Shown here: positions 1-56,939 of the stretch, piece by piece
Layout: each line of letters opens with the position of its first letter
Numbering within the stretch: the first letter of the stretch is position 1
From: an uncultured Caldisericales bacterium
GTDB lineage: Bacteria; Caldisericota; Caldisericia; JAAYUI01
Assembly (NCBI GenBank): GCA_964472265.1
Contig: CAYYJO010000003.1
Location: forward strand, 1 to 56,939
DNA: 56,939 nucleotides
Direction: 5' to 3'
Notes under the pieces: model-generated
The model's database searches: none
What the model saw: the letters and a program-made list of their open reading frames with translations, nothing else
Told to the model about the DNA's origin: nothing
Program-made: the position numbers and the translations under genes

Positions 1-40
1 ATTTGACGCTATAGATTGATTATACTAATTAAAACTAAAT

Positions 41-2194
41 TTATATCACTATTATGCGTCTTTTGATGAGTTTTGAGCGAGCAGCTGAATCGAGGCAATT
101 TACCGTGACCTCAAACTCAGCGGCTGACTGGTAGATGTGGCTGAAATTTCCTGAGCTTGTTCCATCAATGGTTGATGTGGCCACAGTGCCATCGCCCCAA
201 TCAATGGTAACCGTGTAGGGTGAAGTCCCTTTATCGGCAGAGATACTGGCTGTAATTTCTTTTTCTAGTTGGGCAACCGATTTTTTCGTGTCAAAACCGC
301 CCCATTTTATCAACAACTCGGGATTGCTGCCCGGAATGTCATTTGTGACGGTTAAAACGGTCGAATTGGCAAGGTTATAGGTCTGATCCGATGACAACCC
401 TGAATTTATGAGCAAAGTGCCAGCATCAACACCTTCTGCCACCTGTGTTGTGATCTTGAATGATACGCTTGAGCCAGGAGCCATCGTGCCAATGTCAAAA
501 ATCATCTTGTTCCCGGTTTTTGTTCCCTGTGGCGCCGAAGCAAGAAAGGCAAGTTCATTCGGCAGACCAATCCAAAGCTTTGCATTTTTGACAGGAGCAA
601 AACTCGTGTTTCTGGCGGTGGCTGTAAGGATCGGTTTGTCCCCCGGCTTGATGCGCATCATTGATGAGCCAAGCCAAAGCGAGAGTGATGGCAGCGAGAT
701 TTTTGCAGACGCTTGAATCGGAAGGATGTCCTCCGGAGCTGAAAGATCAGATTTCATTGTCAATTGCAAGAGTTTTTCGCCTGTCGGACTGTCTGTTGTT
801 TTGAAAACCAGGTCAATTGTTTTTGATTGCCAGGCAGGCAGTAAAGTACTTGAATAGATCAAGGTTTGTCCGTTGACAGCTACACTTTCGCTTGAACTTT
901 TAAATGTCAGCTGTGGGGGAACTGAAAGAGTCACTTTATAGTTGTGGATGTCGAGTTGACCGAGGTTTTTGATCACAATCCTGACATTGCCGATGTCTTG
1001 TGTTGACGGAATGATTTCCAGACTGAACTTTGGCTGGAGAGCCGAAATTTTAGAGAAAGTCTGCCAATCTTTGTAGTTGATTTTCCCATCAGAGTAAGTG
1101 TCAGCCAAGGTGTTCCAGTTTGGTGAAGTTGGCGCGCCTCCGTCGTTTATGCCCTCCAGCCCCATCAGGCTGTCAAGCTCTGATGAGTCGGTTGCGTTGA
1201 CGAAACCGTCAACGTTGAGGTCACATAAAAGACCAGGCTCGATATACCTCAAAATGTGGTAGAACCTCAGATAAATCTGTCTGACCCAGTCGGGAGTGAC
1301 AGTAACGCCGCTTGTATAAGGGCCAAAGCCGTGGTCGCCATTGACGATGCAGATGAAAGCTCCGTTGTTGCCGACATTTTTCAGCGATTTGTTCAAGGCG
1401 AGAGCCTGAGAATAGGCAACGGTTGGGTCATGGTCGCCGTGGAGGGTCATGATTGGCGGGTCGTCCGGGCTTGCCTGCCATGCCGGTGAAGCCTCTTTGG
1501 CTTTGTCGGGACAGGTCGACGCCTGACAGCCAAGGAACCAGCCGATGACAATATCCGAAACTGCATCCCATGGAGCGGTCAAATCCTCAATGCCACAATC
1601 GTTTACAACCACTTGCGGTCTGCTCGAGACCCCGGGGTAACCAGGGCCTTCAAGACCATCAGAATCACCAGCTGTTCCCATGATCGAAACCAGATGACCG
1701 CCAGCCGATCCGCCCCAGATGGCAATCTTGTCCGGGTCAATGCCAAGCGTGTCTGCATTTGCCCGTAAATATCTTATTGCAAGTTTGCAGTCGCCGATGA
1801 TGTCCCTGTACTGATAGGCTGGGGTGAATCTGTAGTCGATTGATGCGAAGGCAATTCCGCATTGATAGTACATGGCTGCGTAGCCTGAAGTGACCATGCC
1901 TGTTCTTGAGCCAGCGACCCACCAGCCACCGTGAACGTAGACCACAAGAGGAACTTTCTGGTTCCTGCAAAGCTGTGGTTTGGCAAAATCGAGCAGAAGA
2001 TCGACTCCGTTTGCATTGCCGTAGACAAGGCCAATCTGAGTATCAAGTGCAGGCATCTGCCACCAGTTCGGAGGGAGCGGACCAGGCACCTCACGGTCAC
2101 CGATGTAGTAACCGCTTGCAGATTTTGCCACCGGAACCAAAGCGACCGCCACAAGCAATGCCAAAATGAAACGGATTGTCTTCACATTTGACAT
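41..2194 (-). CDS. Secreted alpha/beta-hydrolase (esterase/lipase type) with an internal dockerin-like module, Ig/CARDB-like repeats and a C-terminal PKD-like domain
   Basis: 717-aa ORF with ATG at 2194. Signal peptide MSNVKTIRFILALLVAVALVPVAKSA. HGGWW oxyanion-type motif, GGSAGG nucleophile elbow (GxSxG), and HGDHD / NGDHGF acid and His candidates. Paired Ca-loop-like DLNVDGFVNATD ... YSDGKINYKD at aa ~324-383 (nt ~1046-1225). TIDWGDGT PKD-like motif near the C-terminus. Confidence 0.75.
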   Translation of the reverse strand: MSNVKTIRFILALLVAVALVPVAKSASGYYIGDREVPGPLPPNWWQMPALDTQIGLVYGNANGVDLLLDFAKPQLCRNQKVPLVVYVHGGWWVAGSRTGMVTSGYAAMYYQCGIAFASIDYRFTPAYQYRDIIGDCKLAIRYLRANADTLGIDPDKIAIWGGSAGGHLVSIMGTAGDSDGLEGPGYPGVSSRPQVVVNDCGIEDLTAPWDAVSDIVIGWFLGCQASTCPDKAKEASPAWQASPDDPPIMTLHGDHDPTVAYSQALALNKSLKNVGNNGAFICIVNGDHGFGPYTSGVTVTPDWVRQIYLRFYHILRYIEPGLLCDLNVDGFVNATDSSELDSLMGLEGINDGGAPTSPNWNTLADTYSDGKINYKDWQTFSKISALQPKFSLEIIPSTQDIGNVRIVIKNLGQLDIHNYKVTLSVPPQLTFKSSSESVAVNGQTLIYSSTLLPAWQSKTIDLVFKTTDSPTGEKLLQLTMKSDLSAPEDILPIQASAKISLPSLSLWLGSSMMRIKPGDKPILTATARNTSFAPVKNAKLWIGLPNELAFLASAPQGTKTGNKMIFDIGTMAPGSSVSFKITTQVAEGVDAGTLLINSGLSSDQTYNLANSTVLTVTNDIPGSNPELLIKWGGFDTKKSVAQLEKEITASISADKGTSPYTVTIDWGDGTVATSTIDGTSSGNFSHIYQSAAEFEVTVNCLDSAARSKLIKRRIIVI

Positions 2195-2233
2195 TATGTT
2201 ATCTTTTCAGTTAATTTCAAATTGGTGCCGCTG

Positions 2234-5984
<3,751 letters not shown>

Positions 5985-5985
<1 letters not shown>

Positions 5986-6833
5986 CAGTCACTCCAGTGG
6001 AAGACCGAGCCCAGGACTTTGTAGAAATCTTTCTTGTTGAATCTGATCAGCTTTGCATTGTGCGGGCATCGGGAGATTGTGCACTTGTCGTGTGAAACCA
6101 GTGGAGCGATTATCTGTCCGTCGGCAAAACAGCCGTATGTGCCCTGAGGCATTTCGAACTCAAGGGTGATTCTCTTGTCGGCAGGGACGATGAAAGTTCG
6201 CTGGTTGAAATCGTGGGGGCAGATTGGGGTGATTGAGAATGCATCGGTTTTTGGGTCAATAATTGGTCCGCCGGCAGCCAGGGAGTAACCGGTTGAGCCA
6301 GTTGGTGTGCTGACTATTATTCCATCTGCACGGGAACGGCCGACTCTCTGGTTGTCTATGTAGATTATCACATTGATGATCCGTGAAGTCATGTCGCGGT
6401 AGAAATAGATGTCGTTGAGTGCGTAGATGGTCTTGAGGACTTCGCCGGTTCTCAGAAGCTCGCCTTTGAGCATGACCCTCTCGTCAAGCTGGTAGTCGCC
6501 TTTAATGACTCGTTCAAGCGCTCCCTGGAACTCTGTCCGTTCAACTTCGGTCAGATATCCCAGGTTGCCAAGGTTTACGCCAAGAACGGGAATTCCAAGT
6601 GGAGAGGCGTACTCAACCGATCGAAGGAGAGTGCCGTCTCCGCCCAGTGAGAGGATGACGTCGCAGCCTTCAGGGAAGTCTGTACATTCCTTTATGTCAA
6701 GCCCATGCTTGAATTCAGGACGGTCTGGGAGGCAGGCCTCAATGCCTCTGGCGTTAAGCCAGTTTGCAGCTTCCTGTGACGTACGAAGGGTGTACTCGTC
6801 AGTTTTCCAGAATACCAGTCCGACCTTTTTCAT
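5985..6833 (-). CDS. nadK: NAD+ kinase
   Basis: 282 aa with GGDGTLL and NLGNLGYLT NAD-kinase motifs. TGATG stop/start overlap with recN. nadK-recN adjacency is widespread in bacteria. Confidence 0.9.
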
Positions 6834-6835
6834 TT

Positions 6836-7681
6836 TCAGGCAGTCAACTCCGCAGATGTCAAAGTGTTGTGAATAAGCATTGTGATGGTCATCGGGCCAA
6901 CTCCTCGCGGCACCGGTGATATTGCTTTAACAATATCCTTAACCGCCTCGAAGTCAACATCCCCGACCTGGGTTCCGTCTGGAAGCTTGTTTGTTCCAAC
7001 ATCTACCACCCATGCACCTGGCTTCACCCAGTCTTTTTTGACCATCTGGGTTTTGCCCACAGCTGCTACGAGGATGTCACCCTGCCTGCAAATTTCAGGA
7101 AGATTTGTGGTTCTGGAGTGGCAGATTGTGACTGTGCAGTGTCTCTGGAGGAGAAGGAGGGCGACCGGTTTGCCAACGATGTTTGAACGGCCGATCACGA
7201 CTGCGTGCTTTCCGGTGAATTCACAGCCGAAATGCTCAAGGAGTTTTATGATTCCGTATGGTGTGGCCGGGAGGAAGACCGGGTTTCCGATCGTCAGATG
7301 GCCGACATTGATCGGGTGGAAGCAGTCCACGTCTTTCTTTGGCGAGATGGTTTCGAGGATGACCTGTTCGTTGATGTGCTTTGGAAGCGGAAGCTGGGTG
7401 AGAATGCCTGAAACTGTCATGTCCGCGTTGAGTTTCTCAATGAGTGCGATCAGCTCTTCCTGTGTGGTCGACTCAGCGAGTTTGATCGTGTCTGAATCGA
7501 TTCCGAGCTTGATGCAGCGTTTGCCCTTCATGTTCACGTATGTTTCAGATGCCGGGTCGTTTCCAACAAGGATTACAACAAGCTTTGCCGGTTTTCCTTT
7601 GTCACGGAGAGCCTTTGCCCTTGCTGCGAACTCGATATCCATTTCTCCTGCAAGTTTTTTTCCGTCAAGCAGAATGTCCAT
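6836..7681 (-). CDS. folD: Bifunctional methylenetetrahydrofolate dehydrogenase / methenyltetrahydrofolate cyclohydrolase
   Basis: 281 aa. GRSNIVGKP and PVPRGVGPMT motifs typical of FolD. Lies 2 nt upstream of nadK. Confidence 0.93.
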   Translation of the reverse strand: MDILLDGKKLAGEMDIEFAARAKALRDKGKPAKLVVILVGNDPASETYVNMKGKRCIKLGIDSDTIKLAESTTQEELIALIEKLNADMTVSGILTQLPLPKHINEQVILETISPKKDVDCFHPINVGHLTIGNPVFLPATPYGIIKLLEHFGCEFTGKHAVVIGRSNIVGKPVALLLLQRHCTVTICHSRTTNLPEICRQGDILVAAVGKTQMVKKDWVKPGAWVVDVGTNKLPDGTQVGDVDFEAVKDIVKAISPVPRGVGPMTITMLIHNTLTSAELTA

Positions 7682-7689
7682 TGTTCCTC

Positions 7690-9321
7690 CTAGATGATGC
7701 CTGTGATAACGCCATTTTCGTCAACATCAATGCCTTCAGCTGATGGGGTTTTTGCAAGACCCGGCATGAGCATGATGTCACCGCAAACTGCAACGATAAA
7801 CCCTGCGCCAGCCGATACCTTCACCTCACGAATGGTGACGTCGAAACCGGTCGGTGCTCCGAGAAGCTCCTTGTCGTCGCTGAAGCTGTACTGGGTTTTT
7901 GCCATGCACACAGGAAGATTGCCAAAGCCAAGCTCTTCGATCTTTTTGATGTCGGAGTTTGCACGCGATGTGAACTTGACTGCGTTTGCCCTGTAGACTT
8001 CCTTTGCGACGGTTTCGATCTTTGTTTTTATTGGTGTGCTGTAGTCCTGAAGCGGATGATAGGTGTTCGGGTTTGAAGCGATTCCGTTTACAACTGCGTT
8101 TGCAAGCTCAACGGCTCCTTTTCCGCCCTGTTCGTAGTTGCTGATGACGGCTGCCTGAATGCCAAGCGCTGCTGCCATGTCACGGATCATGTTCAGCTCT
8201 GCCTCGTCGTCGGTTGGGAACCGGTTGACAGCGACCTGTGGCACGATTCCGTACTTCTTGATGTTTTCGATGTGGCGGGCAAGGTTTGCAAAACCAGACT
8301 GAATTGCCGGGACGTTTGGCTCGGAGACGAGCTTCTGGCTCACTCCGCCGTTGTACTTGAGCGCCCTTGTTGAAGCCACGATTACGACGGTGTCCGGCTT
8401 GAGGTTTTTTGACGGGCCGACGATATCGAGGAATTTTTCACAACCAAGGTCAGCGCCGAAGCCGGTTTCCTGAATGATATAGTCTCCCAGTGAAAGGGCA
8501 AGCCTTGTTGCGACAACAGTGTTTGTTCCGTGTGCAATGTTTGCAAACGGGCCACCGTGGATGAATGCTGGTGTGCCTTCGAGCGTCTGGCACAGGTTTG
8601 GCTTGATTGCCTCAGCCATAAGCGCAGCCATTGCGCCAGCAACGTGAAGGTCTTTCGGTGTGATCGGCTTTCCGTCGTAGGTGTAGGCGCAAATGATGCG
8701 GCCAAGGCGTTCCTTGAGATCCATGAGGTTGTCTGAGAGGCAGAGTATGGCCATGATCTCGGAGGCGACAGAGATGTAGAATCCATCGTCCCTGATGACT
8801 CCATTTCCATCGCCCATGCCAACGATGACTTCCCTCAGAGCTCTGTCGTTGAGGTCTACGCAGCGTTTCCATGGAATCTGGTGAGTATCAATCCTTGGTT
8901 CCCTGTCAAACTTGATCCAGTTGTCGATGATTGAGGAGAGAAGGTTGTTTGTTGTTGTTACAGCGTGGATGTCGCCGTTGAAATGAAGGTTGATGTCTGT
9001 TGATGGAACGACTTTCGAGAGTCCGCCACCGATTGCTCCGCCTTTTACACCCATGCACGGGCCAAGCGACGGCTCACGAAGGCAGATGATTGAGTTCTTG
9101 CCGATAACCCTGAGGGCATCGCCAAGACCGATGCAGGTGGTTGTCTTGCCTTCGCCAAACGGGGTCGGGTTGATGGCTGTGACGATGACCAGCTTGCCTT
9201 TGCGCTCTGTTGAAAGCCTCTTTACCGCTTCGGTTGAAATCTTTGCCTTGAATTTGCCAAAGAATTCCAAATCTTCAGTGGTTAAACCTATTTTAGCTGC
9301 AATTTCCTGAATTGGTTTCAT
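7690..9321 (-). CDS. fhs: Formate-tetrahydrofolate ligase
   Basis: 543 aa. PTPFGEGKTTT P-loop and overall layout typical of Fhs. Lies 8 nt upstream of folD. Confidence 0.93.
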   Translation of the reverse strand: MKPIQEIAAKIGLTTEDLEFFGKFKAKISTEAVKRLSTERKGKLVIVTAINPTPFGEGKTTTCIGLGDALRVIGKNSIICLREPSLGPCMGVKGGAIGGGLSKVVPSTDINLHFNGDIHAVTTTNNLLSSIIDNWIKFDREPRIDTHQIPWKRCVDLNDRALREVIVGMGDGNGVIRDDGFYISVASEIMAILCLSDNLMDLKERLGRIICAYTYDGKPITPKDLHVAGAMAALMAEAIKPNLCQTLEGTPAFIHGGPFANIAHGTNTVVATRLALSLGDYIIQETGFGADLGCEKFLDIVGPSKNLKPDTVVIVASTRALKYNGGVSQKLVSEPNVPAIQSGFANLARHIENIKKYGIVPQVAVNRFPTDDEAELNMIRDMAAALGIQAAVISNYEQGGKGAVELANAVVNGIASNPNTYHPLQDYSTPIKTKIETVAKEVYRANAVKFTSRANSDIKKIEELGFGNLPVCMAKTQYSFSDDKELLGAPTGFDVTIREVKVSAGAGFIVAVCGDIMLMPGLAKTPSAEGIDVDENGVITGII

Positions 9322-9659
9322 ATCAGACTCCAGATGATCTCAAAAATTACAATATCCAAAACCAGGTTGATGACTATAAAGATTGCCCAGGTAAACCACT
9401 TCTTTGACTCATCAGTCTTCCACCAGAAGCTGAAAAGGAAGAAAAGGGCGAGGTTTGCCAGGACGATCCAAAGCCAAATCTGGTACGGGAAGAAGAAGCC
9501 GAGAGCTGCGGCGAAGAGGAAGGTGAAAATTCCCACGCTGAGGTTGCATGAAACAGGCGGAATGTGCTTTGTGATCAGGCTTGAAATGAATCCCGAAAGG
9601 AACGAGATTGCCATGAAGAAAACGAGCCACCAGAAGTGAATCCAGAATCCAAAAAACAT
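9318..9659 (-). CDS. Small hydrophobic membrane protein (about 4 TM), unknown function
   Basis: 113 aa, Phe/Trp/Leu-rich with four hydrophobic spans. ATGA overlap with the fhs start. Its ATG directly abuts the TAA of the upstream gene. Confidence 0.55.
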   Translation of the reverse strand: MFFGFWIHFWWLVFFMAISFLSGFISSLITKHIPPVSCNLSVGIFTFLFAAALGFFFPYQIWLWIVLANLALFFLFSFWWKTDESKKWFTWAIFIVINLVLDIVIFEIIWSLI

Positions 9660-11252
9660 TTACTTTGCCTCCTTGTTTGTTAAATCATCGATTGTCACGG
9701 GACAGGCTTTCAGCGCCAGACCCATGATTTTCTTCCAGTTTACAATCACCAGCACGGCTATGACGACCAGGATGCCGGTTGATGTGAGCAACTCAATGGT
9801 TGGCGATGAGAAACCGAATGTCATTCTCATTGCAACTGCCGGTTTGTCCATGAGGATCAGGCTCATTGCCTGCCTTGAGTAGAGCAGGGCGCAGTCAACA
9901 ACGATCTTTATGAAGATTGAACCGATTGCGGCCATCCAAAGCGTTGATTTCGGGAGCTCGTCCCTTTGCCTGAAAACCCAGAGGAAAATGATGAGCGCTG
10001 CAATTGTTCCGATTGACTGGCAAATGAGGCTGATGACGGAAGTTGAAATATCCAGACCTGCCAGACCTGAGCTTGCGTAAACGCCAGGCACCATAACGCT
10101 TGAGTAGGCTGGGATCATTGAACCGTTAAGCTTTGATATGCTCATGAGGTCTGACAATCCTGTGAGTATCGGACTTACAAAGGCAAACCCGAATGCAAAG
10201 GCCACGAGCTCAGTTGGGGAGCATTTCTTGATTTCGACTACATATTTTGAGAACCAGACGATGACTATGTAAACGATTGCAAGAGCGATTGTGTTGAGGA
10301 ATGCGCCTATCAAACCAGCGTTTGGACCCATTATTCCGGCCAGGGCGTCTTTGAGGATAAGACCAAACAGGATGCTGATGATGAAGGTTGCGATCATCCA
10401 GAACATGCCACCCCAAACCATCACGCGCCTGTCTTTTGATCTAATCATCAGATAAAGTGCGATGCCCAGCAGTACGAAGAGGATCGGTTTTACAAACGCC
10501 AGCCATGGAATTTCCTTCTCGTCAAAAGCATTTCCGATGGCAGAACCTGAAGCGTCCTTGGCTTCGATTATCGCTGTGTAAGTGCCGTTTTTTGCCGGTT
10601 TCTCCCAGAAAATCAACTGTGAAGCAGATTCATTGTTGGGATCGTAAGTTAGCCTTGTTGATCTGATTTCAACGCCATCGGGATCATATATTTTAGCCAT
10701 GATCACGCCTTTGTTGTCCTGGGTCGGAAGCGCCTGAAGATTGAAGCCCATTTCTTTGTCTGTATTGCCCTCGGCTGTGACCTTGACGGCTGTTCCAGTG
10801 AAATTGGTGAAGTATGTATCGTTGTTGGTCATCGGCGAGAGCTGGACTGTTCCGCTTGCACCGTTTCCGGTGATATGGATGGTGTAGGTTCCGGCTTTGT
10901 CCATTACCTTATTGAAGCGATAGAAGCCCCAGTTGTATTTGAGTGGCTCAGGAACTTCTTTTTTATGCATGTATGTATCGTTTGCCTGAACCGTGTCTTT
11001 GAAAACCTCTTTGCCTGTGGTGTCGTCGATTGTCACTTCCAGTGTTCCGGTCGTTTTTTCAAAGCCAATGCCGAAAAGAACTGGCAGGTTGTTGTCCGGG
11101 AGCGTGATAGTCAGGCTTGCAACCTCACCGGTTTTATCCTTGAAACTGGATGTAACGATGGGTTCCTTGTCCATGTTGGAAATCCTGACGCTGCAACCAG
11201 CAAGCATCAAAACAATGCAGATCAAACCGGCAATTGAAACAAATTTTCTCAT
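9660..11252 (-). CDS. Lipoprotein-type polytopic membrane protein with duplicated N-terminal ectodomain and about 8 C-terminal TM helices
   Basis: Start placed at ATG 11252 (MRKFVSIAGLICIVLMLAGC, lipobox LAGC). The ORF track extends to 11333. Two similar beta-rich segments (GTYTIHITGNGASGTVQL / GTYTAIIEAKDASGSAIG) are followed by a long hydrophobic C-terminal half. No family recognised. Confidence 0.6.
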   Translation of the reverse strand: MRKFVSIAGLICIVLMLAGCSVRISNMDKEPIVTSSFKDKTGEVASLTITLPDNNLPVLFGIGFEKTTGTLEVTIDDTTGKEVFKDTVQANDTYMHKKEVPEPLKYNWGFYRFNKVMDKAGTYTIHITGNGASGTVQLSPMTNNDTYFTNFTGTAVKVTAEGNTDKEMGFNLQALPTQDNKGVIMAKIYDPDGVEIRSTRLTYDPNNESASQLIFWEKPAKNGTYTAIIEAKDASGSAIGNAFDEKEIPWLAFVKPILFVLLGIALYLMIRSKDRRVMVWGGMFWMIATFIISILFGLILKDALAGIMGPNAGLIGAFLNTIALAIVYIVIVWFSKYVVEIKKCSPTELVAFAFGFAFVSPILTGLSDLMSISKLNGSMIPAYSSVMVPGVYASSGLAGLDISTSVISLICQSIGTIAALIIFLWVFRQRDELPKSTLWMAAIGSIFIKIVVDCALLYSRQAMSLILMDKPAVAMRMTFGFSSPTIELLTSTGILVVIAVLVIVNWKKIMGLALKACPVTIDDLTNKEAK

Positions 11253-11449
11253 GGTAGCAATGATAGACAGGTCAGTCATTAAAGTAAACTTAGGGCAAAA
11301 TTCGGACTTTTGACTGGTTTGGGTCGGCTTCAATTCTTGAAAAATCTCGGTTTTTTGGGATGGTTAAATAGTCAGTTTTAATTAAAATGTTACAGTTCAG
11401 ACACAAAACAAGTGCTGAAAAGATCGGTATTTTCGTTCAGTTAAGAGTT

Positions 11450-11779
11450 TTATTTCCGGACGTGGTGGGGCATTTCGAAGGGAATTTCCAAAGAAAGCTC
11501 GATAATTCCAGAATAAACGTCGGCAACATACCACGGCGCCTGATAAATTATTTTTTTCTTGCCGTTCTTTTCGATGGTGTAGACGTTGGTTCCCTGTGTT
11601 GACAAAAGTTCCTTTAGTTTGGTTCTTGATGGTTCAGGATGGCAATCAAGCACGTCCTGGCCTATCAAGTCACCAGCAAAGGTGCTCTTGGCCTTTAGGT
11701 TCATCTTGATGATTTTGCCGGACAGATCGGCAATTGTTACTGATCCCGGTATGGCTTCAAGATAGTCAAAATCGTTCAT
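11450..11779 (-). CDS. Small PAS-like domain protein
   Basis: About 109 aa counted from ATG 11779; an alternative TTG at 11815 exists and neither has a clear SD. The segment GDLIGQDVLDCHPEPSRTKLKELL...IIYQAPWY...GIIELSLEI resembles single-domain PAS proteins with a CHP motif. Confidence 0.45.
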   Translation of the reverse strand: MNDFDYLEAIPGSVTIADLSGKIIKMNLKAKSTFAGDLIGQDVLDCHPEPSRTKLKELLSTQGTNVYTIEKNGKKKIIYQAPWYVADVYSGIIELSLEIPFEMPHHVRK

Positions 11780-12026
11780 GGGAGGTATTTTGGCAGAATT
11801 TGGGTTCAAATGCAAGAGGGTGTCACTTCAAAATACTCAATACAAATCATCAAAGCAAATCTAAAGTCCACATATACTCATAAATTACATCAAAAAAACA
11901 TTAGAATGTCTTATAATCGACTCCAAGTGATTAGAAATGACACCTGGTTATGTGGCAAAAAAGATTGTTAATATCTATATAAATTGAAATTGCAAAGACA
12001 TTTTTCTGCTCTATTCAGGGTTGCTA

Positions 12027-12055
12027 TTGAAATTGCCCTGGATTTTTGCTAGAAT
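12027..12055 (+). promoter_or_regulatory. Sigma70-type promoter with extended -10, positioned for a leaderless transcript of the S8 protease operon
   Basis: TTGAAA (12027-12032), 17-nt spacer, TGc-TAGAAT (12047-12055). Only 7 nt (caacatc) separate the -10 from ATG 12063, and no SD is present. Confidence 0.5.
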
Positions 12056-12062
12056 CAACATC

Positions 12063-15023
12063 ATGAAGAAGTCTATCCTGTCTATTGTCGCTTTGGTGCT
12101 GGTTCTTGGCTCATTGTCGCTTGCAGGCGCTAAACCTTTTGAGTCAAGTCGTGATTTTTACATCGTAGAGCTTACCGACTACACAGGCAACACCGAAATT
12201 TCATCGATGCTGATTTCAACTCAGCACGAAGGTTTCAAGACGATGATGTTCAGGAAATTTCCGGATGTTCAGGTCAATGCCGAATACAGGACGCTCCTTT
12301 CAGGCTTCTCGCTTGAAATGACTCCACAGGAAGCGAAGGACATGAGCATGGTTGACGACGTAAAAAGCGTTGTCAAAGGCCGTGTCTTTTACCCGCACAT
12401 GTTCAACTCGGTCGTCTCGACCAAGGCTGACAAGGCGTGGGAGATGAAGGATCCGAAAGGAAAAGGGCTTGACGGTTCCGGCGTGCTCGTTGGAATCATC
12501 GACACAGGCATAAACTACGACCATCCTTCGCTTGGCAACGGTTTTGCCAACGAAGACTCAAAGGTCGTTGTTGGATACGATTTCTCCGATCTCGATGCAG
12601 ATCCAATGCCGGTTTCTGGCCATCAGGGCTGGCATGGAACCCATTGCGCAGGCATCGTTGCTGGCAACGGACTTCCTGGCATTGCAAGAAACGACAGAAC
12701 CATCACCGGAATGGCGCCGGGTGCAAAACTTGGAGCCTACAAGGTTTTTGGCAATGTCGGCGGAGCAAGGACTGACAGGATCATGCAGGCAATGGAGAGG
12801 GCATATCAGGACGGCTGCAAGGTTGTCTCGATGAGCCTTGGAAGCACATACGTCTGGGCTGACGAAATCTACTGCAGGATGATCGACAAACTTACCGATA
12901 AAGGCGTTGTTTTCTCGGTCTCAGCCGGCAATGACGGCGGTGGCAGCAGGGATGACCTCCCGTTCCAGGTTGGCTCTCCCGGTGGCGCCGATTCGGCAAT
13001 CTGTGTGGCAGCCATGGATGACACTCCAAAACCGGTCATTTCGTGGGCTTCAGATAAAGCAATCATGAATTACCTCGGTGGTTCGCCAACGGTTGATGAA
13101 ACTCTCTCTGCACCGCTAGCCGATGCTGCCTCAGGTTATGAAGATGACGTAAAAAACCTCGACCTTACAGGAAAAATTGCACTAGTAAAAAGAGGTGACA
13201 AATATTTCAGCGACAAGGCCATTCAGGTACAGAAAAAAGGCGCTGTAGCCTGCATCATTTACAACAACGAACCCGGTGATTTTGGCGGATACCTCGTTGA
13301 TGCGGTCGACATTCCGGTTTTCGGCGTCAGCGACACGGTTGGCGCACAGCTGCTTGAAACCGCAAAAACCGGCGGAACTGCGAGCATAAGTGAACAAAAG
13401 TATCTCGGTGCAATGGCTGATTTCTCATCTGCCGGCCCGACAAACGACTACAGGCTCAAACCGGATGTTTCGGCACCTGGCGTAAACGTTCTTTCAAGCG
13501 TGGGTTCGTCGGCTTATGTCGAGATGAGCGGAACATCGATGGCCTGTCCGACAGTCTCAGGGCTTGCAGCTCTCGTAATTCAGGCGCACCCAGACTGGAC
13601 AGCTCATGATGTCAGGTCGTCAGTCATCAACTATGCTGACCCCCAGGCCGATCTCAAGGGCAATCCATGGTCAATCCACTCACAGGGCACTGGAAGGATC
13701 AACTGTGTCAGCTCGATCAACGCTCCAGCCCTCTTCAAACCGACGTCGCTCAACTTTGGAAAGGTGACTGGCTCAACAGAATTCAAACTCACGATCAAAA
13801 ATCCGACCTCAAAAACAGTAAAATTCAATGTCTCAGTCTACTCGGAAGATGGCATTGTAACCGGTGATGTCAAACCGGTTGAGGTTGCAGCAAAAAAGTC
13901 AGTTGAATACAAAGGAACTCTCAAGGTTTCCTCGCAGGAAGGGCTTGTCCATGTCGGCTACGTTGTCTTTGACAATGGAGAAACCAAAGCCAGAATCGGC
14001 TTCCTTCTCCTTACGAAAGACCCGCCAACGCCACCGGCAATCGACAAACAGATGGTCATGACTCCTGTTTTCTCGCCAAACGGTGACAAAAAACTTGACC
14101 GTTTCATTGCCCAGTTCAGCGTCAACAAGATGCTCGACGGTTTCGAATGGGATTTGCTTGACGAAGACGACAATCTTGTAAGTGTTCTCGACTACAGCTA
14201 CGGTCTTCAGGGCGGTGGCTTCTGGTTCCTCACCTGGAGCGGGATCGTTGAGAACGTTCCGCTTGAAGGCGGAAAGTACAAGATGGCAGTTTACACACTC
14301 GACCGCAACAAAGACCCAAGGATTCAGGCAAACTGGGAAAAGTGGGGACCAATTGAATTCTTTGTCGTTGATGAGAAGCCTGAAATAACAATGGAAAAAA
14401 TTCCGGAAGTTGTGTTCAACACGGAGGAGATAACCCTCAAAGGTTCTATCTCAGACTGGATCGCCGATGCCGATTATCTCGGCGTAAAGGGTTTCGTTTC
14501 AGTGGACACAATCGTAAACGGCAACAAATCAAAACTCATTTTGGATCCGTCTGGCAATTTCGAAACAGTCGTACCGCTCGTTCCCGGGAAAAACCAAATT
14601 CAGGTTGGAGCAACAAACGCTGGAATGATAAGGGCTGAGAAGGATATAAAAATAAATTGTCTCAAACGCATATCACTGTCGGATGGAAGCGGAAAAGTTG
14701 CCCTCAACGATTCAATCATCGATGTCGGTGATGTGAAAGTGTCCAACAACAGGGTTCTTGTAGCAATGGACAAGCTCTCTCTCCTATGCCCCGACCTCTC
14801 TTTGAACCAGAATGGACAAAACATCACTATTATCGTTGATGAAAATGTGGCGAAGATGAGGATCGGACAGCCGTTCATCCTCGCAGATGCCGGAATGAGC
14901 GTGTTTTGTGAGGCTCCGGTGTCAGACAAGGGCGTAACCTATGTTCCGGTCATGGCGCTGTTTGAAGCGCTTGGCGGACAGTACAAAGACGATTCATTCT
15001 GGTTCGTCTGGAGGGGTAATTGA
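12063..15023 (+). CDS. Secreted S8 subtilisin-like serine protease with PA-domain insert, FlgD-Ig-like module and C-terminal copper-amine-oxidase-N-type stalk domain
   Basis: Start at ATG 12063 gives signal peptide MKKSILSIVALVLVLGSLSLAGA. Catalytic motifs GIIDTGINYDH (Asp), HGTHCAGIVAG (His), SGTSMACPTVSG (Ser). PA-like segment GKIALVKRGDKYF...GAVACIIYNN. C-terminal GVTYVPVMALFEALGG stalk motif. Confidence 0.88.
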   Translation: MKKSILSIVALVLVLGSLSLAGAKPFESSRDFYIVELTDYTGNTEISSMLISTQHEGFKTMMFRKFPDVQVNAEYRTLLSGFSLEMTPQEAKDMSMVDDVKSVVKGRVFYPHMFNSVVSTKADKAWEMKDPKGKGLDGSGVLVGIIDTGINYDHPSLGNGFANEDSKVVVGYDFSDLDADPMPVSGHQGWHGTHCAGIVAGNGLPGIARNDRTITGMAPGAKLGAYKVFGNVGGARTDRIMQAMERAYQDGCKVVSMSLGSTYVWADEIYCRMIDKLTDKGVVFSVSAGNDGGGSRDDLPFQVGSPGGADSAICVAAMDDTPKPVISWASDKAIMNYLGGSPTVDETLSAPLADAASGYEDDVKNLDLTGKIALVKRGDKYFSDKAIQVQKKGAVACIIYNNEPGDFGGYLVDAVDIPVFGVSDTVGAQLLETAKTGGTASISEQKYLGAMADFSSAGPTNDYRLKPDVSAPGVNVLSSVGSSAYVEMSGTSMACPTVSGLAALVIQAHPDWTAHDVRSSVINYADPQADLKGNPWSIHSQGTGRINCVSSINAPALFKPTSLNFGKVTGSTEFKLTIKNPTSKTVKFNVSVYSEDGIVTGDVKPVEVAAKKSVEYKGTLKVSSQEGLVHVGYVVFDNGETKARIGFLLLTKDPPTPPAIDKQMVMTPVFSPNGDKKLDRFIAQFSVNKMLDGFEWDLLDEDDNLVSVLDYSYGLQGGGFWFLTWSGIVENVPLEGGKYKMAVYTLDRNKDPRIQANWEKWGPIEFFVVDEKPEITMEKIPEVVFNTEEITLKGSISDWIADADYLGVKGFVSVDTIVNGNKSKLILDPSGNFETVVPLVPGKNQIQVGATNAGMIRAEKDIKINCLKRISLSDGSGKVALNDSIIDVGDVKVSNNRVLVAMDKLSLLCPDLSLNQNGQNITIIVDENVAKMRIGQPFILADAGMSVFCEAPVSDKGVTYVPVMALFEALGGQYKDDSFWFVWRGN

Positions 15024-15727
15024 ATTGGATTGATGCAGTCATTCTTGTGGTAATAGCCATTTCTGCAATCAGAGGCTACATTCTTGGCCTTTCAGGGTCA
15101 ATCCTCAACACAATCGCCGTCCTGCTTGCATGGATCGGAGCCTTTGTCCTTGCTGCACCGATCAAAAACCTGCTCCAGTGGATTTTTGGGGTGGTCACTG
15201 CTCTTTCGAAGGTTTTCCAGCCTTACATCACGAGCATCCCGATTGCGCCAAACACGCCGGTGACCGATGCCATTGCATACGCAAAACTGCCTCCGTGGCT
15301 TGCAAATTTCTTCTCCCGTCTCGCCGACAAGAACTACACAGTCAACACAATTTCAGAGCTTTACGGCTACTGGATTGCAAACGTAATCATTGTTCTCATC
15401 GTTTTCATCATCCTTCTCATCGTGCTTGGTATCCTTTTCAGGAAACTTGCGCAGCAGGTGAAACTCAATCTCCCGAAAGAGGGATTTTTTCATGATTTCG
15501 ACCATGCCTGCGGTGCAACGCTGCATGGGCTTCTAACGCTTTTCATCTGCCTGGGCTTGCTGACCCTGTTTACGTCCCTGTTCCCCGTTGAAGTGGTTGA
15601 GGGGCAGAAGATGGCGGCTATCCCTGGCTATGTTTATAATTCATTCTTTGGAGGTTTGGTCTATCGCAACTTCCTTGGCATCCAGACGCTGTTTGGCTCT
15701 ATTGTCCGCTTTGTTGTTGGCTGGTAG
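15020..15727 (+). CDS. cvpA: CvpA-family membrane protein
   Basis: 235 aa. TTG start overlaps the protease TGA, and GGAGGGG lies 5 nt upstream. N-terminus MNWIDAVILVVIAISAIRGYILG plus four hydrophobic spans is typical of CvpA. Confidence 0.7.
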   Translation: MNWIDAVILVVIAISAIRGYILGLSGSILNTIAVLLAWIGAFVLAAPIKNLLQWIFGVVTALSKVFQPYITSIPIAPNTPVTDAIAYAKLPPWLANFFSRLADKNYTVNTISELYGYWIANVIIVLIVFIILLIVLGILFRKLAQQVKLNLPKEGFFHDFDHACGATLHGLLTLFICLGLLTLFTSLFPVEVVEGQKMAAIPGYVYNSFFGGLVYRNFLGIQTLFGSIVRFVVGW

Positions 15728-17066
15728 CCTGTTCCCCGGGGCTTTGGCCCAGGAGCCGGCGTGCCAGACGATCAAGGTGGCAATAGGAAGCAACCCGAAG
15801 GATTTTTCCCTCGGGGCAACAGGAGACTACTTTTTTATAGACCCTGGCACTGGCAAGGAATTGGTTGCCGGCACAAAAGAGGTCAAGTGCAAGGTTTCGT
15901 CCGACACAACAAAAGTCTATTCAATCTACATCGACACTTTTTACACCTACGATGATGCTGATGGATTCGGCATTATTTTGGGCAAGAGGTTTCCGGAGGA
16001 TCCGGGAAGACGAGTGACGGCCATCGACGGAGGCCTGTTCAGGCTTGAGCTTGGACAGTACCAGTCCGAAGACGATGCAAAGCAGGCCATGTCAACGCTG
16101 ACCGACATTCCGAAAGCCTCGATCTGTTCATCAACGCTTGCAGGAGTCAAAATTGGTGACACTCTGCTGCTAAAACCTCCCGTTGACAAGAAAGTATGGC
16201 AGTTCCTGATAATCAAGCCGATGGACAATGGTTATCCCGTCTACAACGGCAGAAGATACCGTGGCAAGGTATCGCTCTATATGTCTGAGGGCAAGGTTTA
16301 CGCAATCAACGAGGTTGGTTTTGAAGACTACCTCAAAGGCGTCGTTCCATCGGAAATGCCTGCAAACTGGCCACTGGAAGCGCTCAAGACACAGGCTGTT
16401 TGCGCCAGAACGTACGCATGGGGCTATTGCCAGCATCCAGATCATTACGTCTACAATCTTGGCAGTTCCGATGTCTATCAGGTTTATCTCGGCCTTGACC
16501 AGGAAACCGACAAGTCAAATCAGGCAGTCACTGAAACTTCAGGAATGCTGGCCGTATACGACAACAAGCCTATCAATGCGGTTTTCCACTCTACTTCAGG
16601 TGGAATGACTGAAAACTCCGAAAATGTCTGGGTCTCGGCCGTTCCTTACATGAAAGCCGTTGAATCACCCGGTGAAGAGGAATCACCCCACTACGCCTGG
16701 ATGAAGTTCTCCCCGTTCGACGATGCCCAGGCCAATCTTGCAGAATACACCGGCGATATCGGCGACGTTGCAGGATTCAAGGTCGTCAAGAAAGGCTTGT
16801 CCGGTCGGATTGTCAGCTGTGAAGTGACCGGCACGAAGGGCAAAAAAACGCTTGCCGGCTGGGAAGTCCAGGTTGCCCTTGGGCTGAGGTCGACATGGTT
16901 TGACATCGTTTTTGTTACAGGTGGAATCGTTGCCTGCGGCAGGGGCTGGGGTCATGGCGTGGGCATGTCGCAGTACGGCTCGAAGGCAATGGCCAACAAT
17001 GGCAAAACTTATGTTGAAATAGTCAAGCATTATTACAAGGGGGTCGAGGTCAAGAAATGGTATTGA
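15630..17066 (+). CDS. SpoIID/LytB-family protein with SPOR-like N-terminal domain
   Basis: SpoIID motifs EDYLKGVVPSEMP, ALKTQAVCARTYA, DVYQVYLG, NAVFHSTSGGMTENSENVW and GHGVGMSQYG. SPOR-like segment FRLELGQYQSEDDAKQAM. The start is uncertain: ATG 15630 was chosen, while the ORF track starts at 15588 inside cvpA. Confidence 0.82.
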   Translation: MFIIHSLEVWSIATSLASRRCLALLSALLLAGSLFPGALAQEPACQTIKVAIGSNPKDFSLGATGDYFFIDPGTGKELVAGTKEVKCKVSSDTTKVYSIYIDTFYTYDDADGFGIILGKRFPEDPGRRVTAIDGGLFRLELGQYQSEDDAKQAMSTLTDIPKASICSSTLAGVKIGDTLLLKPPVDKKVWQFLIIKPMDNGYPVYNGRRYRGKVSLYMSEGKVYAINEVGFEDYLKGVVPSEMPANWPLEALKTQAVCARTYAWGYCQHPDHYVYNLGSSDVYQVYLGLDQETDKSNQAVTETSGMLAVYDNKPINAVFHSTSGGMTENSENVWVSAVPYMKAVESPGEEESPHYAWMKFSPFDDAQANLAEYTGDIGDVAGFKVVKKGLSGRIVSCEVTGTKGKKTLAGWEVQVALGLRSTWFDIVFVTGGIVACGRGWGHGVGMSQYGSKAMANNGKTYVEIVKHYYKGVEVKKWY

Positions 17067-17115
17067 TAAACCGTAACACCCCCAACACGTATTTAAAGCA
17101 TTGGAAGGAGGCTTC

Positions 17116-18621
17116 ATGAGAAAGATTGTCTGCCTCATGCTTGTGGCCGTCACGGCTCTTGCATTCATTCCGGCGACAAAAACCCAGGAAACGCCAACAC
17201 TTTGGATTTCACCCCAGTTGGATTATGTGGCCGTGGGTTCGAGCGTACTGATTGAGTGCAAACTTACAAATGCACCGTTCACATACGGTATTTCGGTTGC
17301 AATCGTCTTTGACAACACCTACCTTGAAATCAAGGAGGATGATGTCATCGAGGGAGAATTCTACAGGTCTGACGGAGCGCCGACCGCCTTTTTCAGGAAG
17401 GTCAGCGTTGACAGGGCAAACCCTAAGATCAGCAGGCTCCATGTTGGAGTTTCAAGGATTCTCGACAAGGTTGACACCTACGGCCCGACAACCGGCTCCG
17501 GTCTCGTGTTCTACTTCTCGGCCAAAACCAAATTTGTCGGAGAGGCAGCTCTTGCCTTCGGTTCGGTCAAGATGGTGAGCATCACCTGGAGACAGGGAGA
17601 AGCTGTAATGGAGTACATCCCGGTCAAGCTCGAGGAGAGCAAGATCGTGGTCAGGGCAAAAGACACACTGGCTCCAAATGTCACGCTCACAAGGACTCCA
17701 ACCCCGGAAACCAACATCAACATCAACACTTTCGAGTGGGCGGGGCAGGACGACAGCTCGCCACCGGAAAAGCTTCAGTACTCGTTCAAGCTTGACGATC
17801 CGGCAGTTGCCGGTGAGTGGTCGAAGTGGGATTCAAAGACTCAGGCGGCCGTTGCATTCGTTCGTGAAGGCCAGAACACCTTCTGCGTCAGGGCGCGCGA
17901 CGAGTGGGGAAACATCTCCACAAAGCCAGCCTGTTTCACCTGCAACTTCGACATTACTCCACCAAAGCTCGAGCTGAACCCGATTCCAAAGGAAACTGAA
18001 ACTGAAACCTTCACAATCCTCGGCACAACCGACAAGCCTGACACCGGAGTCACCCTGTTTGTCAATGGCGCAAGGGTTCCGATCAACGCCGAGGGCAACT
18101 TCAGCTACCCGACCAGACTCATCCAGGGACCAAACACAATCCATGTCTACGCTGTCGACAAGTCAGGCAACATCGCCCAGCAGTACTTCACCATAACGCT
18201 GCTTTCAATCGTGAAGATCAAATTGTGGCAGGATGTACCGACAGCTGAGATTAACGGCCAGAGAGTGACAGTCAACCCGGCTCCGATGAACATAGGCGGC
18301 AGAATAATGATTCCGATGAGATTTGTCACCGAGGCTTTCAAGATGACAATAGACTATTCAACATCGGACAAAAAAATCACCGTAACCTGGACTTCAAAGG
18401 ATTCGGCAGGACTACCGCTCACCCACAAGCTCCAGATGTGGATTGGCAAGAAATACTACAACCTTGACGGCAAGACCATCACAAAGAATATGGATGTTCC
18501 GCCGCAAATCATAAAAGGTTCGACGATGGTGCCATTCAGGGCACTGGCTGAGGCAATCGGTGCTCAGGTTAACTGGGACAGCAACGACCGCAGGGTCGAC
18601 ATTTCTTACATCATCAGATAA
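17116..18621 (+). CDS. Candidate anchoring scaffoldin: N-terminal cohesin-like module, Ig-like modules, two C-terminal copper-amine-oxidase-N-type stalk repeats
   Basis: GGAGG lies 7 nt upstream of ATG 17116. Signal peptide MRKIVCLMLVAVTALAFIPA. Cohesin-like beta-sandwich pattern at aa ~33-186 of the ORF (nt ~17197-17658: VLIECKLTNAPFTYGISVAIVFDNTYLEI...GSGLVFYFSAKTKFVGEAALAF). Stalk repeats INGQRVTV..GGRIMIPMRFVTEAF and LDGKTIT..GSTMVPFRALAEAIGAQVNWD. Confidence 0.6.
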   Translation: MRKIVCLMLVAVTALAFIPATKTQETPTLWISPQLDYVAVGSSVLIECKLTNAPFTYGISVAIVFDNTYLEIKEDDVIEGEFYRSDGAPTAFFRKVSVDRANPKISRLHVGVSRILDKVDTYGPTTGSGLVFYFSAKTKFVGEAALAFGSVKMVSITWRQGEAVMEYIPVKLEESKIVVRAKDTLAPNVTLTRTPTPETNININTFEWAGQDDSSPPEKLQYSFKLDDPAVAGEWSKWDSKTQAAVAFVREGQNTFCVRARDEWGNISTKPACFTCNFDITPPKLELNPIPKETETETFTILGTTDKPDTGVTLFVNGARVPINAEGNFSYPTRLIQGPNTIHVYAVDKSGNIAQQYFTITLLSIVKIKLWQDVPTAEINGQRVTVNPAPMNIGGRIMIPMRFVTEAFKMTIDYSTSDKKITVTWTSKDSAGLPLTHKLQMWIGKKYYNLDGKTITKNMDVPPQIIKGSTMVPFRALAEAIGAQVNWDSNDRRVDISYIIR

Positions 18622-18630
18622 GGAGGAAAG

Positions 18631-21600
18631 ATGAAGAAACTCCTCACAATTTTCATCGCCATCTCGATGCTTGCAGGTTTGATGACATTTGTTCCTACAG
18701 GTTCGGTCGTCACCGCTGCAGGTTGCACCGGTTCCAGAAAGGCCAACAACGCCAGGGACGGAAACTATTCAGGAACGCCAATCAATGGCCCGGCGCTCCT
18801 ACAGACCTGGGTCTACAAGGATACAGCCAACATAAGCACCCCACCGCTCTCATGTGGAAACCGTGTTTACCAGGCTCTCAACAGCCGCAGGGTTGTCTGC
18901 ATCGAAAAGCTCTCAGGCACAGAACTCTGGGAGTTCAAGGAAACAACAAATTTCCCGGTGTCATCGATGGCAATCGACCAGGAAACCCAGTCGCTTGTTG
19001 TGACAACAGGTGGACAGATCGAGCGCACATCGACTCTCTATTGTCTCGATGCCTCAACTGGTGGAGTAAGATGGCAGTGGACAGCCGGCACAGACGGCTC
19101 AGTCGGTCAGATTTCGACGGGCGCAACCATCGTCAATCAGCCGGGTATCCCACTGATGATCGTCTTTGGCGTTGACAGGGGAGCAATCATTGCTCTCGAC
19201 CTCAAGTCAGGCTCAAGGATTTGGGGCATTGGTCTTAACGGCGCCATCTACACTGATCCAGTCATTGCCGAAAACAAGATATTTGCACTCAACAATGATG
19301 GTCTGCTCAACATCATCAAGCTCGAAAACGGCCAGATGCTCCAGCAGGTTCAGATTGACGACAAGGTGACTTACGAGTTCATGAACACTCCTGCTTACGC
19401 AGCCGGATTCCTGATCATCGCCTCAAGGTCAAAAGTCAACGGTGACAAAGGCAAGATTTACGCCCTCGACACAGCAACCGGCACAATCGTCTGGAAAACC
19501 TTTGCAATCGACCAATTCTACAAGAGTGGCCCGTCAATCCTCTTCCCTCCAACTTACAAGGATTATCAGGTCATCATCGGTTCAGACACAGGCATTCTCT
19601 ACACCTTCGACCTCAAGACAGGAAGAATGAACTGGTCTGTGAAGATGGTTTTCCCGTTCCTCACCGACATTGTCGTTTCGGGCAAGTACATCCTCTTTGG
19701 CGGAGCAAACACTTTCTACGTGTGTACTGGCGAAACAGGCGACGTGGTCTTCAAGCAGACGCTTGGCATGATCACGGGACATCCGGTTGTTGATGAAGGC
19801 ATGGTTTATGTCGCAACAAACGACAGCAATCTTTACGCCTTCTCAGATCATGACGATTTTGTAATCGATGTCCAACCGAGATCGGATGCCATTTATCCAA
19901 CCAACAAGCGTTCATACAAGGTTGTTATTTCGGCGACCATGAACTTCAGCGATCCGATGGTTCTCAAGGCAACCGGACTTCCAAACAACGTCACTGCAAC
20001 ATTTAGCAAGTCAGTTGTAAAGCCGGGCCTCGAAGCTGTCGAAATCGAACTCGTGCTGCAGGCTGGAGCCGATGCAAAACCTGGTACCTATGTCTGCAAC
20101 ATCTCGGGTGTTCTCCTCGGTCGTGAGCGCAACGCAATCCTTCAGCTCCAGATCCTCGAACCTCTAAAGGGTGAGTTCAAGCTGTCGGTTAGCACTGACC
20201 AGCTGACTCCGTTGAGAAACATCAATCCTGGCGACACAATCCCGTTCATGATCAAGGTTGAGGCAATCGGTGGTTTCAATGCCGAAATCGCCTTCTTTGC
20301 AAACCCGTTAACCTTGCCTTCAGGAATGGACGTCTTATTCAGCCCAGGCAAGCTCACACCCGATGGTTACGTTACGGCCATTGTCAGAACCGACACTTCT
20401 TCAGAAGCCGACCTCTACAATATCGAAATTCAGGGACATGCTGGCGGAAAGATCGCCACCACGACTGTAAGATTCCAGATCGGCGGCATGGATACCGAAT
20501 CATGGCCGATGTTCCAGAAGGACACAGTCAGGAACGGTCGCACAAAAGAGCCGTTCTTCCCTGACCCCCAGCTCAGGTGGGATTTCAAAATTACCATTGA
20601 AGGCAATACCGATGCTGTCCCGAGGATTAGAACCCAGCCAATCCAGGAATTTGGAATGCTTTATTTCACGGCTGAGTGGGAGAGCAAGGAAAACTCAAGA
20701 ATCCATGAATCAAGGCTGTATGCTACAGATTCTAAAACCGGCCAGGTCATCTGGACGTTTGACTTCATGAAATCGGTTTTCGAGGTTGATAACTTCGACG
20801 ACTGCGAAGACAAGCAGTGGCCTGTCATGAGCACCCCTGCTGTCGACAGCGAGGAAGGGCTTCTCTACATCGGCTCGCTTGACGGCGTTTTCTACTGCCT
20901 CGATGCAAGAACCGGCCAGAGGGTCTGGAGCTATAACACAAAGAGAATCATCAGAACTCCGGTTCTTCTTCTCAAGCCACCGGAAGTCACCAAAAAGATG
21001 GTTTATTTTGCGACCGTTGAAGGCACAATCCATGCGATGGCAGCCGGTCGTGACGCAAATGCAACCGTTGTCGCAACTTTTGCAGCTCCAAGCAAGGTTT
21101 ATGCAGGCTTCTCATACGCTCTCAACAAGAAACCGCCACAGCAGCCAATGATCCTGTTCCCGTGTTTTGACGGCCAGGTTTACGCACTGAATGCCAACGA
21201 CCTGACAAAAGTCTGGGCAGTTTCGATCTACAACATAAAGAACCTCAGCACAATTGCAGTTGACAACGACAGACAGGAGTGGTGGATCGCATCGTCTCAG
21301 GGCGATCCTGGCACCTGTTACCAGAACTCGATGGTTGAGCGCCACTATTTGCAGGATGGAAACCTTGGCTGCCAGAGGGCTACGTTTGGTCCAACATTCG
21401 GTTCGCCAGCCCTTGTTCTCCTTCAGGATGCAACCATCTGCCACTTTGCGACAAACTTTGGTTCGACACCACAAACACCCGCGCCGACCTACCGCTTCAT
21501 GAAGCTTAAAAACGACCAGTGCCTTGGAATGTCCGACATTGTTGTTGAAAAAGGCATGTGGAACTGTGATGGCGAGCAGTGCATGAAGAACGACTACAAC

Positions 21601-23733
21601 TATGGCTCAGTCATCGTTGACAAGGAAGCAAACACAATTGTTTTGAACAAGGAAGGCTACTGCATAAATTACGATCCAAACGGCAGGGTGGTCTTCAAAA
21701 TCGAAACCGGCCACAAGACAAAAGGTCACCCGACATTTGCAAAGAGAATGCTCTTCATCCCGACAGAAGACGGACACGTTATGGCATACGCTGCAAAGTG
21801 GGGATTTGGACTTGCTCCTGAAACAGGCAGCCCCGTTGTCTGCAAGAGCCAGGAATATTCGATGAATGTTCATTTCATCTCGGAAATTCCGCTCAAGGTT
21901 CCGGTCAAGTTCAGCGTTGTCTCAGCACCGCCAGATTGCACGCTCAGATTCGTTCCAGATTCACTTTCAGCCTCAGGCGACACCTCTCTTACAATCCAGG
22001 TTGGCCCAGGTTGCCCAGAAGGAACACATGCCGTGATCATCAAGGCTGAAGGCTCAGGATTGTTGCGACAGTCGATAATTAGCCTTGTCGTCAGGGAACC
22101 ATCCCCCGGTGATTTCGTGTTCCAGGCCAATCCAAACGACATAAAGATTTATGCCGGCGAAACGGCTGAATACTCCCTAACAATCGATGCAGCAGGAGGA
22201 TTTGTTGGCGCAGTATCCCTTTCATTGACTGGCCTTCCAACAGGCGCAATTGGAGCCTTTGCTCCAGTCATCACGACCACCCCGGGAAAATCCAAATACA
22301 AAATCAGCGTTGCACGAAACACCACCCCAGGCGAATACAATCTCATGTTCAAGGCTGAAGGAGGTTGCAAGGTTCACACCTATCCGGTCAAACTCATAGT
22401 CGAGGCGCCGGTGCCAGGCGATTACCGATGCTCACTTACAACGCAGGATGACAAAGACATCATCATGTGGCTTGGCGAAAAGCGTGAAATACCGATCAAC
22501 TGCGAGTACCTTGAAGGGTATAATCTGCCGGTCAGCTTTGAAATTCTCAACATCGGCGATTTCCCGGGAGTAACATTCACCTTCACTCCACAGAGAGTTG
22601 ACTCGCCCGGTGTTGTCTCGCTCATCGTCTCAACCGATTTCTTCGGTCAGGTGATTGATGGCAAGCGAGTGACGATCATGACAACCTCAGGCCGTAAAAC
22701 GCCAAAAACACAGGTGTCATTCATCCTCACCGTCAAAAAGGAGCAAGGCAGCTTCAGCATCGCTCCGAAACAGGGAACGATCAGCATAACAGCTGGTCAG
22801 CTGGGCATGGCCGTGTTTGACCTGTCAATGACTGTTAATTTCAAGGCCAGCGTTGCCTTCACGCTCGGAACAAAGGAAGGCTGTCCCGGAATCACAGCTG
22901 AATTCACACCCAACAAGCTTTATCCTTCCGTCCACGACCAGAGCACGGTTTGTGTCATTTCGGTGCCACGAACCTTCCTCGACAACGATCAGGCAGCATT
23001 GCAGCGAGGATTCAAGGAGTGCTCGATTCAGGCTGTCGGAATCGGTGGCGGCATGAGGGTCATGTCCAGAGAGATCACACTGCGAATCTACAAACCGGAC
23101 ACCAACCAGATCATGCGGTGGATGCCCGAGTACAAGGGCATGAAGAACAAAACCGAGGAAACGCTTGACATTGAGATAGGGAACCTTGACGGTGCCTGCT
23201 CTGTTGAATTTGACCTCATCTACAACCCGACAATTCTTGAGATCACCGATGTCACCGAAGGCCCACTCATGTCAACAGACCTGAAGAAGACAACGTTTGT
23301 AAAAACCATCAGAGGCGATCTCGGCATTACGTCAGTCAGCTGCATAAGGGAGCAGGGTGCTGGCCCAATCACTGGAACCGGCGTGTTCTGCAAGGTGAAG
23401 GTCAAGGCAAAACAGATTACGCAGGAAACCAAAATAAGCATTGCAAACATCAGAATCTTCGACTGTAATAACGCCTACAAGTCAATCAAGGCCGTGACTG
23501 TTGGAGAGCCGACGGTAAAGATTACTGTCTCAGGCTTCCTTCCGGGCGATGTTGACGGAAACGGCAGAGTTGATGCAACTGACCTGATGTGGCTTGGAAA
23601 GACCTTCGGCTTAAGCTGCGGCGAACCAAACTTTGACGCCAGAGCCGACTTCAACGACGACTGCATTGTTGACGGAATGGATTTGATCATCCTTTGCCTC
23701 AACTATGGTGCAACGCTTGAAGGAACTCCGTAA
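18631..23733 (+). CDS. Giant secreted protein: two PQQ/BamB-like beta-propellers, multiple Ig/CARDB-like modules, C-terminal cohesin-like module plus dockerin
   Basis: 1700 aa with AGGAGG SD and a signal peptide. Repeated propeller blades (LYCLDASTGGVRWQW, IIALDLKSGSRIWGI, IYALDTATGTIVWKTF, FYCLDARTGQRVWSY, VYALNANDLTKVWAV). Cohesin-like segment at nt ~23113-23530. Dockerin GDVDGNGRVDATD...ADFNDDCIVDGMD at nt ~23539-23730. Confidence 0.75.
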   Translation: MKKLLTIFIAISMLAGLMTFVPTGSVVTAAGCTGSRKANNARDGNYSGTPINGPALLQTWVYKDTANISTPPLSCGNRVYQALNSRRVVCIEKLSGTELWEFKETTNFPVSSMAIDQETQSLVVTTGGQIERTSTLYCLDASTGGVRWQWTAGTDGSVGQISTGATIVNQPGIPLMIVFGVDRGAIIALDLKSGSRIWGIGLNGAIYTDPVIAENKIFALNNDGLLNIIKLENGQMLQQVQIDDKVTYEFMNTPAYAAGFLIIASRSKVNGDKGKIYALDTATGTIVWKTFAIDQFYKSGPSILFPPTYKDYQVIIGSDTGILYTFDLKTGRMNWSVKMVFPFLTDIVVSGKYILFGGANTFYVCTGETGDVVFKQTLGMITGHPVVDEGMVYVATNDSNLYAFSDHDDFVIDVQPRSDAIYPTNKRSYKVVISATMNFSDPMVLKATGLPNNVTATFSKSVVKPGLEAVEIELVLQAGADAKPGTYVCNISGVLLGRERNAILQLQILEPLKGEFKLSVSTDQLTPLRNINPGDTIPFMIKVEAIGGFNAEIAFFANPLTLPSGMDVLFSPGKLTPDGYVTAIVRTDTSSEADLYNIEIQGHAGGKIATTTVRFQIGGMDTESWPMFQKDTVRNGRTKEPFFPDPQLRWDFKITIEGNTDAVPRIRTQPIQEFGMLYFTAEWESKENSRIHESRLYATDSKTGQVIWTFDFMKSVFEVDNFDDCEDKQWPVMSTPAVDSEEGLLYIGSLDGVFYCLDARTGQRVWSYNTKRIIRTPVLLLKPPEVTKKMVYFATVEGTIHAMAAGRDANATVVATFAAPSKVYAGFSYALNKKPPQQPMILFPCFDGQVYALNANDLTKVWAVSIYNIKNLSTIAVDNDRQEWWIASSQGDPGTCYQNSMVERHYLQDGNLGCQRATFGPTFGSPALVLLQDATICHFATNFGSTPQTPAPTYRFMKLKNDQCLGMSDIVVEKGMWNCDGEQCMKNDYNYGSVIVDKEANTIVLNKEGYCINYDPNGRVVFKIETGHKTKGHPTFAKRMLFIPTEDGHVMAYAAKWGFGLAPETGSPVVCKSQEYSMNVHFISEIPLKVPVKFSVVSAPPDCTLRFVPDSLSASGDTSLTIQVGPGCPEGTHAVIIKAEGSGLLRQSIISLVVREPSPGDFVFQANPNDIKIYAGETAEYSLTIDAAGGFVGAVSLSLTGLPTGAIGAFAPVITTTPGKSKYKISVARNTTPGEYNLMFKAEGGCKVHTYPVKLIVEAPVPGDYRCSLTTQDDKDIIMWLGEKREIPINCEYLEGYNLPVSFEILNIGDFPGVTFTFTPQRVDSPGVVSLIVSTDFFGQVIDGKRVTIMTTSGRKTPKTQVSFILTVKKEQGSFSIAPKQGTISITAGQLGMAVFDLSMTVNFKASVAFTLGTKEGCPGITAEFTPNKLYPSVHDQSTVCVISVPRTFLDNDQAALQRGFKECSIQAVGIGGGMRVMSREITLRIYKPDTNQIMRWMPEYKGMKNKTEETLDIEIGNLDGACSVEFDLIYNPTILEITDVTEGPLMSTDLKKTTFVKTIRGDLGITSVSCIREQGAGPITGTGVFCKVKVKAKQITQETKISIANIRIFDCNNAYKSIKAVTVGEPTVKITVSGFLPGDVDGNGRVDATDLMWLGKTFGLSCGEPNFDARADFNDDCIVDGMDLIILCLNYGATLEGTP

Positions 23734-23751
23734 TAATCAAGACTAGATAGC

Positions 23752-23786
23752 ATTCAGCCCCGGTTTATCCGGGGCTGAATTATTTT
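23752..23786. terminator. Bidirectional rho-independent terminator between convergent genes
   Basis: 12-bp perfect stem attcagccccgg / ccggggctgaat with loop tttat. Followed by tatttt on the plus strand and flanked by A/T on the other side. Confidence 0.8.
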
Positions 23787-23798
23787 AATGGGGTATCC

Positions 23799-24380
23799 TT
23801 ACTCTTTGGGATTATCGTTTGTTTGTGGCAGCTTGGTTTTCGGAAGTGACTTCAGCTTGAGTGCCGTCCCTGCAAGAATCAAGCAAAACATTCCACCTAA
23901 TCCAAAAGATAGAAGCTCGTTCGTCAGATGGCCGTATGGCTTGTAGAGATAAAGCAGGATTGTTGCCAATGCAAGGAAAAATCCGCCAGAGAACAGACCA
24001 TAGATGAGTTTTTCCTGTTTTTCCCTGACCTGCAGAAACGCAAGCAGTCCAGCAAAAGCAGGCACAAGAAACGCGAGTGAGATATAGACTAGTGGCGAAT
24101 CATTCCCCCCGATTCCGTCAAAATTCAGCCAGTTCAAGTACCTGAACAGTAGGAAAGATGAAATTATCGTAACAAACAATATCAGAGCAGAGAAATACCA
24201 TTTCTGAAGCCCCTGTTTGAATGCCTCAGCAACTAATCCTGCTGTTACCAACAAGGGAACAACCCACATCATGATTGAAAGCGAAGGCCGGATGTTGAAT
24301 TCAACAAAAAATGCGACCAACATTCCCAAGAGGTATAGAAACAAAATGCTGACTGCACAGAAATAGAGCAGCCACGGCAA
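23799..24380 (-). CDS. Polytopic membrane protein, unknown function
   Basis: 193 aa with about 6 hydrophobic spans. TTG start at 24380 with GGTGA upstream, so the start is uncertain. Confidence 0.5.
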   Translation of the reverse strand: MPWLLYFCAVSILFLYLLGMLVAFFVEFNIRPSLSIMMWVVPLLVTAGLVAEAFKQGLQKWYFSALILFVTIISSFLLFRYLNWLNFDGIGGNDSPLVYISLAFLVPAFAGLLAFLQVREKQEKLIYGLFSGGFFLALATILLYLYKPYGHLTNELLSFGLGGMFCLILAGTALKLKSLPKTKLPQTNDNPKE

Positions 24381-24476
24381 TCTTTCACCAGGTTCCCATT
24401 GCTCGCCTTGAAAACAATCCTTATCAATTCAACGTATATTACGATAATTATGAAAAAACTGACAAATATACCCATG

Positions 24477-25286
24477 CTATGCGACCTCCTTCTGCTCTTC
24501 GTTTTCGGTGATGGCAATACTGGATTTTTCTTGCAGATAAAGCGATGTCCTCAAATCAAACACGACGGCAAAGGTGAGAAAAACGATCGTGGTTGTCAGT
24601 GGGGCAAACATTGACTGTTTCATCAAACTCATGCCCTGCAGGGCGACCAAGAAAACAATCTGTGACAGAAGTATCAGCTTGTAGATGTCTCTGATAAAAC
24701 CATCATTTTTACTGATTATCGAAATGCACAGGTATGCCGGAAGCAGGCAAATTATTGTTTGATAAAGTAGATTTTCAAGAAATCTATTATCTTTAAGTGG
24801 TGTAAATATATAAACACAGGCCAGAAGTACCGAACAGACAATGAACACCCAGTTGAAGTTGACATCCTTGACCTTTTTGTCGGTCGCCCTGTAGTTTTCA
24901 TAGGCGAGGCCGATAATAATGAATACGTATAGGGAGCTCATTAACAAAGAACCGATCCAGTCATAACGGGCGCTGGAGGTTCCTGCGATCAGGAAAATCA
25001 GTTTGTTTAGATAGGAAATTACCAGTCCACCGGAGAAACCTAGCACAGACCAGGAATAAAGCTGCCACGGTGACCTGAAGAGTTCATTCATACCTTTGGA
25101 ATTTTGCAAGAAATTGATCGAACCAATCGAAGCAATCACCAGCAAAGGAAAGTTAAGGAGTGCATTCTTTTCAGTTCCATAGAATATTTTGAAGAAATCG
25201 GGATAAAAAAACTGTAGCCCAACCAGCGCTAAAACGATTACCCCTGCAACAACTATCGCGCTTCTGCCGATCCATGAAAGTTTCAT
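24477..25286 (-). CDS. Polytopic membrane protein, unknown function (paralog-like to 25386-26150)
   Basis: Start placed at ATG 25286 (MKLSWIGRSAIVVAG...) behind a GGAGGAG SD. About 8 hydrophobic spans. The N-terminus matches that of the next gene. Confidence 0.6.
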   Translation of the reverse strand: MKLSWIGRSAIVVAGVIVLALVGLQFFYPDFFKIFYGTEKNALLNFPLLVIASIGSINFLQNSKGMNELFRSPWQLYSWSVLGFSGGLVISYLNKLIFLIAGTSSARYDWIGSLLMSSLYVFIIIGLAYENYRATDKKVKDVNFNWVFIVCSVLLACVYIFTPLKDNRFLENLLYQTIICLLPAYLCISIISKNDGFIRDIYKLILLSQIVFLVALQGMSLMKQSMFAPLTTTIVFLTFAVVFDLRTSLYLQEKSSIAITENEEQKEVA

Positions 25287-25330
25287 TTGCTCCTCCAGCT
25301 GTTTCCCATGCGGCAATACTATCAGAATTT

Positions 25331-25369
25331 GGACAAAAGAAAACCCCGACCTCATAAAAGCCGGGGTTT
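25331..25369 (-). terminator. Rho-independent terminator of 25386-26150
   Basis: 8-bp stem aaaccccg / cggggttt (25341-25348 / 25362-25369), followed on the minus strand by tcttttgtcc. Confidence 0.6.
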
Positions 25370-25385
25370 GATGACAAAATCAGAA

Positions 25386-26150
25386 TTATTCGAGTTGTTT
25401 TTCGATCCCAAGCCTGAGATCACCGCCGACAACGATAATTGAGAGAGCAACAATGAGCAGCACCCTGATGATGCTGTCAACGTCGAATAAATTTTTTGTG
25501 ATGAGGAAAGTGGCGAAAATGTGGAAAACAACAAGCAACAGGCAGCCAAGTCCGATTGTAAGATATGGGATTGAAAGTTTACCGCCCCTGGTTCTTGCCA
25601 CAACGGCCCAGATGACGCCGATTAGAATGAAATCCATTGCCACAAACGAAATGAACGTTACTGACCAGATGCCAGTCATGTTTGCGACGGCAAGTTCCTT
25701 GAGCAGGAAATAGGTGACGATTCCAAATCCGACTATGTTCACAACCAGCGGAATCCAAATGTTGAATTTGGAAGTGACCCATTCAACCTGAATCGATTCA
25801 AGCCAGAAACCAACTATGAAGCAGATGTAGGCGACGAGGAAGCAGCCTGAGCTTGCGATTGAGAAATTGACGCCACCCTCGGGCATGATTTTTGTCATGG
25901 CTTCTGCTATCATGGCCAAAAGATTGGCAAGAGCGGCAAAGGTGAACCACAGCCACGGTGTTCTCTCAGATGATTTCCTGTTTGAAAGCGCTTTCCAAAC
26001 CAGGAAGCTCACAAAAACCATCATCAACGAAATGATGACTGGAGCGACCCTGATTGCCCAGCTGGAAATGTCGCCCAGTTCGAGTATTCTGAGTACGGCG
26101 CCAACAACAAGAACGATGACAGCAACTATTCCTGTCCATGAAAGCTTCAC
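25386..26150 (-). CDS. Polytopic membrane protein, unknown function
   Basis: 254 aa. GTG start at 26150 with GGAGG 7 nt upstream. N-terminus MKLSWTGIVAVIVLVVG. About 8 hydrophobic spans. Confidence 0.6.
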   Translation of the reverse strand: MKLSWTGIVAVIVLVVGAVLRILELGDISSWAIRVAPVIISLMMVFVSFLVWKALSNRKSSERTPWLWFTFAALANLLAMIAEAMTKIMPEGGVNFSIASSGCFLVAYICFIVGFWLESIQVEWVTSKFNIWIPLVVNIVGFGIVTYFLLKELAVANMTGIWSVTFISFVAMDFILIGVIWAVVARTRGGKLSIPYLTIGLGCLLLVVFHIFATFLITKNLFDVDSIIRVLLIVALSIIVVGGDLRLGIEKQLE

Positions 26151-26271
26151 GGGTCAACCTCCAATGGTTTATTCAAAAAATATGATAAATGAAAATGGGA
26201 ATGGTTACAAATTTTTGGAAACAGTTCGTTTAAAACATCACGATATTAAGTTGAAATGCAAGTGATTTATG

Positions 26272-26305
26272 AATTAATAAAAAGCCCAGGAAAATCCTGG
26301 GCTTT
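26272..26305 (-). terminator. Rho-independent terminator of the SIMPL-domain gene
   Basis: 10-bp stem aaagcccagg / cctgggcttt with loop aaaat, followed on the minus strand by ttattaatt. Confidence 0.7.
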
Positions 26306-26324
26306 GTTCGTATGATCAATTCGA

Positions 26325-27068
26325 TCAGTAGGTGAAGATAACGGTGACGCTTGAGGTTACGGTGAGCGAGTCGGCGATGATGTCAGGAGCATAGCCGGCA
26401 TCTTCAGCGCCTGCTCCGCCGGATTTGTTCATGATGTTCCGGGATGGGGCAATCGGTGACGAGTCGTTGATTGAAACAAGCTTTATGCCTGTGACTTTTC
26501 TTCCGTACTCTGAGAGGGCGACTGTTGCTTTGGTCTTTGCGTCCCTCATTGCCAACTTGAGCGCTTCCTGCCTGACGTTGTCAAGAGTCTTTGCCTCGTA
26601 GCTGATTCCGCCGATGTTGTTGACGCCGTTGCTTGTACCAAGGTCAATGATCTCGCCCATCTTCTTGAGATCGTAGACTGTCACTTTGAGGCTGTAGTTG
26701 GCCGTGTAGCCGTCAAGCTCGTTGGTGTTGTTTCTTGGATCCCATGTGTAGTGTGGATAGAGGCTGTAGTCCGATGTCACGAGGTCTTTTCTGTCCACGC
26801 CCGCTTTTGTAAGTGCGTCGATTAGGGCGTTGGCCTTCTTGTCGTTCTGCTGCTGGGCTTCCCTTGCTGACTTGTCGAGGGTCTGGAGGGTCATAACAAC
26901 AGAGAATTTGTCGGCTGAGACTTTGATCAAGCCCGTGCCTGTGACGGTGAGTTCATTTTTTGGGTCAGCAGGATCGGCAGCGCTTGCCTTTCCAAAAAGA
27001 GTGAATGCCCCGACGGCCACTGCAAGGATCATGATTGCCACGGTTGCGATCTTTACGTTCTTTTTCAT
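26325..27068 (-). CDS. Secreted SIMPL / DUF541 (BP26-like) domain protein
   Basis: 247 aa with strong AAGGAGG SD and a signal peptide. The pattern LTVTGTGLIKVSADKFSVVMTLQT...AREAQQQNDKKANALIDALTKAGVDRKDL...YSLYP is typical of the SIMPL family. Confidence 0.7.
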   Translation of the reverse strand: MKKNVKIATVAIMILAVAVGAFTLFGKASAADPADPKNELTVTGTGLIKVSADKFSVVMTLQTLDKSAREAQQQNDKKANALIDALTKAGVDRKDLVTSDYSLYPHYTWDPRNNTNELDGYTANYSLKVTVYDLKKMGEIIDLGTSNGVNNIGGISYEAKTLDNVRQEALKLAMRDAKTKATVALSEYGRKVTGIKLVSINDSSPIAPSRNIMNKSGGAGAEDAGYAPDIIADSLTVTSSVTVIFTY

Positions 27069-27193
27069 TTGTTACCTCCTTCGATAACCACCTTCATTAC
27101 ACTGCAACCCCCGAACGGGGTTCATCTGACTTTTAACCATGGGTGATCGTAATAGATGGAAACAAAGTTTGAAAGAGGAAAAGGAGGCACAAG

Positions 27194-28267
27194 ATGAAGA
27201 AAATGATAACTCTCTCGGTTATTTTGCTCATGATTGCAGGGACAACTGTTGCAATGGGTCTTGAAAAACCAGCTCCAGTCAAAGGGATTGTCACTTCGGT
27301 CAATGACACTGGCAAAACTTTTGAAATGAAGGTTGAAGATGAGCTTTTCACGGTCAAAACCTTTGAAAAAACCAAATTCCTCTCTGACATGAAGCAGGTA
27401 GATTTCGGAATTGTGCAGGCAGACGCTGAGCTCAACGTCATTGGCAAGGTTGACAAAAAGGCAAAAATCATCGATGCAATCATTGTTGCTTCAGGAACAA
27501 TTGAACCACCGCCAGATGTGCCAAAACCAAACTTCATGGCTGTCGGTTCCGTGAAAGATGTAGGCGACAACTCGTTCACATTCGCAAACGACAAAGGTGA
27601 GGTGAAAGTCGTTGTCAACGAAAAAACCAGGTATGTTTCAAAAGAAGGCCAAAAATCCTTCGCTGACATCGTGGCAAATCTTGAACTCACCATCACCGGA
27701 TCGTTGGACAAAGAAACAAAGGAAGTTTCAGCCATTGTAATTCTTTGGGGCAAGAAAGAGAAGGAAGAGCCAAAGCCTGAACCGGTGGTTGGGAAGGCTT
27801 CAAACATCGACTCGCAGGCAAACACCTTCACACTCACGACAAAAAAGGGCGATTTGCTGGTGACAGTAAACGAAAACACAAAGTTCATGCCAAAAGACAA
27901 GACATTTGCTGACATAAAGGATGGCGACACTGTCTCGGTTCTTGGCAAAGTTGACAAGGATGCCGGAACAATCGAAGCTCAGGCTATCATGATTGGCAAA
28001 CCCGAGAAAAACGAAGGTCCAAAGCCTGTTTTAGGCGTTGTCAGCGAAATTGATCGTGACGCATCCTCGTTTATTTTGACAGCCGAAGACGGCAAGACCG
28101 TGAAGGTTGTCTGGTCTGACAAAACTAGATTTTTCCTTGGCAAAGAACCAAAGACTGCCCAGGATTTGACCGATGGCTCAACCATCGCTGTTGTTGGAAA
28201 AATCGATGGCGACACCTTGAACGCAATCCTTGTCAGCCTCGATGGCAAACTGCCAAAGAAGCCCTGA
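27194..28267 (+). CDS. Secreted protein made of four ~70-aa DUF5666-like (OB/beta-barrel type) tandem repeats joined by Pro/Glu/Lys linkers
   Basis: 357 aa with AAGGAGG SD and a signal peptide. Repeats begin VKGIVTSVNDTGKTFEM, GSVKDVGDNSFTFAN, GKASNIDSQANTFTL and GVVSEIDRDASSFIL. Each continues ...T(K/R)F...ADI..G..v.v.GK.D, with linkers such as EPPPDVPKP and KEKEEPKPEP. Confidence 0.7.
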   Translation: MKKMITLSVILLMIAGTTVAMGLEKPAPVKGIVTSVNDTGKTFEMKVEDELFTVKTFEKTKFLSDMKQVDFGIVQADAELNVIGKVDKKAKIIDAIIVASGTIEPPPDVPKPNFMAVGSVKDVGDNSFTFANDKGEVKVVVNEKTRYVSKEGQKSFADIVANLELTITGSLDKETKEVSAIVILWGKKEKEEPKPEPVVGKASNIDSQANTFTLTTKKGDLLVTVNENTKFMPKDKTFADIKDGDTVSVLGKVDKDAGTIEAQAIMIGKPEKNEGPKPVLGVVSEIDRDASSFILTAEDGKTVKVVWSDKTRFFLGKEPKTAQDLTDGSTIAVVGKIDGDTLNAILVSLDGKLPKKP

Positions 28268-28276
28268 AAAACAGCG

Positions 28277-28318
28277 TTCCCAGCCGACCCCCGATTAACA
28301 TCGGGGGTTATTTGTTTT
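28277..28318 (+). terminator. Rho-independent terminator of 27194-28267; copy 1 of a duplicated hairpin element
   Basis: 9-bp stem acccccgat / atcgggggt with loop taac, followed by tatttgtttt. The flanks ttcccagccg... and ...ttattt recur at 29129-29168. Confidence 0.8.
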
Positions 28319-28396
28319 ACTGCAGGAACATCGGCCATTTGCCGATTTCATGGTTCCAGAGGATCAAGTTTCTTTAATCCATCACTTAAATATTGA

Positions 28397-28909
28397 TTAC
28401 TCTATATGCACTTTTCTAAAATTTATCTTTTTAGGTTCAGGGAATGTTACAGCCATGTGGTATAGTTTTTCATAATCGAGCCAGAAATCCTCACTTCTTT
28501 TTTTTCTATATTCTTTGATCAAAGGGTCAGCCAAGGGATAAGTTTTTTTAATAGAATCTCTCCAGTCTTTTGCGAAATCTTTCAGACCAACTTTTGTATA
28601 TCGAAGAATTTTAGCAATTAGATCGTATGATCTGCTAACTGTTTCAATATTTTTCTTATCTTCATCAGACAAATCAGCAAATGACTTGTTAATTAGATCA
28701 TCTTTTTTATTTAATATATACCTTCTTGCATCTATAAAATCTAGATCTTGTGCTATATCAAATACTTTAATATATGTCTCCGCAGTTGATTTCGATTTAT
28801 TTAAGTTAATTAGAAGCCAAGCGCATAATGTAGAACCCAATGTAGCAAGAGCAGTCAATATTAAAGAAATGACTGTTAATGATGATACAGTATCAATACA
28901 TTGTTCCAT
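28397..28909 (-). CDS. Hypothetical N-terminally membrane-anchored protein encoded in an AT-rich islet
   Basis: 170 aa with GGAGGGAA SD directly upstream of ATG 28909. One N-terminal TM (LTVISLILTALATLGSTLCAWLLI) followed by a Lys/Asp-rich soluble domain. Local G+C is about 30%. No family assigned with confidence. Confidence 0.6.
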   Translation of the reverse strand: MEQCIDTVSSLTVISLILTALATLGSTLCAWLLINLNKSKSTAETYIKVFDIAQDLDFIDARRYILNKKDDLINKSFADLSDEDKKNIETVSRSYDLIAKILRYTKVGLKDFAKDWRDSIKKTYPLADPLIKEYRKKRSEDFWLDYEKLYHMAVTFPEPKKINFRKVHIE

Positions 28910-29128
28910 ATTCCCTCCATTGAAATCAATAATATATGCCCTTTGCTATTTTTGCAAGTCCGTTCTGATCTTGATTAGAAATGGGTAAATTTTTCATAGA
29001 TTATTAAGTTGCAAACAAATTATAATTCCGTTCAACAGAGAAGAGTTGGATCATGTGACATGCACCAAAATACCATTTAAAAAGTGTCTGCTTGTTTCAT
29101 ATACAGTAAACTAACAATAAACACCACA

Positions 29129-29168
29129 TTCCCAGCCGACCCCCGATTTTTAATATCGGGGGTTATTT
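29129..29168 (+). repeat. Copy 2 of the terminator-like hairpin element (direct repeat of 28277-28313)
   Basis: Left block ttcccagccgacccccgatt (20 nt) and right block atcgggggttattt (14 nt) are identical to copy 1; only the loop differs (taac vs ttttaat). It is in plus orientation although no plus-strand gene ends here. Confidence 0.85.
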
Positions 29169-29282
29169 ATTGGCAGCAACTTCGGTCACGCTGACCCAAA
29201 GTTCACTTTCCCGATTGGCGGTGAGGTTGAAGTAGTGGCCAGTTCAGGAGTAACCAAGCTCACTGTCAAAAAACACTGATTT

Positions 29283-32120
29283 TTAAAGCCTACACCTTTC
29301 ATGATTCAGAGTGTTTATCTTGTTTCCACCGCTTGGGTTTGCGCCTGTCTTGAATTTGATCCAGATGTCGCCGTTTTTTGTGTTGTAGGAGTATTTGGCT
29401 CCAAGCATTGCAACCACCGAGATTGGAACGTACAACTCACCAAAATATGTTGGACTGACCAAAGCGTTTGCCTTGTCAATGGCAACAGGCTGGCCATCAA
29501 CAAAGGCTATTGACTGTCCTTCGGTGAGAAGAACTTTTTTATCTCCATAAGCGAGCATGATGTAGGTATTGCCTTCATCTCCGTAGGTTGAGCAGGTTCC
29601 GCCTGACATCCAAAGCAACGTCGCCATGTCTGATGCGCTGATAAATGGTGATTTGAACGCAACTTTTACAGGCTGGCTGATCCAGTCGGACACGTCGAGT
29701 TTGTTGACCGTCACCGCCGAGGACTGGGTTTTAAGGTTGATGGCAATTTCGGGGGAGAGCAGGAAACGGTTGAAGTTGTAGTGGATTGACGACCAATCAT
29801 CCGAGAAAGCCTCGATGTTTATGGTCAGCTGTTGCGGGTCAAGCTCGAACATGCCCTTGAAGGAGGAGTCACTTTCAACGTGGATCGCTTCATCGCCAAC
29901 ACGCACATATTTTGCGCCCGGGGCAATTCCGTTGATTTTGAAGATGTTGCCCGATTGAGGGGCAATACTGTCTATGTCGAGATTTGGCAGGCTTGTGTCT
30001 TTCCAGGCGAAGTCGGCTTTTCCAAAAACACCCTTTGCAAGATAGGAGTCACGTCTGCTGTCTTTGGAAAGCTCGTTGTAAACTACATAATCGCTGCTCA
30101 TACCTTCAAAATCCACCATCAGGCAGCCGTCCAGTGCGTTGGCGCTGTTTCCTGCAAAAACCGTCAGATATTTTGAGGTGTTGTAGCATTTGTTGATGTA
30201 GCAATAAATTATGCCTTCGTCAGGCCTTGAAAACGTCTGGCCACCTACAGAGAACCGTCCGTCGCCGAACTGTACGGGGAAGCAGTTTGAAATATCAGCT
30301 GTCATTGAATTGACCGATGGGTCACCGAACAGGTAGACGTCAGCCTGAGTAAGCATTTCTTCCGATACATCCGTGTCTGGCAGCAGGTCTACGCCGTATG
30401 AGTTTGCTGATTGAAGATAGCGGTAGAAGAGCCTTGCCCAGTATTTAGAAACCATGATCTGAGCCATGTCTCCGCCCTGTGTGCCGTAGACAACAATTGA
30501 GTAGCGGCCACGGTTGATGCAGTCGGAGAGCGGGCCTGTTGGCGGAAGATTTGACCTTGACGGGAACCACACCCTTGGATCGATGACCACGTCGGTTATT
30601 GGCGAAGGAGTTTCCACAGTTTCCGTGTAATCGTTGATTATGATGCGTTTGTAGGCGTCTTCACCGTCTTCCTTGTAGTAGATGTCTGCTTCAATGTCGA
30701 CCCAGGTTGCGCCGCCCCTTGCGCCAAATGAGATGTCGGTTGTGTATGTGCCATCGTCGTTTTGTGTAGCCTTCATTCCAGACACCCAAACGTCAAGATG
30801 TGAAGCTCTTGCAAGCCAGTCCAGGAAAAAGTTCCCTGGGATGTCTTCGCCGAAGTTTTCCACGCAATAATCCCAAAAATCGTAGGCGTCAGCTCGATTG
30901 CCTTTGTAGGCATCGACAAACCCGGAGATAAGGGACGTGAATTTTGAATCACCGAGGAAATATCGGAGCATGTGATAAATCCAGGGGCCCTTGTTGTAGG
31001 CGATGTGGGTTCTGATGTCAGAGTTTGCGTTTGTAAGGTAAAGCAATGGCGTGTCACCATTTCGGTCGATGTAGGAGAAATAGTTGCCGATGTCCTGGGT
31101 CATCATCTCGATCATCTTGTATCGACCTTCAACCGATTCGTTGTATAGGTATGAAATGTAGGAGACAAGGCATTCAGTTGTCAGCACTGCCGAGTTGTCG
31201 TTGCCCATGTAGGTGAGGATAGTTCCCGGTGTCCAGCAGTGGCCGATCTCATGGGCAAGAAGATTTCTCTGCCTTCCTTCAAGGGGTTGATTTAGCGACG
31301 ACGTGTAAATGAGAGTCATTCCGGCAGGCCCCATGCCACCGTTTATGTAATCGCTGACTTCAACAAGCTGATATCTGGTTTGGGGGAACAGCCCAAGATA
31401 TTTTTCGTGGTGTTCGATGATTGCCTGGATTTCTTCAACATATTGCTTGCCAAGCTGTATGTGATTCTGGAAGAAATAGACTTTTATCGGGGTTGCGTTG
31501 TAAAAGCCATCAACGGTTTTGTATGGCCCGGCTCCACAGGTGAGGTACTGGCTCTGATAGTCGAGTTTGTAGGTTGTTGTTCCGCCAGATGACGACATTT
31601 CCTTGCCGATGCAGTATGTTTTCCATTCTGCCGGGGCTTTGATGGACAGGGTCGTGTCCTTTGGCAGCCAGTAGTTTTGCTCGGGAATTTCCGGGAGCCA
31701 GCCGTACACGAAATGTGCCATGTCCTCACCGACATACACAGCGTTCATCTGCCTCGGATCGCCAGGTGCGTAGCCGTCGTACTCGATGTGGAGTTTATGT
31801 GTTTCATCCTCTTTTGCTGGGGTGAAGATGTCGATGGTGCCGTAGCTGAAGTAGGCAGGAACCTGTTTGTCGTCGAGGGTCAGTGCGGTTATTTCGTAGG
31901 AAGGGTCAAGCTCAAGCTCGAACTCCAGCACATTTTCGTAAGGAGTCAGATCGATGTCGGCTTTTACCGAAAACCCATACGATTCAGGTGAAATTTCAAG
32001 GCTGACACTCATTTTTGACATGAGCACCGGCACTCTGTGAAGCGCCTGTGTGTCACGGGTGACCACTACCATTGAACAAATCATTATGAAAACAGTTGTG
32101 AGGACGAATAGTCTGCGCAT
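29283..32120 (-). CDS. Secreted zinc metallopeptidase (HEXXH gluzincin, M1-like) with C-terminal copper-amine-oxidase-N-type stalk domain
   Basis: Start placed at ATG 32120 (MRRLFVLTTVFIMICSMVVV) behind an AGGAGG SD. LLAHEIGHCW zinc motif with a downstream Glu candidate. C-terminal VDGQPVAIDK...GELYVPISVVAMLGAKYSY stalk motif. The M1 GAMEN motif is not clearly present, so the family call is approximate. Confidence 0.7.
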   Translation of the reverse strand: MRRLFVLTTVFIMICSMVVVTRDTQALHRVPVLMSKMSVSLEISPESYGFSVKADIDLTPYENVLEFELELDPSYEITALTLDDKQVPAYFSYGTIDIFTPAKEDETHKLHIEYDGYAPGDPRQMNAVYVGEDMAHFVYGWLPEIPEQNYWLPKDTTLSIKAPAEWKTYCIGKEMSSSGGTTTYKLDYQSQYLTCGAGPYKTVDGFYNATPIKVYFFQNHIQLGKQYVEEIQAIIEHHEKYLGLFPQTRYQLVEVSDYINGGMGPAGMTLIYTSSLNQPLEGRQRNLLAHEIGHCWTPGTILTYMGNDNSAVLTTECLVSYISYLYNESVEGRYKMIEMMTQDIGNYFSYIDRNGDTPLLYLTNANSDIRTHIAYNKGPWIYHMLRYFLGDSKFTSLISGFVDAYKGNRADAYDFWDYCVENFGEDIPGNFFLDWLARASHLDVWVSGMKATQNDDGTYTTDISFGARGGATWVDIEADIYYKEDGEDAYKRIIINDYTETVETPSPITDVVIDPRVWFPSRSNLPPTGPLSDCINRGRYSIVVYGTQGGDMAQIMVSKYWARLFYRYLQSANSYGVDLLPDTDVSEEMLTQADVYLFGDPSVNSMTADISNCFPVQFGDGRFSVGGQTFSRPDEGIIYCYINKCYNTSKYLTVFAGNSANALDGCLMVDFEGMSSDYVVYNELSKDSRRDSYLAKGVFGKADFAWKDTSLPNLDIDSIAPQSGNIFKINGIAPGAKYVRVGDEAIHVESDSSFKGMFELDPQQLTINIEAFSDDWSSIHYNFNRFLLSPEIAINLKTQSSAVTVNKLDVSDWISQPVKVAFKSPFISASDMATLLWMSGGTCSTYGDEGNTYIMLAYGDKKVLLTEGQSIAFVDGQPVAIDKANALVSPTYFGELYVPISVVAMLGAKYSYNTKNGDIWIKFKTGANPSGGNKINTLNHERCRL

Positions 32121-32136
32121 GAGACCTCCTGAAATC

Positions 32137-32165
32137 ATTATGCCAAATTTTCCCAAAAATGGCAA
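32137..32165 (-). promoter_or_regulatory. Sigma70-type promoter for the metallopeptidase gene
   Basis: On the minus strand: TTGCCA (32165-32160), 17-nt spacer, TGg-CATAAT (-10 at 32142-32137). The AGGAGG SD follows about 6 nt downstream. Confidence 0.45.
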
Positions 32166-32289
32166 ATTTTGACTTTCCGAAATCCAGATCTTATTGATTG
32201 TTATTGCCAAGCGGAACCTACAGTTTAGAGATTGCCTGACATGTTTTTAAAGATAAAATGACATATAAAAGTTAAATGTTTCATAAGGA

Positions 32290-32317
32290 TTGCATTTTAT
32301 AACCTGACGCGTAGAAT
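32290..32317 (+). promoter_or_regulatory. Sigma70-type promoter for subtilase paralog 1
   Basis: TTGCAT (32290-32295), 16-nt spacer, TAGAAT (32312-32317). Predicts a ~26-nt leader containing GGAGG before ATG 32350. Confidence 0.45.
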
Positions 32318-32349
32318 TGAAGTGGAGAATTGTTATTATGGAGGTTTGT

Positions 32350-35300
32350 ATGAAGAAAGCTTTGGCTTTTGCGGTTGTAGCTATGCTCGTTCTCTCGGTT
32401 TTTATCCCAATGAAGAAAACACACGCTCTGGACAAGATCGATATCTCCATTATGAAGATGGATCTGACAAGAAATGAGATGATTCCAGTCGTAGTTGAGC
32501 TTGAGGGAAGTACGGTTGTTGACGTTCTCACTTTTGAAGGGAAGAAACCATTTTCCAACTTCGAAATCATGCGCACCGACAACAGGATGGCCTCGTTTGT
32601 TTATAACAAACTCAAAGCAACACAAGAATTTGCCATATCTGCAACAAAAACAATTTCCTCCAATATCGTAATCGGCTCGTCGTTCCAGTATGTACTCAAT
32701 GGGTTTTATGCTGAAATGCCAGCAAACAAAGTGGTTGAGCTTGCCGACATGCCATTCATAAAGAGCATCAATTATGTTCAACCGCAGCATCTGGATCGCA
32801 CAAGGTCAAGAGTATTCCTGGGTGCTGAAAAAACCTGGAACACAGTTGTCGATCCCCAGGGAAGGGCTGTCAATGGAAACGGCATTCTTTGCGCTGTGAC
32901 AGATTCAGGACTTGACTATACCCATGTGGATTTCGGTAATCAGTCGAGACCGACCGGGATGAAGATTCCAATCAGCCGTGACCTTGCCTACAACGACCCT
33001 GACTGCATGGAAGAGGATGAAAGCTATCACGGCACTGCTTGTGCAGGCATTGTAGCCGGTGAGGGTCCGACAAATCCAAAGACAAAAGTAAAAGAGTTGG
33101 GTATAGCGCCAAAGGCGAAGATTGCGGCATTTAAGATCGGAATGAAGCAACAGCAAGGTCTTTCAGGCGAAGGCACTATTGCTGCCTTCGAATATCTCAT
33201 TAAAGATAAGATCCAGGTTTCAAACAACTCTTATGGTGCTCCGGGTGGAAGGTCTTTCCTTGAGGCAGCCGAGAACAGGGCGGTGCTTGCTGGCGTTTGC
33301 GTCGTCGCCTCACAGGGGAACAACGGATCACCGAGCCAGTATATTCCAATTGTTAGTGGTTCCATGGCCTCTCCGGTTAATGTCATCGGCGTAGGTGCAC
33401 TCGATGATACCGACAGCGCAAGAATAAACATTCTCAACTCGCGGGACGAAAACATAAACAGCAAAAACAACATGGCCTATCTGGGTATGAATGGAAAGTA
33501 TCTCCCAAGCTCGTCCAAGCAGAATTTTGTTGTTATGGACTGCGGATGGGGCAGAACCGATGACTTCAAAGGAATTGATGTCAAAGGGAAAATTGCATTG
33601 ATTCAGAGAGGTCCAAGCCCAGCCCTTGCCAATGATTTTGGCCCTTCAATATCGTTCAAGGAAAAGTGCATCAATGCTGCAGATGCAGGTGCAAGAGCAA
33701 TGATTCTATACAACTACACATCAGGCCCGGTCAGAGCGATGTATTATGACCAGTCACAAGGAGAGACTCCCGATAAATTCAATTTTATCCCCAGTTTTGA
33801 GCTGTTTGATTCTAACGTAGGAATGACCCTTAGAGATGCTTTGCACAAAGACAAATCTTATTCATTGGGGAAGCCTACGAATGATCAAAATAGCATCAAC
33901 ATCTCGATTGAAATAACCATGACTGGGAATATTGCATCATTCACTTCTTCCGGCCCATCTTTCAGGGGTTACTTGAAACCAGATGTGTCTGCGCCGGGTG
34001 AAGGTATTCACACATGCTTTGCCTCGACCACCAAGGAAACAAAAGGCATAAACAATGCTTATACGGAGCAATTTGGTGGAACGTCAGCTGCAGGGCCTTT
34101 TGTTGCAGGTTGCGCAGCGCTGGTCAGGCAGGCAAGACCAAACTGGGACGCTTTTGAAGTGAAAAGATCACTGATGAATACCGCGGAACCGCTGAAACGC
34201 TTTTCAAACGATTACTATATCCCGATGACAAGCCAGGGAATGGGTAGAGTCAACGCCAACCTTGCAGCAACGACCCCAATTCTGTTTGCGCCGGCGTCAG
34301 CTCTCATCATTGCAGATGGTGGCAGAATCAACATTACAGACCCACCGGCAGAGTTGTCTGATAGTCAGTCAGCAGCGACATTGCCAAGTGATGTTGTGGC
34401 TTCAAAGATTCCCGTAAAGATTACCAATTACTCGGAAAAACCTGTGAAATTAAGCCTGAGTGTAGAAATAAACTCAGCCAGGCCTGAGCAATTCAATGTT
34501 AATCTCACAAACACAGAGATTATTATCCCGGGAACGAACAAAATGGGTGTGTTGGGATCAGCATGGTTTGGCTTATCAATCGATCTTCCCCCAGGAAAAG
34601 TCAAGGGCTATCTCAATGACATCTACATCTGGGCAACTGAAAAGGTAACCAACCGAAAATGGCACATTGGCGTTTGCGTTTATAACAATGACCCGATGAT
34701 TCAGGGGGCAAACTCAACCTACGTGAGCAACTTTGAGTTTGAAAACACAACCTTCACCCCAAACGATGATGGGGATTCTGACACCATCAACGTCAAATAT
34801 GAGGTGGTCGGTGGATCAGTTGAATACGCTTCATATTTTGGAAACTTCCTCTACAACCTTAAATTCTACGTAATTGACCAGAACTCGGAGAAGTGGGTTC
34901 TAATCAAATCTGAGCCATATCTTGAACTTGGCCCACAAAGTTTAACCTGGGACGGAAAGGATGCAAACGGCAACTTTGTCTTGCCAGATGGAGACTGGAA
35001 GCTGTCCATGACTTGCCAGGCTACATTGATAGATACGAGTAGAATGGTCTACGTAAACGTTGAAGACTGGCCAGGAGCCATGTTTGATCTGGACAACACA
35101 ACGTTCACGATAGATAAAAGCCCTGTTCCGCCACTGCCAACCCTTTACGCATTTGTCAAACCCACTGAACCTGGTGTCGGTCAAATGTTCGAAGTTGGCG
35201 TCTATATCAAAAATGCCACAAACATAAAGAGTATGCAGTTCAAGGTGATAATGCCCGGCGCCAGCGATGTTGTTCAGTATATGGGTTATTCAAAGGGCGA

Positions 35301-35748
35301 TTTCATGACCAAGAATGAGCCGATGGCACTTTACTCGTGCGAATATGACAGGGACAAAGACCAGCTCACAATTGACATTCAAAGGGCGGTGGATGGTGTA
35401 TCCGGTGAGGGCTGGGTCCTTGACCTGAAGTTTATGGCCAAGGAAATGAACTTCTTTGATGTCCAGTTCTCGGATGTAAACATGTCCATGCTGGGCGATA
35501 CGATGAAAGAGGTTAAAACAAAAGCATTCTTCAAGAACGCGGAGATTTCGGTGTTCAAGGAAGCCTTTGACCCGACAGATTTCAACCACGACACAAAGAT
35601 AAATGACGAAGATCTGAAGATTCTCTTGGATTGTATGGACTCCAAGGATGGCGACGGTCGATACAACTGGCGTTGTGATTTGAATTACGACCTGGTCATA
35701 AATATTGAAGATTACGCGATATTCTCAAAATCCTACAGTAAACGCTAG
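32350..35748 (+). CDS. Subtilase paralog 1: S8 protease with PA insert, FlgD-Ig-like module, cohesin-like module and C-terminal dockerin
   Basis: Signal peptide MKKALAFAVVAMLVLSVFIP. Motifs VTDSGLDYTHVDFG (Asp), HGTACAGIVAG (His), SNNSYG (Asn), GGTSAAGPFVAGCAAL (Ser). PA-like GKIALIQRGP...GARAMILYNY. WDGKDANGNFVLPDGDW. Cohesin-like nt ~35119-35568. Dockerin DFNHDTKINDED...CDLNYDLVINIED nt ~35569-35745. Confidence 0.85.
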   Translation: MKKALAFAVVAMLVLSVFIPMKKTHALDKIDISIMKMDLTRNEMIPVVVELEGSTVVDVLTFEGKKPFSNFEIMRTDNRMASFVYNKLKATQEFAISATKTISSNIVIGSSFQYVLNGFYAEMPANKVVELADMPFIKSINYVQPQHLDRTRSRVFLGAEKTWNTVVDPQGRAVNGNGILCAVTDSGLDYTHVDFGNQSRPTGMKIPISRDLAYNDPDCMEEDESYHGTACAGIVAGEGPTNPKTKVKELGIAPKAKIAAFKIGMKQQQGLSGEGTIAAFEYLIKDKIQVSNNSYGAPGGRSFLEAAENRAVLAGVCVVASQGNNGSPSQYIPIVSGSMASPVNVIGVGALDDTDSARINILNSRDENINSKNNMAYLGMNGKYLPSSSKQNFVVMDCGWGRTDDFKGIDVKGKIALIQRGPSPALANDFGPSISFKEKCINAADAGARAMILYNYTSGPVRAMYYDQSQGETPDKFNFIPSFELFDSNVGMTLRDALHKDKSYSLGKPTNDQNSINISIEITMTGNIASFTSSGPSFRGYLKPDVSAPGEGIHTCFASTTKETKGINNAYTEQFGGTSAAGPFVAGCAALVRQARPNWDAFEVKRSLMNTAEPLKRFSNDYYIPMTSQGMGRVNANLAATTPILFAPASALIIADGGRINITDPPAELSDSQSAATLPSDVVASKIPVKITNYSEKPVKLSLSVEINSARPEQFNVNLTNTEIIIPGTNKMGVLGSAWFGLSIDLPPGKVKGYLNDIYIWATEKVTNRKWHIGVCVYNNDPMIQGANSTYVSNFEFENTTFTPNDDGDSDTINVKYEVVGGSVEYASYFGNFLYNLKFYVIDQNSEKWVLIKSEPYLELGPQSLTWDGKDANGNFVLPDGDWKLSMTCQATLIDTSRMVYVNVEDWPGAMFDLDNTTFTIDKSPVPPLPTLYAFVKPTEPGVGQMFEVGVYIKNATNIKSMQFKVIMPGASDVVQYMGYSKGDFMTKNEPMALYSCEYDRDKDQLTIDIQRAVDGVSGEGWVLDLKFMAKEMNFFDVQFSDVNMSMLGDTMKEVKTKAFFKNAEISVFKEAFDPTDFNHDTKINDEDLKILLDCMDSKDGDGRYNWRCDLNYDLVINIEDYAIFSKSYSKR

Positions 35749-35768
35749 CTCGAACTGAACCACCGTTT

Positions 35769-35806
35769 TTATGCCGGCTATGCCAATAGTCGGCATAATT
35801 TCGGTT
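35769..35806 (+). terminator. Rho-independent terminator after paralog 1
   Basis: 13-bp stem (ttatgccggctat / atagtcggcataa, one G-U pair) with loop gcca, followed by tttcggtt. Confidence 0.65.
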
Positions 35807-35814
35807 GCGATTTA

Positions 35815-35842
35815 TTGTTTTTAACAGACAGGTTGCTACAAT
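35815..35842 (+). promoter_or_regulatory. Sigma70-type promoter with extended -10 for subtilase paralog 2
   Basis: TTGTTT (35815-35820), 16-nt spacer, TGc-TACAAT (35834-35842). Predicts a ~25-nt leader with GGAGG before GTG 35875. Confidence 0.45.
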
Positions 35843-35874
35843 CGATAGCAAATTTTTCTTTCCCCGGAGGAAGT

Positions 35875-38800
35875 GTGAAAAATATTGTAGCAACAGTATG
35901 TGCCATAACCATGATTATGGCCTTCACCACGCCCATCAAGTCGGCAAGCGCGATTGACAAGATCGATTCAAAGCTTGTTGCAATGGGGCTTGCCAAAACA
36001 GACAAGGTTGATGTCATCGTTGAGCTTGACGACCTAACGGTTGTCAGCGCATCAACATTCGACAAAAACATAGTTTATTCATCAAAAGAACTCATGAGAC
36101 CAGAGAATGTCGTGACCAAGTATCTGGAAAAGAAACTCGTCAGGGTTCAGAACTCCAACATCGACATTGTGAAAACCTTCTCTCCTGAGATCAAAATTGG
36201 TATGCAGTACCAATATGCTCTGAACGGCTATTTTGCAACCGTTCCATTGGATGCTGTTGAAAAAATCGCATCTCTCCCGGGCGTAAGGTATGTTTATTAC
36301 AGTGAACCGATGAATTTCTACAGAACAAGGGCAAGAGTTGCTCTTGGTTGTGAGAAAATCTGGTCAACACTCAAAGACAAGAATGGTAGACCGGTTGATG
36401 GCAATGGAATGCTCGTCGGTGTTACAGACTCAGGACTTGATTACACACACGTTGACTTTGGCGCACAGACATCACCGGTTGGTCCAAAAGTCAAAATCAG
36501 CCGTGACCTTGCCTACAAGGACAACGACTGCCAGGAAGAAGAAAACATACAGACTGTCGGACATGGAACGGCATGCGCAGGCATCATTGCAGCCGATGGC
36601 CCATTCAACAAAACGACCAACGTTTGGGAGAAGGGTCTTGCTCCAAAGGCATCGCTGGCTTCATACAAGCTTGGAATGAAAGACCAGATGGGTCTCAGTG
36701 GCGAAGGCATCATGGCTTCGTGGGAATTGAACATCAAAGATAAAGTTGATGTCTCCAACAACTCATACGGTGGCGTCGGTGGAAGATCGTTCACAGATAG
36801 AGCTCAGGAAAACTGCATCAGAGCAGGCTGTGTTGTTCTCGCGGCTCAGGGCAACGAAGGCTCACCTGGCGTGCTTCTGCCAATCCCATGCGGAACAACA
36901 TCGGCACCAATCAATGTTATCGCCGTTGCAGCACTCGACGACACAGATGCAGCAAAAATCGAAGTTGTTGATGCTGCCGATGAGAGCTTTAGAGACAACA
37001 TCTACGTTTCATCAGTTGGAAATACAGGCATGCAGTTCACGGCGCTCCTCAAGCAGTTTGATCTTGTTGATTGTGCATGGGGAAGAACAGTCGATTTCGA
37101 AGGCCTTGACCTTAACGGGAAAGTTGCTCTTGTCCAGCGTGGGCCAAGCGCTGATCTGAAAGCACAGTTTGGCGATCCGATCACGTTCAAGGAAAAATGT
37201 GAAAATGCAGCAAAAGCCGGTGCGAAGGCAATGCTTCTGTACAACTACGAGAGCAGTGAAATCAGAGCCCAGTATTGGGATCCTGCAAACGATGACCCAA
37301 AGAAGCTCAAGCTTGTACCGACATTTGAACTCTCAAACTATATCCAGGGATATGCCATCAGGGATGCACTTCATGCTGGGCATGACTGGGATTTTGGTTC
37401 TGTAGATAAAAATCAGAATAAATTTACCATCCAGGTGAAAGAGATCGGACGCAAGGGTATCGTCTCAACCTACTCATCATCAGGCCCGAACTACTTTGGC
37501 TACCTCAAGCCAGACGTTGCAGCGCCAGCGGATGGAACTCACACAACAGCTGCCTATTTCATGAAAAAATACTTCAAGAGTGATTACTGGGAAGTTTTCA
37601 ATGGTACATCGGCAGCAACGCCAATGGTTTCTGGTTGTGCAACCCTCATCAAGCAGGGCAGACCGGAATGGTCGCCGTATGAAATCAAGAGAGCCCTCAT
37701 GAACACCGCAGAACCGCTCAAGAGACTCTCAGGAGACTACTATGTCCCGATGACAGTCCAGGGAATGGGCAGAGTCAACGCTCAGTCAGCCATCCTCTCA
37801 AACCTGCTTTTCCAGCCTGCATCAACGCTCATCCTTGCAAAGTCTGGCAAAACAAATATGACAGACCCGGCACCGGAACTTTATGATGACAACGCAAAGG
37901 CATCAATACCGGCAGATGTACTTGGATCACGAATCCCTGTCAAGATTGTTAATTATTCAAACAAACCATCAAAGATCGGTCTAAGCTTCGAAATCAACTC
38001 GGCAAGACCTGAACAGATCGGTGTAAACCTTACAACAACAGAGCTTACAATTCCGCCCGCAGACGCAAAAGGTAATCCTGGCTCAGCATGGTTCGGTGTT
38101 GATGTTAAGCTCCCAGAAGTTGTCAAAGGCAGACTTAATGACATCTACATTTGGGCAACCGACAAATCACAGAACAAGAAATGGCACATCGGAGTCTGTG
38201 TTTACAATCAGGATCCGACCGTGCAGGGCGACAACAACTCTTTCGTTGACGAACTCGAAGTAAAAACACCATACATCTCACCAAACGGTGACGGTGAAGA
38301 CGAAGTGCTCGAAGTCAATGGCGAAGTATCCTGTGGAAATTTCAATGTCCAGTCCTTTGACAACTATCTCACGGGTGCCCAGATCTGGGTTTCAGACCAG
38401 AACCAGGAGAGATGGATAAAGATCAAGGATGAGCCACTCCTCGAACTTGGACCATTCTCGTTCAAGTGGGATGGCAAGGATGAAAACGGCAACTATGTCC
38501 TGCCGGATGGAAACTGGTCTTTGCAAGTGATTTTGCCATGCTATTTCTATAATGGCCAAAGTGTTGTCGGGCAATGGATATATGCAGATTTGGCAAATTC
38601 TGACTTCACAATCGAGAAGAGCCCTGTGCCACCTCTACCAACGTTGTCAGCGCAGGTTCTGCCTCTTGAGCCAGGTGTGGGTCAGATGTTTGAAGTCGGC
38701 TTGTACCTTAGTCATGCAACCGATGTGAAGAGCATCCAGTTTAAAATCAACATTCCTGGTGGCTCAAGCATTGTCCAGTACATGGGATATGACAAAGGCG

Positions 38801-39249
38801 ATTTCCTGATCCAGGATGAACCGCTTGCCCTGTTTACAACCGACTATGACAAGGACAAAGAGACATTTGACGTCAGCATCCAGAGACCGCTTGATGGCGT
38901 AACCGGTGATGGTTACATCCTCAAACTCAAGTTCATGGCAAAGGATTCAAACTACTTCGACATAAGATTCTCAGACCTCATTCTTTCGATGATCGGTGAG
39001 AACGGAAAAGAAACAAAAACAAAAGCCTTCTACAAGAATGGCGAAATATCAATCCTTGAGAAAGCATATGACCCGGCCGATTTCAACAGGGATGGGAAGG
39101 TTGATGACAAGGACGCCAAGATTCTACAGGATTGTATGGACGCCAAAGACGGCGATACAAACTACAACTGGAGATGCGACCTCAACTACGACAGAGTCAT
39201 TGACGTCAATGACTACACAATCTTTGCCAAGTCTTACAGCAAGAGATAA
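35875..39249 (+). CDS. Subtilase paralog 2: S8 protease with PA insert, FlgD-Ig-like module, cohesin-like module and C-terminal dockerin
   Basis: GTG 35875 lies 4 nt after GGAGG and gives signal peptide VKNIVATVCAITMIMAFTTPIKSASA. The ORF-track start at 35815 lies within the predicted promoter. Motifs VTDSGLDYTHVDFG, GHGTACAGIIAA, SNNSYG, NGTSAATPMVSGCATL. Cohesin-like nt ~38620-39069. Dockerin DFNRDGKVDDKD...CDLNYDRVIDVND nt ~39070-39246. Confidence 0.85.
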   Translation: MKNIVATVCAITMIMAFTTPIKSASAIDKIDSKLVAMGLAKTDKVDVIVELDDLTVVSASTFDKNIVYSSKELMRPENVVTKYLEKKLVRVQNSNIDIVKTFSPEIKIGMQYQYALNGYFATVPLDAVEKIASLPGVRYVYYSEPMNFYRTRARVALGCEKIWSTLKDKNGRPVDGNGMLVGVTDSGLDYTHVDFGAQTSPVGPKVKISRDLAYKDNDCQEEENIQTVGHGTACAGIIAADGPFNKTTNVWEKGLAPKASLASYKLGMKDQMGLSGEGIMASWELNIKDKVDVSNNSYGGVGGRSFTDRAQENCIRAGCVVLAAQGNEGSPGVLLPIPCGTTSAPINVIAVAALDDTDAAKIEVVDAADESFRDNIYVSSVGNTGMQFTALLKQFDLVDCAWGRTVDFEGLDLNGKVALVQRGPSADLKAQFGDPITFKEKCENAAKAGAKAMLLYNYESSEIRAQYWDPANDDPKKLKLVPTFELSNYIQGYAIRDALHAGHDWDFGSVDKNQNKFTIQVKEIGRKGIVSTYSSSGPNYFGYLKPDVAAPADGTHTTAAYFMKKYFKSDYWEVFNGTSAATPMVSGCATLIKQGRPEWSPYEIKRALMNTAEPLKRLSGDYYVPMTVQGMGRVNAQSAILSNLLFQPASTLILAKSGKTNMTDPAPELYDDNAKASIPADVLGSRIPVKIVNYSNKPSKIGLSFEINSARPEQIGVNLTTTELTIPPADAKGNPGSAWFGVDVKLPEVVKGRLNDIYIWATDKSQNKKWHIGVCVYNQDPTVQGDNNSFVDELEVKTPYISPNGDGEDEVLEVNGEVSCGNFNVQSFDNYLTGAQIWVSDQNQERWIKIKDEPLLELGPFSFKWDGKDENGNYVLPDGNWSLQVILPCYFYNGQSVVGQWIYADLANSDFTIEKSPVPPLPTLSAQVLPLEPGVGQMFEVGLYLSHATDVKSIQFKINIPGGSSIVQYMGYDKGDFLIQDEPLALFTTDYDKDKETFDVSIQRPLDGVTGDGYILKLKFMAKDSNYFDIRFSDLILSMIGENGKETKTKAFYKNGEISILEKAYDPADFNRDGKVDDKDAKILQDCMDAKDGDTNYNWRCDLNYDRVIDVNDYTIFAKSYSKR

Positions 39250-39273
39250 ACGCATTTAATATCACAACTCAAC

Positions 39274-39310
39274 GATGCCAGGCTGAAACCAGCCTGTCAT
39301 CTGCATTTTA
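39274..39310 (+). terminator. Probable terminator after paralog 2
   Basis: Stem gatgccaggctg / cagcctgtcatc (11 bp, one mismatch) with loop aaac, followed by a weak T tract tgcatttta. Confidence 0.5.
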
Positions 39311-39317
39311 TGGGGTG

Positions 39318-39346
39318 TTGCCCAAAACTCGAAAATCTGCTAAACT
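39318..39346 (+). promoter_or_regulatory. Sigma70-type promoter with extended -10 for subtilase paralog 3
   Basis: TTGCCC (39318-39323), 17-nt spacer, TGc-TAAACT (39338-39346). Predicts a ~23-nt leader with GGAGGG before ATG 39376. Confidence 0.4.
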
Positions 39347-39375
39347 TTCAACAGAGCAAACTATTGGAGGGCAGC

Positions 39376-42300
39376 ATGAAGTCATGGGTATCGATCCTAT
39401 GTGTGACAGCAATCGTCTTTTCTTTGTTTATTCCCATTAATAACAGCAATGCGCTTGAGAAAATTGATGAAAACCTTATCGCCAGGGGGTTTGGCTCGTC
39501 AGAAACTGTCGAAGTTTTTGTTGAGTTGATGGAGCCCACTGTTGTTCAGTCAGCAACCTTCAAAACCAACAAAATCTTTGCCGCAAGAGAGATAATGAAC
39601 CCCGGGAACATCATGACAAGATTCCTTGTTTCGAAGCTTACCAGAATGCAAGATGTTTCGATCGGCAAGATTGAGGCTGTGGCCTCCGGTTTTGAGGTTT
39701 TAGACAGATTCCAGTACGCCTTCAATGGTCTTTATGCGAAAGCTCCATTGGCTGCAATTGAGAAAATCGCCTCACTGCCAGATGTAAAATTTGTCTGGGG
39801 CAATGCGACTCTGTATCCGACCAGAACGAGGGCGAGAGTGGCTCTAGGTTGTGAGACTGTTTGGCAAACGATCACGGATCCCAAGGGAAGGCCGGTTGAT
39901 GGGTCTGGAATGCTTGTTTCTGTGACTGATTCTGGTCTGGACTACGCTCATTCCGATTTTGGTTCCCAAAAGAAGGCAATTGGCAACAAGATCAAGGTTA
40001 GTCGTGATTTTGCCTACAATGATGATGACTGCCAGGAAGAATCAAACCTCTATACGGTTGGTCATGGAACAGCCTGCGCCGGCATCATTGCAGCCGATGG
40101 CCCCAAAAACAAAACAACAGGCGTGATGGAAAAAGGTCTTGCGCCAAAAGCATCCCTGGCCGGATACAAGATGGGCTACAGGGACGAACCGGGTTTTTCA
40201 TCAGCCTCAGCGCTCAAAGCCTTTGAATCTATGATAAAAGATAAAGTAGATGTTTCCAACAACTCATACGGATCTCCAACCGGAAGGTCACCAAATCAGG
40301 TTGCAGAAGAAAACTGTGTAAAGGCTGGCATCGTTGTTGTCGCATCTCAAGGCAATGAAGGATCGCCTGGGAGTTACCTGAAAATCACTTCAAGCAACAC
40401 CGCTTCCCCACCAAGTGTAATTTCTGTTGGCGCTCTCGACGATACTGACGGCGCAAAACTTGAAATTCTGGACTCAAACGATCCTCACATGACCGGTGAC
40501 GTTATGCCACTTCTGATGGGAATCACTGGCATCCAGTTTACGTCGGCGGATCTTCCTTTTGAAATTGTCGATTGTGGCTGGGGAAGGTCAGAGGATTTCA
40601 AAGGATTGGACGTAAAAGGTAAAATAGTCCTGATGCAGAAAGGACCTCACTCGTCCGAGAAACAGGGAGCAGAGGTTGATTTCAGGCAAAAATGTATCAA
40701 CGCAACAAAAAACGGAGCAAGAGCAGCAATCATCTACAACTACAACAACACAGAACTCAGGCCGGAATATTATGACCCTCTCAAGGAAGACCCCAAAAAA
40801 ATAGGCTTACTTCCAGCATTTCAGCTTGTTGGCTACGGTCAGGGAATGCAGATAAGATCAGCCTTACACAAGGGAAACAAGTGGCAAAAGGGTATGGTCG
40901 ACACAAGACAAAACACCGTGAAAGCCAAAATTAGGGATGTTGGCCGAAGAGGTGCAATCTCAACCTATTCATCGCAAGGCCCCAGCTATTTTGGTTTCCT
41001 TAAGCCCGATGTTTGCGCTCCAGCCGATGAAACCCACACAACAGCAGCCTCTTTCATGAAGAAATATCTGGGCGACTACTGGGAATTTTTCAACGGAACT
41101 TCTGCGGCAGGCCCTATGGTTGCAGGGTGTGCGGCACTGGTCAAACAGGGCAGACCAGAGTGGACAGCGTATGAGATCAAGCGGGCGTTGATGAACACAG
41201 CTGAACCGCTCAAGCGAGTGTCGGGTGATTATTATCTGCCAATGGTTTCTCAGGGAATGGGGCGAGTCCATGCCCAGCTTGCAATAACTACCAACCTGCT
41301 TATTCAGCCTGCCTCTACCGTGATCATTGCAAAAGATGGCAGGGTCAATATGACCGATCCATCTGATGACCTGTACGACCCTGACAAATTCCAGTTGCTT
41401 CCAAACGATGTAAAAACTTCAAAGATTCCTCTCAAGTTTACAAACTATTCCAAAAAAGAAATGACCGTAGATTTGAGTTATGAAGTGAACTCGCTCCATC
41501 CGGAAAGAGTTTCTGTCGACATCACATCCTCGAGTCTTAAGGTACCGCCAGCTGACGACAAAGGCAATCCAGGATCAGCCTGGGTGGGTGTTAACATCGA
41601 CTTTAATCAAGGCAACAAGGCAAGGCTCAATGACATCTACATCTGGGCTGTCGATAAGGCATCAAACAGAAAGTGGCACGTTGGCGTTTGTCTCTACTCC
41701 CAGAATCCGACATCGCCGGGCGTGGAGAACACTTATGTAAATGCGGTGGAGATTTCTGATCCGGTCATCTCGCCAAATGGTGACGGAATTGATGAAACAC
41801 TTGAAGGAACATTCGAGGTTTCATGCGGCAACTTTGAATACGAGAATTTTGACAACTATCTTCAGAGGGCACAGATTTGGGCCATTGATGTAAACCAGGA
41901 TGAGTGGGTGCTGATAAATGAAGAACCTTTCCTGGAACTTGGTCCACACAAATTCACCTGGGATGGCAAGGATTCCAACGGAGACTATATTCTTCCCGAT
42001 GGTGACTGGACTTTCAAAATCTTTGTGCCAGCTCACGTTGTTTCGAATGGGAAAACTGTTTCCGGTTATTACTCAAGCTTGATCGAAGACTCAGGGTTCA
42101 CGGTTGAAAGCAGCCCAATACCGACCCCACCGACCCTGTCAACGATAATAAACCCTTATGAACCAGGCGTGGGTCAGACTTTTGAAGTGGCTATTTATCT
42201 GAAAGGCGCAAAAAACATAAAGAGTGTCGAGTTCTATCTCACAATCCCGTCATCCTCACAGCTTGCAACCTACATGGGCTATGAAAAAGGTGATTTCATG

Positions 42301-42738
42301 CTCCAGGGCGATCCAAAGGTTTCGTTCTCCGTTAGCCACGATAAAGACAAGGAGACTGTTTATGTGAGCATCCAGAGGGTGCTTGACGGCGTTTCCGGTG
42401 ACGGTTGCCTGGTCAAGCTCAAGTTTGTGGCGTTGGAGCCAAACTATTTTGACGTGAAGTTCTCGGACATCACCCTCACCAAAGTTGATGACAATGAGAA
42501 AGAAGTAAACATCAAATCCTTCTACCGGGATGGTGAGATCGCAATCTACCCAACAGCATATTCTGTGGCTGATTTCAACCGGGATGAAAAGGTTGATGAC
42601 AAGGATTACAAGATCATTCTTTCCTGTCTTGGCGCAAAGGATGGCGATCCAAACTACAACTGGAGATGTGACCTCAACTTTGACAGAGTGATCGATATAA
42701 ACGATCTGTCCATCTTCTCAAAGAATTACAAGAAATAA
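39376..42738 (+). CDS. Subtilase paralog 3: S8 protease with PA insert, FlgD-Ig-like module, cohesin-like module and C-terminal dockerin
   Basis: Signal peptide MKSWVSILCVTAIVFSLFIP. Motifs VTDSGLDYAHSDFG, GHGTACAGIIAA, SNNSYG, NGTSAAGPMVAGCAAL. Cohesin-like nt ~42112-42561. Dockerin DFNRDEKVDDKD...CDLNFDRVIDIND nt ~42562-42735. Confidence 0.85.
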   Translation: MKSWVSILCVTAIVFSLFIPINNSNALEKIDENLIARGFGSSETVEVFVELMEPTVVQSATFKTNKIFAAREIMNPGNIMTRFLVSKLTRMQDVSIGKIEAVASGFEVLDRFQYAFNGLYAKAPLAAIEKIASLPDVKFVWGNATLYPTRTRARVALGCETVWQTITDPKGRPVDGSGMLVSVTDSGLDYAHSDFGSQKKAIGNKIKVSRDFAYNDDDCQEESNLYTVGHGTACAGIIAADGPKNKTTGVMEKGLAPKASLAGYKMGYRDEPGFSSASALKAFESMIKDKVDVSNNSYGSPTGRSPNQVAEENCVKAGIVVVASQGNEGSPGSYLKITSSNTASPPSVISVGALDDTDGAKLEILDSNDPHMTGDVMPLLMGITGIQFTSADLPFEIVDCGWGRSEDFKGLDVKGKIVLMQKGPHSSEKQGAEVDFRQKCINATKNGARAAIIYNYNNTELRPEYYDPLKEDPKKIGLLPAFQLVGYGQGMQIRSALHKGNKWQKGMVDTRQNTVKAKIRDVGRRGAISTYSSQGPSYFGFLKPDVCAPADETHTTAASFMKKYLGDYWEFFNGTSAAGPMVAGCAALVKQGRPEWTAYEIKRALMNTAEPLKRVSGDYYLPMVSQGMGRVHAQLAITTNLLIQPASTVIIAKDGRVNMTDPSDDLYDPDKFQLLPNDVKTSKIPLKFTNYSKKEMTVDLSYEVNSLHPERVSVDITSSSLKVPPADDKGNPGSAWVGVNIDFNQGNKARLNDIYIWAVDKASNRKWHVGVCLYSQNPTSPGVENTYVNAVEISDPVISPNGDGIDETLEGTFEVSCGNFEYENFDNYLQRAQIWAIDVNQDEWVLINEEPFLELGPHKFTWDGKDSNGDYILPDGDWTFKIFVPAHVVSNGKTVSGYYSSLIEDSGFTVESSPIPTPPTLSTIINPYEPGVGQTFEVAIYLKGAKNIKSVEFYLTIPSSSQLATYMGYEKGDFMLQGDPKVSFSVSHDKDKETVYVSIQRVLDGVSGDGCLVKLKFVALEPNYFDVKFSDITLTKVDDNEKEVNIKSFYRDGEIAIYPTAYSVADFNRDEKVDDKDYKIILSCLGAKDGDPNYNWRCDLNFDRVIDINDLSIFSKNYKK

Positions 42739-42756
42739 ATCCCGCCCCCATCAAAA

Positions 42757-42794
42757 AAACGACCGTCATTTTGCCATGGCGGTCGTTTTCATTT
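42757..42794 (+). terminator. Rho-independent terminator after paralog 3
   Basis: 9-bp stem aaacgaccg / cggtcgttt with a 14-nt loop, followed by ttttcattt. Confidence 0.65.
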
Positions 42795-42799
42795 ATAAT
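42771..42799 (+). promoter_or_regulatory. Sigma70-type promoter for subtilase paralog 4, overlapping the preceding terminator
   Basis: TTGCCA (42771-42776, inside the terminator loop), 17-nt spacer, TATAAT (42794-42799). Predicts a ~20-nt leader before ATG 42826. Confidence 0.5.
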
Positions 42800-42825
42800 G
42801 GATGGAAAATGGATGGTGCAAAAAG

Positions 42826-45800
42826 ATGATGAAAAAAATTGCTCTTCTGGTTTCCGTCATGATCATCCTGCCTGTGGCCGGCGTTTTTGCCATACAAGAC
42901 GGCTTGTCGAAGATAAGACCAAGCGTTCCCTCCTGCGATCCTGAAACTACAGTTGGCGTTTTTGTCGAACTCAGGGATCCGCCAGTTGTTTTTGCGCAAA
43001 CTTTTAATGGCGCAGTCGCAATTTCTTCAAGAGAGTTGATGAGACCAGGCAATGTTTCAACCAGATTTCAGCTGGCTATGCTGACAAACATGCAGGAAAA
43101 GCATTTAAGGACTGTCAAAAACATAGCTCCAGGCTCAAAAATAGGCATGTCTTACCGATATGCCTTCAACGGATATTTTATTGAGACAAAACGGGCAAAC
43201 CTGGAAAAAATAGCAAACTTGCCCGAAGTCTTGTCGATTTTTGCCATCAAGCCACAAACCATCCAGAGAACCCGTACAAGGGCGCTCATCGGAGCTGAAA
43301 AAGTCTGGCAGACCGTGAAAGACCCGAAAGGCAGGGAAGTTGACGGCAAAGGGGTGCTCATCTCAATCACAGACACTGGTCTGGACTATACTCACCCTGA
43401 TTTTGGCTCCCAGAAGAAACCGGTTGGTTCAAAAGTGGTTGTCAGTCGCGACCTTGCCATGAAAGACAACGACTGCCAGGAAGAGGCGATGGAGCTTCAC
43501 GGAACCGCCTGCGCTTCGATCGCTGCCGGTGATGGCCCCGACAATACTGTGACCGGCGTTAAGGAAAAAGGCATCGCTCCAAAGGCGCTTCTTGCCGGAT
43601 ACAAAGGCGCTGCAATCATCAACGGTCAGGAACAGTTCACACAGGAAGCTGCAATGGCCTCGTGGGACTGGCTGATTATTGACAAAATCGATGTTTCAAG
43701 CAACTCGTGGGGCGTGCCTTCCGGTGAACATGAGTTTGAAAAGCAGGAGCTGGCGTGCGCCCTTGTCGGGTGCACGGTTGTTTGTGCAAATGGCAATTAT
43801 GGAACACAGGGTGACGGCTACTTTCCTCTGCCACAGAGTTCCTCGGGTGCAGGGAATTCGGCCATTGGTGTTGGAGCAACCGATGATCTCGACGTTTCTT
43901 ATCTGAAAGTCAGCAACAAAAATGACTCAGTACAGCTAACCGGCATGTGGGGTGAAACCGGCAAAACGTTTGAAAAATTTGAAACTCCTTTACCTGTTGT
44001 CGATTGCCTCTGGGGAAGGGCAGGTGATTTTCCGGATGTCAAAGGCAAAGTCGCTTTGATTGAGCGAGGGCCGTTTGATCCAAAATTTGGCGAACCAGTA
44101 ACCTTTGCTGCAAAGATTGAGAGAGCGTATGACAACGGTGCTTTGGCGATAATACTATCAAACATTGATTCATCCTTCATTTATGGGAGCTATGCCGACG
44201 ACACCTCTCAAAAAATGCTGCCAATCTACGAACTTGGGAATTTCCAAGGTGACGCCGTCAGAAGAAGGCTTCATGACATGACTTCATGGAAACCCGGCGA
44301 ACTCGATCTGAAGCAAAAGGATGTGAAAGTCGAATTTTCAAGGCCGAAAGTGAAGGGCACGGTTGCTTACTTTTCGTCCAACGGGCCAACAAAACTGGGC
44401 TTCCTCAAACCTGACGTCTGCGCTGCCGGAATCGGAGTTCATGCGGCTGCATCCAAACATTTCTGGGACATCTACAAGGGCTACTATTTTGAGACGATGG
44501 GCGGAACATCATCGGCAACGCCGTTTGTTGCCGGTTGTGCTGCGCTTGTCAAGCAGGCCAGACCAGGCTGGTCTCCCTTTGAAATCAAACGGGCATTGAT
44601 GAACACAGGCACGCTTCTAACCAAGATGGATGGTTCAAGGTTTTTGCCATTTGTCGCACAGGGAATGGGCAGGGTAAATGTCTACGATGTCTGCACAACC
44701 AATATTTTAATCCAGCCTCCGTCAGCGCTCATCGTTGCAAATTCAAAAAAAATCAACATAGCTGATAAGCCTCCAGAACTTGGCGACCCGGCAAAACAGG
44801 CTGGAATTCCAAAGGATGTTTTGAAATCTGATATCCCCTTGAAAATTTACAATTATAGCGACAAGGAAGTGACGCTGAATCTCAGCTTTGAGATCAACTC
44901 AGGAAAGCCTGACCAATTCAGAGTTGGTTTCACTTCAACAGAGGTTGTGGTGCCACCGGCAAAGGACGAGCCAGGCTCCACCTGGGTTGGAATGAATGTG
45001 AAGATGCCGGCGATTGTCTGGGGATCACTCAACGACATCATCATCTGGATGACCGACAAAGTCACAAACAGACGCGTTCATACAGGCATCTGCATCTACA
45101 GCGGCGATCCCGAAAAAGGCAGACCGAAGCAGGGAATCATTAAAGACTTGAGGGCGAGCAACTGGAGAATAACGCCAGATGGCGACGGTGTGGATGACGA
45201 AATTGAGTTTAAATACGACATCACAGGCGGCCTGAAAGACGGCGAACCTTATCCGATCATAAACAATCAGGGAAAAATGCTGGTTTTCTGGGCTACCGAC
45301 AAAACCGGTGGCAGGTGGTCGGCAATTCATGTTCAGGATGAGTTCGAGCCTGGGCCTGACTCTTTTGTATGGGATGGGAAAGACATAGATGGGAAGATGG
45401 TTTTGCCTGATGGTGAGTGGTTTGTTGGAGTCACCGCACTTTCAAAGAGTCTGAGCGCTGAACAGTCTGCATTTGTAGATGGAATCAGTGAGTATCAGAC
45501 TGATTGCTCATTTGTGATGGAAGGCAGTTCGACTGAACCACCACCGAGTATTTCAGCAACCGTCGACCCAATCGAGCCATCGGTTGGCAACAAGCTGTGG
45601 ATTTGTTTGAATCTGTCGCATGCCAATAATGTGAAATCGCTTTCCATGAAGGTCAAAATAGAGGATGCAAAAGAGTTTATGCCCTACATCGGCTACGAAG
45701 TCATGACAACAGTAGACGATTTGGGGGCAAAACCGCTTGTGACCGTTGATTATGACGGCGAAACAGGGACTATCGAAATCGGCTGGCAGAAACCTTTTGA

Positions 45801-46155
45801 AGGAACCAGTGGTACAAGAGAGTTGCTCAGGCTTGGTTTCATGGCAAAGAAGGCCAGTTTTGCCGATGTGATTTTCGATGGTCTTGAAGTTACCGGATTG
45901 AACGACGCTGGCAAAGAGGAAAAAATAAGGATTTTATCAAGAGATTTGGAGTTTGCTATTGAAAAGACCGCCTTCAGTCCAGCCGATTTCAATAGGGATG
46001 GCAAGGTTGACAATGCCGATCTGGACTTGATCACCAATCTGCTTGGCGTTATAAAAGGCGATAAAACCTACAATTCCAGATGTGATATGGACAGAAATGG
46101 CATTATAGACACAACCGATCTGGCCATGTTTGCCAAATACCTGAATGCGCCGTGA
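42826..46155 (+). CDS. Subtilase paralog 4 (most divergent): S8 protease with PA insert, FlgD-Ig-like module, cohesin-like module and C-terminal dockerin
   Basis: Signal peptide MMKKIALLVSVMIILPVAGVFA. Motifs ITDTGLDYTHPDFG, LHGTACASIAAG, SSNSWG, GGTSSATPFVAGCAAL. Cohesin-like nt ~45529-45978. Dockerin DFNRDGKVDNAD...CDMDRNGIIDTTD nt ~45979-46152. Confidence 0.85.
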   Translation: MMKKIALLVSVMIILPVAGVFAIQDGLSKIRPSVPSCDPETTVGVFVELRDPPVVFAQTFNGAVAISSRELMRPGNVSTRFQLAMLTNMQEKHLRTVKNIAPGSKIGMSYRYAFNGYFIETKRANLEKIANLPEVLSIFAIKPQTIQRTRTRALIGAEKVWQTVKDPKGREVDGKGVLISITDTGLDYTHPDFGSQKKPVGSKVVVSRDLAMKDNDCQEEAMELHGTACASIAAGDGPDNTVTGVKEKGIAPKALLAGYKGAAIINGQEQFTQEAAMASWDWLIIDKIDVSSNSWGVPSGEHEFEKQELACALVGCTVVCANGNYGTQGDGYFPLPQSSSGAGNSAIGVGATDDLDVSYLKVSNKNDSVQLTGMWGETGKTFEKFETPLPVVDCLWGRAGDFPDVKGKVALIERGPFDPKFGEPVTFAAKIERAYDNGALAIILSNIDSSFIYGSYADDTSQKMLPIYELGNFQGDAVRRRLHDMTSWKPGELDLKQKDVKVEFSRPKVKGTVAYFSSNGPTKLGFLKPDVCAAGIGVHAAASKHFWDIYKGYYFETMGGTSSATPFVAGCAALVKQARPGWSPFEIKRALMNTGTLLTKMDGSRFLPFVAQGMGRVNVYDVCTTNILIQPPSALIVANSKKINIADKPPELGDPAKQAGIPKDVLKSDIPLKIYNYSDKEVTLNLSFEINSGKPDQFRVGFTSTEVVVPPAKDEPGSTWVGMNVKMPAIVWGSLNDIIIWMTDKVTNRRVHTGICIYSGDPEKGRPKQGIIKDLRASNWRITPDGDGVDDEIEFKYDITGGLKDGEPYPIINNQGKMLVFWATDKTGGRWSAIHVQDEFEPGPDSFVWDGKDIDGKMVLPDGEWFVGVTALSKSLSAEQSAFVDGISEYQTDCSFVMEGSSTEPPPSISATVDPIEPSVGNKLWICLNLSHANNVKSLSMKVKIEDAKEFMPYIGYEVMTTVDDLGAKPLVTVDYDGETGTIEIGWQKPFEGTSGTRELLRLGFMAKKASFADVIFDGLEVTGLNDAGKEEKIRILSRDLEFAIEKTAFSPADFNRDGKVDNADLDLITNLLGVIKGDKTYNSRCDMDRNGIIDTTDLAMFAKYLNAP

Positions 46156-46169
46156 GGAGTCAAGTTTAG

Positions 46170-47132
46170 ATGCTTGCGCTGAAACAGGATTTCATTGAGT
46201 TTTGCAGGCAGCGACAGCTGTTTGGAAAAGGTGACAGAGTTTTGGTCGCTTGCTCTGGTGGGTCGGATTCCGTGGCTTTGCTCAGGCTGCTGGAGTCAAC
46301 AAAAAATCTTTTTGGAATCAGTATTTTCTGCGGTCATGTCGATCATTGCCTGAGGCCTGGTTCGCATAATGACGCTGAATTTGTCAGGGCTGTATGCGAC
46401 AAGCTCTCAATTCCGTTTGCTCTGGAGAGAATTTCCGATGCTCCAGCCGGAAACCTTGAGGATTGGGCAAGAACCTGGCGACGGACATTGCTTGAAAAAA
46501 TGGCAATAGATTTTGGTTGCAACAAGATAGCCATCGCCCACAACGCAAACGACAAGGCAGAAACGCTGCTCCACAATCTTGCCAGAGGCTCAGGGCTTTA
46601 CGGAGCTGCCAACATGCGCTCACAACATGGAAACACCATCCGCCCGCTCTTGTTTGCCGGGAAAAGGGTAATTTTGCACTACCTTGGTGAACTCGGGCAA
46701 GGGTATGTGACTGACGAAACCAATGACGATACAAGATTTTCACGAAACATGATAAGAGCCAGGGTGATTCCCGAACTGGAATCGATTTTTCCTGAAACTG
46801 TTGCCAATATTTCAAGATTTTCAGAGCTTGCCTGCGATGAGTCCAGTTTTCTTGATGATCTGACCCGAGACTTCATGAAGTCAGTATTATCCGGCAACTC
46901 CCTGAGTGTATCAAAATTTTCAGTTGTCCCCAAGGTTTTGAAGCCAAGAATTGTGAGGCTGATAGTTGACTCAAAACATCCACCGTCACTTTCTGCCTGT
47001 ACAAACACTGTCGAATTCATTGAGACTTCCGAAACCGGAAAACATCTGACTGTGGACTGTGTGACATTTAACAAGATTTCAAAAAATATTGTCAATATTC
47101 TTTTCTTGCATGACACCGACCAAAGGTTATAA
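46170..47132 (+). CDS. tilS: tRNA(Ile)-lysidine synthase (short form)
   Basis: 320 aa with PP-loop VACSGGSDS. The position upstream of hpt-ftsH matches the conserved tilS-hpt-ftsH arrangement. Confidence 0.85.
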   Translation: MLALKQDFIEFCRQRQLFGKGDRVLVACSGGSDSVALLRLLESTKNLFGISIFCGHVDHCLRPGSHNDAEFVRAVCDKLSIPFALERISDAPAGNLEDWARTWRRTLLEKMAIDFGCNKIAIAHNANDKAETLLHNLARGSGLYGAANMRSQHGNTIRPLLFAGKRVILHYLGELGQGYVTDETNDDTRFSRNMIRARVIPELESIFPETVANISRFSELACDESSFLDDLTRDFMKSVLSGNSLSVSKFSVVPKVLKPRIVRLIVDSKHPPSLSACTNTVEFIETSETGKHLTVDCVTFNKISKNIVNILFLHDTDQRL

Positions 47133-47144
47133 TCCACCTCGTCA

Positions 47145-47669
47145 ATGGAACTCACGCTTGGCGATGTTTTGATCCCTTCACGGGAGATCGGTTCAAAGGT
47201 TTCTTTCCTGGCTGGCAGGATTGCCGAGGAATATGGCTGCGAACTGCCGGTTTTTGTTGCTCTTCTGACCGGCTCGTTCATTTTCTGTTCTGACCTTGTC
47301 AGGCAATTCAACCAATCAATACAGGTCTGCTTCATAAAAGCCAGCTCCTACAGCGGAACATGCACAACCGGAAAGGTGACGGTCACAGGTCTTGACGGAC
47401 TGAACCTCAAGGATCAAAGGGTGCTCATTGTTGAGGACATCGTTGACACAGGACTGACGTTAAATTCAGTCGTGGAAAGCATAAAACAAAAATCTCCAAA
47501 GGATGTCAAAGTAGTGTCGCTGCTTGACAAGCCGTCACGGAGGAAGGTTGATTTCACGCCTGACTTTGTGGGTTTTTCAATCCCGGATTTTTTCGTGGTT
47601 GGATACGGGCTTGACTGCAACGAACAATACAGGAACCTTCCTGACATACACCAGATGAGGATCGGATGA
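47145..47669 (+). CDS. hpt: Hypoxanthine phosphoribosyltransferase
   Basis: 174 aa with PRPP-binding motif VLIVEDIVDTGLTL. ATGA overlap with ftsH. Confidence 0.9.
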   Translation: MELTLGDVLIPSREIGSKVSFLAGRIAEEYGCELPVFVALLTGSFIFCSDLVRQFNQSIQVCFIKASSYSGTCTTGKVTVTGLDGLNLKDQRVLIVEDIVDTGLTLNSVVESIKQKSPKDVKVVSLLDKPSRRKVDFTPDFVGFSIPDFFVVGYGLDCNEQYRNLPDIHQMRIG

Positions 47670-49483
47670 AACAGAACAAACAGGACGCTTTCAGACCATA
47701 CTTGCCATTCATTATCATTGTTGGCATAGCAATTTTACTTTACTTTGCATTCAGCTTCATGGGCAAGCCGCAGGTGGACACGATTTCCTACAGCGACTTT
47801 ATGACAGCTCTGAACGGAAACAAGATCAAATCGGTCAACATTGACCCTTCAAACTACGCGGTAACCGGCGAGTACACCTCAGACACCGGGAAAACCAGCT
47901 TTGAAGTCGTCATTCCACCTGAGCTTGTTGAAAAAGTGACCAAAGACATTGAAACCAGGGCGATAAAAATCAGCTTTGAGGCACCGAGTGAAAACTTCTT
48001 CCTTATATTGCTGACAAACATTGGCCCATTCATCCTCATTCTCGTCTTTTGGTTCTTCATGATGAGATCAATGCAAGGCTCCGGAAACCAGGTGTTTAAC
48101 TTTGGCAAGTCCAAAGCCAGGCTGTTCCTTGACGACCGCCCGAGAATAACCTTCAAGGACGTTGCCGGAATCCCGGAGGTCAAGGAGGAACTCAAGGAAG
48201 TGATTGATTTCCTCAGGGAGCCTAAGCGTTTCACGGCAATGGGCGCAAAGGTTCCAAGGGGCGTTCTGCTTGTTGGCCCTCCAGGTTGTGGAAAAACCTA
48301 CATCAGCCGTGCCGTTGCAGGCGAGGCGAAGGTTCCGTTCTTCTCAGTGTCTGGTTCCGAGTTTGTTGAGATGTTCGTCGGTGTTGGCGCATCCAGAGTC
48401 CGTGACCTTTTCGACCAGGCAAAGCGCTACGCTCCTGCGCTCATCTTCATCGATGAGATCGATGCTGTCGGAAGACAGCGTGGAGCAGGTCTTGGTGGTG
48501 GCCACGATGAGCGTGAACAGACCCTCAACCAGTTGCTTGTCGAGATGGACGGATTTGAACCGAACGCCGGAGTCATAATCATTGCTGCAACCAACAGACC
48601 CGACATTCTGGACACTGCGCTTCTCAGACCGGGAAGGTTTGACAGACGCGTGGTGATCGATATGCCAACCCAGATGGAGCGTGAGGCGATTTTGAAGTAC
48701 CACTCCAGAAACAAGCCAATGGCAGACGATTTCGAGATAGAAACCATCGCCAAGCGCACAGCCGGTTTCTCCGGCGCCGACCTCGAAAATCTTCTCAACG
48801 AAGCGGCAATCATAGCCACAAGAAGGCAGAAAAAGAGAATCGAGCACGACGACGTTGAAGAGGCAATCGACCGTATTCTTGCCGGCCCACAGAAGAGGAC
48901 GAGAGTCCTTGGAGCTGTCGAAAAACAGAAGGTCGCCTACCACGAAGCCGGTCACGCCGTGATCATGCATGTGCTTGGCCCGGAACCGGTGCACAGAATC
49001 TCAATCGTTTCAAGAGGCATGGCTCTCGGCTACACAACCCCGCTTCAAACCGAAGACAAATACCTGAGAACCCAGGATGACCTTTCAAACACCATCTCTG
49101 GACTCATGGGCGGAATGTGCGCTGAAAAGATCGTTTTCGGCGAGATTTCAACCGGCGCAAGCAACGACATCAGAAAAGCAACCGATCTTGCCAAGAAGAT
49201 GGTCATGGAATTCGGCATGAGCAAGCTTGGGCCAGTCGCTTTTGGTAACCCACCAGAAACAGTCTTCCTTGGACGCGACTTCATGGGTCAGGCAGATCAC
49301 TCTGAAGAAACAGGCAAGCTCATTGACGCTGAGGTGATGAGAATCATCAACACTGCATCGGAAAGAGCCGCCCAGGCCATCACAAAAAATCGTGCAATAC
49401 TGGATGAACTGGTCTCAAAACTGCTCGAACAAGAGACGCTTGACGAGGACAAACTGAACGAAATCCTTTCAAAAGCTCAATGA
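47666..49483 (+). CDS. ftsH: ATP-dependent zinc metalloprotease FtsH
   Basis: 605 aa. Two N-terminal TM helices, Walker A GPPGCGKT, Walker B IIFIDEID-type (LIFIDEIDA), and HEAGHA zinc motif. Confidence 0.95.
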
Positions 49484-50271
49484 ACTGGCTTTACTTAAAT
49501 CAGGGTGCTTTGAGCGGAGCCATGAACATGGCCATCGACGAGGCTTTGCTTGAACTGGCAGAGCCTGGTTCGGTCATCTTCAGGACATACACATGGAATC
49601 CGGCAACCCTGTCGCTTGGAGTTTTCCAGAAAATTTCGGATGTAAACCGTGAAGAGCTCGATAAACGCGGGTTTGGGCTGGTAAGACGGGCGACCGGTGG
49701 ACGAGCAGTGCTCCACGACAAAGAGCTGACTTATTCAATCATAATCAAAGCCCCACACCCGCTGATCGAAAAAAATGTCCTTGAATCCTACTACTATTTG
49801 TGTCAGGGGTTGGTTGAGGGTCTGAGGATGCTTGGTGTTGACGCAGCCCTGAAAAAATCCGACGATCCTTCACTTTCGACACCATCTTGCTTTGCCGCTC
49901 CCACTTTCAACGACATCGAGGCGTCAGGCAAAAAACTTGTCGGTTCAGCGCAGATGAGGAACAGGCTAGGGTTGCTTCAGCATGGTTCGATTCTCATTGA
50001 TGTGGATTTGGATGATCTTTTTGCTGTGGTAACCAAAGATGAAACTTCGGCTAAAAGGCTTGCTGACGCTGCAAAATCCAAGATTACATGCATCAATACC
50101 GAAGCCGGCAATCGGGTCAGTTTGGAAGAAGTGCGCCAAGCCGTCATTTCTGGGTTCGAGAAGTCGTTAAACGTTGGCTTTACTCCTATTGTATTTGAAG
50201 GAGAAATGGTTACCCTTTCAAATGAACTCTGCAAAAACAAGTACGGTTCGGACACCTGGACTGTGCGATAA
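49480..50271 (+). CDS. Lipoate-protein ligase / octanoyltransferase family protein (BPL/LplA/LipB catalytic domain)
   Basis: 263 aa. MNMAIDEALL N-terminus and the conserved lysine context ASGKKLVGSAQ are typical of the LplA/LipM family. ATGA overlap with ftsH. Confidence 0.75.
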   Translation: MNWLYLNQGALSGAMNMAIDEALLELAEPGSVIFRTYTWNPATLSLGVFQKISDVNREELDKRGFGLVRRATGGRAVLHDKELTYSIIIKAPHPLIEKNVLESYYYLCQGLVEGLRMLGVDAALKKSDDPSLSTPSCFAAPTFNDIEASGKKLVGSAQMRNRLGLLQHGSILIDVDLDDLFAVVTKDETSAKRLADAAKSKITCINTEAGNRVSLEEVRQAVISGFEKSLNVGFTPIVFEGEMVTLSNELCKNKYGSDTWTVR

Positions 50272-50280
50272 GGGGGAGTT

Positions 50281-52533
50281 ATGAAAAAAGTTGCGCTTTT
50301 ACTCGCCGTGGCATTGATTCTTTCGGGAGTCCAGTTTGCCTCTGCCTCAAACGATGACAGACTCGACTGGTACTGCTTCCAGAAAGACCCGTTCAGGAAA
50401 GGCATGGCGTTTGCAGATGAAAGCATCATCACGCCGCTGACGGTCGGTTGGGAAATCCAGCATGGCCAGAAACCGGTTGGCACAATTCTCATCACCAGAT
50501 CCATGGCAATTGTGACGGGCGAAAAAGGACTTATCGGCGCCTACTCAATCGCCGACGGTTCGCCAATTTGGAAACGCGATTTCGGAGTTGGACTCACCAC
50601 CGAAGGAACCATCATGGAAGACGTCATGACTGTCTGTCTGCCTGGCGGAAAAATCGTTGGCCTTGACACAGGAACCGGAGGATCACTCTGGGAAACTGCA
50701 GTCATTGGCGATGTCATCTCCCCACCGATCCCGTATCTTTCAAATTTCTACATCACAACAAGCGAAAAAAAGTTTGCAACAATCTCTTGCGTCAGTGGTT
50801 TTGTCTACAGCCAGATTGACGCAACCGAAAAACTTATGACACCACTGACCATCCAGATGCAGGGCGACTACAGCATTAGCCTTTATGGCGTTTCAGAGAG
50901 CAACCAGCTTGTAAAGTGGGAGTTCTTTGGCTCGAAGGTTGAGCCGGTCAACAAACTCGAAGGCAGCTACAAACTCCCGCTCATTGCCAACTCGGAAACA
51001 CTCCTGATCCCGGACATGAAGGGTTCCATCAGATGCATGGACTACATGGGACAGAAGCAGTACTGGGCGGTTGACATGGGTGGAGAAATCGCCTCCGCTC
51101 CGTGCACAATGGAATCAGGAATCTATGTCGCAGCAGCAAACAAAGCCGGTGGAATCAAGGCAATACAGATCGGAAACGGAAAACCGATTTGGGAAGTCAA
51201 GGCTCCAGGCCCAATCACACAGCCACTGATTTCAGTCGGAAGAAACGTAATAGCATTCACGGACACAGGTCACCTCATCGCCCTTTCAAACATCGATGGC
51301 ACAATTGTTTCAGACACAAATGTCAGTGAACCGTCTGTAACTCCAATGTCATACAGCACATCGTCAATTTTCTTTGGCACAAAGAGTGGAAAGATCATGT
51401 GCGTCAGGTCTTCAACCGGTGGATACAAGTTCTCGCTTGGAACCAAACTCGTTGTCGCAGCTCCGGGTACAGAAAAGACAGTCGACCTCACGCTTGAGGG
51501 TGATGGGCCAGATCAGTTTTACATCCAGGCCTATGGTTTCCCGTGCCGTTGCAAAATCAACAGAACATTTATCCCTGACACCACAATAAAGCCAGGTGCA
51601 GCCAGCACCATGAAGCTGACAATCGACCCAACCGCACCGTCAGCTGTTTACGAGGTTCAGCTTGAAGTCCGTTCGATGCAGAGTTCTTCAATAATTCTGC
51701 GCCAAAGCCTCACAATAATCATTTCAAAGCCTGAAGAGATGCTCAAGCCACAGCTCGCAGTTTCTTTGCCGGGCGACAACAAGGTGCTGCTCAAGATAGG
51801 CTACCAGAATGCAAAATTTGGTCGCTCGTTCGCAGGCATCATAACCTTCAAGCCTGAACTCCTCAAGTTCCAGTCGCTTGCCGTTGACACTTCGATTGCA
51901 AAGCTTCTGGACACCAAGATTTCAATGTACAGCTACGATGCTTCGATCCCAGGCAAGCTCATCGTTTTCTACTCGAGCAAGGACACAATCCCGGAATCAA
52001 ATCCAGTGTTTGAAGCTCTGTTCACGGTGGTTTCATCCGGTGCAGACAAATTCTCATTCACATCAGCTTCAAGAACGACAAATGGCCAGCCAATTCCGGC
52101 CGACATGATGGAAGTTCCGTATGAAGTCAAAATGATCCAGACAGAGCACATAGTTAAACTTCAGATTGGCAACCTGAAGGCAACCGTTGACGGCAAAGAA
52201 GTGGTTCTGAAGGTCGCTCCGTATGTCAACTCCGGCAAAACAATGGTTCCGCTCAGATTCATCGGCGATGCCCTCGGTGCAGAGGTCGTCTGGAATGCCG
52301 ATGAAAAGTCAGTCGTCTACAAGAACTCTCTCCCGACAGGTGCAAGAGAGATCAAGTTGTGGCTTGGAAAAACCAAGGCCCTCGTAGATGGCAAGGAAGT
52401 CGAAGTCAAGCCAGCTCCAGAATCAAAAGCTGGAAACACCTGCGTTGGTCTCTCATTCGTCTCAGCCAACTTCGGCTGCAAGACCGAGTGGGATCCAACA
52501 ACAAAGACAGTAACAATCAAGTTTTCAAAGTAA
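50281..52533 (+). CDS. Candidate anchoring scaffoldin 2: PQQ/BamB-like beta-propeller, Ig-like module, cohesin-like module, two copper-amine-oxidase-N-type stalk repeats
   Basis: 750 aa with GGGGGAG SD and signal peptide MKKVALLLAVALILSGVQFASA. Propeller blades (IGAYSIADGSPIWKRDF, IVGLDTGTGGSLWETAV, IKAIQIGNGKPIWEVKA). Cohesin-like nt ~51748-52134. Stalk repeats VDGKEVVLKVAPYVNSGKTMVPLRFIGDALGAEVVWN and VDGKEVEVKPAP... at nt ~52150-52530. Confidence 0.65.
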   Translation: MKKVALLLAVALILSGVQFASASNDDRLDWYCFQKDPFRKGMAFADESIITPLTVGWEIQHGQKPVGTILITRSMAIVTGEKGLIGAYSIADGSPIWKRDFGVGLTTEGTIMEDVMTVCLPGGKIVGLDTGTGGSLWETAVIGDVISPPIPYLSNFYITTSEKKFATISCVSGFVYSQIDATEKLMTPLTIQMQGDYSISLYGVSESNQLVKWEFFGSKVEPVNKLEGSYKLPLIANSETLLIPDMKGSIRCMDYMGQKQYWAVDMGGEIASAPCTMESGIYVAAANKAGGIKAIQIGNGKPIWEVKAPGPITQPLISVGRNVIAFTDTGHLIALSNIDGTIVSDTNVSEPSVTPMSYSTSSIFFGTKSGKIMCVRSSTGGYKFSLGTKLVVAAPGTEKTVDLTLEGDGPDQFYIQAYGFPCRCKINRTFIPDTTIKPGAASTMKLTIDPTAPSAVYEVQLEVRSMQSSSIILRQSLTIIISKPEEMLKPQLAVSLPGDNKVLLKIGYQNAKFGRSFAGIITFKPELLKFQSLAVDTSIAKLLDTKISMYSYDASIPGKLIVFYSSKDTIPESNPVFEALFTVVSSGADKFSFTSASRTTNGQPIPADMMEVPYEVKMIQTEHIVKLQIGNLKATVDGKEVVLKVAPYVNSGKTMVPLRFIGDALGAEVVWNADEKSVVYKNSLPTGAREIKLWLGKTKALVDGKEVEVKPAPESKAGNTCVGLSFVSANFGCKTEWDPTTKTVTIKFSK

Positions 52534-52557
52534 TAATTCGATAAGTTGAAATTTGGG

Positions 52558-52595
52558 AAAAGGCGCTGACTTCAAGTTGGCGCCTTTTATTTTTT
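52558..52595 (+). terminator. Rho-independent terminator
   Basis: 9-bp stem aaaaggcgc / gcgcctttt with a 13-nt loop, followed by attttttg. Confidence 0.75.
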
Positions 52596-52662
52596 GTCAA
52601 CGAAAAATTATCAACTTCACGCCGGAATTTCGATTGTCAAGCTCTAAAAAATCAGTCCCCAC

Positions 52663-52691
52663 TTGCGTTTTTAATGACCGAAAATTATACT
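52663..52691 (+). promoter_or_regulatory. Sigma70-type promoter for the 52725-54631 two-gene module
   Basis: TTGCGT (52663-52668), 17-nt spacer, TATACT (52686-52691). The ORF-track ATG at 52674 lies inside this promoter, which supports ATG 52725 as the start. Confidence 0.45.
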
Positions 52692-52724
52692 GAAAGTCAA
52701 TCATTCATAAACGGAAGGTGGACC

Positions 52725-53330
52725 ATGAGCAATACTAGCCCTGCAAAAGGGTCATTGATTCGCAACTGGTTGTGGATTCCGGTGGGTGCCATCTGCATTT
52801 TCGCCATCGTCTGGGGCGTTGTGGGCACACATTGGGTAGTCGTCGAACCGACGCTCGACAATTCCAGCAACAAAACAGGAACTGTCTCAAAGTATGACGG
52901 AACAGCATTGTCTTTCACCCTTACCACCGAAAAGGGAGACGAGTGGGCTGTATCGTTCAAGGACAGCGCAAAACTCAAGATCATCGAAGAACAAGACGGC
53001 AAAAGGGTCAAAAACGACTACAAGTTCAATGAGAAAACAGACCTTGTAAAAGACGGAATCAAAATCACGGCAACCGGCAAACAGGACAAGGAAGCCAAGA
53101 CCATCAAGGCAACAGTACTTCATATCGGAGGCGCTGAGAACATTCCGGAACTGATCACCAACTACGAGAACATGTACATCTACGGCACCGCCGACAAGCT
53201 GTGCATCGCATGCGTGGGACTCGGCGATTCTGACCTCAACAGGCTCTGGCAGATGGGTCTCATCCTTGTCGGGTTCCTGATCCTTTATTTCCTCATCACC
53301 ATTTTCACAAAGAGAAGAGGTGTGGCATGA
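52725..53330 (+). CDS. Bitopic membrane protein with DUF5666-like ectodomain and a CxxC motif
   Basis: GGAAGGTGG lies upstream of ATG 52725. N-terminal TM (WLWIPVGAICIFAIVWGVVG). Beta-barrel-like segment GTVSKYDGTALSFTLTTEKGDEWAVSF...GIKITATGKQDKEAKTIKATVL. CIAC motif. C-terminal TM (MGLILVGFLILYFLITIF). Confidence 0.6.
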   Translation: MSNTSPAKGSLIRNWLWIPVGAICIFAIVWGVVGTHWVVVEPTLDNSSNKTGTVSKYDGTALSFTLTTEKGDEWAVSFKDSAKLKIIEEQDGKRVKNDYKFNEKTDLVKDGIKITATGKQDKEAKTIKATVLHIGGAENIPELITNYENMYIYGTADKLCIACVGLGDSDLNRLWQMGLILVGFLILYFLITIFTKRRGVA

Positions 53331-54631
53331 CAGACGCAACCACTACAGCTCCAGCACCGGCAGCAACACCGAAAAAGAAAAAACTCACTCCAGGCGAGAT
53401 GAGAATCCAGATCAGAATCTGGGTTCAGTGGGCATTCCTTGCCATTGCAGCAGGCCCTCTGTTCGTTCTGGCCCCTGTAATCAAGCAGATTCCGGCTCCG
53501 TGGTATGTCTGCTGGTCTTGCCCGACGGCAATTGCTGCATGTCCGCTCGGAACCCTCCAGCACTTCACGGCAACCGGCGCCATCTCTACTTTTGCCCTCG
53601 GCATCCTGATCCTCATCGGCGTTCTCATGGGTCGCCAGACCTGTGGCTGGACATGCCCGATGGGATTCATCCAGGAAATGCTTTACAAAGGCAAAAAATA
53701 TGTCAGCTACATCATGGGCGTGCTGGTTTTCGGAACCACGCTGTTCCTTGCCTGGTACACACCATTCATGGGTCAGATCATGCCAAAATCAGGTGAACTC
53801 TATGGACTCAGCTATCTGCTTGAATCCGGCGACATGAACAGGTTCATCATGTGGGGCATCGCTTATCTCGTGGTTGCGATTTTCTTTGGCGGAATCTTCT
53901 TCATTCCGGTCAAAAAATTCAGCATCCCGAACAACTTTGCCAACATCACTAGATGGTTCTTCTTCCTCATCCCGTTCATCCTCTTTGTCATCATCACAAG
54001 AATGGCTCCCGCAGCTGATGGTTCGGTGAAGTGGCTTGAAGGTGAAGTGTGGTGGTGCAAGATTTGTCCGGTTGGAACGTTCACAGCTGGCTTCCCGCAG
54101 ATGTACCTCCAGCTCATTCCGGACAAGGCTTATCCAGTCTTTGGCCTCACTTCAACAGCCTTCATCGGCATCTCCTCGTACCAGGGCATTTTCGGTGAAG
54201 CCAGAATCATGTACTTCATCAAGTGGACGATGTCGGTTGGACTCCTCTGGACGATGATCAGGACAGCAAGACCATTCTGCAAGGCAATCTGCCCGCTTGG
54301 AATGATTTTCTCGTTCACAAACTGGATTTCAGGCACACGCATGGTTGTCGACCAGGCAAACTGCCGTGGAAAATCATGCAACTGGTGTCTAAAGCACTGC
54401 CCAATGGATATCGCCATTTACGATGTCACGGCTCAGTGGCACTGCATCCGCTGCCTTGACTGCCTCGGCTGCCCGTTTGGCGTTGTAAAGCACGAGCTTC
54501 CGCCACTCTACTCATGGCTTGTGAAGAAAGAAGAGAGAAAAGTTGTCCCTCTCAAGACTCCAAACCCGCCAGTGAAGCCATCGTTCATGGACTGGGCAGG
54601 TCTGACAAACTACAAGCCACCACAGGCATAA
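53327..54631 (+). CDS. NapH/MauN-like polytopic iron-sulfur (polyferredoxin) membrane protein
   Basis: 434 aa with ATGA overlap with the upstream gene. Four membrane-proximal CxxCP-type motifs (CWSCPTAIAACPLG, CGWTCPMG, CKICPVG, CKAICPLG). Two C-terminal ferredoxin-type clusters (CRGKSCNWCLKHCP, CIRCLDCLGCP). Confidence 0.7.
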   Translation: MTDATTTAPAPAATPKKKKLTPGEMRIQIRIWVQWAFLAIAAGPLFVLAPVIKQIPAPWYVCWSCPTAIAACPLGTLQHFTATGAISTFALGILILIGVLMGRQTCGWTCPMGFIQEMLYKGKKYVSYIMGVLVFGTTLFLAWYTPFMGQIMPKSGELYGLSYLLESGDMNRFIMWGIAYLVVAIFFGGIFFIPVKKFSIPNNFANITRWFFFLIPFILFVIITRMAPAADGSVKWLEGEVWWCKICPVGTFTAGFPQMYLQLIPDKAYPVFGLTSTAFIGISSYQGIFGEARIMYFIKWTMSVGLLWTMIRTARPFCKAICPLGMIFSFTNWISGTRMVVDQANCRGKSCNWCLKHCPMDIAIYDVTAQWHCIRCLDCLGCPFGVVKHELPPLYSWLVKKEERKVVPLKTPNPPVKPSFMDWAGLTNYKPPQA

Positions 54632-54646
54632 ACTCGATTTCAAATC

Positions 54647-54683
54647 AAACTCCCCGGTTTGTTCCGGGGAGTTTTTGTTTTTT
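54647..54683 (+). terminator. Rho-independent terminator
   Basis: Stem aaactccccgg / ccggggagttt with loop tttgtt, followed by ttgtttttt. Confidence 0.8.
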
Positions 54684-54739
54684 AAAGCAGTTGATTTTCA
54701 CGCAGGTTTAGCCATGATTATTCTTATGGAGGCCGGAAT

Positions 54740-55699
54740 ATGAAAAGGTTTTTTGTATCGACTCTTCTTGCAGCGATCGTTTTGGTGGCGTTTGTCTCGT
54801 GCGGAACACCGCATGAAATTGATCTGAACCAGTCGAAATCACCTAAACCTGACGAGACAAAGGTTGCCGAAAAGGTAGCCACAGAAGGACTCACACTGAC
54901 CGATGCCAGAAGAATCGACACTGACCCACCGTTTGTTTTTGCCGGTTACGGTGATGGCCAGTCCAAGCTCCAGCTCAAGATTTTCCAGTTTGATGGTTCG
55001 AGGTTGGTTAAAACGCTTGAATCGCCAGTCTTTGAAGGCGAACAGATAAACTTCAACGCCGAGGTTGCTGAAAACCCGTGGGGCAAAACGGTTGACGGCC
55101 TTGTAATGCTGCCGGTTTCAATCTATATGGGCGGAAACGACTGGTCGAGAAACTACAACAAGATATTTACGGTCAAAGATGGCGCAGTTGTGGAACTTCC
55201 AGTCAAATGCGAACAGGGAACGGTCGCCGGTGCAATGCTTACCGACGAAAACAGGCTCGTGCTTCCGGTTTACGATTGCAGGTTCCAGTTTTTCAACGAT
55301 TTTGTGCACGCCATCTCACCATCAAGGGTTTACGTTTTCGAAATGAGCGAAACAAAGGATTCTTTTGTCAACGCCACACCAAAACATCAGGGCTACGTTA
55401 AAAAAATCATTGACGAGATAAAAAGAGAGGCTGATGAAAACAATACTGACCCACAAATTCAGGCCTCTTCGATGGTTTCGGTTTATGCCCAGGCCGAGGC
55501 TGGCCTTGTTGCTGAAACCTACATGCCAACAGTAAAATTACTCATGCAACGGTTTCCTGACGATGAGACAGTGAAGAAAACCTGGAGCCAGATTCAGGAT
55601 TCGTTTGTGAACAAAAAACCGTTCTCAACCTTTGCTCCCTGGGGTGACGAAATGGACTACAGGTGGAAACCGTTTGAGATGAAAGAGTTGGACAAATAA
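54740..55699 (+). CDS. Lipoprotein, unknown function
   Basis: 319 aa with GGAGG SD and lipobox-type signal MKRFFVSTLLAAIVLVAFVSCG. No recognisable family. Confidence 0.6.
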   Translation: MKRFFVSTLLAAIVLVAFVSCGTPHEIDLNQSKSPKPDETKVAEKVATEGLTLTDARRIDTDPPFVFAGYGDGQSKLQLKIFQFDGSRLVKTLESPVFEGEQINFNAEVAENPWGKTVDGLVMLPVSIYMGGNDWSRNYNKIFTVKDGAVVELPVKCEQGTVAGAMLTDENRLVLPVYDCRFQFFNDFVHAISPSRVYVFEMSETKDSFVNATPKHQGYVKKIIDEIKREADENNTDPQIQASSMVSVYAQAEAGLVAETYMPTVKLLMQRFPDDETVKKTWSQIQDSFVNKKPFSTFAPWGDEMDYRWKPFEMKELDK

Positions 55700-56571
55700 T
55701 GAAGAAACTGGCAATATTTCTGGCTTTGGCGCTTCTGGTGTCATGCGGCGGAAAACCAGCAACAACAGAAAACGATTGCTCAAAATTTGTGCCAGATGGT
55801 TTTACGCTTGAAAAGCAGCTTGACGGTTGTGGATTTTCGATGGCAACGGCCAAAAACGGCGACGGAATATGCCCCAGGGTGTTGATCATCGTAAAGGATG
55901 GCAAACTGGTCAGAATCTCAAAGGAAATCAAGTGCAAGTCCATTGTCTTCGGCGGCGAGGATCTGGTCTGCTCAAAACTCAGCGAAGACGTGCGTGGCGT
56001 GCCAGTTGAGTTTGAGATGGGCGGAAATGGCATTGACGACACTTTCATCAAGATCATCGATGACAAAACATTCAAGGATGTGCCTGTTGATCTTGGTGCA
56101 GGATTTGTCGCCAGGGATTTTGCCGATTCCAACTACGACGGCTATTATGAGCTGATTGTTGTCGACAACCGGTGGAATGGACTGAAGATTTTTGAAAAGG
56201 TGCAGTATCCGTTCACACAAAAGATCGCTGTGTACAGGGATGGAAAGTTTGTTGATGAAACCAGCAGGTTTGTCAACCATCTCGATGCGGGCATAAACTC
56301 CTGGTCGAAGCAGATGACCGATGCAGCAAACGAGATTGAATCGGCAAAAGCTGCGGTTGTTCTCGCTCTCATCTACAAAGATAAGGGGCAGATGAACGAA
56401 GGGATCTCACTGATGGAAAAAATCATTAACGGAACCTCGTCCCAAATTCTCAAGGAGTCAATTGAATATTTCCTCAGGGAGTACAAAAAAGGCGGAAACC
56501 CGGACTGGTTTTACCCGGCAAGAAAGCAAGCCTGGGAGCCACTTCCATGGCAACCACCTAATTCTCCTTGA
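55699..56571 (+). CDS. Lipoprotein, unknown function
   Basis: 290 aa with TAATG stop/start overlap with the upstream lipoprotein gene. Lipobox signal MKKLAIFLALALLVSCGG. No recognisable family. Confidence 0.6.
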   Translation: MKKLAIFLALALLVSCGGKPATTENDCSKFVPDGFTLEKQLDGCGFSMATAKNGDGICPRVLIIVKDGKLVRISKEIKCKSIVFGGEDLVCSKLSEDVRGVPVEFEMGGNGIDDTFIKIIDDKTFKDVPVDLGAGFVARDFADSNYDGYYELIVVDNRWNGLKIFEKVQYPFTQKIAVYRDGKFVDETSRFVNHLDAGINSWSKQMTDAANEIESAKAAVVLALIYKDKGQMNEGISLMEKIINGTSSQILKESIEYFLREYKKGGNPDWFYPARKQAWEPLPWQPPNSP

Positions 56572-56595
56572 CAGTTAAGCCTTTCAACATAAAAT
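56568..56595 (+). promoter_or_regulatory. Sigma70-type promoter for the tRNA-Gln/tRNA-Glu pair
   Basis: Consensus TTGACA (56568-56573, overlapping the lipoprotein stop codon), 16-nt spacer, TAAAAT (56590-56595). tRNA-Gln starts 12 nt downstream. Confidence 0.55.
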
Positions 56596-56606
56596 GACTA
56601 ACGCAC

Positions 56607-56682
56607 TGGCTGATGGTGTAATTGGTAACACGTCTGCCTCTGGAGCAGAAGACTCTAGGTTCGAGTCCTAGTCGGCCAGCCA
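56607..56682 (+). tRNA. tRNA-Gln (anticodon CUG), CCA encoded
   Basis: Hand-folded cloverleaf. Acceptor tggctga/tcggcca (U1-A72, as typical of bacterial tRNA-Gln). D stem gtgt/acac. Anticodon stem tctgc/gcaga with loop ctCTGga. T arm ctagg-ttcgagt-cctag. Discriminator G then CCA. Confidence 0.9.
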
Positions 56683-56702
56683 GATTTTGAAAGTCCCGTC
56701 AC

Positions 56703-56777
56703 GGCGCCATCGTATAACGGTTAGTACGAGGGGCTCTCAATCCCTAAGCAGGGGTCCGACTCCCCTTGGCGCTACCA
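56703..56777 (+). tRNA. tRNA-Glu (anticodon CUC), CCA encoded
   Basis: Hand-folded cloverleaf. Acceptor ggcgcca/tggcgct. D stem gtat/gtac. Anticodon stem agggg/tccct with loop ctCTCaa. 4-nt variable loop. T arm agggg-tccgact-cccct. Discriminator A then CCA. Confidence 0.85.
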
Positions 56778-56852
56778 AGCTCAACAAGATTCATAACTTT
56801 CTTTTTTTAGCCCTCAGGATTGCACATACAACAGGCAGTCTGAGCTGCCTGG

Positions 56853-56894
56853 AATCCCTAAGCAGGGGTCCGACTCCCCTTGGCGCTACCAAGC
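56853..56894 (+). repeat. 42-nt direct repeat of the 3' half of tRNA-Glu (identical to 56739-56780)
   Basis: aatccctaagcaggggtccgactccccttggcgctaccaagc occurs at both positions. In the tRNA it runs from anticodon-loop positions 37-38 through CCA plus 3 nt. No matching 5' acceptor strand or D arm lies upstream of the second copy. Confidence 0.9.
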
Positions 56895-56939
56895 AGCTCC
56901 GCTGAAATTTACTACGGCTTTCGCCGAAACACATTTTTT

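Follow-up and report, generated by a model that had tools for sequence, protein, structure and literature searches.

We identified six dockerins and seven cohesins in a window of 56,939 nucleotides from an uncultured Caldisericales bacterium (phylum Caldisericota; contig CAYYJO010000003.1), and these modules probably form a non-cellulosomal cohesin-dockerin system that displays protein-degrading enzymes on the cell surface. The dockerins are carried by four tandem S8 subtilases, a 1700-aa triple beta-propeller protein (hereafter, the giant) and one esterase. The cohesins belong to two proteins with a Cu_amine_oxidN1 (PF07833) domain, designated anchors 1 and 2, to the giant and to the four subtilases. 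The setting of the source organism is an anaerobic digester.

Inventory of modules and cargo

At the level of sequence and fold, the window encodes both the dockerin and the cohesin modules of a cohesin-dockerin system in the broad sense. The two marks of a cellulosome in the strict sense are absent within it. First, a primary scaffoldin that joins several cohesins to a CBM is missing: by Pfam and a local HMM scan, no multi-cohesin scaffoldin is present in the window and every cohesin protein has a single cohesin. Second, glycoside hydrolases (GHs) are not the main dockerin cargo, which consists of four S8 subtilases, a propeller protein and an esterase. As the sequence-only reading of this DNA had stated, no window ORF of at least 150 aa matches a GH or CBM family in Pfam, with the caveat that the best family of the esterase is BD-FAE, of the feruloyl/acetyl-xylan esterase type (1.4e-40). 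The N-termini of all ten proteins described here were judged by eye to be basic, hydrophobic and signal-peptide-like. NCBIfam returned no names above threshold for any of the eight proteins tested.

Dockerin-bearing subtilases, giant and esterase

Dockerins were recognized as a duplicated calcium-binding loop plus helix, with D1, N/D3, D/N5 and D12 in each repeat, and by the Pfam Dockerin_1 profile, whose gathering score (GA) is 22.9 bits. The six proteins proposed earlier as dockerin-bearing cargo all match Dockerin_1, the esterase being borderline, and when the ORFs of all six frames were scanned with a local HMM, precisely these six dockerins and zero further ones were found.

The four tandem subtilases lie on the plus strand and end in a cohesin placed directly ahead of a dockerin. 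S8_1 (32350-35748) comprises an I9 propeptide, an S8 domain with a PA insert, Ig-like domains, a cohesin (~35137-35556) and a dockerin (~35575-35733). The corresponding cohesins and dockerins are at ~38638-39060 and ~39076-39222 in S8_2 (35815-39249), at ~42169-42540 and ~42568-42717 in S8_3 (39310-42738), and at ~45544-45969 and ~45982-46146 in S8_4 (42802-46155). The C-terminal dockerin of S8_4 is canonical (35-37 bits), and those of S8_1-3 score 17-23 bits (17.2 and 22.5 bits in S8_1 and S8_2, both below GA, and 23.1 bits in S8_3, above it). S8_4, preceded by a promoter-like site (42771-42799), is the copy adjoining tilS, as it is in distant relatives; no hairpin was found between S8_4 and tilS.

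Each of the four proteins thus combines a catalytic module, a cohesin and a dockerin in a single polypeptide, the composition known from Amy4 of Ruminococcus bromii. Across the five subtilases of the window, Peptidase_S8 is matched at 1e-42 to 1e-56, together with a PA domain, and the Asp/His/Ser triad motifs (D-T/S-G, H-G-T, G-T-S-x-A-x-P) are intact; they are also invariant among 31 sequences of the subtilase family. The nearest solved structures include C5a peptidase and 8jmw. The cohesin-dockerin tandem is retained in 31/31 family members (36-86% identity to S8_4), all of which match Dockerin_1, and in 9/9 orthologs of the giant. In both dockerin loops of the subtilases the calcium-ligand columns are invariant within the family (D1062, D1066, D1073, D1095 and D1106).

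The giant (18631-23733, plus strand) is a non-catalytic cargo protein. It contains three PQQ/BamB-like beta-propellers, a cohesin (~23170-23499; Pfam Cohesin 32.1 bits) directly ahead of a dockerin (~23542-23694; Dockerin_1 26.6 bits), and is followed by a strong terminator-like hairpin (23752-23780). The esterase (41-2194, minus strand) is encoded outside the 12063-52533 span and combines an alpha/beta-hydrolase domain (HGG, GGSAG) with two DUF11 domains and one PKD domain. Its dockerin is internal (~1064-1222) and scores 22.8 bits against a GA of 22.9 (local dockerin HMM E 6e-4); the second calcium loop is non-canonical, with Tyr at position 3.

Cohesins and the two candidate anchor proteins

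Cohesins were defined as nine-stranded beta-sandwiches of roughly 140 aa related to PF00963 (Pfam Cohesin, GA 24.1 bits). The pairing of a cohesin with Cu_amine_oxidN1 had been suspected in two proteins; it was borne out by fold in one and by profile in the other, and both have the OlpC/ScaG-type architecture of a single cohesin joined to PF07833. The Cu_amine_oxidN1 domain scores 116 bits in anchor 1 and 147 bits in anchor 2.

Anchor 1 (17116-18621, plus strand) is OlpC-like and consists of a putative signal peptide, a cohesin (~17188-17655), two Ig/FN3-like domains and Cu_amine_oxidN1 (~18250-18603), as located by Pfam and Foldseek. For the cohesin region (aa 30-185), 3 of 12 orthologs match Pfam Cohesin (best E 6.6e-6). 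The best PDB match of the AF2 model (pLDDT 80) in Foldseek is the cohesin+FN3 structure of Clostridium perfringens GH84C (E 2.7e-9). Against single cohesins, including 2xdh, 6kgd, 4dh2 and 1ohz, the model gives TM scores of 0.65-0.76, the best single-domain match being 2xdh (0.76), with the OlpC cohesin 4dh2 at 0.69. By hhalign this domain is related to the subtilase cohesins (E 2.9e-5).

Anchor 2 (50281-52533, plus strand) is composed of a putative signal peptide, an 8-bladed BamB-like beta-propeller, an Ig-like domain, a divergent cohesin (~51736-52146, hhalign) and Cu_amine_oxidN1 (~52183-52518, Pfam). The cohesin region (aa 486-622) has no direct match in Pfam or the PDB. Its profile pulls multi-cohesin proteins out of 1.84 billion representatives, and hhalign aligns it with the Pfam-verified cohesin repeats of these proteins at 95.7% probability (E 9.7e-9), the remote profile support spanning ~90 of 143 positions. 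Comparison with the cohesins of anchor 1 and the subtilases was negative (~1-2% probability in hhalign). As judged from these profiles, the anchor 2 cohesin falls in a cohesin sub-lineage distinct from theirs, with ties to T9SS-type multi-cohesin proteins. When the full-length anchor 2 model was compared by Foldseek, the propeller swamped the search and BamB-like propellers were the sole matches; the cohesin is hence assigned by profile and not by fold. Neither PDB chains nor Pfam yielded a match when searched directly with the sequences of the two putative anchor cohesins, a result that is uninformative because the fold-verified cohesin of anchor 1 is equally invisible to them.

The cohesins borne by the giant and the four subtilases had been overlooked in the earlier by-eye reading. 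Scores against Pfam Cohesin are 16.4 bits for S8_1 (full profile), 18.2 for S8_2 and 24.6 for S8_3, the last above GA; the cohesin of S8_4 was called from the family profile and not from a Pfam score of its own. The single PDB sequence match of the subtilase-cohesin profile is the 2xdh cohesin (E 0.008).

Candidate directly anchored enzymes

Two further enzymes carry a stalk domain of their own, in agreement with what had been read from the sequence. A fifth subtilase (12063-15023, plus strand), with a promoter-like site ahead of it (12027-12055), consists of a putative signal peptide, an I9 propeptide, an S8 domain interrupted by a PA insert, Ig-like domains and, at the C-terminus, a Cu_amine_oxidN1 domain resembling a cell-surface-binding module (~14739-14987; 24.2-26.2 bits in Pfam). 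The other is an M1-family metallopeptidase (29283-32120, minus strand; Peptidase_M1 2.1e-15), whose C-terminal Cu_amine_oxidN1-like domain (~29364-29567) scores 19.8-21.1 bits, below GA (E 3e-4). Its closest solved relatives are ERAP2 aminopeptidases. M1 aminopeptidases are characterized by a HEXXH-(18)-E zinc site and a GXMEN exopeptidase motif. HEXXH is found at aa 320, and GXMEN was looked for in the protein and is absent, so its exopeptidase activity is uncertain.

Gene order and conservation

The proposal of one ~40-kb cluster gave way to two conserved blocks with housekeeping genes interleaved, in each of which a single anchor is combined with a single type of cargo; in the complete chromosome of a relative (OY771555.1) the blocks are ~175 kb apart. 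A single operon or cluster was ruled out on these grounds, as cvpA, spoIID, tilS, hpt, ftsH and lplA are interspersed and both strands are used. The first block is headed by the subtilase at 12063-15023, which keeps this place in 9 Caldisericia MAGs; anchor 1 and the giant, which begins 9 nt past it, are neighbors in 9 MAGs. In the second, tilS-hpt-ftsH-lplA is bracketed by the S8-cohesin-dockerin gene and anchor 2, an arrangement kept in relatives with as little as 38% identity, even in the genome where the blocks are far apart.

This conserved gene linkage points to anchor 1 as the putative partner of the giant and to anchor 2 as that of the subtilases. In this class, gene order is conserved over the entire region, and adjacency may thus mirror slow rearrangement and not functional coupling, and the essential housekeeping genes that separate the subtilases from anchor 2 count against coupling.

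All kin loci with full-length matches are from Caldisericia, Caldisericales or Caldisericota MAGs, except one labelled uncultured bacterium. SpoIID, the tilS-hpt-ftsH order and Cu_amine_oxidN1 had pointed to Firmicutes, an origin rejected in view of these loci.

Proposed mechanism and alternative explanations

In C. thermocellum OlpC, the PF07833 domain is a cell-surface-binding module shown to bind secondary cell-wall polymers (PMC4582956). If the Cu_amine_oxidN1 domains bind wall polymers in the same way, the two cohesin proteins would act as anchors, into whose cohesins the dockerins would plug in a calcium-dependent manner. The proteases would thereby be held by OlpC-like anchors on a wall presumed to have no LPS outer membrane; genes for LPS are lacking in Caldiserica, which have been placed with lineages whose outer membrane was lost (PMC5007114; bioRxiv 10.1101/2021.05.31.446380). 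Further copies could chain on through the cohesin of each docked enzyme, as has been demonstrated for R. bromii Amy4, and such chaining would stand in for a multi-cohesin scaffoldin. The predicted outcome is a layer on the wall in which endopeptidases are combined with an aminopeptidase-type M1 enzyme and with propeller binding modules, and which would feed an amino-acid-fermenting lifestyle; Caldisericota are listed as amino-acid degraders in digesters (PMC7382037). In its most elaborate form, which we offer tentatively as possible but doubtful, this would be a scaffoldin-free, self-extending "proteolysome", in which proteases with one plug and one socket each daisy-chain from the two OlpC-like wall anchors into a polymeric coat with propeller binding modules. 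Such a proteolysome would have an assembly logic unlike that of scaffoldin-based cellulosomes, conserved across the class Caldisericia.

Tethering could also be one-to-one, with the dockerins engaging the two anchor cohesins only and the enzyme cohesin serving as an in-cis clasp or stabilizer like an X-module. The very short linker between cohesin and dockerin (about 5-8 residues) suggests a rigid two-domain unit, and the enzyme-borne cohesins score below scaffoldin cohesins against Pfam Cohesin. The same linker, however, argues against the dockerin reaching the binding face of its own cohesin, binding in trans of dockerins by an enzyme's cohesin, dockerins of its own type included, has been demonstrated for Amy4 (PMC4611034), and the cohesin is conserved in each family member; we consider tethering without chaining unlikely.

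Still less likely are cell-free or matrix complexes, in which Cu_amine_oxidN1 would dimerize, cohesin-dockerin contacts would lead to aggregates, cell-cell adhesion or biofilm, and the propellers would be adhesins. Homodimerization of PaSOD is mediated by PF07833 (PMC10432803), which counts against the anchor reading; non-catalytic beta-propellers are present on the two largest cohesin/dockerin proteins, and cohesin-dockerin proteins of ANME archaea have been proposed to mediate cell-cell contacts (PMC9012536). On the other hand, experimental results on PF07833 joined to a cohesin are limited to OlpC, where the domain binds wall polymers (PMC4582956); PF07833 is also frequent among wall hydrolases and surface proteins (PMC4137172), and intact peptidases make up five of the ten proteins described here.

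Least probable is that there is no assembly, the modules being degenerate Ig-like spacers and calcium-binding stabilizers of big secreted proteases that co-occur through tandem duplication and conserved synteny: several modules are below the Pfam threshold (the cohesins and dockerins of S8_1 and S8_2, the esterase dockerin and the M1 Cu_amine_oxidN1 are at or below GA), 4 of 6 dockerins come from one tandem gene family, and housekeeping genes lie among the blocks, which are apart in one relative, but both calcium loops and the cohesin are strongly constrained over 31 + 10 sequences, dockerins occur on three cargo types (subtilase, beta-propeller protein and esterase), and there are non-catalytic proteins devoted to a cohesin joined to a recognized anchoring module, a combination matching working systems. 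Neither an unrelated Ig-like fold nor a failure of the Dockerin profiles, two computational outcomes named beforehand as contrary to an assembly, was seen: the modules were recovered by fold or profile and by Dockerin_1.

If the pairing in the favored surface-display system is real, the cohesin-dockerin principle would reach a protein-degrading surface machine in Caldisericota, a phylum that has hardly been studied by experiment although it is common in anaerobic digesters. Enzymes that are both plug and socket would take the place of a scaffoldin in this system, which would give a concrete hypothesis for amino acid acquisition by these organisms. The seven cohesins and six dockerins of this distant lineage may, moreover, be orthogonal to clostridial ones and useful for designer enzyme complexes.

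Comparison with known systems

[quoted passage not shown] The domain order is reversed, PF07833 being N-terminal to the cohesin in OlpC (PMC3413522) and C-terminal here. Extra Ig-like domains or a propeller, peptidase instead of CAZyme cargo, and an origin in Caldisericota rather than Clostridia further distinguish the present proteins.

The dockerin-bearing subtilases resemble R. bromii Amy4 (GH13, cohesin and C-terminal dockerin), a catalytic protein with both modules, whose cohesin binds its own dockerin (PMC4611034). The amylosome also operates without a large scaffoldin, single-cohesin proteins organizing the enzymes, and dockerin-bearing peptidases of R. bromii bind cohesins of that system (PMC4611034). 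Amy4 is exceptional there, whereas here the tandem occurs in every dockerin-bearing protease and in the giant; the catalytic domain is S8 instead of GH13, R. bromii anchors its complex by sortase (Sca2), and self-binding is predicted here by analogy.

In Candidatus Stygibacter (Cloacimonadota), also an uncultured anaerobe, S8/S53 and C25 peptidases bear dockerins within a predicted cellulosome-like complex, and extracellular polypeptide degradation was inferred (PMC8542988). That complex includes a scaffoldin of 3,755 aa, in which cohesins in tandem are combined with CBMs, as well as attachment through a T9SS-type C-terminal domain and GH18/GH57 cargo; scaffoldin, CBM and GH are lacking here, and the enzymes bear their own cohesins. 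In Archaeoglobus fulgidus (2xdh), too, cohesins and dockerins are non-cellulosomal and the organism is not cellulolytic, but it is archaeal, and neither a protease array nor anchors with cell-surface-binding modules have been described there. Streptococcal C5a peptidase, lactococcal cell-envelope proteinases and Vpr are comparable in being large secreted subtilases that work at the cell surface and have a PA insert and stalks of Ig/FN3-like domains; their anchoring is by LPXTG/sortase or other wall-binding domains and not through a dockerin or a cell-surface-binding module of this kind.

Two earlier claims need to be qualified. Of the three complementary classes proposed, the modules were recovered and the clean split between cargo and scaffoldins was not, five of the six dockerin proteins also bearing a cohesin and no multi-cohesin scaffoldin being present. 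A functionally distinct protease machine would be new as a combination and less so as an idea, being preceded by dockerin-bearing peptidases (PMC8542988, PMC4611034) and by a cohesin-bearing S8 peptidase already described in A. cellulolyticus (PMC3413522). Dockerin-bearing peptidases, OlpC-type anchors and enzymes with both cohesin and dockerin each have precedents; thus, the advance lies in their combination and taxonomic reach and not in the principle.

Dockerins and cohesins of the cargo proteins

Pfam Dockerin_1 was matched in all six proteins to which the sequence-only reading had assigned dockerins: four tandem subtilases (S8_1 to S8_4; 32350-35748, 35815-39249, 39310-42738 and 42802-46155, plus strand), a 1700-aa triple β-propeller protein (hereafter the giant; 18631-23733, plus strand) and an esterase (41-2194, minus strand), for which the case is weakest. 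The match covers the C-terminal ~55 residues of each of the four subtilases and scores 35-37 bits in S8_4, 23.1 in S8_3, 22.5 in S8_2 and 17.2 in S8_1 (gathering score, 22.9), and 26.6 bits in the giant. Since all 31 aligned members of the subtilase family (36-86% identity to S8_4) match Dockerin_1, the weaker scores are not due to chance. A dockerin HMM built from this family detected exactly six modules among all six-frame ORFs of the window, namely those of the four subtilases, the giant and the esterase. The esterase module (22.8 bits, an internal segment) is the least certain of the six, because position 3 of its second calcium loop is a Tyr. It is located at ~1064-1222, between the hydrolase domain and a region with two DUF11 domains and a PKD domain, and not at the C-terminus.

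The dockerin-bearing subtilases and the giant also possess cohesins, which the sequence-only reading had overlooked, located directly before the dockerin and separated from it by a linker of 5-8 residues. Pfam Cohesin scores 32.1 bits in the giant and 24.6 bits in S8_3; the scores of S8_1 and S8_2 are lower, yet the full profile length is aligned. Within the subtilase family this model is matched in 8 of 31 members. The profile of the family cohesins has a single PDB sequence match, 2xdh, a cohesin from A. fulgidus (E 0.008), and aligns with the cohesin profile of anchor 1, described below, over 119 columns (E 2.9e-5). The cohesin-dockerin tandem is present in every subtilase (31/31) and every giant ortholog (9/9). 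In total, the window encodes seven cohesins and six dockerins, and no protein in it has more than one cohesin.

Two candidate anchoring proteins

The cohesin-like sandwiches proposed for two secreted Cu_amine_oxidN1 (PF07833) proteins, anchor 1 (17116-18621, plus strand) and anchor 2 (50281-52533, plus strand), are both supported, the former by orthologs and fold and the latter by profile comparison. In anchor 1 the cohesin corresponds to residues 30-185. This region of the window's own protein has no Pfam match; Pfam Cohesin is reached by three of the 12 orthologs (best E 6.6e-6). An AlphaFold2 model built from the ortholog alignment (mean pLDDT 80) best matches the cohesin+FN3 pair of C. perfringens GH84C in the PDB (E 2.7e-9), and its TM scores against single cohesins are 0.65-0.76, including those of A. 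fulgidus (2xdh), C. acetobutylicum (6kgd) and C. thermocellum OlpC (4dh2) and CipA (1ohz).

Residues 486-622 of anchor 2 are predicted by AlphaFold to form a β-sandwich of about nine strands. Direct searches with this domain gave no cohesin match, and Foldseek with the whole anchor 2 model returned BamB-like propellers only. When compared with 1.84 billion representative proteins, the domain profile retrieved multi-cohesin proteins beside its orthologs; five of the nine scanned matches contain 5-8 Pfam Cohesin repeats each (137-296 bits), and the aligned stretches fall on these repeats. Alignment of the domain profile with the repeat alignment by hhalign gave a probability of 95.7% (E 9.7e-9, 89 columns). 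Based on this profile evidence, we accept the domain as a putative divergent cohesin of a different sub-lineage. The combination of propeller, cohesin and Cu_amine_oxidN1 seen in anchor 2 is shared by at least one further family, as a 1086-aa metagenomic protein (P0031) contains NHL/β-propeller repeats, Pfam Cohesin and Cu_amine_oxidN1.

The two anchors match Cu_amine_oxidN1 at 116 and 147 bits. Among the enzymes proposed to be anchored directly by this domain, the subtilase at 12063-15023 (plus strand) scores 24-26 bits and the M1 peptidase at 29283-32120 (minus strand) 20-21 bits (E ~3e-4), the latter below the gathering score.

Genomic context and organization

The ORF listing and Pfam scans describe the window as a housekeeping-rich chromosomal region, with ten large proteins with signal-peptide-like N-termini scattered among ligA, a RecN-like gene, nadK, folD and fhs (2234-9321), cvpA and spoIID (15020-17066), and tilS, hpt, ftsH and lplA (46170-50271). 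For four of the secreted proteins, mechanical TTG starts (12021, 17101, 32317 and 32210) lie upstream of likely ATGs that precede the signal peptides (12063, 17116, 32350 and 32120); the latter, chosen in the sequence-only reading, look preferable. Related genomic loci, some of them from anaerobic sludge digesters and membrane bioreactors, assign the organism to uncultured Caldisericales/Caldisericia of the phylum Caldisericota, and the nearest MAG contig has 93% protein-level identity to the window. A Firmicutes origin, hinted at by SpoIID and Cu_amine_oxidN1, is thus wrong.

The proposed single cluster of about 40 kb is in fact a local juxtaposition of two units, as these are ~175 kb apart in the complete 2.23-Mb chromosome of a relative (OY771555.1). 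Block A (anchored subtilase, cvpA, spoIID, anchor 1, giant) is kept in nine Caldisericia MAGs at identities down to ~47%; the gap between anchor 1 and the giant is 9 nt, and the block is preceded by a promoter-like site and followed, after the giant, by a GC-rich hairpin of 12 bp with a T tail. Block B (subtilases with the tandem, tilS, hpt, ftsH, lplA, anchor 2) is kept down to 38% identity. Distant relatives have one subtilase at its position, so the four copies of the window (38-54% mutually identical) represent a lineage-specific tandem expansion. Hairpins of 13-14 pairs separate some copies (35769-35798 and 42756-42799, plus strand), the second overlapping a sigma-70-like promoter (11/12) immediately ahead of S8_4. 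Since no hairpin was found between S8_4 and tilS, a shared transcript may run from S8_4 through tilS-hpt-ftsH-lplA to anchor 2. Each block contains one anchor and one type of cargo, a pattern that would pair anchor 1 with the giant and anchor 2 with the subtilases; this linkage is weak evidence for pairing, because gene order is generally conserved across the class.

Several neighboring genes are of separate interest. The fhs (7690-9321) and folD (6836-7681) genes, both on the minus strand, adjoin block A here and in relatives (L001), which is consistent with a fermentative C1 metabolism of the acetogenic type. A protein of 557 aa (9660-11333, minus strand) has a lipoprotein-like signal (LAGC), and its sole family match is a weak one to MG2 (alpha-2-macroglobulin; E 8e-4). 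It is conserved beside the anchored subtilase, in divergent orientation, in eight of the nine related MAGs, and may represent a protease-related partner or an inhibitor. Downstream of the giant, the segment at 23799-28909 varies among relatives and here encodes small unknown ORFs and SIMPL/DUF541, DUF5666 and DUF4760 proteins; the corresponding place in OY771555.1 (L001 16824-20855) is occupied by a 1343-aa β-helix protein with Cu_amine_oxidN1, a further candidate wall-anchored enzyme.

Enzymatic content

The Asp, His and Ser motifs are kept in all five subtilases and are invariant across the 31-member family, and among solved structures their nearest relatives are large subtilases with a PA domain (e.g., 8jmw, Tk-SP and C5a peptidase). 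The M1 peptidase, a distant relative of ERAP-type aminopeptidases, has HEXXH at residue 320; its sequence lacks GXMEN, the exopeptidase motif typical of aminopeptidase N, and judging from these motifs it is possibly not an aminopeptidase. The esterase shares the HGG and GGSAG motifs with hydrolases of the hormone-sensitive-lipase type, and among Pfam families it matches BD-FAE (feruloyl/acetyl-xylan esterases) best. Pfam scans of the window ORFs found no GH or CBM families, in agreement with the absence of such signatures noted earlier, except that the BD-FAE assignment is the window's only carbohydrate-related hint. The matches to Glucodextran_B correspond to Ig-like spacer domains. Outside the window, in a related Caldisericia MAG, an 827-aa protein with Cu_amine_oxidN1 and a faint Glyco_hydro_130 match is encoded downstream of the anchor 2 ortholog, at a distance of ~10 kb (L012 19803-20001, L013 13821-14019), thus anchored carbohydrate-active enzymes may exist elsewhere in such genomes.

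Proposed assembly and comparison with known systems

We propose that the PF07833-cohesin proteins would sit on the cell wall, that dockerins would plug into the cohesins of these anchors, and that enzyme-borne cohesins may recruit more dockerin proteins. In our judgment, binding of cohesin to dockerin in cis is unlikely given the short linker, which would favor contacts in trans. Chaining has a precedent in R. bromii Amy4, where the cohesin binds the dockerin of Amy4 itself as well as dockerins from other enzymes (PMC4611034); a less likely alternative is tethering of the cargo to the anchors without chaining. Experimental precedent for the anchoring idea comes from OlpC, whose PF07833 domain reportedly binds secondary cell-wall polymers and has been termed a cell-surface-binding module (PMC4582956). 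Caldiserica are reported without LPS genes and placed with lineages in which the outer membrane was lost (PMC5007114; bioRxiv 10.1101/2021.05.31.446380). PF07833 also mediates dimerization in a Paenibacillus superoxide dismutase (PMC10432803), and as a dimerizer it could instead build cell-free or adhesive complexes. It is also less likely that the modules are vestigial, since the calcium-ligand positions of both dockerin loops are invariant in the 31-member alignment (consensus DFNxDGKVDxxD ... RCDLNYDxxIDxxD). A proteolytic role of the proposed assembly agrees with reports that count Caldisericota among the degraders of amino acids in methanogenic reactors (PMC7382037).

One type I cohesin with a PF07833 domain is also the architecture of C. 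thermocellum OlpC and of A. cellulolyticus and C. clariflavum ScaG (PMC3413522), in which the domain order is reversed relative to the window's anchors. According to Peer et al. 2009 (cited in PMC9012536 and PMC8542988), cohesins and dockerins are widespread outside cellulosomes. For Cloacimonadota, a scaffoldin together with S8 and C25 peptidases that carry dockerins has been inferred (PMC8542988), R. bromii cohesins are bound by dockerin peptidases (PMC4611034), and the scaffoldins of A. cellulolyticus are drawn with an S8 peptidase that bears a cohesin among them (PMC3413522). A full-text literature search combining Caldiseric* and dockerin returned a single paper, which is unrelated, and the full-length subtilase architecture was seen only in ~29 protein clusters, from Caldisericia wherever named. 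The combination in the window appears to be so far undescribed: catalytic cargo that consists nearly entirely of peptidases, a cohesin-dockerin tandem on each dockerin-bearing protease and on the giant, and OlpC-type anchors with no scaffoldin seen in the window, in an arrangement kept across a class of Caldisericota.
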